A stretch of DNA of 32,000 nucleotides from Candidatus Omnitrophota bacterium (GTDB taxonomy: Bacteria; Omnitrophota; Gorgyraeia; 2-01-FULL-45-10), in the NCBI GenBank assembly GCA_023818895.1, contig JAMWCX010000001.1, forward strand, positions 569,789-601,788. Reading direction: 5' to 3'. This document shows positions 1 through 32,000 of the stretch, one piece after another. The notes below the pieces were generated by a model that saw only the letters and a list, made by a program, of their open reading frames with translations, was not told the DNA's origin and did not search any database. The number at the start of each line of letters is the position of its first letter. Position 1 is the stretch's first letter. The translations under genes and the position numbers were made by a program.

Positions 1-155
1 GAAGCACTACGAGTAGCTAATGAATCCGCCCTGAAAGATTGGAACTTTACGGCGTCGCAACCGGCATCGCGAGCCACATCTATAAGCGTCTTTGCGGTCC
101 TTACAGAACCGTTATGATTGACTCCGATCTCCGCAACTATGAATATCTTGCTCAC
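1..155 (-). CDS. neuB: Nonulosonic (sialic-acid-like) acid synthase, NeuB/LegI/PseI family; 5' end only, continues past the left window edge
   Basis: Not in the supplied ORF track because it is truncated. The minus-strand frame from GTG at 155-153 (GAGGG purine run 7-11 nt upstream) reads MSKIFIVAEIGVNHNGSVRTAKTLIDVARDAGCDAVKFQSFRADSLATRSA. This matches the conserved NeuB-family N-terminus (IAEIGxNHNG ... GADAVKFQ). It overlaps the 3' end of the upstream acetyltransferase ORF by 44 nt in another frame. Confidence 0.8.
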   Translation of the reverse strand, partial: MSKIFIVAEIGVNHNGSVRTAKTLIDVARDAGCDAVKFQSFRADSLATRSA

Positions 156-795
156 TTTTTTCCCTCGCAGGGATACCAAAGACGGTACATCCGTCGCTCA
201 CGTCCCTTGTCACGACTGCGCCAGCTCCTACAGTAACGAACCTTCCTATTTTCAGACCCTGAAGAACAATTGCACCAATGCCGATATGGGAACATTCACC
301 TACTCTTACTCCACCGGCAAGTACTGAACCTACGGAAACATGAACGTGGTCCTCGATATAGCAGTCGTGCTCAATTACGGCCGCCGTGTTAACAATGACA
401 TTCTCGCCCACCGTGCAGTTAGCTTGTATAACGGCACCCGCCATAACCTGCGTGCCACTTCCTAGCCTGGCGCTTTTTGCAACAATAGCACTCTTATGCA
501 CTATCACTGGTATATCAAAATCATTTCGCAACCTTTCAAATACCTCTTTTCGCCTGACTGATGCCTTTACCGTACCTATGCCTATAGCAAGGAGCGGCAC
601 ACCTTTTTTGCCGAACATTCGACCAAGCGCACTTTCATCTCCAAGGACAGGATATCCAAGCACCTTATCCGACGTCTTCCTGTTAGGATCTATAATACCG
701 GCAACAGCGTACACACCCATTGAGAGCACTGCGTCCAAGAGCACCTTAGCGTGTCCACCACCCCCTACTATGACAACATTTTTTCTTTTATTCAT
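112..795 (-). CDS. Sugar N-acetyltransferase, NeuD/PglD/LegH family (left-handed beta-helix)
   Basis: The ORF track gives 112-813 with TTG at 813. I prefer ATG at 795, giving MNKRKNVVIVGGGGHAKV. An N-terminal Rossmann-like GGGGHAK segment is followed by hexapeptide repeats (VGENVIVNTAAVIEHDCYIEDHVHVSVGSVLAGGVRVGECSHIGIGAIV). This is the typical PglD/NeuD architecture. Confidence 0.85.
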   Translation of the reverse strand: MNKRKNVVIVGGGGHAKVLLDAVLSMGVYAVAGIIDPNRKTSDKVLGYPVLGDESALGRMFGKKGVPLLAIGIGTVKASVRRKEVFERLRNDFDIPVIVHKSAIVAKSARLGSGTQVMAGAVIQANCTVGENVIVNTAAVIEHDCYIEDHVHVSVGSVLAGGVRVGECSHIGIGAIVLQGLKIGRFVTVGAGAVVTRDVSDGCTVFGIPAREKSEQDIHSCGDRSQS

Positions 796-824
796 GTTTG
801 TCCGTAATAACAAAATAAGAGAGC

Positions 825-1532
825 TTATTTTTTATATATCGAGATTAAGTAAAAGTTATGCGGCATCACCGCATTCTTAATGAGCCGCTCTCCATTACAT
901 ATCTCGGTCCATGTTTTTATCGGGTCTTTACTCTTTGGTATATCAAACGGAATGCTAAATTTATCAAACGATGAGGATGCGACATCTTTGTTCTCCCTAA
1001 AATACTGTTCATAGGAATATCTAGAAAATGTATTGTATCCTGTATGCCAAAGCCGTTTCTCGTCTTCTGAATACCTATACCGTATCAGGCAGTCAACCGG
1101 ATAATCATTAACACGGGTAAAGATCGCTACCATGCCACCTTTCTTAGTTACCCTCAGCAATTCGTCGATTACCTTATCGAACCTGTCAAAAAAACCTATC
1201 GTACCCATGCAGGTGGTAACATCGAAACGCTGATCGTCAAGGCACATAGACCTTACATCGCCTAATACAAATCTGCATTCCTTTATCCTTGCCCGTCCTT
1301 CGCGTACAAGGACTTCGTCACAATCAAGCACCGTTATGTCAATATCACCGAATCTATGCCTAATATAGCTGGCAAACGCTCCTGTCGCTCCACCAACATC
1401 CAGCAGCGACCACCCTTTCCTGTTCTTTATAAAGTCCTGTATCTTGTCCCCCACTACCTTAAAATAATGCTTTGGTTTGCTAGGATCCGCTTTGAGAAGA
1501 CAGCCGGTCCTTTTATAATATGCTCCCTGCAT
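825..1532 (-). CDS. Class I SAM-dependent methyltransferase
   Basis: ATG at 1532. SAM-binding motif I is LLDVGGATGAFAS, followed by the acidic loop VLDCDE and a later GGMVAIF segment. It overlaps the upstream aminotransferase by 20 nt. Confidence 0.8.
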   Translation of the reverse strand: MQGAYYKRTGCLLKADPSKPKHYFKVVGDKIQDFIKNRKGWSLLDVGGATGAFASYIRHRFGDIDITVLDCDEVLVREGRARIKECRFVLGDVRSMCLDDQRFDVTTCMGTIGFFDRFDKVIDELLRVTKKGGMVAIFTRVNDYPVDCLIRYRYSEDEKRLWHTGYNTFSRYSYEQYFRENKDVASSSFDKFSIPFDIPKSKDPIKTWTEICNGERLIKNAVMPHNFYLISIYKK

Positions 1533-2745
1533 TTACTACCGCCTTTCTTCCCAGACAAATCTGCTCTTTACTAACCCTCCTACTAAGCCTTTCTTTCGCA
1601 AAAAAACTGGCAATCGTTGAAACAACTCGGTGTATATCCGATTCTTTCAGGTCTACGCTGCAAGGCACGTTTATGCATGTCTCGTATACTTCTACAGCAT
1701 GCTCAACCCTATAAGACATGTATCTTCGGTACATAGGCAGTGTATTGATGGGATTCCAGACAGAACGTACTTGTATACCCATTGTAGTCAGGTATTTCAT
1801 AAGCGGTTTTTTGCACCCCCGTGGTAACCTGATAGTATAAAACCAGAAATTGCTCTTCACTGTAGGCGTATCTTCCCATATTAATTCCACCTTATCTAAG
1901 CCAGACAACAACCTTCTATAAAGACGCGCGTTATCGCGCTTTATCTTTATGTACTCATCGAGTTTCTCCATCTGCGCCACGCCCATAGCGGCCTGGATAT
2001 TAGTAAGACGGTAATTATACCCTATCTCATCATGGTAATATTCAAAAGAATCCGTCCTAGCCTGCGTCGTAAGATGCCTAACCCTGGAGGCAATTTTCTC
2101 GTCATCGGTGACAACCATGCCACCTCCGCCTGTAGTTATTATCTTATTACCGTTGAAAGAAAGACACCCGCATCTGCCAAATGTCCCTGTCTTCTTGCCT
2201 TTATATACAGACCCAAGGCTCTCCGTCGCATCCTCTATGATATCTATCTTCCGATCTGAACATACACGAACTAGTTCATCCATATCGGCCGGATGACCAA
2301 AGACATGGACCGGAATAACAGCCGCTATTCTTTTCCCGCTTCTGATGTTGTAGGTAAAACCGTCATTTCCTATACGGGTCTTTTCCCTTAAAAAACGGGC
2401 AGTCTTTTTTATGTCAATGCAAAAAGTCCGGGGATCGCAATCCATGAAAACTGGATCTGCGTTACAATATCTTACTGCATTTGCAGTGGCTACGAAGGTA
2501 ACCGCAGGCACTATCACTTCTTCGCCCGCCTGCACACCGCAGGCTACCAGACTTACGTGCAACGCTGCGGTACCGTTCACCGTAGCAACCGCGTATCGGC
2601 TACCCAAATACCCAGCCACACAACTCTCAAAGCGTCTGACGTATTCTCCAGTCGAGGACACCCAACCGCTATCAAGACATTCCTTGATATACTTCCATTC
2701 GTTTCCCCTTATGACAGGGGTAGATATGGGAATCTCTTTCTTCAT
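1513..2745 (-). CDS. PLP-dependent sugar aminotransferase, DegT/DnrJ/EryC1/StrS family (LegC-like)
   Basis: The start ATG sits in an ATGA overlap with the upstream stop. DegT-family landmarks are GNEWKYIKECLDSGWVSSTGEYVRRFE, TVNGTAALHV, and the PLP-lysine context LSFNGNKIITTGGGGMVVT. It lies immediately downstream of a LegB-like dehydratase. Confidence 0.85.
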   Translation of the reverse strand: MKKEIPISTPVIRGNEWKYIKECLDSGWVSSTGEYVRRFESCVAGYLGSRYAVATVNGTAALHVSLVACGVQAGEEVIVPAVTFVATANAVRYCNADPVFMDCDPRTFCIDIKKTARFLREKTRIGNDGFTYNIRSGKRIAAVIPVHVFGHPADMDELVRVCSDRKIDIIEDATESLGSVYKGKKTGTFGRCGCLSFNGNKIITTGGGGMVVTDDEKIASRVRHLTTQARTDSFEYYHDEIGYNYRLTNIQAAMGVAQMEKLDEYIKIKRDNARLYRRLLSGLDKVELIWEDTPTVKSNFWFYTIRLPRGCKKPLMKYLTTMGIQVRSVWNPINTLPMYRRYMSYRVEHAVEVYETCINVPCSVDLKESDIHRVVSTIASFFAKERLSRRVSKEQICLGRKAVVNAGSIL

Positions 2746-3740
2746 ATAGCGTATAGTCCTGCTTTATGCGGCAGCATCTTTCCTTCAGCGCGAAACCACT
2801 CCACTGTTCTTACTATACCATCTTCGAGGGAGCATTGTGGCTTCCAGCCCGTAAGTGAACAGATAAGAGTATTATCTCCGAGCAACCTTTCCACCTCGCT
2901 ACCTTTAGGCCTTACCCTGCACTCTTCCGTTTCAATATCCTTATCGGACCCCAACGCCTTTAATATTAGCCGGGCTAGATCCTCTATCGATACCTCTCTT
3001 CCACTACATATATTTATCGTCTTGCCTATAGCCTGGTCGTTTTCCGCCACTGCTATTAGTCCTGTGCATATATCGCTCACGTAGTTCATATCCCTAAATG
3101 TATGAATATTGCCGAGTCTTATAGCCTTCTGGTCCGAAAGGGCCTGCGTAATTATTGTGGGTATGATGGCTCTTACGGATTGCCTCGGCCCATAAGTATT
3201 GAACGGCCTGGCTATTACCACGGGAAGACCGAAACTCAGATAGAAAGATTCCGCCATCTTGTCCGCCGCTATCTTTGTCGCGGCATACGGTGACTGCGCC
3301 TGCAGAGGGTGCTTTTCATCGATCGGTACGTATAAAGCACTGCCGTAGACTTCTGATGTCGACGTCATGATAACCCTGTCCACACCCAGATCCCTCGCGG
3401 CTTGCAGGATATTCAGTGATCCCCTGATATTGGTGTCGACGTACGAATCGGGCGAGTGGTACGAAAATGGTATCCCTATCAATGCGGCAAGGTGGAATAC
3501 GACGGCAGAGCCCTTCATGGCTTTTTTTACACCGTGCGGGTCCTTGGCATTACCCATGTGCACATCGATTTTTTTCACAATCGACTTTGGCAACGTATCG
3601 AGCCACCCCCATGAGTTAAAGGCGTTATAATAAACAAAAGCACGCACGTCAGCTCCTTTATCCAGCAGATGCTCGACCAGATGACTGCCTATGAAACCAC
3701 ATGCGCCCGTCACGAACACCTTCTTACCACTAAGTCTCAC
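2742..3740 (-). CDS. NAD-dependent nucleotide-sugar 4,6-dehydratase, extended SDR (LegB-like)
   Basis: GTG at 3740 follows a strong GAGGAGG Shine-Dalgarno sequence. It has the Rossmann motif TGACGFIGSHL and the catalytic STSEVYG and YAATK (YxxxK) motifs. The segments NSWGWLD and YHSPDSYVDTN resemble LegB-type dehydratases as I recall them. Confidence 0.85.
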   Translation of the reverse strand: MRLSGKKVFVTGACGFIGSHLVEHLLDKGADVRAFVYYNAFNSWGWLDTLPKSIVKKIDVHMGNAKDPHGVKKAMKGSAVVFHLAALIGIPFSYHSPDSYVDTNIRGSLNILQAARDLGVDRVIMTSTSEVYGSALYVPIDEKHPLQAQSPYAATKIAADKMAESFYLSFGLPVVIARPFNTYGPRQSVRAIIPTIITQALSDQKAIRLGNIHTFRDMNYVSDICTGLIAVAENDQAIGKTINICSGREVSIEDLARLILKALGSDKDIETEECRVRPKGSEVERLLGDNTLICSLTGWKPQCSLEDGIVRTVEWFRAEGKMLPHKAGLYAI

Positions 3741-4560
3741 TTTTCCTCCTCATTATCATATTGTTAAAAAAGAAATTTGAGCCGGCTATGAATGGACCAT
3801 TAACCAGCTCCACTTTATTATAAGAAAGTCTTCGCCTTGTATGCGCATCGATAACCATGACACCTGCCTCTTCTGCTATTAGCTGGCCCGCGGCTGTATC
3901 CCACCCCATAGTTGGACCCAATCTGGGGTAGACATGTGCTTTTCCCTCAGCAATAAGACAGAACTTGAGAGAGCTGCCAACTAAGATATATTCAACCCTA
4001 TTATATAGTTTTTTAAGGCCTTCGACATACTCCTCGAGCTCTTCCGTCCTGTGCGATCGGCTCACTGCTACAATTATCTTATCTTTGGGAGTTTCATCGC
4101 TGATGCGGATCCGCTTCCTCCTACCATCCCCAGCTATCTTGAAAGCACCCCTATCCTTTAACGCATAATATATATCTCTATAAATAGGCACGCCAATCAC
4201 GCCCACAACCGGTGCACCATCCTCTATAAGCGCAATATTGATGGTGAACTCCTCGTTACGCATTATAAATTCCCTCGTACCGTCGAGTGGATCGATAAGC
4301 CAAAAAACGTTCCAATTCTGTCGTACTTCGTACGGAACAACGTCCTCTTCCGAAACAATCGGTATGTTAGGATAGAGTGCCTTAAGCCTGCTCTCTATAA
4401 AATCATGAGACAACTTATCCGCAAGTGTAAGAGGTGACGAATCCTCTTTGTGCTCCACGAAAAGCTCTTGCCTTCTATAGATATCTAGAATCTTCTCCCC
4501 CGCTTCACGGGCGATTGTTATTACCTCCTCGACTTTTATACCTCCAAAGGTGTCCCGCAC
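3730..4560 (-). CDS. cysQ: 3'(2'),5'-bisphosphate nucleotidase (PAP phosphatase), inositol monophosphatase superfamily
   Basis: GTG at 4560 has AAGAGGG upstream. Metal-binding and substrate motifs are VSEED, WLIDPLDGTREF and WDTAAG. It lies directly downstream of the PAPS synthase. Confidence 0.85.
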   Translation of the reverse strand: MRDTFGGIKVEEVITIAREAGEKILDIYRRQELFVEHKEDSSPLTLADKLSHDFIESRLKALYPNIPIVSEEDVVPYEVRQNWNVFWLIDPLDGTREFIMRNEEFTINIALIEDGAPVVGVIGVPIYRDIYYALKDRGAFKIAGDGRRKRIRISDETPKDKIIVAVSRSHRTEELEEYVEGLKKLYNRVEYILVGSSLKFCLIAEGKAHVYPRLGPTMGWDTAAGQLIAEEAGVMVIDAHTRRRLSYNKVELVNGPFIAGSNFFFNNMIMRRKSET

Positions 4561-4561
4561 C

Positions 4562-6346
4562 TTATACCCTCTTCCCGCTCTTCGCCCAGTCTATCAACAC
4601 ATCCACAACTTCTTTCCTCGAGAATTCCTCCGGAGGATAGATGCCGCCTTTGAGCATCTCGCGCACTTTTGTACCGCTGAGCTGAAGATGGTCTGTCTTA
4701 GGGTCATGCGGGCAGGTTTTAGCGCTCGCCATATTGCCGCACTTTTTGCAGAAAAACGAATTTTCAAACCTGAGCGGCGTTATGCCCAGCCTGTCGGCCA
4801 GCGAAACAAGCAGTTCCTGCGCTTCATACGGCCCGTAGTAATTGCCAACTCCGGCATGATCGCGCCCTATAATGAAATGCGTGCAGCCGTAATTCTTCCT
4901 GATGATCGCGTGATTGATCGCCTCGCGAGGTCCCGCATATCGCATAAATGTGGGCAAGACAGAAACAACTATCCTATCTTTATTGAAATAGCCTTTTATA
5001 AGAGCCTCGTAACACTTCATCCTCACCTTCGCAGGAATATCGTCCGGTTTTGTCTCTCCCACGAGCGGATGGATAAGTACCCCGTCGACCGATTCAAGGG
5101 CGCATTTTATGAGATATTCATGGGCTCTGTGTATCGGGTTTCTGGTCTGGAACGCGACTATGCTTGACCAGCCCCTTCTCCTGAACTCCTCGCGCGTCTG
5201 CCGGGGATCGAGATAATACGAGGATTCTACTTCGCTTCTGCGAGGACGGTTTAAGAGTGTTATCTCGCCCCCCAGGAAAGTATCTGGGCCTTCCATTATA
5301 ATCTTAGCACCCGGATGGGCCTTGTCATCAGTTTTAAACACGCCCTTACAAAAAGCGTCCTTGGGATAGGTGAATTTATCCGAGACTTTCATCAAAGCTA
5401 TGGGCCTTCTGTCGCTCTCGCAGAGGACTATCTCTTCACCGATACTTATTAATCGGGCATCTCTGTCATCTACAGTTAGAATTATTGGCACGCCCCACGC
5501 CAAACCATCTGAAAGAGCGCATCTCTTGACCACTTCATCCACATCATCTCGGTTCATGAAGCCGCTCAATGGGCTGAACGCGCCCACAGCCAGCATCTCA
5601 CAGTCCGAAAGGAACCGGTCCGCTACGATCACCTGCCTGAGAGAGCTTGCCTTTCTCAATAAAGCCTCTCTATCACCGCCTTCAGCTACTCTATTAATTA
5701 AGCCCCTCGAACCATATGGGGCATTAACACCCTTGGCCATTTTCCTGCCTATTATGTTATGCGCGATAAGATAATCGACTATCTTATCGACCGACTCATG
5801 CACCGAAAGCTTATCGGTCTCTATTATGATTTCTGGCTTGACTGGTTCTTCATACGGATCGCTTACACCAGTAAACCCTTTTATTTCTCCCGCCATGGCT
5901 TTCTTATAAAGGCCTTTGGGGTCACGTTCCATGCAAATAGATACCGGACACTTGATATATACCTCTACAAATTCTCCATCCTTCAGAAGGTCCCTGACAG
6001 CCTTTCTGTCAGCGCGGTAAGGTGATATGAAAGCTGTTATAGGAAGAATTCCTGCATCCACAAATAATTTAGCAACCTCTCCTATTCTACGTATATTCTC
6101 TTCGCGGTCCTCTTTGCTAAAACCCAAATTTTTATTAAGTCCATGCCTCACATTGTCACCGTCAAGGACATAAGTATGCACACCCATATTATTAAGAAAA
6201 TGTTCTAGCTCATTCGCTATCGTCGACTTTCCCGATGACGGCAAGCCCGTAAACCAGATAACGCATGACTTGTGATCCTTTATCGCCTGGCGCCTCTCCC
6301 TACCCACCTTGTGCTCATGCCACACCACATTCGTCGCTTTCGACAT
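4562..6346 (-). CDS. sat/cysC: Bifunctional adenylylsulfate kinase (N-terminal) / sulfate adenylyltransferase (C-terminal), i.e. a PAPS synthase
   Basis: Residues 1-200 are APS kinase: P-loop [54 protein letters not shown]. Residues from about 205 to 594 are ATP sulfurylase: [59 protein letters not shown]. It is a single uninterrupted ORF with ATG at 6346. Confidence 0.92.
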
Positions 6347-6349
6347 TTC

Positions 6350-6910
6350 CTATACCCTTTCTTCGATGCGAGCGGCGGTATTGCCATTTAACAAAACGCC
6401 CTCTGTCGATTTATTCAGCACCATCGCGTTAAAAAGATCGAACATGCTCTGCGCCTGCTCATAGAGATCCTTTATCTTGGCAAGCCTCTCTTTAAATACC
6501 TTTACCGACTCATCTCCGGACTCGTCTCCATTAACGACGGTATCTATCATATTGCTTGATGATCTTATCATATCATTCACAGCCGATAACCTGCTGTTCG
6601 CCATCGACTTGATCCTGTCTTTTATGACTTTCGAGATGTCAATATCAGCCTCATAATAATCCTTCCTCGAGCCTTTGACCCAGACCCGCCGCACCGCGCC
6701 ATACCTTTCAAGAGCCCTTATATTTACGCTGGCGCTGGCCTTGCTTATCTTGAGCCTCTTCACCATGTCATCGAGAGACATCGCGCCGTTGTGAAAATAC
6801 AAGACAACATAGAGTTGGGCCATTATGTTATTGAGCCCGAACTTACTGCATATCTGGTTCACTCTGTCCAGGAAAATATCCTGCGCTTCGATCAGTTTTT
6901 CCTTAGTCAT
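6350..6910 (-). CDS. Winged-helix transcriptional regulator, GbsR/MarR family
   Basis: ATG at 6910 has an AAGGA Shine-Dalgarno sequence. The wHTH core is MSLDDMVKRLKISKASASVNIRALERYGAVRRVWVKGSRKDYYEA. A long helical C-terminal region follows, as in GbsR-type regulators. Confidence 0.75.
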   Translation of the reverse strand: MTKEKLIEAQDIFLDRVNQICSKFGLNNIMAQLYVVLYFHNGAMSLDDMVKRLKISKASASVNIRALERYGAVRRVWVKGSRKDYYEADIDISKVIKDRIKSMANSRLSAVNDMIRSSSNMIDTVVNGDESGDESVKVFKERLAKIKDLYEQAQSMFDLFNAMVLNKSTEGVLLNGNTAARIEERV

Positions 6911-6925
6911 ATACCGTCCTTTAGG

Positions 6926-7645
6926 TTATTTTTTACAAACTATTATAAGATTCCGCGATAAAACTTTGGGCCTGTCCATACCTTTTTCAAGATAATATAT
7001 GTAGCCAAGCACTGCGGTCCACATGCTATTAAGTAGCCACCATAATATCCTCTGCGGCCGCATCTTCAGTCTTATCCTATCGCCACGAATAGCTATATCT
7101 TTAAATCCGGCTATCCTCATCACCTGATAAGCGCTTCTTTCGGTAAACCCTATCTCGTGAGTAAAATCAGTGTATCTTTGGAAAAGGCCTGAGACGCACG
7201 CCATGTTCGGCGTGGCAACCAGCAGGATTCCGCCTGGCTTAAGTGAACCATAAATCGAACGCAGATTCTCCCATAACTCGTCCTTGGAAAAGTGTTCGAT
7301 TACCTGATTCATCACGATAAGATCGTAGTGATTTGATCTTGAGTCAAGGTAGGAAGGGATAGAGGATATTACGCTTCCCTTAATGCCGAGCTTATTCAAG
7401 AACCTTATCTGCTCTTCGCCAATATCTATGCCTTCGATATTCGAGTATCCCTTATCTTTGAGATAGAAAAGAAACTGGCCTGCCCCGCTCCCTATCTCAA
7501 GTATATTAGCATGCTTATCGGAAGGCAAAAGATCTCTGAAATTGTCGGAATATGATTCCTGATTAGACCTGTGAACCTTTGTGTAATCGGAATCCTTACT
7601 ATCTATATAATTGCTGAATATAGCTTTCTTATAGTTATCGCCCAT
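6926..7645 (-). CDS. Class I SAM-dependent methyltransferase
   Basis: ATG at 7645. Motif I is ILEIGSGAGQFLFYL, followed by the acidic residue in IEGIDIGEE and the post-II motif LKPGGILLVATPN. It is the first gene downstream of the 7.7 kb promoter. Confidence 0.8.
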   Translation of the reverse strand: MGDNYKKAIFSNYIDSKDSDYTKVHRSNQESYSDNFRDLLPSDKHANILEIGSGAGQFLFYLKDKGYSNIEGIDIGEEQIRFLNKLGIKGSVISSIPSYLDSRSNHYDLIVMNQVIEHFSKDELWENLRSIYGSLKPGGILLVATPNMACVSGLFQRYTDFTHEIGFTERSAYQVMRIAGFKDIAIRGDRIRLKMRPQRILWWLLNSMWTAVLGYIYYLEKGMDRPKVLSRNLIIVCKK

Positions 7646-7687
7646 ATATAGTTAGGGTTGTTTTTAACGTTTAGAACGTTTTGAAAG

Positions 7688-7716
7688 ATGATAACAATTA
7701 AAGTTATAAATGTCAA
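7688..7716 (-). promoter_or_regulatory. Sigma70-type promoter driving the methyltransferase, regulator, PAPS and nonulosonic-acid genes
   Basis: The minus strand reads TTGACA (7716-7711), a 17-nt spacer, then TATCAT (7693-7688). It sits in the 111-nt AT-rich gap between the radical SAM stop (7757) and the ATG at 7645. Confidence 0.6.
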
Positions 7717-7756
7717 TATAATTTTAACATTATTTAGGGAGGCGAAGCACCGCTAT

Positions 7757-9214
7757 TTATCTAACGCGTATTGCGGATTTTAGGTATTTAAATAGGTGAA
7801 AACAACTCAAATTCCGATATATGGCATGCAGGCCGAGATTGGATCTACATTTTGAAACTAGGGTCTTTGCCATAAGGCTAATCATGGACCTCTTCCCTTT
7901 ATAGACATTGTAATCAAACCATATAAAAGCTTTCTGTATCTTCTTTTTAGGAAAGCCTGGCAGGTCAAGAACTGCCCTACATCTTTCAAGCTCTCCTGAA
8001 GGCATGCGTTTAAATAGTTCCTTTTTACGACATACATCATAGAGTTCAGTGCCAGGATAAGGGAAGAATATATGGGCAAACGCTTGATCGGGAAGACATT
8101 CTCTGTTTATCGCGATAGTCTCTTTAAAATCATCATAAGTTTCGCCGGGAACGCCTATTAGATTATAGAAACATATCTGGATACCATTTTGCCTCGCCAA
8201 GGCAACCGCCCTGATAATATCATTGTTCGAATAATCGCGCTTAAGAATCTCTTTCCTGACCCTTTCGCTTCCGGACTCAACACCTATCCTTACGAATTTA
8301 AAATTACTCTCCTTGAATAACCTAAAAAGGCCTGAGAAGTCTGATCCGCGAGTTATCCTGAGGTTTGTACCGAATAAAAGAGGCTCTTTTAGTGATGTAT
8401 TAACTCTCTTCAAGGCTGCACATAATTCATTCGCCCATGCCATATTCGCTCCTATCGTCTCAACCTCAAGGTATATTTGCTTTGTCCGCGGATAAGCTTC
8501 CACGATCATAATTATCTCCCGCGTGATGCTATCCACTGATCTAAGCCTCACGTATTGTCCTTGGGCAATCCTCCTGAGCGCGTGATTACAGCAATATGTA
8601 CAGTTAAAAGGGCATCCGCGGCCGAGAAGAACGGGTTGCCATACATCTTCTCCACCGGATATCCATTTTTGCCATATCTCTCTATCCGGAAAAGGCAGAC
8701 CGTCGATATCCTTTACGAAAGGCCTTGGATCGTTTTTTTCTACGGTGCCGTCTTTCATGATCCATAGATTTTGGATTCCCGATGGCACTTCTACCTTCGT
8801 AAGTTTCTCAGCAAGCTCAAGAGTGGGATATTCGCCTTCACCTATACATATGGCGTCGAAGGGTCCTTTCGCCACATCATTGGGGTTGAGCGATGCATGG
8901 GCTCCGCCGACAAGGAGGAAAAGTTCCGGATGCATTTTCTTTATATAACGGGCCGCTCTCTCGATAAAAGTATATTCACTAGTCACGGCGGTAAAACATA
9001 CTAGCCGCGGATTAAACCTCCCTATCGCCTCTTGGATCAATGTCTTATTGCGAGCTCCCAGCATCCTGCTCAATACCACAAGCTCTGTATTATGCCCTTG
9101 CGATTTTAGAAGAGACGAGATGTAAGAGATACCAAACTGCATCTGTTCTGGTGTGCGTAGAGGGCGCTCGGGGGTTGCAATATCATCTACTGAAGATATA
9201 AACAATATATGCAT
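7757..9214 (-). CDS. B12-binding-domain radical SAM enzyme (class B type)
   Basis: The N-terminal cobalamin-binding-like Rossmann segment is MHILFISSV...LVCFTAVTSEY...LLVGGAHAS. The radical SAM cluster motif is GRGCPFNCTYC (CxxxCxxC). The TIM-barrel segment is GVESGSERVRKEILKRDY...NLIGVPGET. Confidence 0.85.
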   Translation of the reverse strand: MHILFISSVDDIATPERPLRTPEQMQFGISYISSLLKSQGHNTELVVLSRMLGARNKTLIQEAIGRFNPRLVCFTAVTSEYTFIERAARYIKKMHPELFLLVGGAHASLNPNDVAKGPFDAICIGEGEYPTLELAEKLTKVEVPSGIQNLWIMKDGTVEKNDPRPFVKDIDGLPFPDREIWQKWISGGEDVWQPVLLGRGCPFNCTYCCNHALRRIAQGQYVRLRSVDSITREIIMIVEAYPRTKQIYLEVETIGANMAWANELCAALKRVNTSLKEPLLFGTNLRITRGSDFSGLFRLFKESNFKFVRIGVESGSERVRKEILKRDYSNNDIIRAVALARQNGIQICFYNLIGVPGETYDDFKETIAINRECLPDQAFAHIFFPYPGTELYDVCRKKELFKRMPSGELERCRAVLDLPGFPKKKIQKAFIWFDYNVYKGKRSMISLMAKTLVSKCRSNLGLHAIYRNLSCFHLFKYLKSAIRVR

Positions 9215-9217
9215 ATT

Positions 9218-10759
9218 TTATAATTCGTATTTTAGGCGTGGCATAAGCCATTTTATCATATCTCTTAATAAAGAAGAATCTACTAATTCTACCCAATGCC
9301 GCTTATCATAAGGGAGAGAAGCTATATATGAATTTATGTCTTTTGCATAAAGTTTGAAAAAAATATCATTCTCTGAATCATATACGTTTATATATTCTCT
9401 CACCTTGACTGCAACATCGTTTTTTGGATCCGTAAGCAGATTATTGGCGTATCTGAATCGTTTATTGATAGGCGCGCCGTTCGCCTGAGAACCTAACGCA
9501 AGTTTAAGAACAGGGCCGGCAACAAACCATTCTGACAAAAACTCGATATTGCTGATGGGGCCATATTTACTGTACTGGTTACCCGATATAAACACAATCT
9601 CAGTTCCGGAATATTCGGCAAGGTCCTTGTTGGTGGCCATTTTGTATATCACTGTTTGCTGATGCGCATTCCATGATTTCCAGTGGTCGGAGATGCCCAA
9701 GATAGCAAAAATGAAGACCGCAAATAAGATAGCGCCAATGCCGCGCTGAATACCAGCTGAGATGAGAAGATATACAACAAGTAATGACCCAAATATAGTT
9801 ACCCTGTTACCCAGATTAAAAGCCAATTGGGGATAAAGGCCGGTTAGCGATAACACAAAAAATGCCACTATAGTCATTGAAAAAAGGCTAATAACAAGTT
9901 TCGTATCACGCTGTGTTTTTATTTTATCATAAAGTGCGTAATAAAGACCCGTCGCCAATATACCGATAATAACCGAGGCAAATGAAAGTTGTACAAACGC
10001 ATAATATATTTTCAACCACATTGAAGGACCCAAGACCGCATCTGCAAATGTAGCCATTTGTAGAACAAACTGTTTAGCAATAGCATAAATATCGGGCCTC
10101 TTAGGAAGCTTGTCTACGCCTATACTAATCATCTTAGCTATTACGATATAATAGACACTATAGATAACGTTAGGAACTAGAAGAATAAAGCCTTTCTTTA
10201 CATGTCTATTTAAGACGGTTAGCATGAAAAGCGATACAGCTATTATAGGTGACCCATATGATATAAATGAACCTGCAAGCGCAAATAGGAATGCCGGCAG
10301 TAATTGCTCCCGCTGTGTCAAATAGTATGCATAGAGATAGAAAGCAAAAGATAATGTAAGATACTGAACCATGAACCAATACACGGTAGCATCGTGAGAC
10401 GGGAAAAACAAGAACAGAAAGGAGGTTAGCATTGCGTGTCGGTTATCAAAATAGATGCTGAAGAATTTGTAGATCATATAAAATGCCAAGATAATGTATA
10501 CGATCTTCATCACATCGACAATAGCGCTATTCCAGGCAGAGGCAAAATAATACCAGATATAGAAAAAGAGGTAGCCTAATGGAGTCTCGACGAACATTAT
10601 GGTGCTTTTTGGGATAAGCGCTTCTACAAGACTCTTCCCTTTAACACGTGCCATGATATCAAAATCATCGGACACCAGACCTGTATTCCACATGAGATAT
10701 ATGATAATAAGAATATATAAGAGGAAAAGAAGGCGATCGTTCTTCCAGAGATTTTCCAT
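9218..10759 (-). CDS. Polytopic inner-membrane protein with a C-terminal soluble domain; putative GT-C-fold (ArnT/PMT-like) glycosyltransferase
   Basis: The ORF track gives 9218-10798 with TTG at 10798. ATG at 10759 (MENLWKND) avoids a 32-nt overlap. By eye there are more than 10 hydrophobic helices. An acidic SDDFD motif follows the first helix, where GT-C enzymes carry their DxD/DDx motif. The last 150 or so residues are hydrophilic. The fold assignment is inference. Confidence 0.5.
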   Translation of the reverse strand: MENLWKNDRLLFLLYILIIIYLMWNTGLVSDDFDIMARVKGKSLVEALIPKSTIMFVETPLGYLFFYIWYYFASAWNSAIVDVMKIVYIILAFYMIYKFFSIYFDNRHAMLTSFLFLFFPSHDATVYWFMVQYLTLSFAFYLYAYYLTQREQLLPAFLFALAGSFISYGSPIIAVSLFMLTVLNRHVKKGFILLVPNVIYSVYYIVIAKMISIGVDKLPKRPDIYAIAKQFVLQMATFADAVLGPSMWLKIYYAFVQLSFASVIIGILATGLYYALYDKIKTQRDTKLVISLFSMTIVAFFVLSLTGLYPQLAFNLGNRVTIFGSLLVVYLLISAGIQRGIGAILFAVFIFAILGISDHWKSWNAHQQTVIYKMATNKDLAEYSGTEIVFISGNQYSKYGPISNIEFLSEWFVAGPVLKLALGSQANGAPINKRFRYANNLLTDPKNDVAVKVREYINVYDSENDIFFKLYAKDINSYIASLPYDKRHWVELVDSSLLRDMIKWLMPRLKYEL

Positions 10760-10766
10760 AAATGCG

Positions 10767-12140
10767 TTAGCCACAGTTAAAATATTTATCGTAAACAATG
10801 GCGGGAATGATATTCATGGTAGACAATATCCTGAGAGGGATCCTAAGGAAGCGTATATAGTTATAGCTTGTGGGATAGTCACGAAATGTCTTTGGCGCCT
10901 CCGCGAGGTATTTGTCCAGCTCTTGGTGAGTTATTCCGAGTCTCTTTATACATAGATCAATGATTTTTGGATCCTCGATCACATATACTTCCTTAATTCT
11001 CTCTAATGCTTCGTCTCTGGTCATCTGGCCGGATCTTACTAGAGCCGAATAATTGAACTTACGCCTATCTATATTAAACTTTACACGCAGCACATACGTC
11101 ATGAGACTTTGGTAGAGATCATCGTAATAATGAGCTCCCGGATATCTCCACCCCAGTTCTGTTATAATGGCTTCCGCTTCCTTTCTCACATAGGGTACAT
11201 AATACAATAGAGGTACGGTTCTGATACCTCTCAATACAATATAATAAAAAAGATGCCATAGATCCAAATTAAACCCCGGGTCTTCGGGCTTCCATCTTCT
11301 CAGCTTAACAGAGCCAAATCTGCGATGAACATTTTTAAGATACTTACCGTCTAGGTAATTCCATACGAGCGGGCTGATACCTTCAGTTCTGAATGACTGG
11401 CCGATTATAACATATTTTACACCTTCCCTGAATGCGGTTCCATACAGAGCACTTGCTATTCCTATATCCGTCCCCTCCTCCATATCTGGAGTGGAAGCTT
11501 TTAGAAACGCTATCTTAATATCTTTCGATTCACGCCAATCAGAGGTAATGGTCCTAAGTTCCACCCCAAGCTTTGCGGTAACCTTACGCATATTCTCGCC
11601 GGCAACCGGATTACCGAATCCGTCATTAAAATGAACCGCTAACGGCCGTAATCCGAATTTCTTCAGGAGATATAGTGTGTAGGTACTGTCACGTCCGCCA
11701 CTCAAACCAGCGATACAATCAAACTTCTTCCCTATTCCGGATTTTTTTATCTTTTCGATGATCCTCGCAAGCTTACGGCTACCTTCAGGGGTAAGCGGAT
11801 ACGCGCGTTCCAATCTGTCGTGAAGCTTGCAGAAATTGCATTCACCCTTTTCATCAAATGTTACTCCTGGGACGGTAGTATCTATTATGCACCGCGAACA
11901 GACCTTATATTCCATTTTTGAGATAACCTTTTTTTGCAACATCTCTCCGATTTGCACGCCTTTTTCTATCCTGCGAGGTGCTTCAAATTCGGCAACAACA
12001 AGCTCCCCCGCAAACTCATTGTAGGGCCCCTGGGCGACAACGCCTTGACGACCGACAGCAAGTGAGCATCCTACCATCTTCCTGCCTTCGTATGGCCCAC
12101 CAACAATATAACCAACGCTAGTAGCACTAATAATTACCAA
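10767..12140 (-). CDS. N-acetyl-sugar amidotransferase (WbuX/PseA/WbpG family, PP-loop ATP pyrophosphatase); its 5' end encodes the C-terminal part of a C-N hydrolase domain
   Basis: From M76 (ATG at 11915) it has the zinc ribbon CSRCIIDTTVPGVTFDEKGECNFC, the PP-loop FDCIAGLSGGRDSTY, and the later YYDDLYQSLMTYVLRVKFNIDRRK...SGQMTRDEALE. Residues 1-55 (VIISATSVGYIVGGPYEGRKMVGCSLAVGRQGVVAQGPYNEFAGELVVAEFE) continue the nitrilase-superfamily fold of ORF 12134-12745. This frame stays open upstream to 12203. The tracked start is a TTG with no Shine-Dalgarno sequence. Confidence 0.85.
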   Translation of the reverse strand: MVIISATSVGYIVGGPYEGRKMVGCSLAVGRQGVVAQGPYNEFAGELVVAEFEAPRRIEKGVQIGEMLQKKVISKMEYKVCSRCIIDTTVPGVTFDEKGECNFCKLHDRLERAYPLTPEGSRKLARIIEKIKKSGIGKKFDCIAGLSGGRDSTYTLYLLKKFGLRPLAVHFNDGFGNPVAGENMRKVTAKLGVELRTITSDWRESKDIKIAFLKASTPDMEEGTDIGIASALYGTAFREGVKYVIIGQSFRTEGISPLVWNYLDGKYLKNVHRRFGSVKLRRWKPEDPGFNLDLWHLFYYIVLRGIRTVPLLYYVPYVRKEAEAIITELGWRYPGAHYYDDLYQSLMTYVLRVKFNIDRRKFNYSALVRSGQMTRDEALERIKEVYVIEDPKIIDLCIKRLGITHQELDKYLAEAPKTFRDYPTSYNYIRFLRIPLRILSTMNIIPAIVYDKYFNCG

Positions 12141-12745
12141 ATTGTAAAGGTTCGCGAGAGTAAAATATGGCTTAAACCACTTTTCTCCATACGGGTCTCT
12201 CCTTCAATAACCGAATAATCGACGGTCCACGATGATGGTGTGAGGATTATTTGCGGCATCATCCTGGCCAGAGCATGGCCTATATGTAGGCTGTCAAGAT
12301 AATTATCCGCGCATATATTTACACCTACAATGCCAAAGGGTGTTTCCACAACTAACAGGCGGTCACCAACAGCATAATATTCCTGCTCTACCACGAGAAG
12401 ATTGATTTTATGATATTTTAGAACAATCTCGCCTGCGGAATCAATTAATATGGCAGTATTGTACACGCGGTCTCGTGCTTTCTCTGTCAGACCTGCGCAA
12501 ATATAAATACCTTTCTGGCTAGCTAATTTACAAAGCCTGTCGCTATAAGGCCCTGGCACTGGCTTGGCTTCTGTCTTTGCGCTCGGATGGGTCCACCCAA
12601 GATCAAGTGTTTCCGGCAAAAGCACGATATCACACTCTTTCTGAACCGTTTCCTTTATCATTTCTTCAGCACGATTGAGGTTACGGTCGGGCTCACCCCC
12701 TTCGACTAGCAATTGCCCCATACCTACTTTGATATATTTTCCCAT
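12134..12745 (-). CDS. Carbon-nitrogen hydrolase (nitrilase superfamily) domain, N-terminal two thirds; frameshift-separated from the downstream amidotransferase frame
   Basis: ATG at 12745. A candidate Glu-Lys-Cys triad is present: DIVLLPETL, VLKYHKINL, GVNICADNY. The ORF ends in non-family sequence (ETRMEKSGLSHILLSRTFTIW) after PSSWTVDYSVIEGE. The -1 frame continues with family-like DPYGEKWFKPYFTLANLYNLVIISATSVG. Confidence 0.8.
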   Translation of the reverse strand: MGKYIKVGMGQLLVEGGEPDRNLNRAEEMIKETVQKECDIVLLPETLDLGWTHPSAKTEAKPVPGPYSDRLCKLASQKGIYICAGLTEKARDRVYNTAILIDSAGEIVLKYHKINLLVVEQEYYAVGDRLLVVETPFGIVGVNICADNYLDSLHIGHALARMMPQIILTPSSWTVDYSVIEGETRMEKSGLSHILLSRTFTIW

Positions 12746-12752
12746 ATACCTT

Positions 12753-13142
12753 TTAGACCTTATACATAAAATACAGACTAGCTATGATCATTACTATAGC
12801 TAATATCTTATTCATATTAACAATTTCGCCGAAGAATATGGATGCAAGAGGCACAATTATAAGACAACTCAGCGCTATCGACAAGGGATATGCGATAGAT
12901 AGCTCCATGCGAGAAAGAGCGATGGCAGATGGTAAAGGCGCTAGCAAGAACAATATCAATCCAACAAGTGCAAGAGGTGACATTACAAGCGATAGAAAAT
13001 AACCCGTAACCGCCTTGACCGAGGTTAGTTCAATAGCCCCCAATTCGTTCATCCTCATCTTTACAAAATACATACCCAGCACGTTCATGATGACACCTAC
13101 TAATATCATCCCCCAGGTTAGCAAAAAAGTTTTCAAATTCAT
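12753..13142 (-). CDS. Small 4-TM DMT/EamA-type membrane protein; putative polyprenyl-phosphate-sugar flippase (ArnE/ArnF/GtrA-like role)
   Basis: 129 aa with four hydrophobic helices. It has an EamA-like tail (SIAYPLSIALSCLIIVPLASIFFGEIVNMNKILAIVMIIASLYF). Its start overlaps the stop of the ArnC-like GT2 (TGATG). Confidence 0.6.
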   Translation of the reverse strand: MNLKTFLLTWGMILVGVIMNVLGMYFVKMRMNELGAIELTSVKAVTGYFLSLVMSPLALVGLILFLLAPLPSAIALSRMELSIAYPLSIALSCLIIVPLASIFFGEIVNMNKILAIVMIIASLYFMYKV

Positions 13143-14086
13143 CAGTATCTCCCCTCTTTGGCATCGGATCTTTTCTCTATAAAAAAAAGTGGCCGTCTGC
13201 GGGATTCATCTAGATTGCGCCAAAGATATTCACCTATCACGCCCAGCGCGCTTGTATGCACACCGCATACCATCAGTATGGCGACTACTATAATCGCCGT
13301 CCCTGATACTACTCGGCCAACTACGGTCATTATGAACAAAATTAGCGCACAGAATATGCCGATAATCGTAATTGCCACACCTATCAGCATAATCAACATG
13401 AGCGGTAGGCCTGAGAAGGCAATAATCCAATCTCTGGCTAAAACGAGACGGGTCCGCAGACTCCACTTAGACCTCCCTGAGAGGCGATGGCGCCGCTTAT
13501 AACTTACGGAATCGTGCGTAAAGCCTGCCCATGCTATTAGGCCAAAAAGAGATGTATTTCGCTCGACGCAAGCATTGACGGCATTGACCATTTCTCGATC
13601 AAGGAAAAAGAAGTCAGCCTTTGAGAAATCTATCTTCTTGTATTCGGTGCGCGCAAGCCAGAAGAGGAGGCGATAAAAAATCTCGGCAGGCTTTCTGATG
13701 TGCCAGGGCTCTATTCTCCTGTCTTCCCTGAGCGCCCAAATCACAGAAGCGCCCTTTTTGTATTTTTCCAACATCTCTTTAAGCACTGAAGGATCATCCT
13801 GACCATCACCTGATATGCATAGCACCGCGTCACCCGTAACTTCACGCAAACCTGCCCGCAGAGCAGTATGACTGCCAGAGCGTCTGCTTAACCTAATACA
13901 CATAAGCCGCGAATCCTTAATGGCATCTACAACCTCATATGTTCTATCTGAAGAATGGTCATCAACAACTACCATCTGTACCTGTTTAATATCGGAAATA
14001 TTATCGACCATTGAAAATATTTCTTCAATTACTGAAACGATATTATCAGCTTCATTGTACACTGGTATTACAATAGATAAATTCAT
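13142..14086 (-). CDS. GT2 polyprenyl-phosphate glycosyltransferase (ArnC/GtrB/DPM1-like)
   Basis: Motifs are LSIVIPVYNEADNI, VVVDDHSSDRT, ISGDGQDDP and SGRSKWS. Two C-terminal TM helices are followed by GVIGEYLWRNLDESRRRPLFFI, which closely parallels the ArnC/GtrB C-terminus. The start is in an ATGA overlap. Confidence 0.85.
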   Translation of the reverse strand: MNLSIVIPVYNEADNIVSVIEEIFSMVDNISDIKQVQMVVVDDHSSDRTYEVVDAIKDSRLMCIRLSRRSGSHTALRAGLREVTGDAVLCISGDGQDDPSVLKEMLEKYKKGASVIWALREDRRIEPWHIRKPAEIFYRLLFWLARTEYKKIDFSKADFFFLDREMVNAVNACVERNTSLFGLIAWAGFTHDSVSYKRRHRLSGRSKWSLRTRLVLARDWIIAFSGLPLMLIMLIGVAITIIGIFCALILFIMTVVGRVVSGTAIIVVAILMVCGVHTSALGVIGEYLWRNLDESRRRPLFFIEKRSDAKEGRY

Positions 14087-14739
14087 TCTGATACCTCGCG
14101 AATTATTCTAGTAGGATTGCCTGCAACTATCATCTTGGAACCGACATCCTTGATAACAACTGAGCCTATTCCTATTAGAGCCTTTTTGCCTATCCTAATG
14201 CCATCCCGTATCTTGACACCGGAGCCGATATAAGCCACAGGCTCTATTACAACCCTTCCCGATACTGAAACGTTGGAACCTAAACAGCAATAATCGCCGA
14301 TTACACTATCGTGCGAAATAACGCTGTTAGGCAATATTACACAATGGTTCCCCACTTGAGCACCGCAGCTAACCACGACATTCTGCATCACTATCGTATT
14401 GTACCCTATTTTTGCGTCCGGCGCTAACGAGACAGATGGATGCAAGATTGTCGCAAAGCGCCTCTCTTCGATTTTAAGGTCGTCTATGATTTTTTTACGC
14501 GCCAAATAGGTGTTCGGATTGCCAGGCACGGCTAAAACACGCGCTTCTGGATACCGTTTAAGGATCTCTATGCCACCTAAAACTCTAACGCCACAGCTTT
14601 CTTTCCCTATCAAAGACCTATCATCGTCAATAAAACCAATTAAATCCCATTTCCTGCCAGTTTCATTTATTGCCATAACGCAGGAGGCCGCCTCTCTTGC
14701 GTTACCGCCGAACGGGAATATAATTAATTTATCAGGCAT
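14083..14739 (-). CDS. Sugar N-acyltransferase, NeuD/PglD family (left-handed beta-helix)
   Basis: An N-terminal Rossmann-like half (LIIFPFGGNAREA...LIGFIDDD) is followed by hexapeptide repeats (IGYNTIVMQNVVVSCGAQVGNHCVILPNSVISHDSVIGDYCCLGSNVSVSG) and ends AGNPTRIIR. Confidence 0.85.
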   Translation of the reverse strand: MPDKLIIFPFGGNAREAASCVMAINETGRKWDLIGFIDDDRSLIGKESCGVRVLGGIEILKRYPEARVLAVPGNPNTYLARKKIIDDLKIEERRFATILHPSVSLAPDAKIGYNTIVMQNVVVSCGAQVGNHCVILPNSVISHDSVIGDYCCLGSNVSVSGRVVIEPVAYIGSGVKIRDGIRIGKKALIGIGSVVIKDVGSKMIVAGNPTRIIREVSE

Positions 14740-15967
14740 TTTTCATAAGCTCCGCTATTTTTTCAACTTCCGACTCCTTAAGACCGTAGAATATAGGTAG
14801 CAGTATCACCGAGTCCCGCGCCTTCTCTGAATTCTTCAGATCAAAGTTGGAGTTCGCATAGGGCTTTTCCTGGTGCGCGTTCATAACGCCACGCCTTGTT
14901 GAAATGCCATTATCCAGAAGATACTGCATAAGATCGTCTCTACTGCGCGGCGCCCCATCTAATATTGTAACTGCATAGCTCTGCCAGTTCGTTCTGCAAT
15001 ATTCCGGTTCTTCGGGCAGTTTAAGCCAAGAAATTTTTTCAAGCTCGCGCCGATATAGATCAGCGATCTTCCTGCGATTTGCCATTATATTTGGTAGTTT
15101 CTTCAACTGCTCCATGCCAACAGCAGCCTGTATATCGGTCATCCTGTAATTGTAGCCTGTGGTCAGGTATTCTTCGAATATAACTTTGCCGGCCGCATGC
15201 CTTGCTGTGTCGGAAACGCTCATCCCATGGTGCCTTAAAAGCCTAAACACCTTATCGTATTCCGAATTATTCGTCGTGAGCATACCCCCGTCGCCTGTAG
15301 TGATAACCTTTCGAGGATGAAAACTAAAACATGCTATATCGCCGTGAGGCTTGCCGATTCTCTCCCAGCTTATGCCGCCATCCATCGATATTTCACTTCC
15401 CACCGCACAGGCAGCATCCTCAACAACCGGCAAATTGAACCGACGAGCAAGAGAAAGAATGGACTTCATATCAGCCGGCATTCCCATCTGGTGAACCGGC
15501 ATTATCGCCGCAACGCGTCCTGTACAATAAAAAACAACCGGCGACTGGCCCCTGGCGAGCTCTTTTGCCTTTTTATAATAAAGTCTTCCCTCTTTCTTCT
15601 CACACTCTTCTTTCAAGAATTTCTCGACCTCGATGCATGAAATATTAAATGTCCGGAGATCTATATCTACAAAGATCGGTTCTGCGCCGCATAGACGCAC
15701 GCTGTTGGCAGTCGCGATGAACGAGTGGCTTACAGTTATAACAACATCTCCTGGCCTGACTCCAACAGCAAGAAGTGCGAGATGCAAAGCCGTGGTACAA
15801 CTAGAGGTTGCACAAGCATATTCAGCACCTACGTAGCGACTAAACTCTTTTTCAAACCTCTCCACCCTTGGACCCTGTGTAACCCAACCGGAAAGTATGG
15901 CCTGGGTAGCAGCAATAGCTTCTTCCTCTCCTAAATATGGCCTTGCTATAGGGATCTTTTTAACCAT
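14732..15967 (-). CDS. PLP-dependent sugar aminotransferase, DegT/DnrJ/EryC1/StrS family (WbpE/ArnB-like)
   Basis: Landmarks are IARPYLGEEEAIAATQAILSGWVTQGPRVERFE, SSCTTALHLAL, and the lysine context FSFHPRKVITTGDGGML. It carries an insertion of about 40 aa (KEECEKKEGRLYYKKAKELARGQ) relative to typical members as I recall them. Confidence 0.85.
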   Translation of the reverse strand: MVKKIPIARPYLGEEEAIAATQAILSGWVTQGPRVERFEKEFSRYVGAEYACATSSCTTALHLALLAVGVRPGDVVITVSHSFIATANSVRLCGAEPIFVDIDLRTFNISCIEVEKFLKEECEKKEGRLYYKKAKELARGQSPVVFYCTGRVAAIMPVHQMGMPADMKSILSLARRFNLPVVEDAACAVGSEISMDGGISWERIGKPHGDIACFSFHPRKVITTGDGGMLTTNNSEYDKVFRLLRHHGMSVSDTARHAAGKVIFEEYLTTGYNYRMTDIQAAVGMEQLKKLPNIMANRRKIADLYRRELEKISWLKLPEEPEYCRTNWQSYAVTILDGAPRSRDDLMQYLLDNGISTRRGVMNAHQEKPYANSNFDLKNSEKARDSVILLPIFYGLKESEVEKIAELMKNA

Positions 15968-17280
15968 TATTTACAAAGGCCCCTTCCTATTCCAATATAT
16001 TTAATGCCATGTTTAGTTACCTCATCTGGCATAAAATTATTGCGGCCATCGACAAATACTTTTACGCCTTTTTTCTTCAAAAGTTGCCAATTCATCCTAG
16101 CAAATTCTTTATGTGCCGTTATCAAAACCACGGCATCAAGACGTCTAGTGCTCCGCAGATCAATTGGATTAAATCCTTTTTTCTCAAGCTCCTTGTGTGA
16201 ATATAAAGGATCGTGTAGGAAAACTCTGCCACCATATCGTTCGACGGAGGACTTAACAAGATAGGCAGGTGATTTTGTATCCTCTTTTACATTTGGGCGG
16301 AATCCAAGCCCCATTAGCATTATATTCGCACCTTTTATACTGCCAAGTTCAGAATAAAGTTTATGAGTAACATACTCGGCCTGTGAATCATTTATTTCTC
16401 TAGCCAAGGTCGCCAATAACTGAGGCGCTTTTCTTCTGTATGCGTCATTTATCATAAAATAGGGATAAATAGGCGTGCAATGCCCACCTACACCTATACC
16501 CGGCATCAGCATGTTTGCCTCTCCATCTGTGTTTATAATCGGTATAAGGGTATCTAAGTCGATTCCAACTTTTTCGCAGTATCTAGCTATTTCGTTCGAC
16601 AGAGCAATATTAACGTCCCTGTATATCATTCCTACCAACTTTACCATCTCAGCATTCTCCAACGTATTAACGCTAATGATTTTGGAAGGAAAAATTGACC
16701 TGTATAATTCTATTCCTTTTCTTAATGACTTTGGTCCAAAAGCACCTACCACCTTAGGGACACAACGCATTTGTTTCATAACGATACCAGACTTTACTCT
16801 TTCGGGACTATATACCAGATAAATGTCTTTCTCAATCCTAAGCCCGCTTTTCTCAAGTATAGGTGCTATAACGTTTCTCATAGTTCCGACAGGTAGCGTC
16901 ATCTCAAAACTAATCACAGTACCTTTCCTAGCAGAACGACCTATTCCTTCGGCAACACTCACCGCATTCTTAACATCCGCTTCGTTATCTTCATCCAGCA
17001 ACACCGGCACTATAACTATTACCGCATCGGACAACGCAACAGAACCCTCAAGGTCCATAGAAGCGCTTAGATGACCATTTAGAATTAAGTCTTTTGCGAG
17101 ATCTTTAACAAATGGTTCGTCTACAGGACATTTGCCTTTGTTTATCAAGTCTATAACGGATTTATTGGTATCAACGCCTGTTACGTTAAATCCGCGAGAC
17201 GCCGCCTGCACAGCAAGCGGAAAACCCATTTTGCCACAACCCACAACCGTTAATTTAGTAATCTTATCGCGTTTTTTCAT
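15967..17280 (-). CDS. Nucleotide-sugar 6-dehydrogenase (UDP-N-acetylhexosamine dehydrogenase type, WbpA/WecC/TviB-like)
   Basis: NAD motif VVGCGKMGFPLA, then YSPERVKSG, NAEMVKLVGMIYRDVNIALSNEIA, and the catalytic Cys context PGIGVGGHCTPIYPYF (closer to the GGHCI-x-DPY type than to the UDP-glucose dehydrogenase type). Confidence 0.8.
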   Translation of the reverse strand: MKKRDKITKLTVVGCGKMGFPLAVQAASRGFNVTGVDTNKSVIDLINKGKCPVDEPFVKDLAKDLILNGHLSASMDLEGSVALSDAVIVIVPVLLDEDNEADVKNAVSVAEGIGRSARKGTVISFEMTLPVGTMRNVIAPILEKSGLRIEKDIYLVYSPERVKSGIVMKQMRCVPKVVGAFGPKSLRKGIELYRSIFPSKIISVNTLENAEMVKLVGMIYRDVNIALSNEIARYCEKVGIDLDTLIPIINTDGEANMLMPGIGVGGHCTPIYPYFMINDAYRRKAPQLLATLAREINDSQAEYVTHKLYSELGSIKGANIMLMGLGFRPNVKEDTKSPAYLVKSSVERYGGRVFLHDPLYSHKELEKKGFNPIDLRSTRRLDAVVLITAHKEFARMNWQLLKKKGVKVFVDGRNNFMPDEVTKHGIKYIGIGRGLCK

Positions 17281-18214
17281 AATACCTGTAAGAAAGCTTC
17301 AGCCCTTCCTTGAGCCCTATTTTAGGATCAAAACCTATGAGCCTCTTTGCTTTCTTGATATCAGGAATCCTTATTGCTATTTCGGTTCTTTTCATCTTTT
17401 TGAAGACTATCGGCACCCGTCCGCCAGTTACTTTTTTAACGAGACGCGCCAGCTCCAGCGTCGAGCACGCTTGCCCAGGATTTCCTATATTGAAGGCACC
17501 GCTCTTAATACCTTTTTTCCTTATAAGCGCCTCCACGGCGTCGATGCAGTCATCTATATAGCACCACGCTCTTATGGCAGAGCCGTTTCCGTTTATAATA
17601 ATCTGTTGCCCATTAGCAACCGATCGCAGGAAATTACTTATCGCTCCTTCCCCTGTTTGTCGCGGGCCATATATATTAAAAGGTCTTACCAAAAAAGCTT
17701 TGAAGCCATACTTTTCTCCGTATCTAACTACAAGGTTCTCTCCGGCTATTTTGCTTATTGCGTAACTCCATCTGTAGTCCGAAATAGGACCTATTTTATA
17801 AATCGATTCCTCATTGACCTTTATCGCTTTTTTACCATACACCTCACTTGTCGAAAAGTAAATAAATTTACTTATCCGATGCTTTCTACAAATCTCAAGA
17901 AGATTTATGGTTCCTATAATATTGACTCTGAGGGTCTCCGTTGGATCCTTGTAATAGTTAGACACACCGGCAATAGCGGCAAGATGTATTATTATATTAC
18001 AACTCTTCGCTGCTGCTTCAAGACGCTTCTTATCCAAGATATCGCCCTTGATGAATTTCACATTTCTATGCCGTCTCAACAGCGGAGCATCCTTCAGAGA
18101 ATTTCTCCGCAGGTTGTCATATAGGACAACTTTATGCCTTTCGCAAAACCTTTCCGCAAGGTGGGTACCTATGAATCCGGCACCGCCTGTAATCAATATA
18201 CGATGTTTTTTCAC
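17264..18214 (-). CDS. NAD-dependent nucleotide-sugar epimerase/dehydratase (extended SDR)
   Basis: GTG at 18214 is in a GTGA overlap. Motifs are ITGGAGFIGTHLAERF, STSEVYG, YAISK (YxxxK) and RPFNIYGPRQ. The specific reaction (4-epimerase or decarboxylase) cannot be called from motifs. Confidence 0.8.
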   Translation of the reverse strand: MKKHRILITGGAGFIGTHLAERFCERHKVVLYDNLRRNSLKDAPLLRRHRNVKFIKGDILDKKRLEAAAKSCNIIIHLAAIAGVSNYYKDPTETLRVNIIGTINLLEICRKHRISKFIYFSTSEVYGKKAIKVNEESIYKIGPISDYRWSYAISKIAGENLVVRYGEKYGFKAFLVRPFNIYGPRQTGEGAISNFLRSVANGQQIIINGNGSAIRAWCYIDDCIDAVEALIRKKGIKSGAFNIGNPGQACSTLELARLVKKVTGGRVPIVFKKMKRTEIAIRIPDIKKAKRLIGFDPKIGLKEGLKLSYRYYEKTR

Positions 18215-18708
18215 CGCCTTCTACTTTCTCCCGCTCTCCTAATACGTCTTGCCGGATTACCGAACCATATTTCGCCAGCAGGCACATTCTTGGTAACGAC
18301 ACTGCCCGCTCCTATAAGGGCTCCTGCGCCGATATGGATACCTCCCAGAATAGTCGCATTGCTTCCTATTGATGCGCCCTTACCGACACGCGTCTTGACA
18401 AAACGCGGAGCCCAGTCTTTCTCCTCCTCAAGCTCACCTTCTGAATTAACCGCCCGCGGGTAATTATCATTGATAAACTTAACGCCATGACCTATAAAGC
18501 AGTTGTCCTCGATGGTAACCCCCTCGCAAATAAATGAGTGAGACGAAATTTTACAGCGCTTCCCCACAGAAGCGTTTTTCTGTATCTCAACGAATGCCCC
18601 TATTTTGGTATTGTCACCGATAGAGCATCCGTACAGATTAACGAATTTTGAAAGCTTGACACCTTTACCCAGCCTTACATCATCGGCGACGCACACATAT
18701 TCTTTCAT
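18211..18708 (-). CDS. Hexapeptide-repeat N-acetyltransferase (WbpD/WlbB-like)
   Basis: 165-aa left-handed beta-helix protein with CSIGDNTKIGAFVEIQKNASVGKRCKISSHSFICEGVTIEDNCFIGHGVKFINDNYPRA and GASIGSNATILGGIHIGAGALIGAGSVVTKNVP. Its start is in an ATGA overlap with the upstream Gfo/Idh/MocA gene. Confidence 0.75.
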   Translation of the reverse strand: MKEYVCVADDVRLGKGVKLSKFVNLYGCSIGDNTKIGAFVEIQKNASVGKRCKISSHSFICEGVTIEDNCFIGHGVKFINDNYPRAVNSEGELEEEKDWAPRFVKTRVGKGASIGSNATILGGIHIGAGALIGAGSVVTKNVPAGEIWFGNPARRIRRAGESRRR

Positions 18709-19709
18709 AGTTTTATCATCTTCCCATTTTGCTTAAGCGATTTATCGGAGGCTTCCAGCATCTTTACTATCCTCAAGCCAGCTTTCCCATCATTTATGGG
18801 AGATTTTTCTTTCTTGATACAATCAATAAAATACTCAAGCTCCGTCCTCAAAGCTTCGGAATGATCAATCCTAGGCGCCCACATATCTCCAGATCTGTAT
18901 TCAACGAGAAGGTTATATACGCCTTCTCTATTCCTTACCGTAACGCCTTTGTCATATATCTTAATCTTCTCATCGGTATCAAGATCGTTCCAAACAAGCA
19001 TTCGTTTAGCCCCACCAATAAGGGTGGTACGTATTTTAACGGGCGATAACCAGTTTACGTTGAAGTGCGCAATCAAATTGTTCGGAAAATACACGGATAT
19101 ATAGGCTATATTCTCAAGCGACCTCCCGAAGTGATCAACGCCGTTAGCAGTTATCGCTACCGGCTTGGGCTTCATCACATAATCCATAACCGAGAGATCA
19201 TGCGGCGCAAGGTCCCACACAACATTGACATCGTGCTGGAAAAGGCCGAGATTGACTCTCGTCGAATCATAATAATAGATTTCTCCCAGCTCATTCTTCT
19301 CAACGAGTTCTTTTATCTTTCTAACCGCCCCTGTAAATATAAAGGTATGGTCCACCATTATCTGCAGCTTCTTCTTGGAACCAATATCTATCAACCTTTC
19401 AGCTTCCGATATGGTCGCCGTAAAAGGTTTTTCAACAAATACGTGTTTTCCATTCTCCAGGGCATCTTTGGCCAGCTGATAATGAGTTGAAACGGGCGTC
19501 ACAATGGCAACAATATCTATTTCGGGAGAGCGCGTAATATCACGGCTGTCTCTTGTAGTGTTTATGTTCGCGTTTATTTTCTTTACCTTCTTAAGGGCCG
19601 CTGGATTTTTATCGCAAACCACCTCGACCTTAACGCCGTCTATGGCATTGAAGTTTCTTGCTATATTAGGCCCCCAGTAACCATATCCTATGACACCGAC
19701 TTTAAGCAT
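18705..19709 (-). CDS. Gfo/Idh/MocA-family nucleotide-sugar 3-dehydrogenase (WbpB/WlbA/GnnA-like)
   Basis: ATG at 19709 has a GGAGAG Shine-Dalgarno sequence. Motifs are the Rossmann segment KVGVIGYGYWGPNIARNF, then HVFVEKPF, and a C-terminal alpha/beta domain. It has the classic pairing with an LbH acetyltransferase and a DegT aminotransferase. Confidence 0.8.
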   Translation of the reverse strand: MLKVGVIGYGYWGPNIARNFNAIDGVKVEVVCDKNPAALKKVKKINANINTTRDSRDITRSPEIDIVAIVTPVSTHYQLAKDALENGKHVFVEKPFTATISEAERLIDIGSKKKLQIMVDHTFIFTGAVRKIKELVEKNELGEIYYYDSTRVNLGLFQHDVNVVWDLAPHDLSVMDYVMKPKPVAITANGVDHFGRSLENIAYISVYFPNNLIAHFNVNWLSPVKIRTTLIGGAKRMLVWNDLDTDEKIKIYDKGVTVRNREGVYNLLVEYRSGDMWAPRIDHSEALRTELEYFIDCIKKEKSPINDGKAGLRIVKMLEASDKSLKQNGKMIKL

Positions 19710-19739
19710 ATGGAACTCTCCGCTTTAAATATACGGTTT

Positions 19740-19748
19740 ATTATATCA
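19740..19748 (-). promoter_or_regulatory. Candidate extended -10 promoter (TGnTATAAT) upstream of the WbpB-like gene
   Basis: The minus strand reads TGATATAAT at 19748-19740 in the 83-nt AT-rich gap, about 30 nt upstream of the ATG at 19709. No good -35 lies at 16-18 nt; TTGCAA sits 22 nt away. Confidence 0.45.
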
Positions 19749-19792
19749 TTAACATATATTAAAGAAGTTGCAAAAATTACTTAGTCGTCTGA

Positions 19793-20485
19793 CTATTTTT
19801 TGCCAAAAATTTTTCTCATCTCCACCATGACACGCCGTATAGGCATCTGTTCCGACGCCCTTGTCATGGACGAGAAATCTATATTTCTTATATCATCAAA
19901 ATAATCACCATACATAGCCTTATCCTCGTCGGATAGGATGATCTTTCCTTCTAAATAGTCGCTCACGCTGGCTACGCCACCTTTATCATTTAGAAAGTAC
20001 TTGTTCTTTGAAACATCAAATATCAGCCATTGGCCGGTCTTCGTATTCACAAAAGACAGGATAATAAATTTTGACTTGTCGTCATTGTAACACTTATACA
20101 TTCCGCCATATACGCCAGTGTAAGAACATAGTATCGTAAACACGTCCTCCAGCTGATCCTCCTGGCCGTATTGCCGTATTATTATATTTAGAGGATGGTC
20201 ATCTACCGTCTTAAGGCCGACTGGAACCTTTCCTTTGATATTCTCGGTTGTCCACCGCATTATGGCAAGCGCCTTTTCCTCGTCGGACATCTTGTCATTT
20301 ACTATGCTGCGCACTATATCCTTATACATCCAGTCGCGGTATAGAAAGCCGCATGCCTTTGCGTATAAAGGAATCTTTTTCTCCGACACCACTCCGTCCA
20401 CGCCTACGCGGTAAGTAAGCGGCCAGTTTAGGATAATCATCGCAGCGGCGATAATAAATGCCGCCAAAAGCAACCTTTTCTTCAT
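19793..20485 (-). CDS. Hypothetical membrane-anchored or secreted protein; possible degenerate transglutaminase-like fold
   Basis: The ORF track gives 19793-20524. I prefer ATG at 20485 (MKKRLLLAAFIIAAAMIIL) because AGGAAGG lies 9 nt upstream and it clears the upstream stop at 20499. It has an N-terminal signal or anchor helix. See the findings for the fold argument. Confidence 0.6.
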   Translation of the reverse strand: MKKRLLLAAFIIAAAMIILNWPLTYRVGVDGVVSEKKIPLYAKACGFLYRDWMYKDIVRSIVNDKMSDEEKALAIMRWTTENIKGKVPVGLKTVDDHPLNIIIRQYGQEDQLEDVFTILCSYTGVYGGMYKCYNDDKSKFIILSFVNTKTGQWLIFDVSKNKYFLNDKGGVASVSDYLEGKIILSDEDKAMYGDYFDDIRNIDFSSMTRASEQMPIRRVMVEMRKIFGKK

Positions 20486-20498
20486 CACATCAACCTTC

Positions 20499-23210
20499 CT
20501 AAGAAGCGCCGAGCAGAGCATCATATATCCTGGCGTATTTTGTCACTGCCTCATCGAGCGAAAGATATCTTTTGGCGATATCTCTGCAGCGACGCCTTAA
20601 TACCTCACCTTCCTCTTTGAGAATAAGCAGTCTTTCAACCGCTTTTTTATAATCATCGGCTGTGAAATTCTCAACCACCACCCCCACATTTCCTTCGCGC
20701 ACTATCTCTTCCGTATCGCCTACGCCCGGATTTATTATCACAGGAACGCCCGAGGAAAGAAATTCTCCCAGCTTTATGGGTGATGACCCTATTTTCTTAT
20801 ATGGATTTATAAAGAAAAGCCCGGCGTCAGCGATTCTTAAATACTCTGGCATATTTTCAAAAGGCACTCCCTGTATTATTCTCAGTCTTTGAATATCTAT
20901 TCCGGTCTTGCGAGCCTTTTCAAGAAGGCTAGATGGTTCATCGTTGGTAACGACAATAAAAACGGATTCCGGAATGCTATCGGATGCCGCCTTAAAGAAA
21001 TCGATCATCTCATTTATCATATAGAAAGTACCTATCTTCCCGGGATACATCAGAATGAAACTCTTCTCCACTCCAAGCTTTTTCTTGAGCTCTAACCTTT
21101 CGCCGGAGTTGTAATCAAACCTTCTCGTATCGACACAGCAGGGAATCACATCCATAGGGACATTTCTGCGTACTACATAGTCAAGGGTCTTGTTAAGGCA
21201 AAGGTGCTTATTGGTCAGCACCGTAATGGCGTCGGTTGTCTTTAACATCCTCTCTTCCGCCTTCTTGACAAGCTTAAACTGAATGCTGTCTTCCTTCCAC
21301 AATCCTCCCCCAACATACTCTTCTGCTAACAAGCCACGCATATCGAAAAGAACTCTAACATTTAAAAGTAAAAGTCGCGATATCGCCATAACCATAACTC
21401 CAGGCGTAATACCACGCACATGGATTATCTTGACACGCTTACGGGCAATCACCCACAAAGCGACAAACGTCCCTAAAAAAAGGTCGAAAAAGGTAGAAAG
21501 CACTGGCGGTTTCTTGTGATAGATAAGGTACTTCCATTCGATATGGTGAACTTTTAGCTCCTGTTTCAACTTTTTTATCCTATCGCGACCAGCCGCATTA
21601 AGGTCCCTTCTCTTCTCGTAGGTCATCAAGATAAAGTCGTATCCTCTTTTTGACAGTTCCTTCATATACGGTACTGCCTGAGAAGGAAGGATAGGCTCAA
21701 GAAGGCCGTTATAAGAGAGGAACAACACTTTCTTGCGCGAGGCCGATACCTTTTTGAATGATTTAAGCCGTCGGATCGACCTAAAGGTCTTAACGATGAC
21801 ACCCTTAAACTGCGTCATCGCCACCTTCGCCAGACGGAAAGGATTACGCCAGTTATCCGCTAAGAACGATCTTAAGTTCATCGGCAGTATCACTTTAAGG
21901 CGCGCTTCGAGATATAGCCTCTCAAAGGTCTCCTTAGGCATATCAGCGTAGTTAATCTGAGGCGCCTCAGGATCTCCTATATCATCCCACTTAGGCAGTG
22001 CCTTTCCTTCATCTTTCAGTTTTTCGTAACTCGGCGTTCCCGGTAACGGCATAAATACGTTGAATCCTATCATGCTTGGCCGCACCTTCCTGATGAAATC
22101 TATCGTTTTCTTGAAGTCATCTTCGCGCTCACCGGGGTAACCGACGATTATATTCGCCTGAAACCTCATGCGCGCCCGGCGTGTGAGTTCCGCCGCCCGA
22201 AGGCTTTCCTCCACTTTCTGGCGTTTATTCATAAGGTCCAGCACCATCTGAGACCCCGATTCAAAGCCATATTCTATACCGACACATCCGGCCTCCTTCA
22301 TAAGCTGCAACAGCTCACTTGTGATAATGCTTGCTTTGGCCTGGGCAAACCATCTTATCTTTTTATTTATTCCTTTATCTATGAAAAGATTGAGCAATTC
22401 TTCGGCTCTCTGTTTTGAACTCAGGAACATATCCTCAGCAAAATAAAGCGCCTCGACATTATAATTCGATATAAGATACTCTATCTCTTTAAGCACCCTC
22501 GCTGGAGAATGAAATCTCACCTTACCGCTGAAGACCAAGGGTCCTGCACAGAAGTTACAACGGTATGGGCATCCGCGTGCTGTGAATATTGAAGTTGTTC
22601 TAAGACTTAAGTTTCTCGATGTAAAACGGCTGGGCCTGGTATAAAACTTCATATCCAAAAGGTGCCTGGCCGGCATTGGTAGTTCATCTATATCCTTTAT
22701 TGGATCACGCGGTGCGTTAGCAATGAATTCACCGTTTTTCCTGTAATATATGCCGGTTATGTTTTCCGTAGCCTTGCCATTTGCTATATCAAGCAGCGCA
22801 AATTCACCTTCCCCCTTTACCGCTATATCTATTTCTGGGTTTTCCACTAGACTAAGAATAGGCTCTCCAGATACATGCGGTCCACCTAGCACTATGAAAG
22901 CTTCTTTCAAAGACTTTTTTATATAACGTGAGATATGGCCAACGTCGGACATATTAGGCGTTGTGGCGCTAATACCGATGAGAGTCGAGCCAAAAGAGCG
23001 AATTTCGTTCATCATAATGCTGTCAACCTTATCAAAATCCATTCCGTTTTTACGCAAGAGTATGTCACGATCTATTATTTGGACGCGATGGCCGCCCTTT
23101 TCGAGGACCGCCGCTATATAAGCCAGCCCCAGCGGCGGCCAAAACTGCTTATTCTCGTCAATCCGGCTTCTGCGCCTTGATAATAAGGGATATATAAGGG
23201 TTATATTCAT
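20499..23210 (-). CDS. Fusion protein: N-terminal B12-binding radical SAM domain plus C-terminal GT4 (GT-B fold) glycosyltransferase
   Basis: Single 903-aa ORF. Residues 1 to about 445 hold the B12-binding-like segment (LIGISATTPN...IVLGGPHVSG) and the cluster motif ARGCPYRCNFC (Cys214/218/221), plus GFESGSQMV and IIVGYPGERE. Residues from about 495 to 903 hold VLFLSYNGLLEPILPSQAVPYMKELSKRGY and the C-terminal GSSPIKLGEFLSSGVPVIINPGVGDTEEIV, an E-x7-E-like retaining GT4 signature. Confidence 0.85.
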   Translation of the reverse strand: MNITLIYPLLSRRRSRIDENKQFWPPLGLAYIAAVLEKGGHRVQIIDRDILLRKNGMDFDKVDSIMMNEIRSFGSTLIGISATTPNMSDVGHISRYIKKSLKEAFIVLGGPHVSGEPILSLVENPEIDIAVKGEGEFALLDIANGKATENITGIYYRKNGEFIANAPRDPIKDIDELPMPARHLLDMKFYTRPSRFTSRNLSLRTTSIFTARGCPYRCNFCAGPLVFSGKVRFHSPARVLKEIEYLISNYNVEALYFAEDMFLSSKQRAEELLNLFIDKGINKKIRWFAQAKASIITSELLQLMKEAGCVGIEYGFESGSQMVLDLMNKRQKVEESLRAAELTRRARMRFQANIIVGYPGEREDDFKKTIDFIRKVRPSMIGFNVFMPLPGTPSYEKLKDEGKALPKWDDIGDPEAPQINYADMPKETFERLYLEARLKVILPMNLRSFLADNWRNPFRLAKVAMTQFKGVIVKTFRSIRRLKSFKKVSASRKKVLFLSYNGLLEPILPSQAVPYMKELSKRGYDFILMTYEKRRDLNAAGRDRIKKLKQELKVHHIEWKYLIYHKKPPVLSTFFDLFLGTFVALWVIARKRVKIIHVRGITPGVMVMAISRLLLLNVRVLFDMRGLLAEEYVGGGLWKEDSIQFKLVKKAEERMLKTTDAITVLTNKHLCLNKTLDYVVRRNVPMDVIPCCVDTRRFDYNSGERLELKKKLGVEKSFILMYPGKIGTFYMINEMIDFFKAASDSIPESVFIVVTNDEPSSLLEKARKTGIDIQRLRIIQGVPFENMPEYLRIADAGLFFINPYKKIGSSPIKLGEFLSSGVPVIINPGVGDTEEIVREGNVGVVVENFTADDYKKAVERLLILKEEGEVLRRRCRDIAKRYLSLDEAVTKYARIYDALLGAS

Positions 23211-23211
23211 T

Positions 23212-24543
23212 TCACCCTTCCAATTTGAGTTCTTTTGTCCTGATAAATTCGTCTAAGATCGCCGAAGCAAGAACTATGAATAATGGTGAATAAAGGTCTC
23301 GATGCCTAAAAGCTGAACCTATGTTGCCTTCGGCCATGGAATTGACACCGATTCCTATGACAAGCAACATTCCGACAAGCACAGCAACATCAGGTTTTTT
23401 TAATAAAAGCCTGAAATATCCCAGGATTGAAAGAAGAAGCACCATATACCATAAAAGCATCTGGGGAAAAGCAAATATCCTGGACCTCGAAATCATCTGC
23501 CATGGAAAGGGTGACAACATGAAATAGATTATGTCAACGGCCATAATCATGATTAATTGAGGAACATCTATCACACCCCTGCTGAGTTTGACCATAAATT
23601 CGCCTGGATAGAATTGATAACCAGCAAAATCTGATTGGGAAATGGCTATCTGCGTATCATAACATAGATAAATTGCGTCAATTATCTTATCATACTTTAC
23701 AAACAGCATATAACCTACTAAAATAATGACAGCCAGAACCATTAAAGTTGTAAAAATACCCTTTTGTATCTTGGAACATAATGCCGCATATATCTTGAAC
23801 ACTAACATCATCGTAGCGCCAAGTACGATAAGAGTGAAATAGAAAATCTGTGAAAAAAAGTATAATGTAGTCATAGCACCGACCAAAATTATCATCTTCC
23901 AAACAGACACCCTCCCATAAATAGCGTCAATAAATAAGTAAATACAAGCCGTAAATAAAAAAATTAACAAGGGGTCTTTAAGATTTGCTACCGACCATCT
24001 TACCAACGAGGGGTAGAATACCGTCACCAGCATGGCTATTCTGGCAGCGCTATTGTTAAAAGTCTTCTTAGCAATTAAATATGAGAGCCATCCTACAAGA
24101 GTTCCGATAATACAATTTATTAGTTTAGACACTACTGGATGAAAGCCGAATATTTTATAGAATAATGCTACCAGATATGTAAATGGATTTGACCCATACT
24201 GGAAGGATTTACCAGTTATAGCCCATACCCAAGTATATGGCCTCCCTTCCCATTTATGAACAAGTGCCAAGCTCTTTACAATATACAAAAGATCATCGCC
24301 CGAAGTACTATGGAACCCTTTCGTATAAAAGTACGCATGAAGCGCAACCGCCAGGATGACCCTTAGCGTAAAACCAGCAATAAGGACACCGATTACGAAT
24401 TTCCTGTCCTCAAGAGGCGTGTTGCGATATATAGCATATAAAATTACCCCGAACACAAGAAACAAAAACATCGCCCCAGTCATAAAATATCCCAAAACAC
24501 CCAAGATTATCGCTGAAAATATAAGATAAAATTTTTCTCTCAT
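23212..24543 (-). CDS. Polytopic membrane protein: GT-C/PMT_2-like glycosyltransferase or Wzy-type polymerase
   Basis: 443 aa with about 11-12 hydrophobic helices by eye. SGDDLLY follows an early helix, and the section KLINCIIGTLVGWLSYLIAKKTF...VFYPSLVRWS resembles ArnT/PMT_2-type proteins. Its start is in an ATGA overlap with the upstream GT2. The region is AT-rich by eye. Confidence 0.45.
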   Translation of the reverse strand: MREKFYLIFSAIILGVLGYFMTGAMFLFLVFGVILYAIYRNTPLEDRKFVIGVLIAGFTLRVILAVALHAYFYTKGFHSTSGDDLLYIVKSLALVHKWEGRPYTWVWAITGKSFQYGSNPFTYLVALFYKIFGFHPVVSKLINCIIGTLVGWLSYLIAKKTFNNSAARIAMLVTVFYPSLVRWSVANLKDPLLIFLFTACIYLFIDAIYGRVSVWKMIILVGAMTTLYFFSQIFYFTLIVLGATMMLVFKIYAALCSKIQKGIFTTLMVLAVIILVGYMLFVKYDKIIDAIYLCYDTQIAISQSDFAGYQFYPGEFMVKLSRGVIDVPQLIMIMAVDIIYFMLSPFPWQMISRSRIFAFPQMLLWYMVLLLSILGYFRLLLKKPDVAVLVGMLLVIGIGVNSMAEGNIGSAFRHRDLYSPLFIVLASAILDEFIRTKELKLEG

Positions 24544-25502
24544 GAAATTATAGTTTTTCGTGAAATAATTCGTGACTTGCAGCTTTTAAACCAGCCTGCA
24601 AAAGTCGCCGCATCTATAAAAATCATCAAAAGCAAACCCAGCCCCAAATAAGCCGGCATATGAGTAGCCCGTAGATAAGACTCCCGCCGGTTTCCAAATA
24701 TCTTCTTCGCTATCCTTATCAAAAGACCGCCGACTAACACCGCGTAGAATATTGGCGACACAAAAATTCCCAAACCGATAAGAACAATCGCACCCATATA
24801 CATCACAAGCACAGGCACATGCCAGTTCCATATTCTTCCGGCATTGGCGTTATGGAAAGAATATGTAGAAAACCTATTCCATACGTCCTTAAAGTCTTTA
24901 GGAATATCCCAGGTAATTATCGCTGAAGGACAATATCTAACCTTAAAGTTGGCCTCGTCTATCTTCATCATGAAGGCCCTGTCCTCCCCGGCCCTCTCAT
25001 CCGGAAAGCCGCCAACCGCCTGCCATACCGATCTTCGCATAAGCGAAGAGGCGATCGAGCGCTTCCGCATCCATTTACCATCCACCATCACCTGCGGCTG
25101 CATCATAACGAGCGCCAGGCATTCTTTAAAAATCGTATCTGCCCGCGGGGCATAATGTCCGTATACAACATCCGCTGATGCTATCTCCATCTCCTCTGCC
25201 AGATTTTTAAGCCAGTCTTTGTCGAGCTCGATTCCGCCGTCCGTGAAAGCGATAATATCGCCCGATGCCTTCTCCACACCGATGTTTCTGGCCTTCCCCG
25301 GATAAGCAGATTCCGCCAAGATTATCAGCCTATTGTGCCTTCCCTCTTCGGCATCTTTGAGAAAGCTTACCGTAGCATCGGCCGATCCCGCATCGACAAA
25401 TATGCATTCGTCGGGACGACGTGTCTGTGCATCTATCGACCTCAAAAGCCTCCCAACGCTATTTTCCTCATCCTTTAAAGGCACGACCAGCGATATCTTC
25501 AA
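24540..25502 (-). CDS. GT2 glycosyltransferase with C-terminal transmembrane helices
   Basis: TTG at 25502 has a GGAGA Shine-Dalgarno sequence 6 nt upstream. Motifs are ISLVVPLKDEENSV, IFVDAGSADAT, FTDGG and GEDRAF. Three or more hydrophobic helices occupy the last 90 or so residues. Confidence 0.8.
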   Translation of the reverse strand: MKISLVVPLKDEENSVGRLLRSIDAQTRRPDECIFVDAGSADATVSFLKDAEEGRHNRLIILAESAYPGKARNIGVEKASGDIIAFTDGGIELDKDWLKNLAEEMEIASADVVYGHYAPRADTIFKECLALVMMQPQVMVDGKWMRKRSIASSLMRRSVWQAVGGFPDERAGEDRAFMMKIDEANFKVRYCPSAIITWDIPKDFKDVWNRFSTYSFHNANAGRIWNWHVPVLVMYMGAIVLIGLGIFVSPIFYAVLVGGLLIRIAKKIFGNRRESYLRATHMPAYLGLGLLLMIFIDAATFAGWFKSCKSRIISRKTIIS

Positions 25503-25512
25503 GCTGTCTCCA

Positions 25513-26832
25513 TCAGGACATAAAACATTTATTACAAAGGTCTATCTTGCCGCTCACCATAGCTTTGCGGAATTTCCTGTAGCGCTTAGAGTTCCATACC
25601 TTACCTATTGCTCCATTGTCAAGGCGCAGCCCCTTCAAAAGAGTCCCGTCAAAATCTATACAGCATGGCGTAAGATTCCCATTACTCATTATGGCTACAG
25701 ACCTATAAGGCCATCCGCACAAACTTTTCTTTTTTTCTATGGAGACCTTTTTCTTCTCTTTGCCGAAAGCAAGCCCGCCGTCGGTCGGTGCCAGCGCCGA
25801 GCCGGCCTCATCGCCAAGGTTGGTGAACTCATAAAAATAGCCCTTGAAGAGTATTCGGTCTGCCCCCAGTTCTTCCCTGAATTTCTTATATGAGTCAATC
25901 TGGCCTTCTGTATACTTGGTAACTACCATCTGCATCACTATCTCAGGTCTTACAAGAGCTCTTTCCTTTTTGGCCTTTGCGAGGTTTCTAACAAAATTAC
26001 ATACCTTGTCGAAATCGCCGCCTTGTCTGAAACTCTCATACGCCGAACTGTCTGTCCCATCCACAGAGATGCTTATCAAGTCGATATCGGTCTCGAGGAG
26101 CTTTGAGGCGATTTCAGTTCCCTCAGCGAAGCTTCCGTTTGTATGCAGCTCTATCCTCGTATAAGGGCCTGAGACATCACGCAGAGTTTTAAGAAAGCTG
26201 AATATTTTCTTGTTAAGAAGCGGCTCACCAAAAAGGAATGGATAGATAGCATCAACGTATCTAAAATAACTCCTGTTCTTATCTATTATCGTATCAAAGA
26301 CGCTTTCGGACAACAGCATAGCCGGCCTTGTAAGCTGGCTTAAGCCTGTAGGGCATGCTCTGCATTTTAAATTACAGACAGAGGCTGTCTCGATATAAAA
26401 TTCCGAGGGCCGTCCGATCCCTATAGACAGTTTGAGTTTTTTCGAAAGCTGTATAAGGAGTTTATTTATAAAATACGGCGCTTTCTTAAATATCAGGCCG
26501 ATAAACCCAATACGTCCAATCTCAGCGACAGAACCTTTCCCGGAAACATCTACCAAAAACAATTTTTTGTACTTAAGATGACTGGCAAGGATAATCGTAT
26601 TTAAACTGAAGCCGTGGTCAACTACAATCGCATCGAATTTCCTTCCCTTAAGCCCTGCAATACCTCCCTGCTCTATAACCTCAACGCCGAAATCGTATGC
26701 CTTCGCTATGCCTGGTGTGTTTTTGGTAATAAGTGTAATATGGCTATATGGCAGATATTTCTTCACAGCCTCAAGAGACGTGTAAATCCATGAATAATTT
26801 GATATGAGCGCTATATCTTTTACCTTATTCAT
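25513..26832 (-). CDS. Radical SAM enzyme with a SPASM/twitch-like C-terminal Cys-rich domain and an N-terminal extension of about 140 aa
   Basis: Cluster motif ETASVCNLKCRACPTG (CxxxCxxC), then FGEPLLN. The C-terminal cysteines are CGWPYRSVAIMSNGNLTPCC and CNKCF. The start is in an ATGA overlap. Confidence 0.8.
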   Translation of the reverse strand: MNKVKDIALISNYSWIYTSLEAVKKYLPYSHITLITKNTPGIAKAYDFGVEVIEQGGIAGLKGRKFDAIVVDHGFSLNTIILASHLKYKKLFLVDVSGKGSVAEIGRIGFIGLIFKKAPYFINKLLIQLSKKLKLSIGIGRPSEFYIETASVCNLKCRACPTGLSQLTRPAMLLSESVFDTIIDKNRSYFRYVDAIYPFLFGEPLLNKKIFSFLKTLRDVSGPYTRIELHTNGSFAEGTEIASKLLETDIDLISISVDGTDSSAYESFRQGGDFDKVCNFVRNLAKAKKERALVRPEIVMQMVVTKYTEGQIDSYKKFREELGADRILFKGYFYEFTNLGDEAGSALAPTDGGLAFGKEKKKVSIEKKKSLCGWPYRSVAIMSNGNLTPCCIDFDGTLLKGLRLDNGAIGKVWNSKRYRKFRKAMVSGKIDLCNKCFMS

Positions 26833-28316
26833 GCCGGAACATTGTCCTTCTTAAAAAATTCGGCCATAAAACTAAAAAGGCTTCTAATCTCCTCTTTCGT
26901 CACCGAAAGGAAAATCCAACCAAGCAAAACAGCAATCTTGATTAAAAAAGCAAGTAAGTCACCATCCGGTATAGCCAATAATAAAGCGAGAACTGCTAAA
27001 CTCAACACAAGGCTCCTTATATTATGTTTAGTAAATGAAAAACCTGTATCAAGATGGAAATATGCTGCCTGAGCTACGACAAATAATATATTCGTCAGGG
27101 CTATCGCTATATTGAAACTCCTGAAATCCACAAACGGAATAATTCTCAAGACGAAATAGGAGCCAAGAAGCGCTACATTGTACCCTATAGTCTGTATCCA
27201 TATAATACCATCGAACTTTTTCCGCGCGATTAACGAGGTATTAAACATGTAGAAAAGCACAAAGAATATGTCACCAATAGCCTGTATGGCTAAAAGATCG
27301 TAGGCCTTCATAAATTCGCTGGAGAAAAGTATGAGGATCATATATCTTCTGAATATTATGCATAAAGCCGCTATGGCAGTGGAAGCGAATATCGCAAACC
27401 GAGCAAACTCGTTCAAAGAGCGATTTACATCCTTTTTTTCACCTAAGGCGCACATCTCGGGATAGAAATGGCCCCAGAGGGCATTGGTGACAAAAGGAAG
27501 ATAATATGCGCTTAAAGCATACGCTACCTGAAAGAAACCGTTCGCCTCTATGCCGTATTGTTTCAGGAAAAGGCCTCGTATAAAAAGCATGACGAGCATT
27601 GTTACGTTCCCCGGTAGGAAAGACATCACGCTGTACTTAAAAAGCTCAACTGAAGCCGCTCTTGCTTCTCTTCCTCTAAGAAGCGAAAAATTATATCCTG
27701 GCACAAACGAAAGCCGCTTCCTCAAAAAATATAGCGAGAAAAGAAAGCTTAAAAGACCAAGCGTTATTATCTGAACGAATATGCCATCCAGCCCAAAGAA
27801 ATAAACCGAAACGACAAGAATCGCAAGGCCGACTGCTGTATACAATATGGTGAGTTTCGTATAATCAGCTATCTTGCCAAATGCATAGAATATCGGGGTG
27901 GCCATCCCTAGAAGATACACTGCAAAAGGAGTTGTAAGCGCGATCCCAACAAAATACGGCCAGTATTTGGCGTCGGCGAACACAAACTTTGTGAGCGGAA
28001 CGGTAAATGGCAAAACGGCTACTATAAAAAGCATCGCCGCTATGAACTGAAAGGTATTGGCGCTATCAGTCACCAAAGGAAGAGAGGCCCTGTCATTTTT
28101 TGCCAGTCTCTCAGACACGCCTTTTGTGACTCCCATAGCTATATTAAGAGAGCAAAGCTGCACGGCAAAGACTGAAAACATCTGGGCCTGACCGGCAAGG
28201 CCTATGCCTATAGGCCCAAGCTGCCAGGCAAGGAACTTGGCGCGTATCAAGCCAGCGAATATCTTGATCAGAGTCGCCACACCCATCACAGATGTTATTT
28301 TAAGTATCTTCTTCAT
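26829..28316 (-). CDS. wzx: Wzx-type oligosaccharide/polysaccharide flippase (MOP superfamily)
   Basis: 495 aa with about 12-14 TM helices. The N-terminus (KITSVMGVATLIKIFAGLIRAKFLAWQLGPIGIGLAGQ) is typical of polysaccharide-biosynthesis flippases. The start is in an ATGA overlap. Confidence 0.75.
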   Translation of the reverse strand: MKKILKITSVMGVATLIKIFAGLIRAKFLAWQLGPIGIGLAGQAQMFSVFAVQLCSLNIAMGVTKGVSERLAKNDRASLPLVTDSANTFQFIAAMLFIVAVLPFTVPLTKFVFADAKYWPYFVGIALTTPFAVYLLGMATPIFYAFGKIADYTKLTILYTAVGLAILVVSVYFFGLDGIFVQIITLGLLSFLFSLYFLRKRLSFVPGYNFSLLRGREARAASVELFKYSVMSFLPGNVTMLVMLFIRGLFLKQYGIEANGFFQVAYALSAYYLPFVTNALWGHFYPEMCALGEKKDVNRSLNEFARFAIFASTAIAALCIIFRRYMILILFSSEFMKAYDLLAIQAIGDIFFVLFYMFNTSLIARKKFDGIIWIQTIGYNVALLGSYFVLRIIPFVDFRSFNIAIALTNILFVVAQAAYFHLDTGFSFTKHNIRSLVLSLAVLALLLAIPDGDLLAFLIKIAVLLGWIFLSVTKEEIRSLFSFMAEFFKKDNVPA

Positions 28317-29626
28317 AATATGCCGATAAGCTCATCATATATCTTCTTTTCATTCTCAATAGAATACCTTCTGGGATAACGCGATTCGGCATACCGCCTG
28401 CAGTATGCCCGCATATCATTACGCAGAGACTCATTAGTCAGTATGGCAATCGCCTTTCTGGCAAGTTCATCAATATCACGAAACGGCACAATATAACCCA
28501 TCTTACCGTTTTCGATAAATTCCGGATGCCAGTCGAAATCATAGGCCACAATAGGCGTTGAAGCAAGCGCCGCTTCCAAAAGCGTAACGCCTCCATGCGG
28601 AGCCAGAAGCACATCTGCGGTGTAGAAAAGGTCTGTAAGCTCATCGTTGTTTCGGCTGCCAAGGAAAAGCACGCTATCGCCAAGGCCCATAAAATTCGCG
28701 GTCGTCTTTAACTCTTCTTTCATAGGACCGTCCCCCGCCATAACTAACACGGCGTTAGAAACAGCCTTCTTAACTAACGCCATTGCCCGGATGGCGTCTT
28801 CGGGATATTTCACGGGATGCAGTCTTCCCACATAAAACAGGGCCTTTTTACCTTCTATCCCCAGTTCTTTTCTTCGGTCTTTTCTTGAAGAGACCGCCGC
28901 ATAGTGCCTTTCGGCAACACGCACGCCGAAGGCTCTGTATTTCCCGGTACATGAGAAAGGAAAATAGGGGGAATTCCTGTAAAGATTCCTGTCGGCCATA
29001 ATCAAATTGGCGGCTCTCATAATAATCCTTTCGAAAAACCTCTCCAGGCCTCTGGAAAAGAATATCGGAGAAGACGTCTTGCCCAGCCCTTTATACTTCA
29101 TATCAAAATCCGAATTTAGATGAAGCACATACGGCAGTCTGAAAAGCCTCGCCATGATAAGGGCATTCAAACCCAAAAGATGCGGGTCATGCGATTTCAC
29201 AAAAGTTATATTAGAGCGCCATATAGTCCCGAAGGCTATACCAAGAGCCTTTAGCTCCACAAGCAGCATGCTGACCCTACAAAATCCAGCCTTATAGATC
29301 GCATTATCAGGGTGGGCAGCCAAGCTATGGAAGAACACCCTTTCATTCAAGATTTCAAATCTGTCATGCCCATTTGCGTAATCAAAATATATATAGTGGT
29401 CCTCATTAATGTAATCATCGAGGAAAAGATCCTCGAACATGCCGTCGTATTTATTGCTTATAAGATCGCATATAGCAAACGAAAAACGATTTACAGGCAT
29501 ACCTGGTTTAAAGCGCCTTTTGCCCAGAAGAGCCGACACTCCCATTACCGCCAATACACAGACGGCAAAGAGAATGGCAAACACGAAAAATGCTGCTATA
29601 TCCAATGCTTTTATTAATGTCTTCAT
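28313..29626 (-). CDS. GT4-family (GT-B) glycosyltransferase with an N-terminal membrane anchor
   Basis: It has an N-terminal TM helix (AAFFVFAILFAVCVLAVMGV). The C-terminal half has LFYVGRLHPVKY, VMAGDGP and APHGGVTLLEAALASTPIVAYD, the Glycos_transf_1 signature. Confidence 0.8.
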   Translation of the reverse strand: MKTLIKALDIAAFFVFAILFAVCVLAVMGVSALLGKRRFKPGMPVNRFSFAICDLISNKYDGMFEDLFLDDYINEDHYIYFDYANGHDRFEILNERVFFHSLAAHPDNAIYKAGFCRVSMLLVELKALGIAFGTIWRSNITFVKSHDPHLLGLNALIMARLFRLPYVLHLNSDFDMKYKGLGKTSSPIFFSRGLERFFERIIMRAANLIMADRNLYRNSPYFPFSCTGKYRAFGVRVAERHYAAVSSRKDRRKELGIEGKKALFYVGRLHPVKYPEDAIRAMALVKKAVSNAVLVMAGDGPMKEELKTTANFMGLGDSVLFLGSRNNDELTDLFYTADVLLAPHGGVTLLEAALASTPIVAYDFDWHPEFIENGKMGYIVPFRDIDELARKAIAILTNESLRNDMRAYCRRYAESRYPRRYSIENEKKIYDELIGIL

Positions 29627-30943
29627 CTATTGCCTACGAGCGCATAGCGACTCCAATATACAAGCCAGCTGGGCCGCCCTATTCCTCCTGGTGAGCCTGA
29701 TTATCTCCTCCGGATTACTTCTGCACTCAGTCGTTCCTCTGAGGATGTATTCCTCATATAATTGCAAAATAGCGTCTTTTAATTCGGTTTCATTTTCGGC
29801 GATCACACCGCTTTTGGTTCTTCTTATAAGATCCGCTACTATACCGCTTTTAGCCGCCATGGCCAGTATAGGCCTACCTGAGCCTATGTAGTCATAAAGC
29901 TTCGCTGAATACCATCCTTCCCCGCCTTCTCCCCGCCACTGGATAAAAAGAAGCGCGTCGGAAGATCTCTGTATCTCTAATGATCTTTCGTAAGAGACCA
30001 TGCCGGATTCCTTAACAATATCATGCAAACCGAAAGATTGCGATAGCTTCTCCACATCAGGTTTATCATAACCGAATACACACAAATAAAGTTCTATTTT
30101 CCGCCTATCGATCTTCCCATGCGCAACTAAATCAGCGACCGCTTTGAAAAAAGGCTCAAGCGGCTGATGATCTTTATGAAGTTTGCCGGTATAACTTATT
30201 GTAAACTTAGCATTTTTAGAAAAACCTATTCGCCCGAAATCCTCTTCGTCAAAACCATTTTCTATCACGCTGACCACGCCCCTATTATCTCTAAGCGACT
30301 TCTTAAGCCGCTCAGCCCAAGGCTCAGAGACCGTGATAACGGAATCGGCATCCTTCAAGATGCTCTTCTCCATTATTCTCAAAGCGGCTTTTTTTATAAA
30401 TGACCTGGGCCTGAAATGGTCCTCTGCCCAAAGATCGCGAAGATCAGCTACCCATGGCATTCCGGAAAGCGTTTTCAGTTTTCGCGCGACAAGATGGGCA
30501 GTTTCGGGTGGAGATGTGCTGAATATCACATCAACGCGCTCCTGCTCAATTATCCTCTTACCCTCCTCCAAGGCAAGAGAGTACCAGCCTATTTGGTCAT
30601 CAGGCATAGTCACCATTTCTCGCACAAACGAAACTCTTTTGGCCGGCTTTTTAGGACGCAAGTATGTCTTAAGCTCGCTATCGTCAGCGGTTGTAATTCT
30701 TGACACGATGCGCTTGAGGCTTCCTATAACATCCTTATAATCGGTCCTGAAAACCTTGGTTCCGTTGAGCGCGTATTCCGATTCCGCATCACCGGCCAAA
30801 GGCTTGCCCGCCTTAACGGTTAAAACAAGAGGACTCCACCCATACTCGGGCAGAAACTTCGCGAATTTGAAAGCCCTCATCGTTCCAACGCCTTCCATAG
30901 GAGGCCATGCGTAAGATATCATCAACACTTTTTTTACGCTCAT
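29627..30943 (-). CDS. GT4-like (GT-B) glycosyltransferase
   Basis: The N-terminus KVLMISYAWPPMEGVGTMRAFKFAKFLPEYGWSPLVLT is typical of a GT4 subfamily. The C-terminal SAKLYDYIGSGRPILAMA is a nucleotide-sugar binding half. Confidence 0.75.
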   Translation of the reverse strand: MSVKKVLMISYAWPPMEGVGTMRAFKFAKFLPEYGWSPLVLTVKAGKPLAGDAESEYALNGTKVFRTDYKDVIGSLKRIVSRITTADDSELKTYLRPKKPAKRVSFVREMVTMPDDQIGWYSLALEEGKRIIEQERVDVIFSTSPPETAHLVARKLKTLSGMPWVADLRDLWAEDHFRPRSFIKKAALRIMEKSILKDADSVITVSEPWAERLKKSLRDNRGVVSVIENGFDEEDFGRIGFSKNAKFTISYTGKLHKDHQPLEPFFKAVADLVAHGKIDRRKIELYLCVFGYDKPDVEKLSQSFGLHDIVKESGMVSYERSLEIQRSSDALLFIQWRGEGGEGWYSAKLYDYIGSGRPILAMAAKSGIVADLIRRTKSGVIAENETELKDAILQLYEEYILRGTTECRSNPEEIIRLTRRNRAAQLACILESLCARRQ

Positions 30944-30947
30944 AGAC

Positions 30948-31982
30948 CTAGATCAACACCCCTTTATTATCTGGACATACTCTGCATGGACCGGGAAGCT
31001 TTTCGGCGTCTGATGAGAGGAAGACGTTCCTCATGCGCCTGAAAAAAGCATTATTCCAAATCTCTTCATCGCGGTAGTTTCCATTGCCTTCCATATTTAA
31101 CAGCATCATAGAGCAACTGGAGATATTGCCATCCCCGTCAAACCGAACCTGCGAGAAGTGTGAAACGCACTTATTTTGACGCAACGTCTTATCTATAAGC
31201 GGCGGCAATGTGAATTTTCTCCGTACCAAAGGCGGATATGCGTTCATGATAGATCTAATTTCCCTTCTTATCTTTGGGTCGGCCATGAGAGAGCGCTCTT
31301 CAGCGGTCAGCCCTTCAACGGGACATGGCAGAAAATTACATAAGAAGGTATGGTCGACGCCCAGATTCAGGCTCGTTTGGATCATGTCTGGTATGTACTT
31401 ATAATTTTGCCTATCTACTATGAAAGACAACTTAACTTTAAGTGGCGAATTGCGCCTATTCCTCTCATCTACCAAATTCTTAATAGCTCGGTATATCTTG
31501 GCATAATAATTTTCATCCATACCTGTCATTCTATTGAATTCTTTAGCGTTATGGCCATTTATACTTATTGTTATCCCGTCTAATTTAGAATTTAAGATAT
31601 TGTCGAGATTATCCTCTATTGTAGTGCCGTTCGAGAAGGTCTTAACCGTCATATGACGCATCGCGGCATAGTCGACCATCTTAAAGAAGTTCTTATTAAG
31701 CATAGGTTCGCCGGAACCTATTATTTGCACATTCAACGCATTTTCAAAACGGTCTATGATCTCCTTGAACATGGCAAAATCCATGTCCCTGGTAGTCGTC
31801 TGGGCATGCTCGTAATCAGCTGGCACTCGTTTCGAGTGAGTTGGACACATATCGCACGAAAACGTGCAGCGTGAAGTCGCGACTATCGAGATGGTAACGG
31901 GATCATAGTCGAGAATCTCTTTCCGCGCTGACATTCTATACTTTAGGTAGTTGAACTTTTGCGAAAAGGTTAGATCTCGCAT
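30948..31982 (-). CDS. Radical SAM enzyme with a SPASM/twitch-like C-terminal domain
   Basis: The ORF track starts at TTG 31985; an ATG follows immediately at 31982. Cluster motif ATSRCTFSCDMCPT (CxxxCxxC), then GSGEPMLN. The C-terminal cysteines are CVSHFSQVRFDGDGNISSCS and PGPCRVCPDN. Confidence 0.8.
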   Translation of the reverse strand: MRDLTFSQKFNYLKYRMSARKEILDYDPVTISIVATSRCTFSCDMCPTHSKRVPADYEHAQTTTRDMDFAMFKEIIDRFENALNVQIIGSGEPMLNKNFFKMVDYAAMRHMTVKTFSNGTTIEDNLDNILNSKLDGITISINGHNAKEFNRMTGMDENYYAKIYRAIKNLVDERNRRNSPLKVKLSFIVDRQNYKYIPDMIQTSLNLGVDHTFLCNFLPCPVEGLTAEERSLMADPKIRREIRSIMNAYPPLVRRKFTLPPLIDKTLRQNKCVSHFSQVRFDGDGNISSCSMMLLNMEGNGNYRDEEIWNNAFFRRMRNVFLSSDAEKLPGPCRVCPDNKGVLI

Positions 31983-32000
31983 CAATACGCCCGCTATGTC

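Follow-up and report, generated by a model that had tools for sequence, protein, structure and literature searches.

The window, by which we mean the whole 32,000-nucleotide stretch of Omnitrophota DNA that was analysed, encodes a predicted bifunctional PAPS synthase and a predicted PAP phosphatase (CysQ) within a large cell-surface glycan locus. We favour, with moderate confidence, the reading that the two genes form a dedicated PAPS-supply cassette heading a legionaminic-acid (Leg) sub-operon and serving sulfation through an ordinary sulfotransferase encoded elsewhere in the genome. In the proposed route, the ATP-sulfurylase domain would adenylate sulfate to APS and the fused APS-kinase domain would phosphorylate APS to PAPS. 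A cytoplasmic PAPS-dependent sulfotransferase would then place the sulfate on a sugar, either in the glycan itself or in its lipid- or nucleotide-linked precursor, and release PAP; CysQ would hydrolyse PAP to AMP and phosphate and so relieve product inhibition. The mechanism itself is already known and is textbook material.

The PAPS module and its sub-operon

Every long ORF in the window lies on the minus strand. The features around the PAPS module, listed from upstream to downstream, are as follows.

7688-7716, minus strand: promoter-like site TTGACA-17-TATCAT with an extended -10 TG (consensus match only, 11/12)
7660-7677, no strand assigned: palindrome GTTTTTAACGTT/AACGTTTAGAAC, lying shortly after the promoter-like site
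6926-7645, minus strand: SAM-dependent methyltransferase (Methyltransf_23, Pfam), the first gene past the promoter-like site
6350-6910, minus strand: winged-helix regulator (weak TrmB/MarR and CudC/GbsR-like matches)
4562-6346, minus strand: bifunctional PAPS synthase, 594 aa, with an N-terminal APS kinase, a PUA-like domain and a C-terminal ATP sulfurylase
3730-4560, minus strand: CysQ, 3'(2'),5'-bisphosphate nucleotidase (PAP phosphatase), 276 aa, GTG start
2742-3740, minus strand: LegB-type NAD-dependent 4,6-dehydratase, GTG start with an AGGAGG Shine-Dalgarno sequence
1513-2745, minus strand: LegC-family aminotransferase (494 bits, cutoff 420)
825-1532, minus strand: SAM-dependent methyltransferase (Pfam), inserted between LegC and LegH
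112-813, minus strand: NeuD/PglD-family N-acetyltransferase in the LegH role (NeuD family 216 bits, cutoff 161); the recorded form has 227 aa and starts at 795
1-155, minus strand: start of NeuB/LegI, the nonulosonic-acid synthase, cut by the left window edge

Judged by its sequence, the 4562-6346 product is a bifunctional PAPS synthase. Pfam matches were obtained to APS_kinase (PF01583, residues 26-175, 235 bits), PUA_2 and ATP-sulfurylase (PF01747, residues 376-586, 326 bits), and both catalytic domains scored above their NCBIfam cutoffs (adenylyl-sulfate kinase NF003013, 302 bits against 163; sulfate adenylyltransferase NF003166, 516 bits against 387). The catalytic motifs are complete: Walker A GLPSSGKST and LDGDNVR are both intact in the kinase domain, as are QxRNPxHxxH and IGRDHAG (GRDHAG) in the sulfurylase domain. 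The adjacent 3730-4560 product falls within the CysQ family and is predicted to act as a PAP phosphatase. It matched Inositol_P in Pfam (177 bits) and the NCBIfam CysQ equivalog TIGR01331 (280 bits, cutoff 229), scored below the cutoff of the stricter E. coli-type model NF008182 (249 against 379), and contains the metal-binding IMPase motifs DPLDGT and WDTAAG.

The genes are closely packed. The regulator stop lies 3 nt from the PAPS synthase start, and the PAPS synthase stop 1 nt from the CysQ GTG. The CysQ stop codon (TAG, 3732-3730) falls inside the LegB gene, whose GTG at 3740 is preceded by AGGAGG, giving an overlap of 11 nt. Adjacent genes of the sub-operon overlap by as much as 44 nt or are separated by no more than 29 nt. 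An earlier note on this DNA had placed the PAPS synthase and CysQ between a regulator and a LegB-like gene with an 11-nt CysQ/LegB overlap; families, gene order and overlap were all confirmed. Genes for making PAPS and for removing PAP are placed within a glycan biosynthesis operon.

The tight spacing and overlaps, together with the promoter-like site upstream of 6926-7645, suggest a single transcript running through the methyltransferase, regulator, PAPS synthase, CysQ, LegB, LegC, the second methyltransferase, LegH and LegI and onward. The promoter-like site was the best minus-strand candidate in positions 1-12000, where the total count of such sites was not above that in shuffled sequence. 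It sits in the sole sizeable intergenic gap of that half of the window (7646-7756) and is likely the start of the sub-operon containing the PAPS module. The winged-helix regulator probably controls the PAPS/Leg transcript, with the palindrome as its possible operator.

Downstream of CysQ, LegB scored 471 bits with TIGR04180, marginally below the cutoff of 475. Contigs of a sister assembly are 99.4-100% identical to the window. One of them, the 100% identical L167, carries NeuB and, beyond it, a PtmE-like NTP transferase, LegG (Epimerase_2), a formyltransferase, a PIG-L deacetylase and LegF (CTP_transf_3). Across the window and L167 the predicted legionaminic-acid cluster is complete (LegB, LegC, acetyltransferase, LegI, LegG and LegF), with LegB as its marginal score. 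A uronic-acid sugar pathway is also encoded in the window.

Sulfur genes at the locus and in its relatives

The region examined comprised the window and 9.3 kb of flanks from a sister assembly, ~41 kb in all. Pfam sulfotransferase families gave no match at E<=0.01 among the 29 window ORFs, and the only match to a 5'-PSB regular expression across the window was out of frame and in no predicted protein. A custom sulfotransferase HMM and phmmer --max, run over six-frame segments of at least 50 aa from the window and flanks, gave a best E of 0.15, which is noise; as a control, the HMM recovered the L024 sulfotransferase, outside its training set, at 2e-15. A word-seeded search of limited sensitivity detected no ortholog of the L164 sulfotransferase (see below) on the 732,676-bp contig. 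No sulfate importer adjoins the module or lies within the ~41 kb. Neither the PAPS_reduct family (PAPS/APS reductase) nor a sulfite-reductase family was found in the window, the flanks or eight loci of the close clade, and no cysteine-synthesis gene adjoins the module in the window or in those eight. The locus is without the sulfotransferase of a self-contained glycan-sulfation locus in ~41 kb, and without the linked reductase of an assimilatory sulfate-reduction operon.

The eight close-clade loci (L003, L083, L092, L094, L100, L162, L163 and L164) place the module in context. L164 is the closest relative (PAPS synthase 81% and CysQ 56% identical) and has the order regulator, PAPS synthase, CysQ, sulfotransferase, PseB-like SDR, DegT. 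Its sulfotransferase scored 65 bits with Sulfotransfer_3 and 48 bits with Sulfotransfer_1 and contains the motifs RSGTT and RDPRAIYNS. L163 has the order sulfate permease, APS kinase, Sat, Wzx-like protein, CysQ, Sulfotransfer_2 (24.5 bits, cutoff 22), methyltransferase, Sulfotransfer_3 (53 bits); the Wzx-like flippase homolog has no Pfam match of its own and is 60% identical to a weak Polysacc_synt protein of L162. No sulfotransferase was found in the other six of the eight, within the 7-22 kb available. In L003, CysQ is followed directly by LegB, as in the window, and the two PAPS synthases are ~70% identical. Regulator orthologs precede the PAPS genes in L003 (47%), L092 (42%) and L164 (41%, the alignment covering 49 residues of a 73-aa C-terminal fragment).

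The module abuts sugar-nucleotide or glycan-assembly genes in seven of the eight loci and nonulosonic-acid genes in five, of Leg type in L003, L094 and L162 and of Pse type in L164 and L092. Its neighbours in L100 are a WecA-like glycosyltransferase and a GT9; in L083 just an AsnB fragment precedes the module, and a porin and a transporter come after it. Dedicated anion importers are encoded with the module, of the NMT1-type ABC kind in L003, L094 and L100, TauE in L092 and CitMHS/TrkA_C in L162 and L163, with one in L083 too. Methyltransferase genes recur beside the module. More widely, of 141 tallied loci with a Sat/PAPSS homolog (a count that leaves out contigs of sister strains but includes duplicate copies of one contig), only 8 have a CysQ neighbour, and the characterised ones are glycan or sulfotransferase loci. 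Among them is L079 of Bacillus taeanensis, which combines a Wzx flippase, three sulfotransferases, rhamnose genes, Sat, a Na/sulfate-type permease, CysC and CysQ; the CitMHS/TrkA_C importer type also matches Na_sulph_symp there.

Because relatives carry sulfotransferases, glycan genes adjoin the module in seven of eight loci and no cysH or sulfite reductase accompanies it, the module can be viewed as a portable PAPS-supply cassette for glycan sulfation. With ordinary sulfotransferases right after the same module in close relatives, a normal glycan-sulfation kit is most likely, its transferase being a canonical Sulfotransfer_1/2/3-family enzyme encoded elsewhere; the product glycan would most likely be sulfated. 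The earlier note's proposal of a PAPS unit wired into a glycan operon for a sulfated product fits the sulfotransferases that follow CysQ in L164 and L163 and the lack of a nearby cysH or sulfite reductase.

A rather unlikely alternative is general or assimilatory sulfate activation, in which these would be the only sat/cysC genes of the cell, feeding a remote PAPS reductase for cysteine, and their placement among glycan genes an accident of compaction or a sign of dual use. CysQ is needed in PAPS-dependent assimilation in E. coli too, a regulator (and anion importers in the relatives) accompanies the module as in cys operons, a distant fused homolog (53%) stands alone amid housekeeping genes, and ~41 kb are without a sulfotransferase. 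The E. coli-type cysDNC/cysH/cysQ set likewise combines PAPS synthesis with CysQ. Here, however, no cysH, cysIJ, sir or cysteine-synthesis gene is near, the module is translationally coupled to glycan genes through the 11-nt LegB overlap, canonical sulfotransferases directly follow CysQ in two relatives, and the module stands beside glycan genes in nearly all close loci. The adjacency of Sat and CysQ is moreover rare and coincides with glycan or sulfotransferase loci.

It is distinctly less probable that the cassette is orphaned, an L164-like ancestral order having lost its sulfotransferase and left a PAPS module that is functional but purposeless, or a remnant of minor use. Where L164 and L163 have a sulfotransferase, the CysQ/LegB overlap leaves no slot here, and this closed order recurs in L003. 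Yet both enzymes keep all their catalytic motifs, no sulfotransferase ORF remnant is detectable, and a closed order common to organisms whose PAPS synthases are only ~70% identical implies long-term retention under selection.

The sugar that may carry sulfate

A sulfated nonulosonic acid (NulO) is speculative. The repeated placement of the module beside NulO genes is real: in the Omnitrophota/PVC clade, Leg- or Pse-type genes repeatedly come directly after it, and in L164 the sulfotransferase gene is flanked by CysQ and the PseB-like gene. That the module is tied specifically to NulO biosynthesis, yielding an O-sulfated legionaminic or pseudaminic acid through a remote canonical sulfotransferase or an unrecognised family, nonetheless seems improbable; we found no description in the literature of these O-sulfated acids for bacterial NulOs. 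In the documented precedent, the N-glycan of Halorubrum sp. PV6 and HRPV-1, a sulfated (or phosphorylated) uronic acid occurs with N-formyl-legionaminic acid, and the sulfate (or phosphate) is on the neighbouring uronic acid (PMC6137143). Our locus resembles that system in its Leg genes with a formyltransferase (in L167) and its uronic-acid pathway, with PAPS supply in the window. It differs in that the Halorubrum system is archaeal N-glycosylation whose leg cluster has no reported PAPS genes or sulfotransferase (PMC6137143), while the Omnitrophota glycan is predicted from genes. By analogy with the archaeal glycan, a sulfated uronic acid alongside N-formyl-legionaminic acid is more likely than a sulfated nonulosonic acid.

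Candidate proteins and known systems

The earlier note, having seen neither PAPS-binding motifs nor a recognisable sulfotransferase in the window, proposed profile searches of its proteins and flanks and offered two options, a gene outside the window or an unrecognised family among three proteins. Pfam, motif scan and custom HMM agree with its observation, the searches giving none in ~41 kb, and the first option is the better supported, given the canonical enzymes of L164 and L163. The second was not supported by examination of the three proteins.

9218-10798, minus strand: glycosyltransferase of the GT-C fold (ArnT/PglB/ALG9-like); its first loop contains an invariant DD, and the C-terminal domain is beta-rich
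19793-20485, minus strand: membrane-anchored transglutaminase-fold (cysteine-protease-like) protein, from its predicted structure
25513-26832, minus strand: radical SAM/SPASM enzyme resembling BtrN, extended at the N-terminus by 147 aa

The 19793-20485 protein was rejected for its transglutaminase-like cysteine-protease fold (pLDDT 93.7), and the C-terminal domain of 9218-10798 as part of a GT-C glycosyltransferase; on the model of ArnT and PglB, this domain is expected in the periplasm. At 147 aa, the extension of 25513-26832 falls short of every sulfotransferase domain (Pfam sulfotransferase profiles have 216-255 positions), and it showed no PSB motif, no P-loop and no Pfam match at E<=10. 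A hidden sulfotransferase family in the window, be it this extension or a methyltransferase- or acetyltransferase-like protein acting non-canonically, would suit the six related loci likewise without a nearby canonical enzyme and the methyltransferase genes recurring next to the module, but is very unlikely given these three assignments, the confident assignment of all remaining ORFs to families and the lack of an unassigned protein family common to the loci without a sulfotransferase.

Polysaccharide-sulfation loci with their own PAPS supply are known from rhizobia, where NodPQ (sulfate activation) works with the sulfotransferases NodH, LpsS or KpsS. Like these and L079, the window combines a sulfate adenylyltransferase with an APS kinase and a PAP phosphatase amid genes for sugar nucleotides and glycan assembly, but it has no sulfotransferase or sulfate importer in ~41 kb, and its sulfurylase is of Sat type and fused behind the kinase, unlike the CysD/CysN(C)-type NodPQ. 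With the cassettes of L164, L163 and L003 it has in common the regulator, the kinase-then-sulfurylase order, CysQ and the NulO or glycan genes immediately downstream. L164 and L163, unlike the window, carry Sulfotransfer_1/3 and Sulfotransfer_2/3 genes, respectively, after CysQ, and L003, L163 and others have importers and separate kinase and sulfurylase genes where those of the window are fused.

If the glycan is sulfated, this locus would give the first indication from a genome that Omnitrophota, uncultured bacteria of the PVC group, have surface glycans bearing both sulfate and nonulosonic acids. With its regulator, importer, APS kinase, sulfurylase and CysQ, the conserved cassette is a convenient marker for finding sulfated-glycan loci in metagenomes, which matters because sulfotransferases vary widely and their genes often lie far away. 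The locus is also relevant to the reported co-occurrence, in environmental biofilms and granular sludge, of sulfated glycoconjugates with sialic-acid-like sugars (PMC10483923).

The fusion of APS kinase and ATP sulfurylase looks recent, because the two enzymes are encoded separately in relatives at 64-73% identity. Fused PAPS synthases with the kinase first are common in bacteria, with many matches of 560-600 aa at 94-98% coverage in Binatia, Chloroflexi and Gemmatimonadota. The domain order is identical to that of metazoan PAPSS1/2, in which an N-terminal APS kinase and a C-terminal ATP sulfurylase form a single polypeptide.

The PAPS module and its probable operon

The 32-kb window is filled by 29 minus-strand genes in an unbroken run with almost no intergenic space, and within this run the PAPS module and the legionaminic-acid genes apparently share one transcript. 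In the direction of transcription, the features around the module are:

7660-7677: palindrome GTTTTTAACGTT/AACGTTTAGAAC, directly downstream of a promoter-like site (7716-7688)
6926-7645, minus strand: methyltransferase, upstream of the PAPS module and beside the regulator
6350-6910, minus strand: winged-helix regulator with weak TrmB/MarR and CudC/GbsR-like matches
4562-6346, minus strand: PAPS synthase, 594 aa, with APS-kinase (N-terminal), PUA-like and ATP-sulfurylase (C-terminal) domains
3730-4560, minus strand: CysQ, 276 aa, inositol-monophosphatase family (CysQ equivalog model, 280 bits; cutoff 229)
directly after CysQ, minus strand: LegB-type gene (471 bits; cutoff 475)
after the LegB-type gene, minus strand: LegC (494 bits; cutoff 420)

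Past LegC come a methyltransferase and a NeuD/PglD-family acetyltransferase, after which NeuB begins and is cut by the window edge. The sulfurylase and kinase of the PAPS synthase gave NCBIfam scores of 516 (cutoff 387) and 302 (cutoff 163), respectively, and all catalytic signatures, GRDHAG among them, are present. CysQ carries the metal-binding motifs DPLDGT and WDTAAG, and its start lies 1 nt from the PAPS synthase stop. The CysQ stop codon TAG (3732-3730) falls inside the LegB-type gene, which starts with GTG at 3740 behind an AGGAGG; the two genes therefore truly overlap by 11 nt. Scores, motifs and start and stop positions fully bear out the earlier note, which had described a PAPS synthase and a CysQ overlapping the LegB-like start by 11 nt. 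The exact 594-aa sequence is missing from the protein collection, which includes CysQ, LegB and the regulator of the 732-kb contig. In the deposited annotation, the gene probably has another start codon or is flagged.

This half of the window has a single gap of any size, ahead of the upstream methyltransferase and the regulator. It contains the best sigma-70-like site of the minus strand within 1-12000, TTGACA-17-TATCAT with an extended -10 TG. This site and the palindrome are consensus matches and suggestive only; the adjacent GbsR/MarR-like regulator may use the palindrome as its operator. An Rfam scan of the window gave no match.

The window proteins map to a 732,676-bp NCBI contig. Four contigs of a sister MAG (Candidatus Omnitrophota bacterium, GCA_023818765.1) share 99.4-100% DNA identity with the window and extend it on both sides. 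The upstream flank (4.2 kb) encodes DegT, a GDSL-like hydrolase, a methyltransferase and AsnB; the downstream flank (5.1 kb) encodes NeuB, a PtmE-like nucleotidyltransferase, LegG, a formyltransferase, a PIG-L deacetylase and LegF.

Search for a sulfotransferase

A sulfotransferase of an unrecognised family inside the window had been one of two options put forward, and none of the searches supported it. Pfam sulfotransferase families at E<=0.01 matched none of the 29 window ORFs, Pfam at E<=10 gave no sulfotransferase match on the candidate segments, and NCBIfam found no sulfotransferase among the window proteins. Regular expressions for the PAPS-binding 5'-PSB and 3'-PB motifs returned no in-frame sulfotransferase motif; the single 5'-PSB-like match is out of frame in the regulator gene. 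A custom profile of 16 sulfotransferase sequences, run with HMMER filters off on all six-frame segments of at least 50 aa, reached at best 2.4 bits (E = 1.4), and it recovered a sulfotransferase outside its training set, from locus L024, at 2e-15 as positive control. A phmmer search of the same segments with a Sulfotransfer_2 protein from a related locus (L163) was also negative. When the search with sulfotransferase HMMs was extended to the sister-contig flanks, again no sulfotransferase was found, so that the span surveyed totals ~41 kb. In a search for orthologs of the sulfotransferase of another relative (L164), none of 12 matches lay on the 732,676-bp contig, which is weak negative evidence.

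Three candidates had been named within the window, and none of them was supported. The AlphaFold model of 19793-20485 (41 sequences, pLDDT 93.7) resembles transglutaminase-fold cysteine proteases (3kd4, 3isr, TglA, PNGase and PeiW/PeiP) and is not that of a P-loop sulfotransferase; the protein has an N-terminal membrane anchor and belongs to a well-conserved family of ~235 aa. The model of 9218-10798 (pLDDT 92, pTM 0.93) identified a GT-C glycosyltransferase, with matches of modest E-value (~2e-3) but probability 1.00 to enzymes such as ALG9, STT3/PglB and ArnT. Its family, ~520 aa long, is conserved end to end, with a DD in the first loop that is invariant; the C-terminal beta-rich domain, by analogy with ArnT/PglB, should be periplasmic, where PAPS would not be present. 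The N-terminal extension of 25513-26832 was excluded on size and motifs only: it has 147 aa as against the 216-255 positions of Pfam sulfotransferase profiles, contains no P-loop and matches no family at E<=10. The remainder of that protein is BtrN-like. PDB sequence searches with the proteins lacking a family assignment gave no informative match.

Related loci and the probable function of the cassette

Scans of genome, metagenome and protein databases yielded eight distinct loci with an APS-kinase/sulfurylase 64-81% identical to that of the window.

Gene content of the eight related loci
L164: regulator, PAPS synthase (fused, 81%), CysQ (56%), sulfotransferase, PseB-like SDR, DegT
L163: CitMHS/TrkA_C permease, APS kinase, Sat, Wzx-like, CysQ, Sulfotransfer_2, methyltransferase, Sulfotransfer_3
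L003: regulator, NMT1-type ABC importer, kinase, Sat, CysQ, LegB, LegC, LegH, NeuB, LegG...CMP-transferase
L094: ABC permease, kinase, Sat, LegB, LegC, LegH
L092: regulator, TauE, kinase, Sat, PseB-like, DegT, GFO oxidoreductase, CMP-transferase
L100: NMT1 ABC importer, kinase, Sat, epimerase, WecA-like GT, GT9
L162: Leg-type genes, permease, kinase, Sat, Wzx-like, methyltransferase, CysQ, GT2 fusion
L083: AsnB, PAPS synthase, porin, PBP-type ABC transporter

The L164 sulfotransferase (341 aa) scored 65 bits for Sulfotransfer_3 and 48 bits for Sulfotransfer_1 and has the motifs RSGTT and RDPRAIYNS. In L163, the Sulfotransfer_2 protein scored 24.5 bits (cutoff 22) and contains PKCGGTS, and the Sulfotransfer_3 protein scored 53 bits. 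On balance, we favour a portable PAPS-supply cassette for glycan sulfation, served by a canonical sulfotransferase encoded beyond the ~41 kb. Assimilatory sulfate activation is an unlikely reading: relatives have sulfotransferases in the corresponding slot, the glycan context is consistent, and cysH and sir genes are lacking at the surveyed loci; none of the eight related loci has a PAPS/APS reductase or sulfite reductase. Less likely than both readings are an orphaned cassette, which we consider doubtful, and a cryptic sulfotransferase within the window, which is very improbable. In the Campylobacter MeOPN pathway, a CysC homolog phosphorylates CDP-phosphoramidate; such a pathway is rejected here because the kinase shares its polypeptide with a bona fide ATP sulfurylase whose motifs are intact, and because a glutamine-kinase-like gene is lacking.

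The kinase/sulfurylase fusion looks recent, since the 64-73% relatives keep two genes and only the 81% group and the window have them fused. A fused PAPS synthase of 53% identity stands alone among housekeeping genes on a 1.2-Mb contig. A CysQ homolog lies nearby in only 8 of 141 fetched loci with a Sat or PAPS-synthase homolog, a tally that leaves out sister-strain contigs and counts duplicate copies of one contig. The only one of these 8 from a cultured organism, that of Bacillus taeanensis (L079), contains three sulfotransferases, rhamnose genes, Sat, a Na/sulfate-type permease, CysC and CysQ, and is, as predicted from these genes, a complete sulfated-polysaccharide locus. Rhizobial NodPQ with NodH/LpsS/KpsS is a known polysaccharide-sulfation system, and the parts and logic of the window match both this system and the B. 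taeanensis locus. For Pontiella, of the PVC group, sulfated exopolymers have been reported, together with glycan clusters that contain PF13469 sulfotransferases (PMC7356697). Particular to the present case are the Omnitrophota host phylum, the consistent coupling of the cassette to nonulosonic-acid (NulO) genes and the locus without a sulfotransferase.

Anion importers adjoin the kinase/sulfurylase in L003, L092, L094, L100, L162, L163 and L083, upstream everywhere except in L083, where the importer is downstream; none lies beside the PAPS module in the window. The types are NMT1/TauA-type ABC, TauE/TSUP, CitMHS+TrkA_C (in B. taeanensis also matching Na_sulph_symp) and PBP_like_2 ABC with a porin. 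Of these, the NMT1-type systems are candidates for unrecognised sulfate importers. Pfam gave no match to the Wzx-like protein of L163, which is 60% identical to that of L162, itself only a weak Polysacc_synt match.

The possible sulfated sugar and other genes of the glycan locus

Two observations speak slightly for a sulfated NulO: PAPS modules repeatedly adjoin NulO genes, and in L164 the sulfotransferase lies between CysQ and the PseB-like gene. In the literature searched, we found no description of sulfated bacterial NulOs, nor of sulfation or NulOs in Omnitrophota. Sulfate on a neighbouring sugar is the more conservative expectation, given the formyltransferase among the Leg genes, the diacetamido-uronic-acid-type pathway encoded in the locus (WbpA/B/D/E-like genes, 14083-19709) and the precedent of Halorubrum sp. 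PV6, in whose glycan a sulfated (or phosphorylated) uronic acid occurs together with N-formyl-legionaminic acid (PMC6137143). The formyltransferase and the PIG-L-family deacetylase lie between LegG and LegF on the sister contig (L167:3904-5447), ~3.2-4.7 kb past window position 1; the pair suggests an N-formylated legionaminic-acid derivative, as in PV6.

The WbpA/B/D/E-like pathway adjoins an Arn/Gtr-like set (9218-14086) for periplasmic lipid-linked sugar addition, in which the GT-C protein (9218-10798) is joined by:

12753-13142: EamA/ArnE-like multi-helix membrane protein, 129 aa
13142-14086: GT2 with C-terminal membrane helices

Of the 256 profile positions, only 13-177 are matched by the CN_hydrolase ORF 12134-12745, and the WbuX amidotransferase ORF 10767-12140 opens with ~78 residues that resemble the missing C-terminal nitrilase-fold part in another frame. 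From the reading frames, 10767-12745 looks like a single CN_hydrolase-WbuX fusion broken by a frameshift, with a putative junction at ~12150-12190; the split is also present in the sister assembly. If true, WbuX would have a nitrilase-type glutaminase as its partner in place of the HisH/HisF-like WbuY/WbuZ, which would be unusual.

The 903-aa protein 20499-23210 fuses a B12-binding radical-SAM domain (class-B methyltransferase-like) to a GT4 glycosyltransferase, and a second, stand-alone B12 radical-SAM gene lies at 7757-9214. Two BtrN-like radical SAM/SPASM enzymes are encoded at 25513-26832, whose unassigned N-terminal extension is Rossmann-like, and 30948-32000. Members of the transglutaminase-fold membrane family (window 19793-20524) share 50-63% identity, with one named match from Omnitrophota; in L092, a member (3207-3992) lies directly upstream of the PAPS-module regulator.

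Follow-up and report, generated by a model that had tools for sequence, protein, structure and literature searches.

The window, the whole 32,000-nucleotide stretch of DNA analysed here, is a single long co-directional cell-envelope glycan locus of an uncultivated, anaerobic Candidatus Omnitrophota bacterium, known from a MAG; proteins with 100% identity are found in MAG records at NCBI. Its 29 ORFs all lie on the minus strand, are tightly packed and are nearly all glycan-related; the only gaps noticed within the cluster measure 111 and 83 bp. Neither an initiating phosphoglycosyltransferase nor a polymerase is present within the window, so the glycan may be an O-antigen, a capsule, a glycoprotein or a glycolipid.

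Four ORFs encode radical SAM proteins with a CxxxCxxC motif, as a first-pass annotation had claimed. The first gene visible in the cluster, SPASM345 (30948-31985, 345 aa), combines a Pfam Radical_SAM domain (E = 4.6e-16; CTFSCDMC at residue 40) with a twitch-type C-terminal domain; its ORF opens with a TTG at 31985, the annotated start being the ATG at 31982. It is followed by two GT4-family glycosyltransferases, GT4N (29627-30943; Glyco_transf_4, 1.5e-11) and GT1 (28313-29626; Glycos_transf_1, 1.6e-35), a Wzx-like flippase (26829-28316; NCBIfam WzxE, 5.4e-29, sub-threshold) and the accessory gene SPASM439 (25513-26832, 439 aa; Radical_SAM, 2.4e-12; CNLKCRAC at residue 153) with a BtrN-like twitch domain. 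Next come the membrane-anchored GT2_b (24540-25502; Glycos_transf_2, 2.3e-21, with C-terminal hydrophobic segments), likely the polyprenol-phosphate-sugar synthase partner of the following GT-C enzyme, and that enzyme itself, a PMT_2-type membrane glycosyltransferase (23212-24543; PMT_2, 6.2e-9). The conserved core enzyme FUSION (20499-23210, 903 aa; Radical_SAM, 8.6e-25; CPYRCNFC at residue 214) unites a B12-binding domain (1.3e-19), the radical SAM domain and, in its C-terminal half, a retaining-type GT4 domain (Glycos_transf_1, 2.1e-11). It precedes unk243 (19793-20524), membrane-anchored and weakly transglutaminase-like (Transglut_core, E = 0.006, sub-threshold).

The genes WbpB, WbpD, SDR, WbpA, WbpE and a second hexapeptide acyltransferase (14083-19709; Pfam GFO_IDH_MocA, Hexapep, Epimerase, UDPG_MGDP_dh and DegT) form a Wbp-like module, predicted to synthesise a UDP-2,3-diacetamido-uronic acid precursor. 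The stretch 10767-14086 encodes a PgfS/ArnC-like GT2 (PgfS, 1.9e-52, sub-threshold), a small membrane protein of 129 aa, a CN-hydrolase (3e-30) and the N-acetyl-sugar amidotransferase WbuX (TIGR03573, 223.8 above a cutoff of 203.2). Then follow the polytopic membrane protein Mem526 (9218-10798), the stand-alone B12-binding radical SAM protein B12rSAM485 (7757-9214, 485 aa; Radical_SAM, 1.6e-21; B12-binding, 4.5e-15; CPFNCTYC at residue 201), the class I SAM methyltransferase MT_b (6926-7645; Methyltransf_23, 3.5e-18) and a Leg-like module (112-6346). The latter contains a LegB-like dehydratase (471.2, below the cutoff of 475), the LegC aminotransferase (493.6, cutoff 420), a methyltransferase and a NeuD/PglB-type acetyltransferase (NeuD_NnaD, 215.8, cutoff 160.8), besides PAPS synthase and CysQ genes with ATP-sulfurylase, APS_kinase and Inositol_P domains. 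Pfam and NCBIfam matches thus bear out both modules named in the annotation.

Families and folds of the radical SAM proteins

The composition of the 29 ORFs (10,563 residues) predicts 0.04 CxxxCxxC motifs, against the four observed; none of 2000 within-protein shuffles reached four (maximum two), and two further six-frame occurrences both lie in non-coding frames. Both B12-binding matches pass gathering, and with the Glycos_transf_1 match they agree with the annotated domain content. The two B12-type proteins had also been called clear paralogues. The similarity strings quoted for them are present and alignable and the proteins are homologous at superfamily level, but paralogy is too strong a term for sequences whose identity is 26% across 395 residues (E = 2e-34) and which fall into separate orthogroups. 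Compared with curated family models, families with established non-glycan roles included, none of the four proteins attains any curated cutoff, which places them outside all curated families.

FUSION has more than 45 full-length homologues with 47-68% identity, among which C214, C218 and C221 are invariant. In its AF2 model (pLDDT 85.7, with the relative domain orientation predicted at low confidence, pTM 0.56) the N-terminal half folds like TsrM, AprD4, MgmA, CysS and OxsB, and the C-terminal half like MshA, BshA and HepE (TMt ~0.8). MgmA, AprD4 and TsrM are the nearest solved structures of the B12-type pair. A PDB profile search with FUSION returns MgmA (1.6e-29) and AprD4 (2.3e-29) in a tie, so that methyltransferase and dehydratase are not separable by sequence or fold. 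AprD4 is a radical SAM diol-dehydratase that is not known to use cobalamin. The cobalamin-using host that the annotation took to be implied is plausible but not implied; the B12 domain fold does match the true cobalamin enzymes TsrM, MgmA, CysS and OxsB.

The B12-type enzymes could be glycan-linked and yet catalyse AprD4-like 1,2-diol dehydration or HpnJ/OxsB-like ring contraction or rearrangement of a sugar, possibly without cobalamin, an alternative that we regard as possible but rather improbable. Target-normalised TM is highest for AprD4 (0.73-0.76); among the NCBIfam models both proteins score best against HpnJ (171 and 114 bits), and aminosugars are the substrates of both HpnJ and AprD4. 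Furthermore, class I methyltransferases adjoin or are fused to relatives, so methylation capacity is already there. These scores lie far under the cutoffs (HpnJ 577.6, AprD4 500), however, and the AprD4 alignment is confined to the radical SAM core (167-396), whereas those of MgmA, TokK and CysS cover the B12 domain too. The class B radical SAM enzymes characterised so far are mostly methyltransferases (PMC12931638), which also speaks for methylation.

For SPASM345 and SPASM439 the annotation gave 'SPASM/twitch-type'. C-terminal auxiliary-cluster domains are present in both, with Pfam SPASM at E = 3.8e-10 in SPASM439 and 5.2e-4 in SPASM345 (20.7 bits, just below the gathering score of 21.5), but the 7-Cys SPASM motif is missing from both. 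Conserved are only C372, C390, C391, C433 and C436 in the SPASM439 family (invariant), and C273, C334 and C337, with C291 in at least 90%, besides C40, C44 and C47 in the SPASM345 family, a single-cluster pattern that makes both twitch enzymes. The SPASM345 family comprises 92 cluster representatives at E<=1e-30, and no solved structure is an informative relative (SkfB, E = 0.0097). SPASM439 belongs to a family of only 15 clusters (48-55% identity) and has an alpha/beta domain of ~135 aa preceding the radical SAM part. It resembles the BtrN twitch region by sequence (3.2e-9), and Foldseek matches its AF2 model (pLDDT 88.5) to BlsE, CteB, BtrN (TMt 0.70) and DesII. For the twitch type BtrN, BlsE and DesII are the nearest solved structures, of which BlsE and DesII are sugar-acting.

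Most twitch and SPASM enzymes mature peptides, and in the structure search with SPASM439 the peptide maturases CteB, anSME and SuiB score about as high as the sugar enzymes. This raises the quite unlikely alternative that the radical SAM proteins modify a peptide or protein, by RiPP-like maturation or glycoprotein tailoring, and that the glycosyltransferases decorate the product. The PMT_2 family is of the protein-mannosyltransferase type, among distant relatives there are arrays with as many as eight B12 radical SAM genes (L012) like those of proteusin clusters, and MgmA, the closest solved B12 relative, is a protein methylase (PMC11796369). Yet the two short gaps in the cluster leave no space for a precursor gene, genes for RiPP recognition, protease or exporter are absent, and the extensive NDP-sugar pathways together with the Wzx flippase indicate a lipid-linked polysaccharide.

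Recurrence in related loci

The comparison covers 14 loci, the related ones collected with the rSAM/GT4 unit as search anchor. A block GT4-GT4-Wzx-GT2-PMT_2-[B12-rSAM~GT4]-transglutaminase-like protein recurs in the 13 related loci, in some only in part. Orthologues of GT4N (39-56% identity) occur in L001, L003, L004, L090 and L093, those of GT1 (54-63%) and of the flippase (52-53%) in L001, L004 and L093; related flippases match Polysacc_synt_3, and GT2_b orthologues share 38-56% identity. A PMT_2 homologue lies immediately upstream of the unit in L001, L004, L093, L096, L097, L101, L104, L108, L112 and L119, and unk243 homologues (32-59%) lie downstream in L001, L004, L093-L097 and L112, the position being taken in L119 by a weak Transglut_core protein. 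WbpB and WbpD orthologues (67-74%) are found in L001, L093 and L094.

In at least eight related loci the unit is split into adjacent B12-rSAM and GT4 genes that overlap by 4-14 bp; a fusion alternating with an overlapping-gene pair is a classic sign of functional coupling. Fused or paired, it is the recurring unit and the only radical SAM constant across loci, partly by construction, since it served as the anchor. Covalent fusion, translationally coupled overlapping genes and a recurring, in places partial, synteny argue against the radical SAM genes lying beside the glycan genes by chance. That they are housekeeping or unrelated genes is thus hardly credible, and the B12rSAM485 family has a glycan context in every phylum sampled. 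The annotation had reckoned with related genomes that keep the glycan genes and lose the radical SAM genes; none of the loci compared does so.

Co-inheritance of the four as a unit does not hold. Orthologues of SPASM345, SPASM439 and B12rSAM485 occur in 4/14, 3/14 and 2/14 loci, with other radical SAM genes elsewhere instead. SPASM345 orthologues (54-62%) precede GT4N, immediately in L003 and L093 and separated from it by a B12-rSAM gene in L090; SPASM439 orthologues likewise follow the flippase in L004 and L119, and the gene is cleanly absent from L001. In total, 27 radical SAM orthogroups are distributed over the 14 loci. Each locus carries one to six, so four, as in the window, is a usual number for the lineage and no exception. 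Such hypervariability is in line with a report of hypervariable polysaccharide cassettes in Omnitrophota (10.64898/2026.06.07.730766).

Surface-glycan variation of this kind is unlike core lipid metabolism, which bears on an unlikely reading in which the radical SAM proteins act on a lipid (polyprenol carrier, glycolipid anchor or membrane-spanning lipid) and the GT4 domain is a glycolipid synthase. Glycolipid synthases do occur in GT4, and the glycosyltransferase half of FUSION resembles PimB', BshA and MshA. Class B radical SAM enzymes that modify lipids include HpnP/R and GDGT methylases, the ladderane-associated TIGR04072 scores 113.7 bits, and Hbs/Mss lipid radical SAM homologues are encoded elsewhere in Omnitrophota (10.1101/2023.10.20.563219). 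All lipid-family scores are nevertheless far under the cutoffs, and the window, which has no lipid-biosynthesis genes, encodes a Wzx flippase, GT-C enzymes and pathways for making nucleotide sugars.

Proposed glycan tailoring

On balance, the four radical SAM proteins are probably glycan-tailoring enzymes for modular radical modification of sugars or of the lipid-linked glycan. FUSION, or the corresponding pair, would be a cytoplasmic bifunctional enzyme whose retaining GT4 domain attaches a sugar to the lipid-linked glycan, and whose cobalamin-type radical SAM domain then alters an unactivated C-H of that sugar or of the nucleotide-sugar donor. The most likely reaction would be C-methylation via methylcobalamin, with AprD4-like dehydration/deoxygenation or HpnJ/OxsB-like rearrangement as the live alternative. 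By analogy with BtrN, SpeY, DesII and BlsE, SPASM345 and SPASM439, with one predicted auxiliary [4Fe-4S] cluster each, may abstract hydrogen from a sugar carbinol carbon and thereby oxidise it to a ketone, epimerise it or set off a decarboxylation. The annotation was correct that no substrate can be read from sequence.

The three non-core radical SAM genes may be interchangeable accessory modules whose gain and loss diversify the glycan among strains, a turnover comparable to that of the acetyl-, methyl- and glycosyltransferases diversifying the O-antigens of aerobes. The radical SAM proteins would then represent a recurrent, swappable, as yet uncharacterised toolkit for cell-surface glycan decoration.

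B12rSAM485 might catalyse a further reaction, independent of that of FUSION but similar to it in general type. Members of its family, which numbers more than 120 clusters sharing >=51% identity, carry the labels Omnitrophota, Planctomycetota, Margulisbacteria, Elusimicrobia, Pacearchaeota and Nanoarchaeota and span bacterial and DPANN archaeal phyla. The six other neighbourhoods sampled (L004, L086, L087, L088, L120 and L121), from at least four phyla, all have a glycan or NDP-sugar context. This high cross-phylum conservation suggests a substrate common to many different glycan loci. Its neighbour Mem526 has no match in Pfam or NCBIfam; orthologues of Mem526 (42%) and MT_b (46%) occupy the same positions in L004.

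Radical SAM proteins of the locus

The window consists of about 29 close-packed ORFs, all of them on the minus strand. As the first-pass annotation had claimed, four of these ORFs contain the radical SAM cluster motif CxxxCxxC, and all four pass the Pfam model Radical_SAM (PF04055, 47.8-88.3 bits against a gathering cutoff of 29.5, E-values 8.6e-25 to 2.4e-12). Composition predicts 0.04 such motifs in 10,563 residues, the four-motif outcome was reached in 0 of 2000 shuffles, and the motif is invariant in the radical SAM family alignments.

Two of the proteins possess a B12-binding domain (PF02310, 56.0 and 70.7 bits, cutoff 32.1) N-terminal to the radical SAM core. The larger one, hereafter the fusion (20499-23210, minus strand, 903 aa), has a B12-binding match of 1.3e-19 and carries a GT4 glycosyltransferase domain at its C-terminal end (Glycos_transf_1, 2.1e-11); the other, B12rSAM485 (7757-9214, minus strand, 485 aa), has a B12-binding match of 4.5e-15. 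From sequence, both have the predicted layout of class B enzymes, i.e. a Rossmann-type B12-binding domain before the radical SAM core. They share only 26% identity and fall into separate orthogroups, and are superfamily relatives rather than the clear paralogues proposed at first. The remaining two proteins are SPASM439 (25513-26832, minus strand, 439 aa), with a C-terminal SPASM match of 40.4 bits above the gathering cutoff of 21.5, and SPASM345 (30948-31985, minus strand, 345 aa), whose match of 20.7 bits lies slightly below it. The SPASM label given to both does not hold: the families possess only five and four conserved C-terminal Cys, respectively, and no CX2CX5CX3C, so that neither has the seven Cys and two auxiliary clusters of the SPASM subfamily and both are predicted to be twitch-type with one auxiliary cluster, SPASM345 more tentatively. 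SPASM439 has the invariant Cys 372, 390, 391, 433 and 436, aligns with BtrN residues 186-255 at 3.2e-9 and reaches a Foldseek TMt of 0.70 to BtrN; in SPASM345 the single twitch feature assessed was the Cys pattern 273/291/334/337.

None of the four proteins reaches a curated NCBIfam cutoff. The B12 proteins match HpnJ, BchE, ApyD and PhpK best (70-171 bits, cutoffs 481-750). HpnJ (TIGR03471) scores 171.2 bits with the fusion and 114 bits with B12rSAM485 against 577.6, the AprD4 diol-dehydratase model (NF033070) 88.6 and 51.2 bits against 500, and MgmA (TIGR04014) 100.9 and 71.5 bits against 360. For the twitch proteins the best models are a tungsten-enzyme maturase and N_Twi_rSAM (61-100 bits, cutoffs 170-380): W_rSAM_matur (TIGR04317), the top match of both, scores 94.4 and 99.8 bits against 380, N_Twi_rSAM (NF033640) 75 and 61.1 bits against 170. 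By sequence and profile, MgmA/QCMT (9CCB, identified through PMC11796369 and PMC12931638) and AprD4 (6FD2) are the nearest solved structures to the B12 proteins, in a near-tie. Foldseek neighbours of the SPASM439 model (pLDDT 88.5) are BlsE, CteB, BtrN, MoaA, anSME, SuiB and DesII; its N-terminal domain of about 135 aa matches no Pfam family and no solved structure. The SPASM345 family comprises 92 representatives at E<=1e-30, and SPASM345 has no informative or significant solved relative.

The fusion and its gene block

More than 45 full-length homologues of the fusion were found, with 47-68% identity, chiefly in metagenomes that are unlabelled or labelled Omnitrophota. Split versions, with the radical SAM and GT4 halves as separate genes in different frames overlapping by 4-14 bp, are present in at least eight related loci; as both the fused and the split-overlapping forms occur, a class B radical SAM and this GT4 stay functionally paired either way. 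The surrounding genes follow the order GT4N - (methyltransferases) - GT1 - Wzx - GT2 - PMT_2 - [radical SAM~GT4] - (GT1) - unk243, the last being a transglutaminase-like 243-aa protein, and this block recurs, complete or partial, in loci of independent samples.

In the AF2 model of the fusion (pLDDT 85.7), the radical SAM half resembles the class B enzymes TsrM, AprD4, MgmA, CysS and OxsB, and the N-terminal half superposes on TsrM, MgmA, CysS, OxsB and TokK. The glycosyltransferase half has the fold of a retaining GT-B enzyme (Foldseek TMt 0.77-0.81 to MshA, HepE and BshA), with profile matches to BshA, MshA, PimB' and PglA; residues 707-876 place it in GT4 (PF00534, 44.1 bits, cutoff 26.4). 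Given the low pTM of 0.56, the orientation between the domains is not fixed by the model.

A scan of genome contigs with the family alignment yielded 80 loci, all with distant radical SAM-domain relatives (27-37% identity) and no orthologues. As none of the 80 contains a radical SAM-GT4 ORF of at least 700 aa, the fused form is apparently mostly limited to an Omnitrophota-like lineage. A figure of 20/80 for glycosyltransferases, obtained by tblastn with window proteins, was set aside as evidence because tblastn is too insensitive (in locus L087, about six glycosyltransferases by Pfam versus two by tblastn). Four loci (L012, L068, L018 and L036) possess arrays of 6-8 B12-radical SAM matches within about 11-24 kb, again distant relatives at 27-37% identity. 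A second recurrent fusion architecture of the clade is found in about 30 clusters (P0083-P0120, about 700 aa), in which a related B12-radical SAM is fused to a class I SAM methyltransferase domain, paralleling the adjacency of B12rSAM485 and a methyltransferase gene in the window; the radical SAM part shares 34-39% identity with the N-terminal half of the fusion, and labelled members belong to Deltaproteobacteria/Desulfobacteraceae. Locus L094 contains, from 19670 onward, a second, divergent radical SAM-glycosyltransferase-like ORF of 873 aa, which shares 31% identity with the fusion, besides a split radical SAM/GT4 pair.

Accessory radical SAM genes

All radical SAM ORFs of 14 fusion-anchored loci, the window included, were clustered at >=40% identity. 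This resulted in 27 orthogroups; the loci, up to 22.7 kb long, contain 1-6 radical SAMs each. Orthologues of SPASM345 are present in 4/14 loci, every time at the upstream edge before GT4N, those of SPASM439 in 3/14, every time directly after the flippase, and those of B12rSAM485 in 2/14 (within the fetched flanks). Locus L001 lacks SPASM439, and its flippase and GT2 genes abut cleanly. The remaining loci possess other B12-type and twitch-type enzymes, at equivalent or different positions. Four radical SAMs are therefore typical for the lineage, and the four of the window are not co-inherited as a set: when co-occurrence was checked, only the fusion, itself the anchor by which the loci were chosen, proved conserved, with the other three accessory. 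The pattern agrees with the hypervariable polysaccharide cassettes recently reported from Omnitrophota genomes (10.64898/2026.06.07.730766). In three loci (L003, L090 and L093) an ORF of about 623-628 aa lies upstream of the SPASM345 orthologue; in L003 a gene of 623 aa that lies upstream of those for the radical SAMs has domains of an asparagine-synthase-type amidotransferase (GATase_7 and Asn_synthase). By analogy, the upstream neighbour of the window, beyond position 32000, may resemble it.

The B12rSAM485 family shows unusual conservation, with more than 120 clusters at >=51% identity along the full length, labelled Omnitrophota, Planctomycetota, Margulisbacteria, Elusimicrobia, Pacearchaeota and Nanoarchaeota. 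Its orthologues lie in glycan or nucleotide-sugar loci in all six additional neighbourhoods, among GT2/GT4, Wzy_C, Wbp-type genes, NeuB, CMP-sugar synthetases, carbamoyltransferases and, often, more B12 radical SAMs; immediate neighbours vary among loci. A trio of Mem526 (a polytopic membrane protein directly upstream), B12rSAM485 and methyltransferase was considered as a conserved module and rejected, since it is present in the window and locus L004 only.

In the Planctomycetota-labelled locus L086 (5252-11458), a 54% identical orthologue of B12rSAM485 follows a Fom1/Fom2/FomC-like phosphonate cassette (CTP-transferase+PEP-mutase, TPP decarboxylase, Fe-ADH) and a TagF-like transferase, which is reminiscent of the chemistry of Fom3. 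By analogy with the Fom1-Fom2-FomC-Fom3 logic of fosfomycin, this arrangement suggests a C-methylated phosphonate decorating a glycan. L086 is the sole such case, with no phosphonate genes in the other B12rSAM485 neighbourhoods examined.

The first-pass annotation had allowed that the radical SAM genes might be merely adjacent to the glycan genes by chance. This is untenable in view of the fusion, of the translational coupling in its split form, of the synteny and of the context across phyla, which together support, from sequence, a role of the radical SAMs as glycan-tailoring enzymes.

Predicted chemistry and remaining features

In the core unit, the GT4 domain most likely transfers a sugar, and in a coupled reaction the class B domain would modify that sugar or its donor by radical chemistry. 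C-methylation is the leading candidate and more common than any other class B reaction; the predicted B12 domain aligns with true cobalamin enzymes. GenK and GenD1 (gentamicin) and Fom3 (fosfomycin) are cobalamin-dependent radical SAM C-methyltransferases acting on unactivated sp3 carbons of glycosylated or nucleotide-activated sugars and small alcohols. They share with the B12 proteins the B12-binding N-terminus and radical SAM core, a likeness by description rather than by sequence, but belong to antibiotic pathways instead of cell-envelope glycan loci, and are not known to occur as glycosyltransferase fusions. Class B substrates include carbohydrates, gentamicin and fosfomycin (PMC12931638). 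MgmA/QCMT, the methyl-coenzyme M reductase glutamine C-methyltransferase, has the same two-domain class B layout (sequence 6.3e-20 and 1.7e-15, profile 1.6e-29, fold TMt 0.71), but acts on a protein and is devoid of a glycosyltransferase domain.

The B12-type chemistry may instead be an AprD4-like deoxygenation or a rearrangement as in HpnJ or OxsB. AprD4, the radical SAM 1,2-diol dehydratase of apramycin biosynthesis, is the joint-closest solved relative (profile 2.3e-29, TMt 0.73-0.76) and has an aminoglycoside sugar as substrate, with a sequence alignment confined to the radical SAM core. AprD4 is not known to use cobalamin, and a similar fold may thus work without it. HpnJ, the highest-scoring NCBIfam model for both B12 proteins, acts with HpnI in the hopanoid cyclitol ether pathway; in this pair a glycosyltransferase works alongside a class B radical SAM, and the transferred aminosugar is remodelled. 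However, HpnI is a GT2 rather than a GT4 and is unfused, and hopanoid genes are absent from the window. Comparisons of sequence, profile and fold do not tell whether the B12 proteins are methyltransferases or carry out a dehydration or rearrangement. A lipid as substrate of the radical SAMs is a weaker alternative to a sugar, as the window contains no lipid genes.

For the twitch enzymes, an oxidation, epimerisation or decarboxylation of a sugar position is most plausible by analogy with BtrN, SpeY, DesII and BlsE. SPASM439 shares with BtrN (4M7T) the auxiliary-cluster pattern C-x17-CC...CxxC, besides the twitch-region match; BlsE, BtrN and DesII are among its top structural neighbours, and SpeY, HygY and NeoN are related twitch dehydrogenases/epimerases. 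All of these enzymes act on sugars or cyclitols in antibiotic pathways. SPASM439 differs in its low identity to BtrN-type enzymes (17-19%) and its additional N-terminal domain. Peptide maturases score about equally with BtrN-type enzymes for SPASM439, but a peptide substrate is again the weaker reading, because the window has no room for a precursor gene; a RiPP reading was rejected on this ground.

Nearly all known cases in which radical SAM enzymes tailor sugars come from antibiotic pathways (gentamicin, apramycin, butirosin, blasticidin, desosamine). The literature searched contained no characterised member of the superfamily from a locus for polysaccharide, O-antigen or capsule, and a review from 2026 on the B12-dependent enzymes mentions neither glycans nor polysaccharides. 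New here are the uncharacterised families, the radical SAM-GT4 architecture and the cell-envelope glycan setting for known enzyme classes; the conserved fusion, the identity of more than 50% that one family keeps across phyla of bacteria and archaea, and dozens of interchangeable paralogues stand out. Glycan activity of these enzymes would open an unexplored layer of anaerobe surface-glycan chemistry, relevant to phage and host recognition among the episymbiotic Omnitrophota and DPANN archaea. Enzymology would then also gain class B and twitch reactions that are new, with candidate substrates predictable from the adjoining Wbp-like and Leg-like pathways. Only tentatively, and with more doubt than confidence, we envisage an interchangeable radical SAM toolkit that diversifies the surface glycans of mostly uncultivated anaerobic bacteria and DPANN archaea. 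Its core would be a glycosyltransferase-coupled, cobalamin-dependent radical SAM enzyme C-alkylating or rearranging sugars on a lipid-linked glycan, and its products would be C-modified or branched surface sugars unseen in characterised polysaccharides.

The rest of the window, likewise on the minus strand, comprises two GT4s, a Wzx-like flippase, a membrane-anchored GT2, a PMT_2-type GT-C, a Wbp-like module (homologues of WbpA, B, D and E), a second, PgfS/ArnC-like GT2 with a small membrane protein, and two class I methyltransferases. The GT2 adjoining SPASM439 (24540-25502, minus strand) matches MftF (87.9 bits) and TIGR04283 (arsenosugar-pathway glycosyltransferase, 57.7 bits) best, both sub-threshold and both radical SAM-associated GT2 families. 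The Leg-like module comprises LegC (493.6 bits, cutoff 420), a NeuD/PglB-type acetyltransferase (215.8 bits, cutoff 160.8) and LegB (471.2 bits versus 475). Bifunctional PAPS synthase (APS kinase and ATP sulfurylase) and CysQ genes (3730-6346, minus strand) hint at a sulfated glycan; despite their position inside the glycan operon no sulfotransferase is recognisable in the window, and it may lie beyond or among the unannotated proteins. Family searches with Mem526 and unk243 gave no significant match, and an Rfam search of the window detected neither riboswitches nor other RNAs.

Window products have 100% identical counterparts (P0001, P0145) in Candidatus Omnitrophica MAG records at NCBI, and a 6.9-kb contig of GCA_023818765.1 (L085) is 99.986% identical to positions 5634-12577 without gaps. 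The WbuX amidotransferase (10767-12140, minus strand; 223.8 bits, cutoff 203.2) neighbours a frameshifted CN-hydrolase gene (12134-12745, minus strand), whose ORF spans only profile positions 13-177 of 256. Its C-terminal 70 residues or so lie in the other frame, at the N-terminus of the WbuX ORF, with the break near 12140-12215; in L036 and L059 both parts are contiguous in a single frame, and the unbroken product would be a CN-hydrolase(glutaminase)-PP-loop amidotransferase fusion of NadE-like layout. The break is also present in the independent assembly L085, and may be real or a read error common to both.

A MarR/TrmB-like winged-helix regulator (6350-6910, minus strand; weak Pfam matches, 6.7e-5) lies mid-operon and has a homologue of 48% identity in L112. 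Within the 111-bp gap separating B12rSAM485 from the methyltransferase gene, a strong sigma-70-like site (7688-7716, minus strand; TTGACA-17-TATCAT, extended TG, 11/12 matches) is predicted, a possible internal promoter of the methyltransferase/regulator/PAPS/Leg-like portion.

What the first reader, a model, noticed from the sequence alone, without database searches (positions are those of the whole stretch)
10767..12745. C-N hydrolase (nitrilase-superfamily) domain fused in line with a WbuX/PseA/WbpG-type N-acetyl-sugar amidotransferase, broken by one -1 frameshift
**Split fold.** ORF 12134-12745 encodes the first two thirds of a nitrilase-superfamily fold, with candidate Glu-Lys-Cys triad residues in LLPETL, YHKINL and ICADNY. 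It ends in non-family residues.

**Frameshift.** The -1 frame is open from 12203 and reads DPYGEKWFKPYFTLANLYNLVIISATSVGYIVGGPYEGRKMVGCSLAVGRQG...ELVVAEFE. That is the missing C-terminal third of the same fold. With no stop codon it runs on into a complete N-acetyl-sugar amidotransferase: zinc ribbon CSRC...CNFC, PP-loop SGGRDS, and the WbuX-type tail. Both frames are open only between 12137 and 12203. A 1-nt deletion or a -1 slip near GGAGAGAC (about 12190-12203) restores a single protein of about 650 aa.

**Why it matters.** Amidotransferases of this family convert N-acetyl to acetamidino groups. They are normally stand-alone or paired with HisH/HisF-like glutaminase/cyclase partners (WbuY/WbuZ), and none is present here. 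A C-N hydrolase glutaminase fused N-terminally to a PP-loop ATP pyrophosphatase is exactly the architecture of glutamine-dependent NAD+ synthetase (NadE). This suggests a convergent ammonia-channelling solution for acetamidino-sugar synthesis. I am not aware of this being described.

**The frameshift itself** needs explanation. It could be an assembly error, a true pseudogenisation that leaves the amidotransferase expressed from ATG 11915, or recoding.
Basis: partly seen in the sequence, partly recalled or inferred. Interest (0 to 1): 0.85.

Follow-up and report, generated by a model that had tools for sequence, protein, structure and literature searches.

The report
Broken amidase gene beside sugar amidotransferase
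The apparent fusion enzyme is an illusion made by two single-base deletions in a nitrilase-family amidase gene, which normally sits as a separate, slightly overlapping gene just upstream of a sugar amidotransferase gene; this two-gene pairing is conserved across several bacterial phyla and may be an undescribed way of feeding ammonia to that enzyme.

Summary
The domains and the frameshift near 12200 are real. The fusion is not.

- **Orthologous loci:** all 127 adjacent pairs have two genes: a CN-hydrolase of about 280 aa with its own stop, then a WbuX-type N-acetyl sugar amidotransferase (NASAT) of about 383 aa. The closest ones overlap by 11 nt (ATGGAATATAA).
- **Second deletion:** It puts the CN-hydrolase C-terminus in frame with the NASAT. 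The ancestral TAA (11905-11907) survives in the third frame.
- **No natural fusions:** none among the best 150 representative proteins.
- **Lesions probably real:** both recur in a second MAG, and no other gene in the 32 kb is visibly split. Assembly error is not excluded.
- **What survives of the idea:** the pair is tightly linked in both directions across at least five phyla. HisH/HisF homologues are absent from all 160 loci. More distant NASATs carry hisH-hisF2 in the same upstream slot.

I infer, untested, a two-subunit amidotransferase with a nitrilase-type ammonia donor, like the Thermus two-subunit NAD synthetase. In this organism that donor is inactivated.

The parts
11905..12745 (-). 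Whole CN-hydrolase (nitrilase-superfamily amidase) gene, disrupted by two 1-nt deletions. Conceptual repair gives 280 aa ending ...QKKGYLKNGI*.
   Evidence: DNA alignment with orthologous loci L001 and L004. The repaired translation is 75-77% identical over 96-99% of its length to stand-alone CN hydrolases, mostly 270-305 aa.
12134..12745 (-). ORF as it stands: 203 aa, about 182 native residues plus a 21-residue out-of-frame tail. Deposited as MCM8790631.1.
   Evidence: The AlphaFold model of orthologue P0121 shows that the missing C-terminal part holds one helix and five beta-strands of the fold.
12197..12203 (-). Frameshift site 1: a 1-nt gap relative to the orthologues (GAAGG-AGAGACCC). It is not a slippery heptamer.
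11929..11935 (-). Frameshift site 2: a run of 7 A where 8 A would restore the native C-terminus. In the current frame it reads CAA AAA AAG, which contains the A AAA AAG heptamer at 11928-11934.
11905..11907 (-). Ancestral TAA stop of the CN-hydrolase gene, still present, in the third frame. It forms part of the conserved ATGGAATATAA start/stop overlap.
12611..12613 (-). Codon for catalytic Glu45 (LLPETL).
   Evidence: Invariant in alignments A3 and A4.
12407..12409 (-). Codon for catalytic Lys113 (YHKIN).
12311..12313 (-). Codon for catalytic Cys145 (ICADN).
10767..11915 (-). Intact N-acetyl sugar amidotransferase (NASAT, WbuX/WbpG/PseA family) gene, 382 aa, starting MEYKVCSRC.
   Evidence: TIGR03573 scores 224.7 bits against a cutoff of 203.2. 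Orthologues of 383 aa start at the same Met. The window protein deviates at 0 of 96 highly conserved columns.
11829..11900 (-). Zn-ribbon tetracysteine motif of the NASAT (CSRC ... GECNFC).
   Evidence: The motif is defined for the family in PMC10607449. All four Cys are invariant in alignment A1.
11685..11702 (-). PP-loop SGGRDS of the NASAT (ATP pyrophosphatase signature).
   Evidence: PMC10607449.
11916..12140 (-). Spurious N-terminal extension of the NASAT ORF: CN-hydrolase C-terminal residues read in frame from TTG 12140. GenBank models it from a Met within this stretch, as MCM8790630.1 (436 aa).
12753..13142 (-). 129-aa small hydrophobic protein (only weak EamA-like Pfam hit), immediately upstream of the pair. 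Conserved in that position in 26 of 80 related loci.
13142..14086 (-). GT2 glycosyltransferase resembling the polyprenyl-phosphate sugar synthases PgfS and ArnC. Frequent upstream neighbour (context).
9218..10798 (-). 526-aa hydrophobic, probably membrane, protein with no family match. Downstream neighbour, conserved in the closest loci (context).

Best explanation
**What is there (shown).** The locus holds two genes, not one. A stand-alone nitrilase-superfamily amidase gene (280 aa when repaired) lies directly upstream of a WbuX/WbpG-type PP-loop N-acetyl sugar amidotransferase (NASAT) gene. The two overlap by 11 nt. In this Omnitrophota lineage the amidase gene carries two independent 1-nt deletions, at about 12200 and in an A-run at 11929-11935.
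- The first deletion truncates the protein after about 182 native residues.
- The second shifts the remaining C-terminal coding sequence into the NASAT frame. That creates the illusion of an in-line fusion.
- The NASAT gene is intact.

**Status of the lesions (inferred).** They are most likely real and recent, so the amidase gene is a young pseudogene. The NASAT would then be made from its own ATG at 11915 and use free ammonia.

**Function of the intact pair elsewhere (inferred, not shown).**
1. The amidase hydrolyses glutamine or a similar small amide and releases NH3.
2. The NASAT adenylates the N-acetyl carbonyl of a sugar, using ATP.
3. The NH3 attacks the adenylated carbonyl and gives an acetamidino group.

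On this reading the amidase is the ammonia-donor subunit. It takes the role that HisH/HisF2 (WbuY/WbuZ) play for other NASATs, and that the nitrilase-like G-subunit plays in the two-subunit NAD synthetase of Thermus thermophilus.
For: **Architecture**
- Orthologous loci L001-L004 show separate genes of 280/271 aa and 383/384 aa with an 11-nt overlap.
- The DNA alignment shows two 1-nt gaps in the window, and the conserved ATGGAATATAA junction is intact.
- Homologue C-termini match frame 0 and then the third frame of the window.
- The doubly repaired product is 280 aa.
- 0 of 127 adjacent pairs are fused. No two-domain hit appears among the best 150 of 9,527 representatives.

**Lesions real**
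- A second MAG (MCM8761084.1 and MCM8761085.1, on a 6.9-kb contig) encodes the same frameshifted tail and the same read-through ORF.
- Both lesions fall in one 843-bp gene. The other large minus-strand ORFs tile the window with no visible break.
- The closest intact relatives listed in the 5.8-billion-protein search are only 75-77% identical.

**Lesions recent**
- Only 2 of 95 highly conserved columns deviate in the repaired amidase, and both changes are conservative. The NASAT deviates at 0 of 96.

**Partnership**
- The amidase gene is present in 75 of 80 NASAT-selected loci, from Omnitrophota, Planctomycetota, Bacteroidota, Bdellovibrionota and Opitutia.
- The NASAT gene is present in 69 of 80 amidase-selected loci. 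Seven of the 11 loci without it have under 600 nt of downstream sequence.
- In Hymenobacter qilianensis the pair stands alone between valS and a ferredoxin gene.
- A divergent pair, 42% and 48% identical, is also adjacent.

**Replacement of HisH/HisF**
- No HisH/HisF hit in the 160 loci or the window, with a working positive control.
- Spirosoma and Massilia plasmids carry hisH, then 'AglZ/HisF2 family acetamidino modification protein', then the NASAT, in the same upstream slot.
- HisF2/HisH2 are proposed to deliver ammonia to WbpG, and a WbpG-HisF2 interaction was reported (PMC11445079).

**Precedent**
- The Thermus TTC1538/TTC1539 two-subunit NAD synthetase has a nitrilase-like glutaminase working in trans. 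Its synthetase subunit alone still uses NH3 (PMC3376133).

**Fold**
- Orthologue P0121 models confidently (pLDDT 91, pTM 0.91). Its nearest solved structures are small-amide hydrolases: mouse Nit2, and the Pyrococcus horikoshii amidase solved with bound glutaramide.

**Dispensability**
- Other lineages with an intact NASAT have deleted, truncated or frameshifted the amidase gene: L005, L006, L012, L078.
Against: **Against the ammonia-donor role**
- There is no biochemical evidence for glutaminase activity or for a complex.
- The amidase is not in the NadE G-domain clade. NF010588 scores 34.8 bits against a cutoff of 479. Solved NadE ranks about 35th (E 4e-10), far behind PH0642 and Nit2 at 1e-24 to 1e-29.
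- A complex model could not be built.
- Gene adjacency is equally compatible with a sequential role for the amidase.
- The substrate is unknown. In Hymenobacter the pair is not in a glycan cluster.

**Against real lesions**
- The two MAGs may come from the same project or population, so a systematic error is not excluded.
- One lesion lies in a homopolymer.
Confidence: 0.72

Rival explanations
1. Both frameshifts are assembly or consensus errors of the MAG. In the living organism the amidase gene would be intact and the ordinary two-gene module functional.
For:
- One lesion lies in a 7/8-A homopolymer.
- The source is a metagenome-assembled genome.
- A frameshift in the same gene of Hymenobacter humi occurs on a contig named 'tig00000001'.
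Against: - The identical pair of lesions is encoded in a second MAG on a different contig.
- Two errors fall in one 843-bp gene while no other large ORF in the 32 kb is visibly split. If two lesions landed at random, the chance that the second falls in the same gene is about 843/32000, or 3%.
- Site 1 is not in a long homopolymer.
Confidence: 0.22
2. One reading: a single bifunctional protein of about 650 aa (CN-hydrolase fused to NASAT, NadE-like) is made here. The fusion would either be ancestral or be restored by recoding at the 12200 site.
For: - In the sequence as it stands, frame 0 is open from 12203 to 10767.
- One inserted base near 12200 yields one ORF that scores for both domains.
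Against: - The continuity depends on a second deletion in the A-run.
- 0 of 127 orthologous pairs and none of the 150 best representative proteins are fused.
- The ancestral stop codon is still in place.
- Site 1 (GAA GGA GAG ACC) has no X XXY YYZ slippery motif.
Confidence: 0.03
3. The amidase is not an ammonia donor. It would act on the sugar pathway itself, for example by removing an N-acyl or carbamoyl group or by hydrolysing an amide or amidine on the nucleotide- or polyprenol-linked sugar, one step before or after the NASAT.
For: - Its nearest relatives are small-amide and carbamoyl hydrolases of varied specificity: Nit2, N-carbamoylputrescine amidase, formamidase.
- In many loci it sits in a module resembling ArnC / small membrane protein / large membrane protein. 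The Arn pathway includes a deformylation step on the lipid-linked sugar (my own knowledge of that pathway).
Against: - The amidase travels with the NASAT even where no glycan genes are nearby (Hymenobacter).
- It occupies the slot that HisH/HisF2 hold in other NASAT operons, and it is found where they are absent.
- Its repeated loss with the NASAT retained fits an accessory donor better than an obligatory pathway step.
Confidence: 0.25
4. The A-run is a phase-variation or slippage switch. Transcriptional or ribosomal -1 slippage at A AAA AAG would toggle between a native C-terminus and read-through into the NASAT.
For: In the current frame the site reads CAA AAA AAG. That contains the heptamer used for -1 frameshifting in E. 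coli dnaX (my own knowledge). A -1 slip there would restore KKGYLKNGI* exactly.
Against: - The upstream lesion at about 12200 already ends translation at 12134, so few ribosomes would reach the site in that frame.
- The orthologues examined have no A-run there (CTCAAGCGAAAAGG and CTGAGTAGAAAGGG).
- A downstream stimulatory structure was not looked for.
Confidence: 0.04

Closest known systems
WbpG/WbuX/PseA N-acetyl sugar amidotransferases with HisH/HisF2 (WbuY/WbuZ) partners
   Same: - Same NASAT family: TIGR03573 scores above its cutoff, with the Zn tetracysteine motif and the PP-loop SGGXDS (PMC10607449).
- Same operon logic: a candidate ammonia-generating partner lies immediately upstream and often overlaps the NASAT gene.
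   Different: - The partner is one nitrilase-superfamily amidase, not a class-I glutaminase (HisH) plus a HisF-like barrel. No HisH/HisF homologue was found in the 160 related loci.
- The NASATs seen with HisH/HisF2 are only 33-39% identical to the window protein.
Two-subunit ('type C') glutamine-dependent NAD synthetase of Thermus thermophilus (TTC1538/TTC1539), and fused NadE
   Same: - A PP-loop ATP-pyrophosphatase synthetase is encoded next to a nitrilase-superfamily protein.
- In Thermus the two proteins form a tight complex that uses glutamine, and the synthetase alone still uses NH3 (PMC3376133). That fits the repeated loss of the amidase gene seen here.
   Different: - The synthetase family and the substrate differ: a sugar N-acetyl group here, a nicotinate carboxylate there.
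- The amidase is not in the NadE G-domain clade.
- No fused form was found.
- Complex formation and glutaminase activity are untested here.
Nit2 omega-amidase and Pyrococcus horikoshii amidase PH0642 (nitrilase-superfamily small-amide hydrolases)
   Same: - Closest solved structures by sequence (E 1e-24 to 1e-29) and by fold (Foldseek E 2e-22 and 7e-21, TM about 0.77-0.80).
- Same Glu-Lys-Cys triad.
- They release NH3 from glutamine-like amides. Nit2 acts on alpha-ketoglutaramate (my own knowledge). The PH0642 entry 6YPA is described as having bound glutaramide.
   Different: - Identity is only 24-30%.
- Many solved relatives align only to residues 5-177.
- The C-terminal third and a conserved tail (R-x-EKGT-x-IGEML-x-x-KGY) are specific to this clade.
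- The dedicated pairing with a NASAT gene is not a feature of those enzymes.

Membership tests
Nitrilase superfamily (Pfam PF00795 CN_hydrolase) | Profile match above the gathering threshold | tested here: met
   106.6 bits against a cutoff of 23.2 for the repaired protein, and 105.8 bits for the 203-aa ORF.
Nitrilase superfamily (Pfam PF00795 CN_hydrolase) | Catalytic Glu-Lys-Cys triad | tested here: met
   E45, K113 and C145 are present in the window. They are invariant in 13- and 60-sequence alignments.
Nitrilase superfamily (Pfam PF00795 CN_hydrolase) | Complete alpha-beta-beta-alpha sandwich encoded by one intact reading frame | tested here: not met
   In the window the frame breaks after about residue 182 and again near residue 272. 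The orthologue model has the full fold (pLDDT 91; Foldseek hit to Nit2 at E 2e-22).
N-acetyl sugar amidotransferase (TIGR03573 WbuX / NASAT) | Profile score above NCBIfam's curated cutoff | tested here: met
   224.7 bits against a cutoff of 203.2.
N-acetyl sugar amidotransferase (TIGR03573 WbuX / NASAT) | PP-loop SGGXDS and tetracysteine motif CXXCXn[GN]XCXXC (PMC10607449) | tested here: met
   SGGRDS at 11685-11702, and CSRC...GECNFC at 11829-11900. Invariant in alignment A1.
N-acetyl sugar amidotransferase (TIGR03573 WbuX / NASAT) | Catalyses N-acetyl to acetamidino conversion on a sugar | not testable with these tools
   The only solved family member (8WEX) matches weakly, at E 1.5e-10. No activity data exist for this clade.
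HisH/HisF2 (WbuY/WbuZ)-dependent acetamidino system | HisH-like glutaminase and HisF-like protein encoded beside the NASAT | tested here: not met
   None in the window or in the 160 related loci. The positive control on Spirosoma and Massilia loci worked.
Fused glutamine-dependent NadE-like architecture (nitrilase domain plus PP-loop domain in one chain) | Both domains in one uninterrupted ORF, conserved in relatives | tested here: not met
   0 of 127 adjacent pairs are fused. No two-stretch hit appears among the 150 best representatives. The window's continuity needs a second deletion.
NadE G-domain ('class IV' glutaminase) clade | Closest relationship to NadE glutaminase domains | tested here: not met
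   NF010588 scores 34.8 bits against a cutoff of 479. PDB NadE 5KHA has E 3.9e-10, far behind PH0642 and Nit2. NadE is absent from the top 50 fold matches.
Two-subunit amidotransferase (glutaminase subunit plus synthetase subunit) | Conserved operonic linkage of the two genes | tested here: met
   75 of 80 and 69 of 80 loci in reciprocal surveys. Intergenic gaps run from -41 to +299 nt, with a median of 49.
Two-subunit amidotransferase (glutaminase subunit plus synthetase subunit) | Physical complex, glutaminase activity and ammonia transfer | not testable with these tools
Programmed -1 ribosomal frameshift (dnaX type) | Slippery heptamer X XXY YYZ at each shift site, conserved in relatives | tested here: not met
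   A AAA AAG is present at site 2 only. Site 1 has none, and the orthologues need no shift.

The most novel reading that the evidence does not exclude
The intact CN-hydrolase/NASAT pair, found across Omnitrophota, Planctomycetota, Bacteroidota (including cultured Hymenobacter), Bdellovibrionota and Opitutia, would be a two-subunit amide-dependent acetamidino synthase. In it a nitrilase-superfamily amidase, rather than HisH/HisF2, generates and hands over ammonia. That would make it only the second amidotransferase system known to use a nitrilase-type ('class IV') glutaminase, evolved independently of NAD synthetase. The window would then show a lineage that has just lost the donor subunit and fallen back on free ammonia.
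Probability: 0.42. Interest if true: 0.65.

Novelty: new variant of a known kind. Interest (0 to 1): 0.42.

Why it matters
**For annotation.** Two frameshifts can mimic a domain fusion. GenBank already carries the result as a 436-aa 'N-acetyl sugar amidotransferase' with a false N-terminal extension.

**For biology.** How NASAT enzymes obtain ammonia is unsettled. The structure paper on the Legionella NASAT says little is known of the family's functional properties (PMC10607449). The HisH2/HisF2 route is still described as a hypothesis backed by an interaction (PMC11445079).

A compact two-gene unit that lacks HisH/HisF and occurs in cultured Hymenobacter would be a simple system for reconstitution. 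If the amidase proves to be the donor, nitrilase-type glutaminases would extend beyond NAD synthetase. It would also show non-orthologous replacement of an ammonia-delivery module.

Tried and rejected
- **Complex model.** I built a paired alignment of concatenated amidase and NASAT sequences from 20 loci, to test for a confident inter-domain arrangement.
- **Source contig.** Looking up the window's own contig through P0001 returned nothing. The sequencing technology and reads could not be identified.
- **Neighbourhoods of more distant NASATs.** P0243, P0250, P0254 and P0292 mostly lie on short contigs and were uninformative. Where flanks existed, neither an amidase nor HisH/HisF was seen.
- **Literature.** Searches for NASAT together with 'carbon-nitrogen hydrolase' or 'nitrilase' found no paper.
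- **Recoding.** Considered and rejected as an explanation of the whole gene: only site 2 is slippery.
- **NadE kinship of the amidase.** Tested by NCBIfam, a PDB profile search and Foldseek. Not supported.
- **Fusions among long NASAT proteins.** Of the ten proteins of 696-1179 aa scanned with Pfam, eight showed partners: GT4/GT1 domains, an LPG-synthase TM domain or asparagine synthase. Two showed no recognisable partner domain. None showed CN_hydrolase.


Full report
**1. What the sequence shows**

On the minus strand, ORF 12134-12745 (203 aa) matches Pfam CN_hydrolase (E 3e-30), but only over profile positions 13-177 of 256. It contains E45 (LLPETL), K113 (YHKIN) and C145 (ICADN). It ends in an unrelated tail, ETRMEKSGLSHILLSRTFTIW*.

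A second frame opens after the TGA at 12204-12206 and reads RRDPYGEKWFKPYF... It continues without a stop through MEYKVCSRC... to 10767. A conceptual one-base repair gives 660 aa. That product scores CN_hydrolase over residues 18-255 and TIGR03573 WbuX at 222.5 bits against a cutoff of 203.2.

**2. The fusion is an artefact of a second frameshift**

A database search with the conceptual fusion returned only stand-alone amidotransferases among the best 120 hits. They are 373-436 aa long, and none covers more than 66% of the query, the highest being the window's own 436-aa model.

A search with the repaired N-terminal 278 aa returned only stand-alone CN hydrolases. Most are 270-305 aa, 65-77% identical, and cover 96-99% of the query. 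That coverage includes the supposed linker.

Many hits in the two lists share the same longest-contig length, so I fetched the loci. L001-L004 have the same gene order as the window. In them the CN-hydrolase gene (280 or 271 aa) and the amidotransferase gene (383 or 384 aa) are separate, in different frames, and overlap by 11 nt.

A DNA alignment of the window with L001 and L004 shows two 1-nt gaps in the window:

Homologue C-termini (...IGEMLKRKGYVKDGI*...IGEMLVKKGYIKNGI*) match the window's frame 0 up to IGEMLQKK. After that they match its third frame, GYLKNGI*. The junction ATGGAATATAA is conserved, and the ancestral TAA survives at 11905-11907. Repairing both sites gives a 280-aa protein ending ...QKKGYLKNGI*. 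The in-frame continuity into the amidotransferase therefore exists only because of the second deletion.

**3. No natural fusion was found**

- In 160 related loci, 80 from species genomes chosen through the amidotransferase and 80 from metagenomes chosen through the CN-hydrolase, I found 127 adjacent pairs.
- All 127 have a stop codon ending the CN-hydrolase gene. Gaps run from -41 to +299 nt, and seven pairs have the same 11-nt overlap.
- A full HMMER scan of 1.84 billion representative proteins with the 660-aa conceptual fusion gave 9,527 hits. Every one of the best 150 matches only one half of the query.
- The long amidotransferase-containing proteins sampled (696-1179 aa) are fused to GT4/GT1 glycosyltransferases, an LPG-synthase TM domain or asparagine synthase, not to a CN-hydrolase. 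Two of the ten sampled had no recognisable partner domain.

**4. Are the lesions real or errors?**

The window comes from a Candidatus Omnitrophota MAG. Its proteins are MCM8790630.1 and MCM8790631.1, on a 732-kb contig. A second MAG, on a 6.9-kb contig, encodes two matching products:
- a partial CN-hydrolase with the same frameshifted tail (MCM8761084.1);
- the same read-through ORF, MVIISATS...KKVISKMEYKV... (MCM8761085.1).

So both lesions recur in a second assembly.

The other large minus-strand ORFs tile the window with no visible break, while this 843-bp gene carries two lesions. That clustering is what one expects once a first hit has removed selection. It is unlikely for two random errors, at about 3%.

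It deviates at 2 of 95 columns that are at least 97% conserved among 120 orthologues, and 17.5% of the orthologues deviate as much or more. The amidotransferase deviates at 0 of 96.

I conclude that this is a recent pseudogene (about 0.7). Assembly error is the main alternative (about 0.2). The two MAGs may not be independent, and one lesion lies in a homopolymer.

The truncated product would lack one helix and five beta-strands of the fold, judged from a confident model of orthologue P0121 (pLDDT 91, pTM 0.91).

**5. The slippery site**

In the current frame the A-run reads CAA AAA AAG. That contains A AAA AAG, the heptamer known from E. coli dnaX (my own knowledge). A -1 slip there would restore the native tail exactly.

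The upstream lesion is not slippery and already stops translation at 12134. The orthologues examined have no A-run at this position. I treat the heptamer as a mutational hotspot, not as recoding.

**6. What the intact pair probably does**

*Linkage.* The linkage is tight in both directions.
- The CN-hydrolase gene is present in 75 of 80 loci selected through the amidotransferase. These come from Omnitrophota, Planctomycetota, Bacteroidota (many cultured Hymenobacter species), Bdellovibrionota and Opitutia.
- The amidotransferase gene is present in 69 of 80 loci selected through the CN-hydrolase. Seven of the 11 loci without it have under 600 nt of downstream sequence.
- A divergent marine pair (42% and 48% identity) is also adjacent, with a 4-nt overlap.
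- In Hymenobacter qilianensis the pair stands alone between valS and a ferredoxin gene, so the conserved unit is the pair itself.

*HisH/HisF.* No HisH/HisF homologue occurs in the window or in any of the 160 loci. The same queries detect the HisH and HisF2 genes of the Spirosoma and Massilia plasmids at E values of 1e-35 or better. In those plasmids the order is hisH, then 'AglZ/HisF2 family acetamidino modification protein', then the N-acetyl sugar amidotransferase, with small overlaps. That is the slot the CN-hydrolase occupies in the window's clade. Their amidotransferases are only 33-39% identical to the window's.

*Literature.* HisH2/HisF2 are proposed to deliver ammonia to WbpG, and a WbpG-HisF2 interaction has been reported (PMC11445079). 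A nitrilase-like glutaminase working in trans with a PP-loop synthetase has a tested precedent in the Thermus thermophilus two-subunit NAD synthetase. Its synthetase subunit alone still uses ammonia (PMC3376133).

*Recurrent loss.* That last point fits the repeated loss of the CN-hydrolase gene where the amidotransferase is intact:
- this window;
- L005, with an in-frame deletion of residues 64-184;
- L078, with a frameshift;
- L006 and L012, where the gene is absent.

*Inference.* I infer a two-subunit amidotransferase in which the amidase supplies NH3. The steps are not shown. The evidence is comparative only.

**7. Limits of that inference**

- The amidase is not a NadE G-domain relative. 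NF010588 scores 34.8 bits against a cutoff of 479, and solved NadE ranks about 35th in a profile search of the PDB.
- Its nearest solved relatives by sequence and by fold are Nit2 and the Pyrococcus horikoshii amidase PH0642, whose entry 6YPA has bound glutaramide. N-carbamoylputrescine amidase and formamidase follow.
- These are small-amide hydrolases, which is compatible with ammonia release from a glutamine-like amide. A direct role on the sugar is equally compatible.
- In many non-Hymenobacter loci the pair sits within a recurring set of neighbours: a PgfS/ArnC-like GT2, a small membrane protein of about 128 aa and, in the closest loci, a large hydrophobic protein. That leaves room for a sequential-step model.
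- A complex prediction could not be run.

**8. Comparison with what is known, and novelty**

- The amidotransferase is a member of the NASAT family. It scores above the TIGR03573 cutoff and has the Zn tetracysteine motif and the PP-loop described for Legionella NASAT.
- The amidase is a member of the nitrilase superfamily.
- The locus is not a NadE-like fusion, and it is not a HisH/HisF2-dependent system.
- I found no paper that mentions NASAT together with CN hydrolases or nitrilases.
- The window itself is an ordinary, if instructive, pseudogene artefact. The conserved pair behind it looks like an undescribed variant of a known kind of system.

**Verdict**

| Question | Assessment |
|---|---|
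| Observation | partly confirmed |
| Fusion interpretation | refuted |
| Ammonia-donor idea | retained as an inference, in two-subunit form |
| Interest | moderate |

Noticed in passing
window 20499-23210 (-): One 903-aa ORF joins a B12-binding radical SAM half (residues about 21-373) to a GT4/GT1 glycosyltransferase half (about 516-876). I did not check whether this is a genuine fusion or another read-through.
   Followed up: no
window 3730-6346 (-): A bifunctional APS kinase/ATP sulfurylase (594 aa) lies next to an inositol-monophosphatase-family (CysQ-like) gene inside the glycan cluster. This suggests local PAPS supply and a sulfated polysaccharide.
   Followed up: no
window 9218-10798, 12753-13142 and 13142-14086 (-): The pair is flanked by a PgfS/ArnC-like GT2, a 129-aa small hydrophobic protein and a 526-aa hydrophobic protein with no family match. 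The small protein recurs just upstream of the amidase in 26 of 80 related loci, the GT2 in 20 and the large protein in 7. The layout resembles polyprenol-phosphate-sugar modification modules of the Arn/Gtr type.
   Followed up: partly
L034 6897-9143 (Hymenobacter qilianensis NZ_CP060784.1): In H. qilianensis the amidase/NASAT pair is an isolated two-gene unit between valyl-tRNA synthetase and a ferredoxin gene, not in a polysaccharide cluster. The other Hymenobacter loci likewise lack the window's glycan-module neighbours.
   Followed up: partly
L005 2313-2776; L078 7034-7862; L006; L012: The amidase gene is independently damaged or missing beside an intact NASAT in other lineages. L005 has an in-frame deletion of residues 64-184. 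L078 (H. humi) has a frameshift near residue 223. In L006 and L012 the gene is absent.
   Followed up: partly
L032/L038, L039/L043 and L044/L045: Several genomes carry two copies of this NASAT clade, and the amidase gene lies close upstream of only one copy. In L038 it lies about 3.3 kb upstream of the NASAT, and L032 has none.
   Followed up: no
P0244-P0299 and others (one search list): Many NASAT domains occur in 600-1179-aa proteins. Of ten sampled, eight were fused to GT4/GT1 glycosyltransferases, an LPG-synthase TM domain or asparagine synthase. P0262 and P0263 (860 and 808 aa) have N-terminal regions of about 400-480 aa with no Pfam match.
   Followed up: partly
L086 1060-7167: Two NASAT paralogues lie in tandem (3786-4844 and 6013-7152), separated by a DUF354 gene. 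A 902-aa asparagine-synthase/GT2 fusion lies just upstream. Neither HisH/HisF nor a CN-hydrolase is within 6 kb.
   Followed up: no
window 11928-11934 (-): The heptamer A AAA AAG lies in the current reading frame at the second lesion. A -1 slip there would regenerate the native C-terminus of the amidase.
   Followed up: partly
window 7757-9214, 25513-26832 and 30948-31985 (-): Beyond the 903-aa ORF, the cluster holds another B12-binding radical SAM gene and two radical SAM/SPASM genes. That is an unusually high radical-SAM content for a glycan locus.
   Followed up: no
window 12134-12140 (-): The stop of the truncated amidase ORF (TAA, 12134-12136) overlaps a TTG at 12138-12140 that opens the 457-aa read-through ORF (TTGGTAA). 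Termination-reinitiation could in principle yield an N-terminally extended NASAT.
   Followed up: no

Follow-up and report, generated by a model that had tools for sequence, protein, structure and literature searches.

The class B radical SAM enzymes that have been characterised take antibiotics, cofactors, peptides and lipids as substrates. In function, the gene described here has its nearest precedent in gentamicin biosynthesis, where GenK and GenD1 are cobalamin-dependent radical SAM sugar C-methyltransferases that work after glycosyl transfer. The likeness considered here is one of function, and these enzymes differ in belonging to secondary-metabolite pathways, in using soluble substrates and in having no glycosyltransferase (GT) fusion. 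The hopanoid side-chain enzymes HpnI, HpnK and HpnJ share a logic with the present locus, in that a GT acts and a B12-type radical SAM (rSAM) enzyme then remodels the new sugar on a lipid. However, HpnI is a GT2 and not a GT4 enzyme, the genes are separate and the enzymes act on a hopanoid; this cluster contains no hopanoid genes. AprD4 (6FD2), the radical SAM 1,2-diol dehydratase of the apramycin pathway, has a B12-like N-terminal domain and a barrel as the fusion does, and it acts on the sugar of a pseudo-oligosaccharide, but it is a stand-alone enzyme of antibiotic synthesis. Its B12-like domain is not known to bind cobalamin, so such a domain may occur without the cofactor. The same B12-type domain and CxxxCxxC barrel are seen in the structures of MgmA/QCMT (9CCB), TsrM (6WTE/6WTF), CysS (9N1B-D), TokK (7KDX/7KDY) and OxsB (5UL2-4), of which 9CCB is a glutamine C-methyltransferase (MgmA) (PMC12931638). 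They are only 15-20% identical to the fusion, none has a GT as fusion or pairing partner, and instead of glycans they act on peptides, tryptophan, carbapenem or pantetheinyl intermediates, or nucleosides. On the glycosyltransferase side, the retaining GT4 enzymes MshA, BshA, PimB', WaaG and HepE have the GT-B fold in common with the GT half at 13-18% identity, while the subfamily found here has motifs of its own (an SQ loop, P-C-C-V-D and P-I-K-x-G-E).

Has the combination of the two been described? Neither a characterised rSAM-GT fusion nor a B12-dependent rSAM enzyme in polysaccharide or O-antigen synthesis was found in the full-text literature, and all NCBIfam equivalog cutoffs are missed by far, which agrees with the original statement that no biochemically characterised example is known. 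Searched by term, a 2026 review on B12-dependent rSAM enzymes (PMC12931638) does not describe the enzyme and contains none of the words "glycosyl", "sugar" or "fusion". Likewise, an Omnitrophota complete-genome preprint searched by term does not describe it, and records only the joint presence of radical SAM and GT group 1 domains in giant proteins of this phylum. The architecture is not unseen, as it is already in public databases under automatic names.

One polypeptide with a class B radical SAM half and a GT4-type half

The window, that is, the whole stretch of 32,000 nucleotides analysed here, carries a frame of 903 codons with no interruption (Table 1). Its product is an exact match to MCM8790641.1 in a protein collection search and carries four Pfam domains, B12-binding, Radical_SAM, Glyco_transf_4 and Glycos_transf_1. 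The claim of one continuous ORF with two modules is thus borne out, and the polypeptide consists of a complete class B rSAM half and a complete GT-B, GT4-type half. Full-length fusion homologues number 48, with 36-68% identity, mostly from Omnitrophota MAGs. The key motifs of both halves are kept in 47 of these 48 proteins, and strong purifying selection acts on each half. In the AlphaFold2 (AF2) model, with a pLDDT of 88.2, two folded halves are connected by a short linker at 487-490, the only low-pLDDT stretch of the tail region. Whether the active sites of the two halves are turned towards one another had been raised earlier as a question. The model has a pTM of only 0.59 against its pLDDT of 88 and no confident inter-domain interface, which indicates only that it leaves the relative orientation of the halves undefined.

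Table 1. Positions of the fusion gene, its predicted modules and neighbouring genes in the window
Feature	Position (nt)	Strand	Extent	Basis or annotation
rSAM-GT4 fusion gene	20499..23210	(-)	903 aa + stop	MCM8790641.1, "radical SAM protein" at NCBI
Rossmann-type B12-binding domain, N-terminal	22716..23210	(-)	residues 1-165	PF02310, invariant motifs, Foldseek
Radical SAM partial TIM barrel	21936..22613	(-)	residues 200-425	PF04055, Cys triad, AF2
Helical C-terminal tail of rSAM half	21735..21935	(-)	residues 426-492	AF2, charge, hydrophobic moment
GT-B-fold, GT4-type module	20502..21734	(-)	residues 493-903	PF00534, Foldseek, identity to split GT
Second, stand-alone class B rSAM gene	7757..9214	(-)		Pfam B12-binding and Radical_SAM
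GT-C-fold polytopic membrane protein	23212..24543	(-)	443 aa	PMT_2, AF2, Foldseek; "glycosyltransferase family 39" (NCBI)
GT2 glycosyltransferase with C-terminal transmembrane segments	24540..25502	(-)		PF00535, hydropathy, synteny
Wzx-type (MOP family) flippase	26829..28316	(-)		NCBIfam WzxE, many transmembrane segments, synteny
Downstream protein with one N-terminal transmembrane helix	19793..20524	(-)	243 aa	Conserved synteny

In the N-terminal half, PF02310 (B12-binding) matches residues 21-140 with 70.7 bits (GA 32.1), and the invariant motifs of this domain are DENKQ(Y/F)WPPLGLAY, GGPH (109-112) and (R/K)GEGE (132-136). PF04055 (Radical_SAM) matches residues 210-373 with 88.3 bits (GA 29.5), and AF2 places the beta/alpha core of the barrel at 204-385. 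The predicted [4Fe-4S] motif CPYRCNFC, read as C214-x3-C218-x2-C221 (nt 22548-22571), stands, since the profile scores above its GA and the three cysteines are invariant in 40/40 fused homologues. With a CxxxCxxC motif and a B12-type Rossmann domain N-terminal of the barrel, the half has the features of class B. Foldseek places it with the class B enzymes TsrM, MgmA, CysS, TokK and OxsB (fold E 1e-16 to 5e-22), and its best sequence match in the structure database is MgmA (E 6e-20). The domains predict use of cobalamin and cleavage of SAM. Assignment to a curated family was rejected: HpnJ, BchE, ApyD, PhpK, AprD4, stp3, WcaI, BshA and MshA all score far below their NCBIfam cutoffs. The best curated profile is HpnJ (TIGR03471, 171.2 bits against a cutoff of 577.6), followed by BchE (TIGR02026, 170.3 against 481.35).

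The barrel is followed by helices at 426-453, 457-466 and 468-485 (AF2), and the end of this tail (455-490) is a strongly cationic amphipathic helix with a net charge of up to +8. A basic linker between the modules had been proposed. The basic stretch exists, but it also forms the C-terminus of split rSAM proteins and so belongs to the rSAM half as its tail. The stand-alone rSAM gene of Table 1, noted earlier as a paralogue, is of the same class but distant; BLASTP gives 26% identity to the rSAM half (E 2e-34), which rules out a recent duplicate.

For the C-terminal half, PF00534 (Glycos_transf_1) matches residues 707-876 with 44.1 bits (GA 26.4), and PF13439 (Glyco_transf_4) matches 517-697 with 26.5 bits, slightly below its GA of 28.5. 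Two Rossmann-like domains with a Glycos_transf_1 C-domain make it a GT-B protein. A search of PDB sequences with this half alone returned only marginal Gtf3 matches (E 1e-3), so a fold search was needed to place it. The Foldseek neighbours, MshA, BshA, PimB', WaaG, HepE and SPS (TMt 0.73-0.81), are all GT4 enzymes. Glycosyl transfer from an NDP-sugar with retention is assumed from this family assignment. Among curated models, stp3 (TIGR04063, a PEP-CTERM/XrtA-associated GT) scores 65.1 bits against 442 and WcaI 45.2 against 276, and TIGR04157 "glyco_rSAM_CFB", a GT family named for its radical SAM linkage, gives 27.9 against 400, which is no useful kinship. A complete GT-B domain had been expected from about residue 495. 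From that residue to the end, the half shares 58% identity with the stand-alone GT encoded in a split relative, and alignment to split genes puts the start at K493, which aligns with their Met1, their ATG being AAG in the window. In the GT N-domain, residues 569-589 (nt 21444-21506) form a hydrophobic helix with Lys/Arg on both sides. The conserved GT motifs are H597-x-R-G, D623-x-R, E652, G-K725-x-G, K813 and E816, the last two within the donor-site motif P811-I-K813-x-G-E816 (nt 20742-20780). Is there an EX7E signature, as had been suggested? Its second Glu, E816, is invariant in 40/40 homologues, but the first position (G808 in the window) is mostly G or N (G16/N15/E3 of 40). The missing Glu suggests that the donor or mechanism may be atypical. 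On the other hand, a canonical-scoring GT nearby (28313-29626) likewise lacks the first Glu in pairwise alignment, so EX7E is not universal.

Neighbouring genes and the probable chemistry of the radical SAM half

The GT-C gene ends 1 nt from the start codon of the fusion. Its product scores 36.7 bits with PMT_2 (GA 26.1), is modelled by AF2 at pLDDT 89.9 and pTM 0.89, and resembles AglB, STT3, PglB and ArnT in Foldseek with probability 1.0; D83 is invariant in a GDD motif in a predicted loop. In 10 related loci the gene comes immediately before the rSAM. Synteny of the GT2 gene with the GT-C and rSAM-GT4 genes extends to five loci of the closest relatives, four of which also keep the flippase (WzxE 101.7 bits, below the cutoff). 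The Wzx-type flippase assigns the cluster to a lipid-linked glycan pathway that depends on such a flippase. The cluster also holds WbpB/WbpE/WbpD-like and WbuX sugar-tailoring genes, and a PgfS/ArnC-like polyprenyl-phosphate sugar synthase belongs to the pathway context. Downstream, the start of the 243-aa gene overlaps the 3' end of the fusion by 26 nt. Its product has no match in Pfam or NCBIfam, and homologues with 33-53% identity are found downstream in seven related loci; one of these homologues is recorded as Transglut_core. The rSAM-GT4 pair thus sits inside clusters for Wzx-type polysaccharide, nucleotide-sugar and glycan assembly, and the module boundaries and polysaccharide context of the original prediction are upheld by Pfam, fold and neighbouring genes.

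What, then, might the enzyme do? We favour, with moderate confidence, a cytoplasmic enzyme with two activities, peripheral to the membrane, that serves a Wzx-dependent route to surface glycans in an anaerobic Omnitrophota bacterium and in which the GT4 half adds a sugar and the rSAM half modifies it. The GT4 half would take its sugar from an NDP-sugar and, as a retaining enzyme of family GT4, pass it at the inner membrane face to an acceptor carried on polyprenyl phosphate. Membrane association is suggested by the cationic amphipathic tail kept in split rSAM proteins and by the hydrophobic helix of the GT half. The rSAM half would cleave SAM reductively to a 5'-deoxyadenosyl radical, which would remove a hydrogen atom from an unactivated carbon, either in the transferred sugar or in a substituent on it; the most likely outcome would be transfer of the methyl group of methylcobalamin to that carbon (C-methylation). 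The modification would precede glycan extension, flipping and use at the outer face, the last possibly by the neighbouring GT-C enzyme.

Methylation is favoured because most solved-structure neighbours (TsrM, MgmA, CysS, TokK) are cobalamin-dependent methyltransferases; one counterpoint is that the top curated models, HpnJ and BchE, are both non-methylating. Rather unlikely, though the strongest of the alternatives, is an rSAM half of the same architecture and pathway that makes another radical change on a lipid- or nucleotide-linked sugar, for example 1,2-diol dehydration to a deoxy sugar (as AprD4), ring contraction or rearrangement (as HpnJ or OxsB), epimerisation or oxidation. AprD4, whose substrate paromamine is an aminoglycoside sugar, is among the top matches (sequence E 1.6e-19; fold TMt 0.74-0.77) and as good a structural match as the methylases, and the glycosylated lipid on which HpnJ acts is the product of a glycosyltransferase. 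Moreover, two sister rSAM orthologues are fused to class I methyltransferases, and a second methylating domain of this kind would be superfluous where the rSAM itself methylates. Against this, the AprD4 model (NF033070) reaches 88.6 bits for a cutoff of 500 and aligns with residues 172-402 only, the rSAM core, while the N domain matches genuine B12-binding profiles above GA. Methylases are the majority of the solved neighbours, and no AprD3-type partner reductase was found adjoining the gene.

Fused and split forms of the gene pair

There is a further question, whether the fusion itself matters. Besides the window, six related loci carry the fused form, and 12 loci have split but touching rSAM and GT genes, often joined by an ATGA overlap, with the GT gene beginning exactly at fusion residue 493. 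These split genes are translationally coupled. Fused and split forms are interleaved among relatives, and the two closest species representatives, at 70% identity, are split with the ATGA overlap. The fusion is therefore evolutionarily labile, neither an obligatory nor a special state; the conserved unit is the rSAM-GT4 gene pair, usually with the GT-C-fold membrane transferase before it.

The pair is adjacent or fused in every locus bearing this GT subfamily, and two representatives with a stand-alone GT have it directly after the rSAM. Across phyla, with MAGs of Omnitrophota and Nitrospirota among them, the order of rSAM then GT and the direct adjacency are kept from 79% to about 43% rSAM identity, and they persist while flanking genes vary. 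The link does not extend to the whole GT family, as two distant members follow another GT or a membrane protein. Nor is the partner fixed: orthologous rSAM genes are followed by a GT2 in one locus and by a class I methyltransferase in another.

The original prediction took physical fusion to imply that both halves act on the same intermediate. The linkage holds, and conserved adjacency or fusion in every subfamily locus supports it more firmly than could be known then, but the fusion is not obligatory; that both act on the same intermediate we infer from the conserved adjacency. In our reading, two coupled genes would have been joined recently and reversibly; the enzyme would not need the fusion as such to function, but it would signal sequential steps or a complex. 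Could it be incidental, a small mutation having joined overlapping neighbours whose products perform separate, not necessarily consecutive steps without channelling or a complex? The ATGA overlap makes fusion mutationally cheap, the interleaving extends to close relatives, and full-length fusions are only 2 among the best 150 representatives at 50% clustering. The same clusters also contain other fusions (GT4-GT4, MTase-GT1, GT-DUF218 and 4-5 tandem rSAM modules), and since neighbour-gene fusions are so frequent, fusion alone is weak evidence for channelling; the low pTM points the same way. We nevertheless consider this explanation improbable, given an adjacency that is kept across phyla and wide divergence among varying flanking genes, and fused proteins that, with a single exception, retain the main motifs of each half. 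An assembly or sequencing error that merged two genes (an overlooked frameshift or stop, for example), which the split state in the closest species representatives might suggest, is ruled out, because a second NCBI assembly (MCM8761329.1) matches residues 1-803, junction included, with 1 mismatch, the junction recurs in the 48 full-length homologues, whose samples and sources are many and independent, and the GT start codon mutated to AAG is consistent with a true fusion. The continuity near the junction that had been claimed is confirmed, and the fusion is a real single gene, not an artefact.

Possible radical tailoring of surface glycans in uncultured bacteria

The trio of GT-C, class B rSAM and GT4 may, as a tentative suggestion, form a module, not recognised before, in which lipid-linked sugars are tailored by cobalamin-dependent radical chemistry while bacteria assemble their surface glycans. 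The GT4 would load the polyprenyl-phosphate carrier, the rSAM would C-methylate the sugar, or otherwise rewrite it, at an unactivated carbon, and the GT-C enzyme would deliver the product outside. If this is true, it would be, to our knowledge, the first B12-dependent rSAM enzyme shown in polysaccharide assembly. The tie to a GT gives a hint that most orphan rSAM enzymes lack, namely that the substrate should be what the attached GT makes or uses. In practice, heterologous expression and glycan mass spectrometry gain a well-defined target; the pair is a promising way into unknown sugar chemistry but not a new kind of system, and it overturns no current concept. The trio reading predicts novel branched or C-methyl sugars in the envelopes of Omnitrophota and Nitrospirota, and clusters with 2-5 such rSAM modules would make heavily radical-tailored glycans. 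The conserved pair also suggests that anaerobic uncultured bacteria may decorate their surface glycans by reactions such as C-methylation or deoxygenation at unactivated carbons, a chemistry that would escape standard annotation of O-antigen and capsule genes.

Two modules in one reading frame

The original prediction described a single ORF fusing a B12-binding radical SAM enzyme to a family 4 glycosyltransferase (GT4). The frame is indeed unbroken over its 903 codons, and a Pfam scan found the domains of both modules in order, two in the radical SAM half (residues 1-492) and two in the glycosyltransferase half (from 493), as listed in the table. The predicted cluster motif CPYRCNFC is present at C214/C218/C221 (nt 22548-22571). 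An AlphaFold2 model built with 40 homologues as input has a mean pLDDT of 88.2, with two well-folded halves and a brief low-confidence join at 487-490. Its pTM is only 0.59, so the mutual orientation of the halves is not defined by the model. In Foldseek searches against the PDB, the radical SAM half matches the class B (B12-binding-domain type) enzymes TsrM, MgmA, CysS, TokK and OxsB, together with AprD4. The C-terminal half matches the GT4 enzymes MshA, BshA, PimB', WaaG, HepE and sucrose-phosphate synthase (TMt 0.73-0.81), which together with its Glycos_transf_1 score bears out its assignment as a glycosyltransferase. Each half is thus a clear member of a known superfamily; in curated profile searches no equivalog-level family accepts either of them.

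Features of the fusion and of the surrounding cluster (window positions unless residues are stated)
Feature	Position	Strand	Remark
B12-binding domain of the fusion	residues 21-140		Pfam 70.7 bits
Radical_SAM domain of the fusion	residues 210-373		Pfam 88.3 bits
Glyco_transf_4 domain of the fusion	residues 517-697		Pfam 26.5 bits, slightly under the gathering score
Glycos_transf_1 domain of the fusion	residues 707-876		Pfam 44.1 bits
Fusion, radical SAM gene	20499-23210	-	903 aa
GT-C partner, 443-aa membrane protein	23212-24543	-	NCBI 'glycosyltransferase family 39'; directly upstream of fusion, 1-nt gap
243-aa protein	19793-20524	-	downstream of fusion; one N-terminal transmembrane helix
Radical SAM gene	7757-9214	-	
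Radical SAM gene	25513-26832	-	
Radical SAM gene	30948-31985	-	
APS kinase/ATP sulfurylase and CysQ-like gene	3730-6346	-	
Winged-helix regulator gene	6350-6910	-	
WbuX-type amidotransferase and CN_hydrolase	10767-12745	-	
Glycosyltransferase gene	28313-29626	-	about 437 aa
Glycosyltransferase gene	29627-30943	-	about 437 aa

Sequence features add detail to both halves. The N-terminal segment of the radical SAM half is unusually conserved (YPLLSRxRSxxDENKQ(Y/F)WPPLGLAY), and the GGPH and GEGE motifs of its B12-type domain are invariant. Long helices close the half; the final one (455-490) is amphipathic and carries a net charge of up to +8. This basic stretch had been read as a linker, but it is also kept at the C-terminus of split radical SAM proteins, and is therefore part of the radical SAM protein rather than a mere linker. 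In the glycosyltransferase half, basic residues border a hydrophobic helix (569-589), and the half has a conserved motif set of its own, S510-Q511, H597-x-R-G, D623-x-R, E652, P-C-C-V-D694, Y-x-G-K725-x-G, P-I-K813-x-G-E816 and G829-x-G-D. Of the E-x7-E-like signature expected for it, the second Glu is present but the first is absent. The basic helix together with the hydrophobic helix suggests that the protein may bind the membrane peripherally and act on a lipid-linked substrate.

Fused and split forms of a conserved gene pair

Is the junction real? The identical 903-aa sequence is deposited as NCBI MCM8790641.1, 'MAG: radical SAM protein [Candidatus Omnitrophica bacterium]', and lies on a contig of 732,676 bp. 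A second assembly (MCM8761329.1) covers residues 1-803, including the junction, with P788L as the sole mismatch. Among 5.8 billion protein clusters searched, there were 48 full-length homologues (860-930 aa, 36-68% identity). They originate from NCBI, JGI, ENA and Logan assemblies, and 47 of them retain both the CxxxCxxC motif and the glycosyltransferase donor-site motif. In light of the second assembly and these homologues, the fusion is real. It is also less singular than first thought. Such proteins are already in public databases under automatic names ('radical SAM protein', 'Radical SAM domain protein'). A shorter homologue, P0050 (785 aa, 48% identical), has the radical SAM half and only the N-terminal glycosyltransferase domain; it stops inside the C-domain despite a contig of 2,155,397 bp, and may represent a fusion that is truncated or decaying.

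We compared related loci taken from the genome collection and from contigs on which homologues are encoded. The halves are fused in L004/L005, L006, L007, L008 and L009, and are separate genes in L001, L002/L003, L010, L011, L014, L015, L016, L018, L020, L021, L022 and L025. Where the halves are split, their genes touch: the radical SAM stop typically overlaps the glycosyltransferase start (ATGA), or else the gap is at most about 14 nt. For example, the separate glycosyltransferase of L001 is 58% identical to the fusion from residue 495 to the end. K493 of the fusion is the counterpart of Met1 in the split glycosyltransferases, ATG having become AAG. Fused and split forms are interleaved among the relatives: the closest species representatives, L010 and L011 (70% identity), are split and L004 (74% over the radical SAM half) is fused. 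Nitrospirota MAGs (L018, L025) have the pair as well. When 1.84 billion representatives, clustered at 50% identity, were searched exhaustively with a profile, full-length fusions made up just two of the top 150 (P0012, P0061), and many of the rest are stand-alone radical SAM proteins of about 480-500 aa or stand-alone glycosyltransferases of about 400 aa. Among the stand-alone glycosyltransferases placed in context, the nearest (P0140, P0155) directly follow a radical SAM gene and remoter ones (P0260, P0225) do not. What is conserved is the gene pair; its fused state is labile.

Does the fusion then imply that both halves act on the same intermediate, as originally proposed? These clusters seem generally prone to gene fusion. 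The same profile search contains GT4-GT4 tandem proteins; related loci encode a class I methyltransferase-GT1 domain fusion (664 aa, L020 4318-6312) and a GT1 domain-DUF218 fusion (614 aa, L015 11725-13569); and sister radical SAM proteins (34-40% identity) are fused to class I methyltransferases (e.g. P0066, P0083, P0084). Since such fusions are frequent, fusion alone says little in favour of substrate channelling. A functional link is better supported by the adjacency of radical SAM gene and following glycosyltransferase gene, kept at about 43-79% radical SAM identity with varying flanks. Elsewhere, the gene after an orthologous radical SAM gene is a GT2 in L013 (60% identity), and a class I methyltransferase followed by a GT2 in L030. 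Thus the functional link in the original proposal gains support from the conserved adjacency, but the fusion itself, being labile, lends it little. Two giant single polypeptides, P0137 (2096 aa) and P0138 (2331 aa), carry four to five tandem B12-binding/radical SAM modules, one of them additionally with a SPASM domain.

The surrounding glycan cluster

The entire window is one glycan cluster on the minus strand. It encodes DegT-type sugar aminotransferases, epimerases/dehydratases, a PgfS/ArnC-like polyprenyl-phosphate sugar synthase, a Wzx-like flippase, and several glycosyltransferases and class I methyltransferases. There are also a UDP-sugar dehydrogenase, a GFO/IDH/MocA oxidoreductase and hexapeptide acyltransferases, which we take to be the known 2,3-diacetamido uronic acid gene set. 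Four radical SAM genes are present, two of B12 type and two of SPASM/twitch type; the best NCBIfam matches of the latter pair are generic maturase/twitch models, far under cutoffs. Related loci hold two to four B12-type genes apiece.

Directly upstream of the fusion lies the GT-C partner gene. With probability 1.0, the AlphaFold2 model of its product (pLDDT 89.9, pTM 0.89) matches the transmembrane GT-C core shared by AglB, STT3, PglB and ArnT. The protein is compact and lacks a large periplasmic domain; D83 in a GDD motif, R61, R413 and R415 are invariant. In 10 related loci (L001, L002, L004, L007, L012, L014, L015, L019, L021, L022) the gene immediately upstream of the radical SAM gene encodes a homologue or a PMT_2-type protein. 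The start of the downstream 243-aa gene overlaps the 3' end of the fusion by 26 nt. This protein gave no family match; its homologues recur downstream of the pair in L001, L002, L004, L009, L010, L014 and L016, that of L002 being recorded as Transglut_core.

Several other genes of the cluster deserve mention. A WbuX-type N-acetyl-sugar amidotransferase (223.8 bits, above cutoff) is directly followed by a short CN_hydrolase (203 aa), a nitrilase-superfamily protein. WbuX amidotransferases usually partner with HisH/HisF-like proteins; here the ammonia for making acetamidino sugars may instead come from the CN_hydrolase. Local PAPS supply is indicated by two genes, one for a bifunctional APS kinase/ATP sulfurylase (594 aa) and one of CysQ/inositol-monophosphatase type, and the glycan is possibly sulfated; no sulfotransferase domain was found among the scanned ORFs of the window. 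Of two adjacent glycosyltransferases, one scores for a C-terminal GT1 domain only and has an N-terminal transmembrane segment, and the other scores for an N-terminal GT4 domain only and has no NCBIfam match. A small TrmB/MarR-like winged-helix regulator, with weak Pfam matches below gathering scores, is encoded amid the biosynthetic genes.

Possible function of the pair

The domains, the fold, their conservation, the pairing and the pathway context are established; what might the fusion do? As a general explanation, we consider it somewhat probable that the protein is bifunctional, combining a GT4 with radical tailoring of a sugar in a lipid-linked glycan. The GT4 half would take a sugar from an NDP-sugar and transfer it, on the cytoplasmic face of the membrane, to an acceptor linked to polyprenyl phosphate. 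The radical SAM half would generate a 5'-deoxyadenosyl radical and modify an unactivated carbon of the added sugar or its substituent, and the product would then be extended or flipped, possibly for use by the GT-C partner.

Which chemistry might be involved? C-methylation via methylcobalamin is favoured, because most neighbours of solved structure are methylases. We hold it tentatively, since the top-scoring curated profiles, HpnJ and BchE, stay at about 170 bits and far under their cutoffs, the sugar diol dehydratase AprD4 is an equally good structural neighbour by Foldseek, and none of the sequence signatures that could be tested separates methylases from other chemistries. That the genes form a module devoted to the radical tailoring of lipid-linked sugars, with the GT-C partner delivering the product, is rather unlikely on present evidence.

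The nearest functional precedents are probably hopanoid side-chain synthesis by HpnI and HpnJ, in which a B12 radical SAM enzyme follows a glycosyltransferase, and sugar C-methylation by GenK and GenD1. Full-text literature searches and a term search of a 2026 review of B12 radical SAM enzymes returned no description of the pair. The main addition to the first reading is that the fusion is one labile state of a conserved gene pair, and this pair, so far uncharacterised, is a solid lead that is amenable to experiment.
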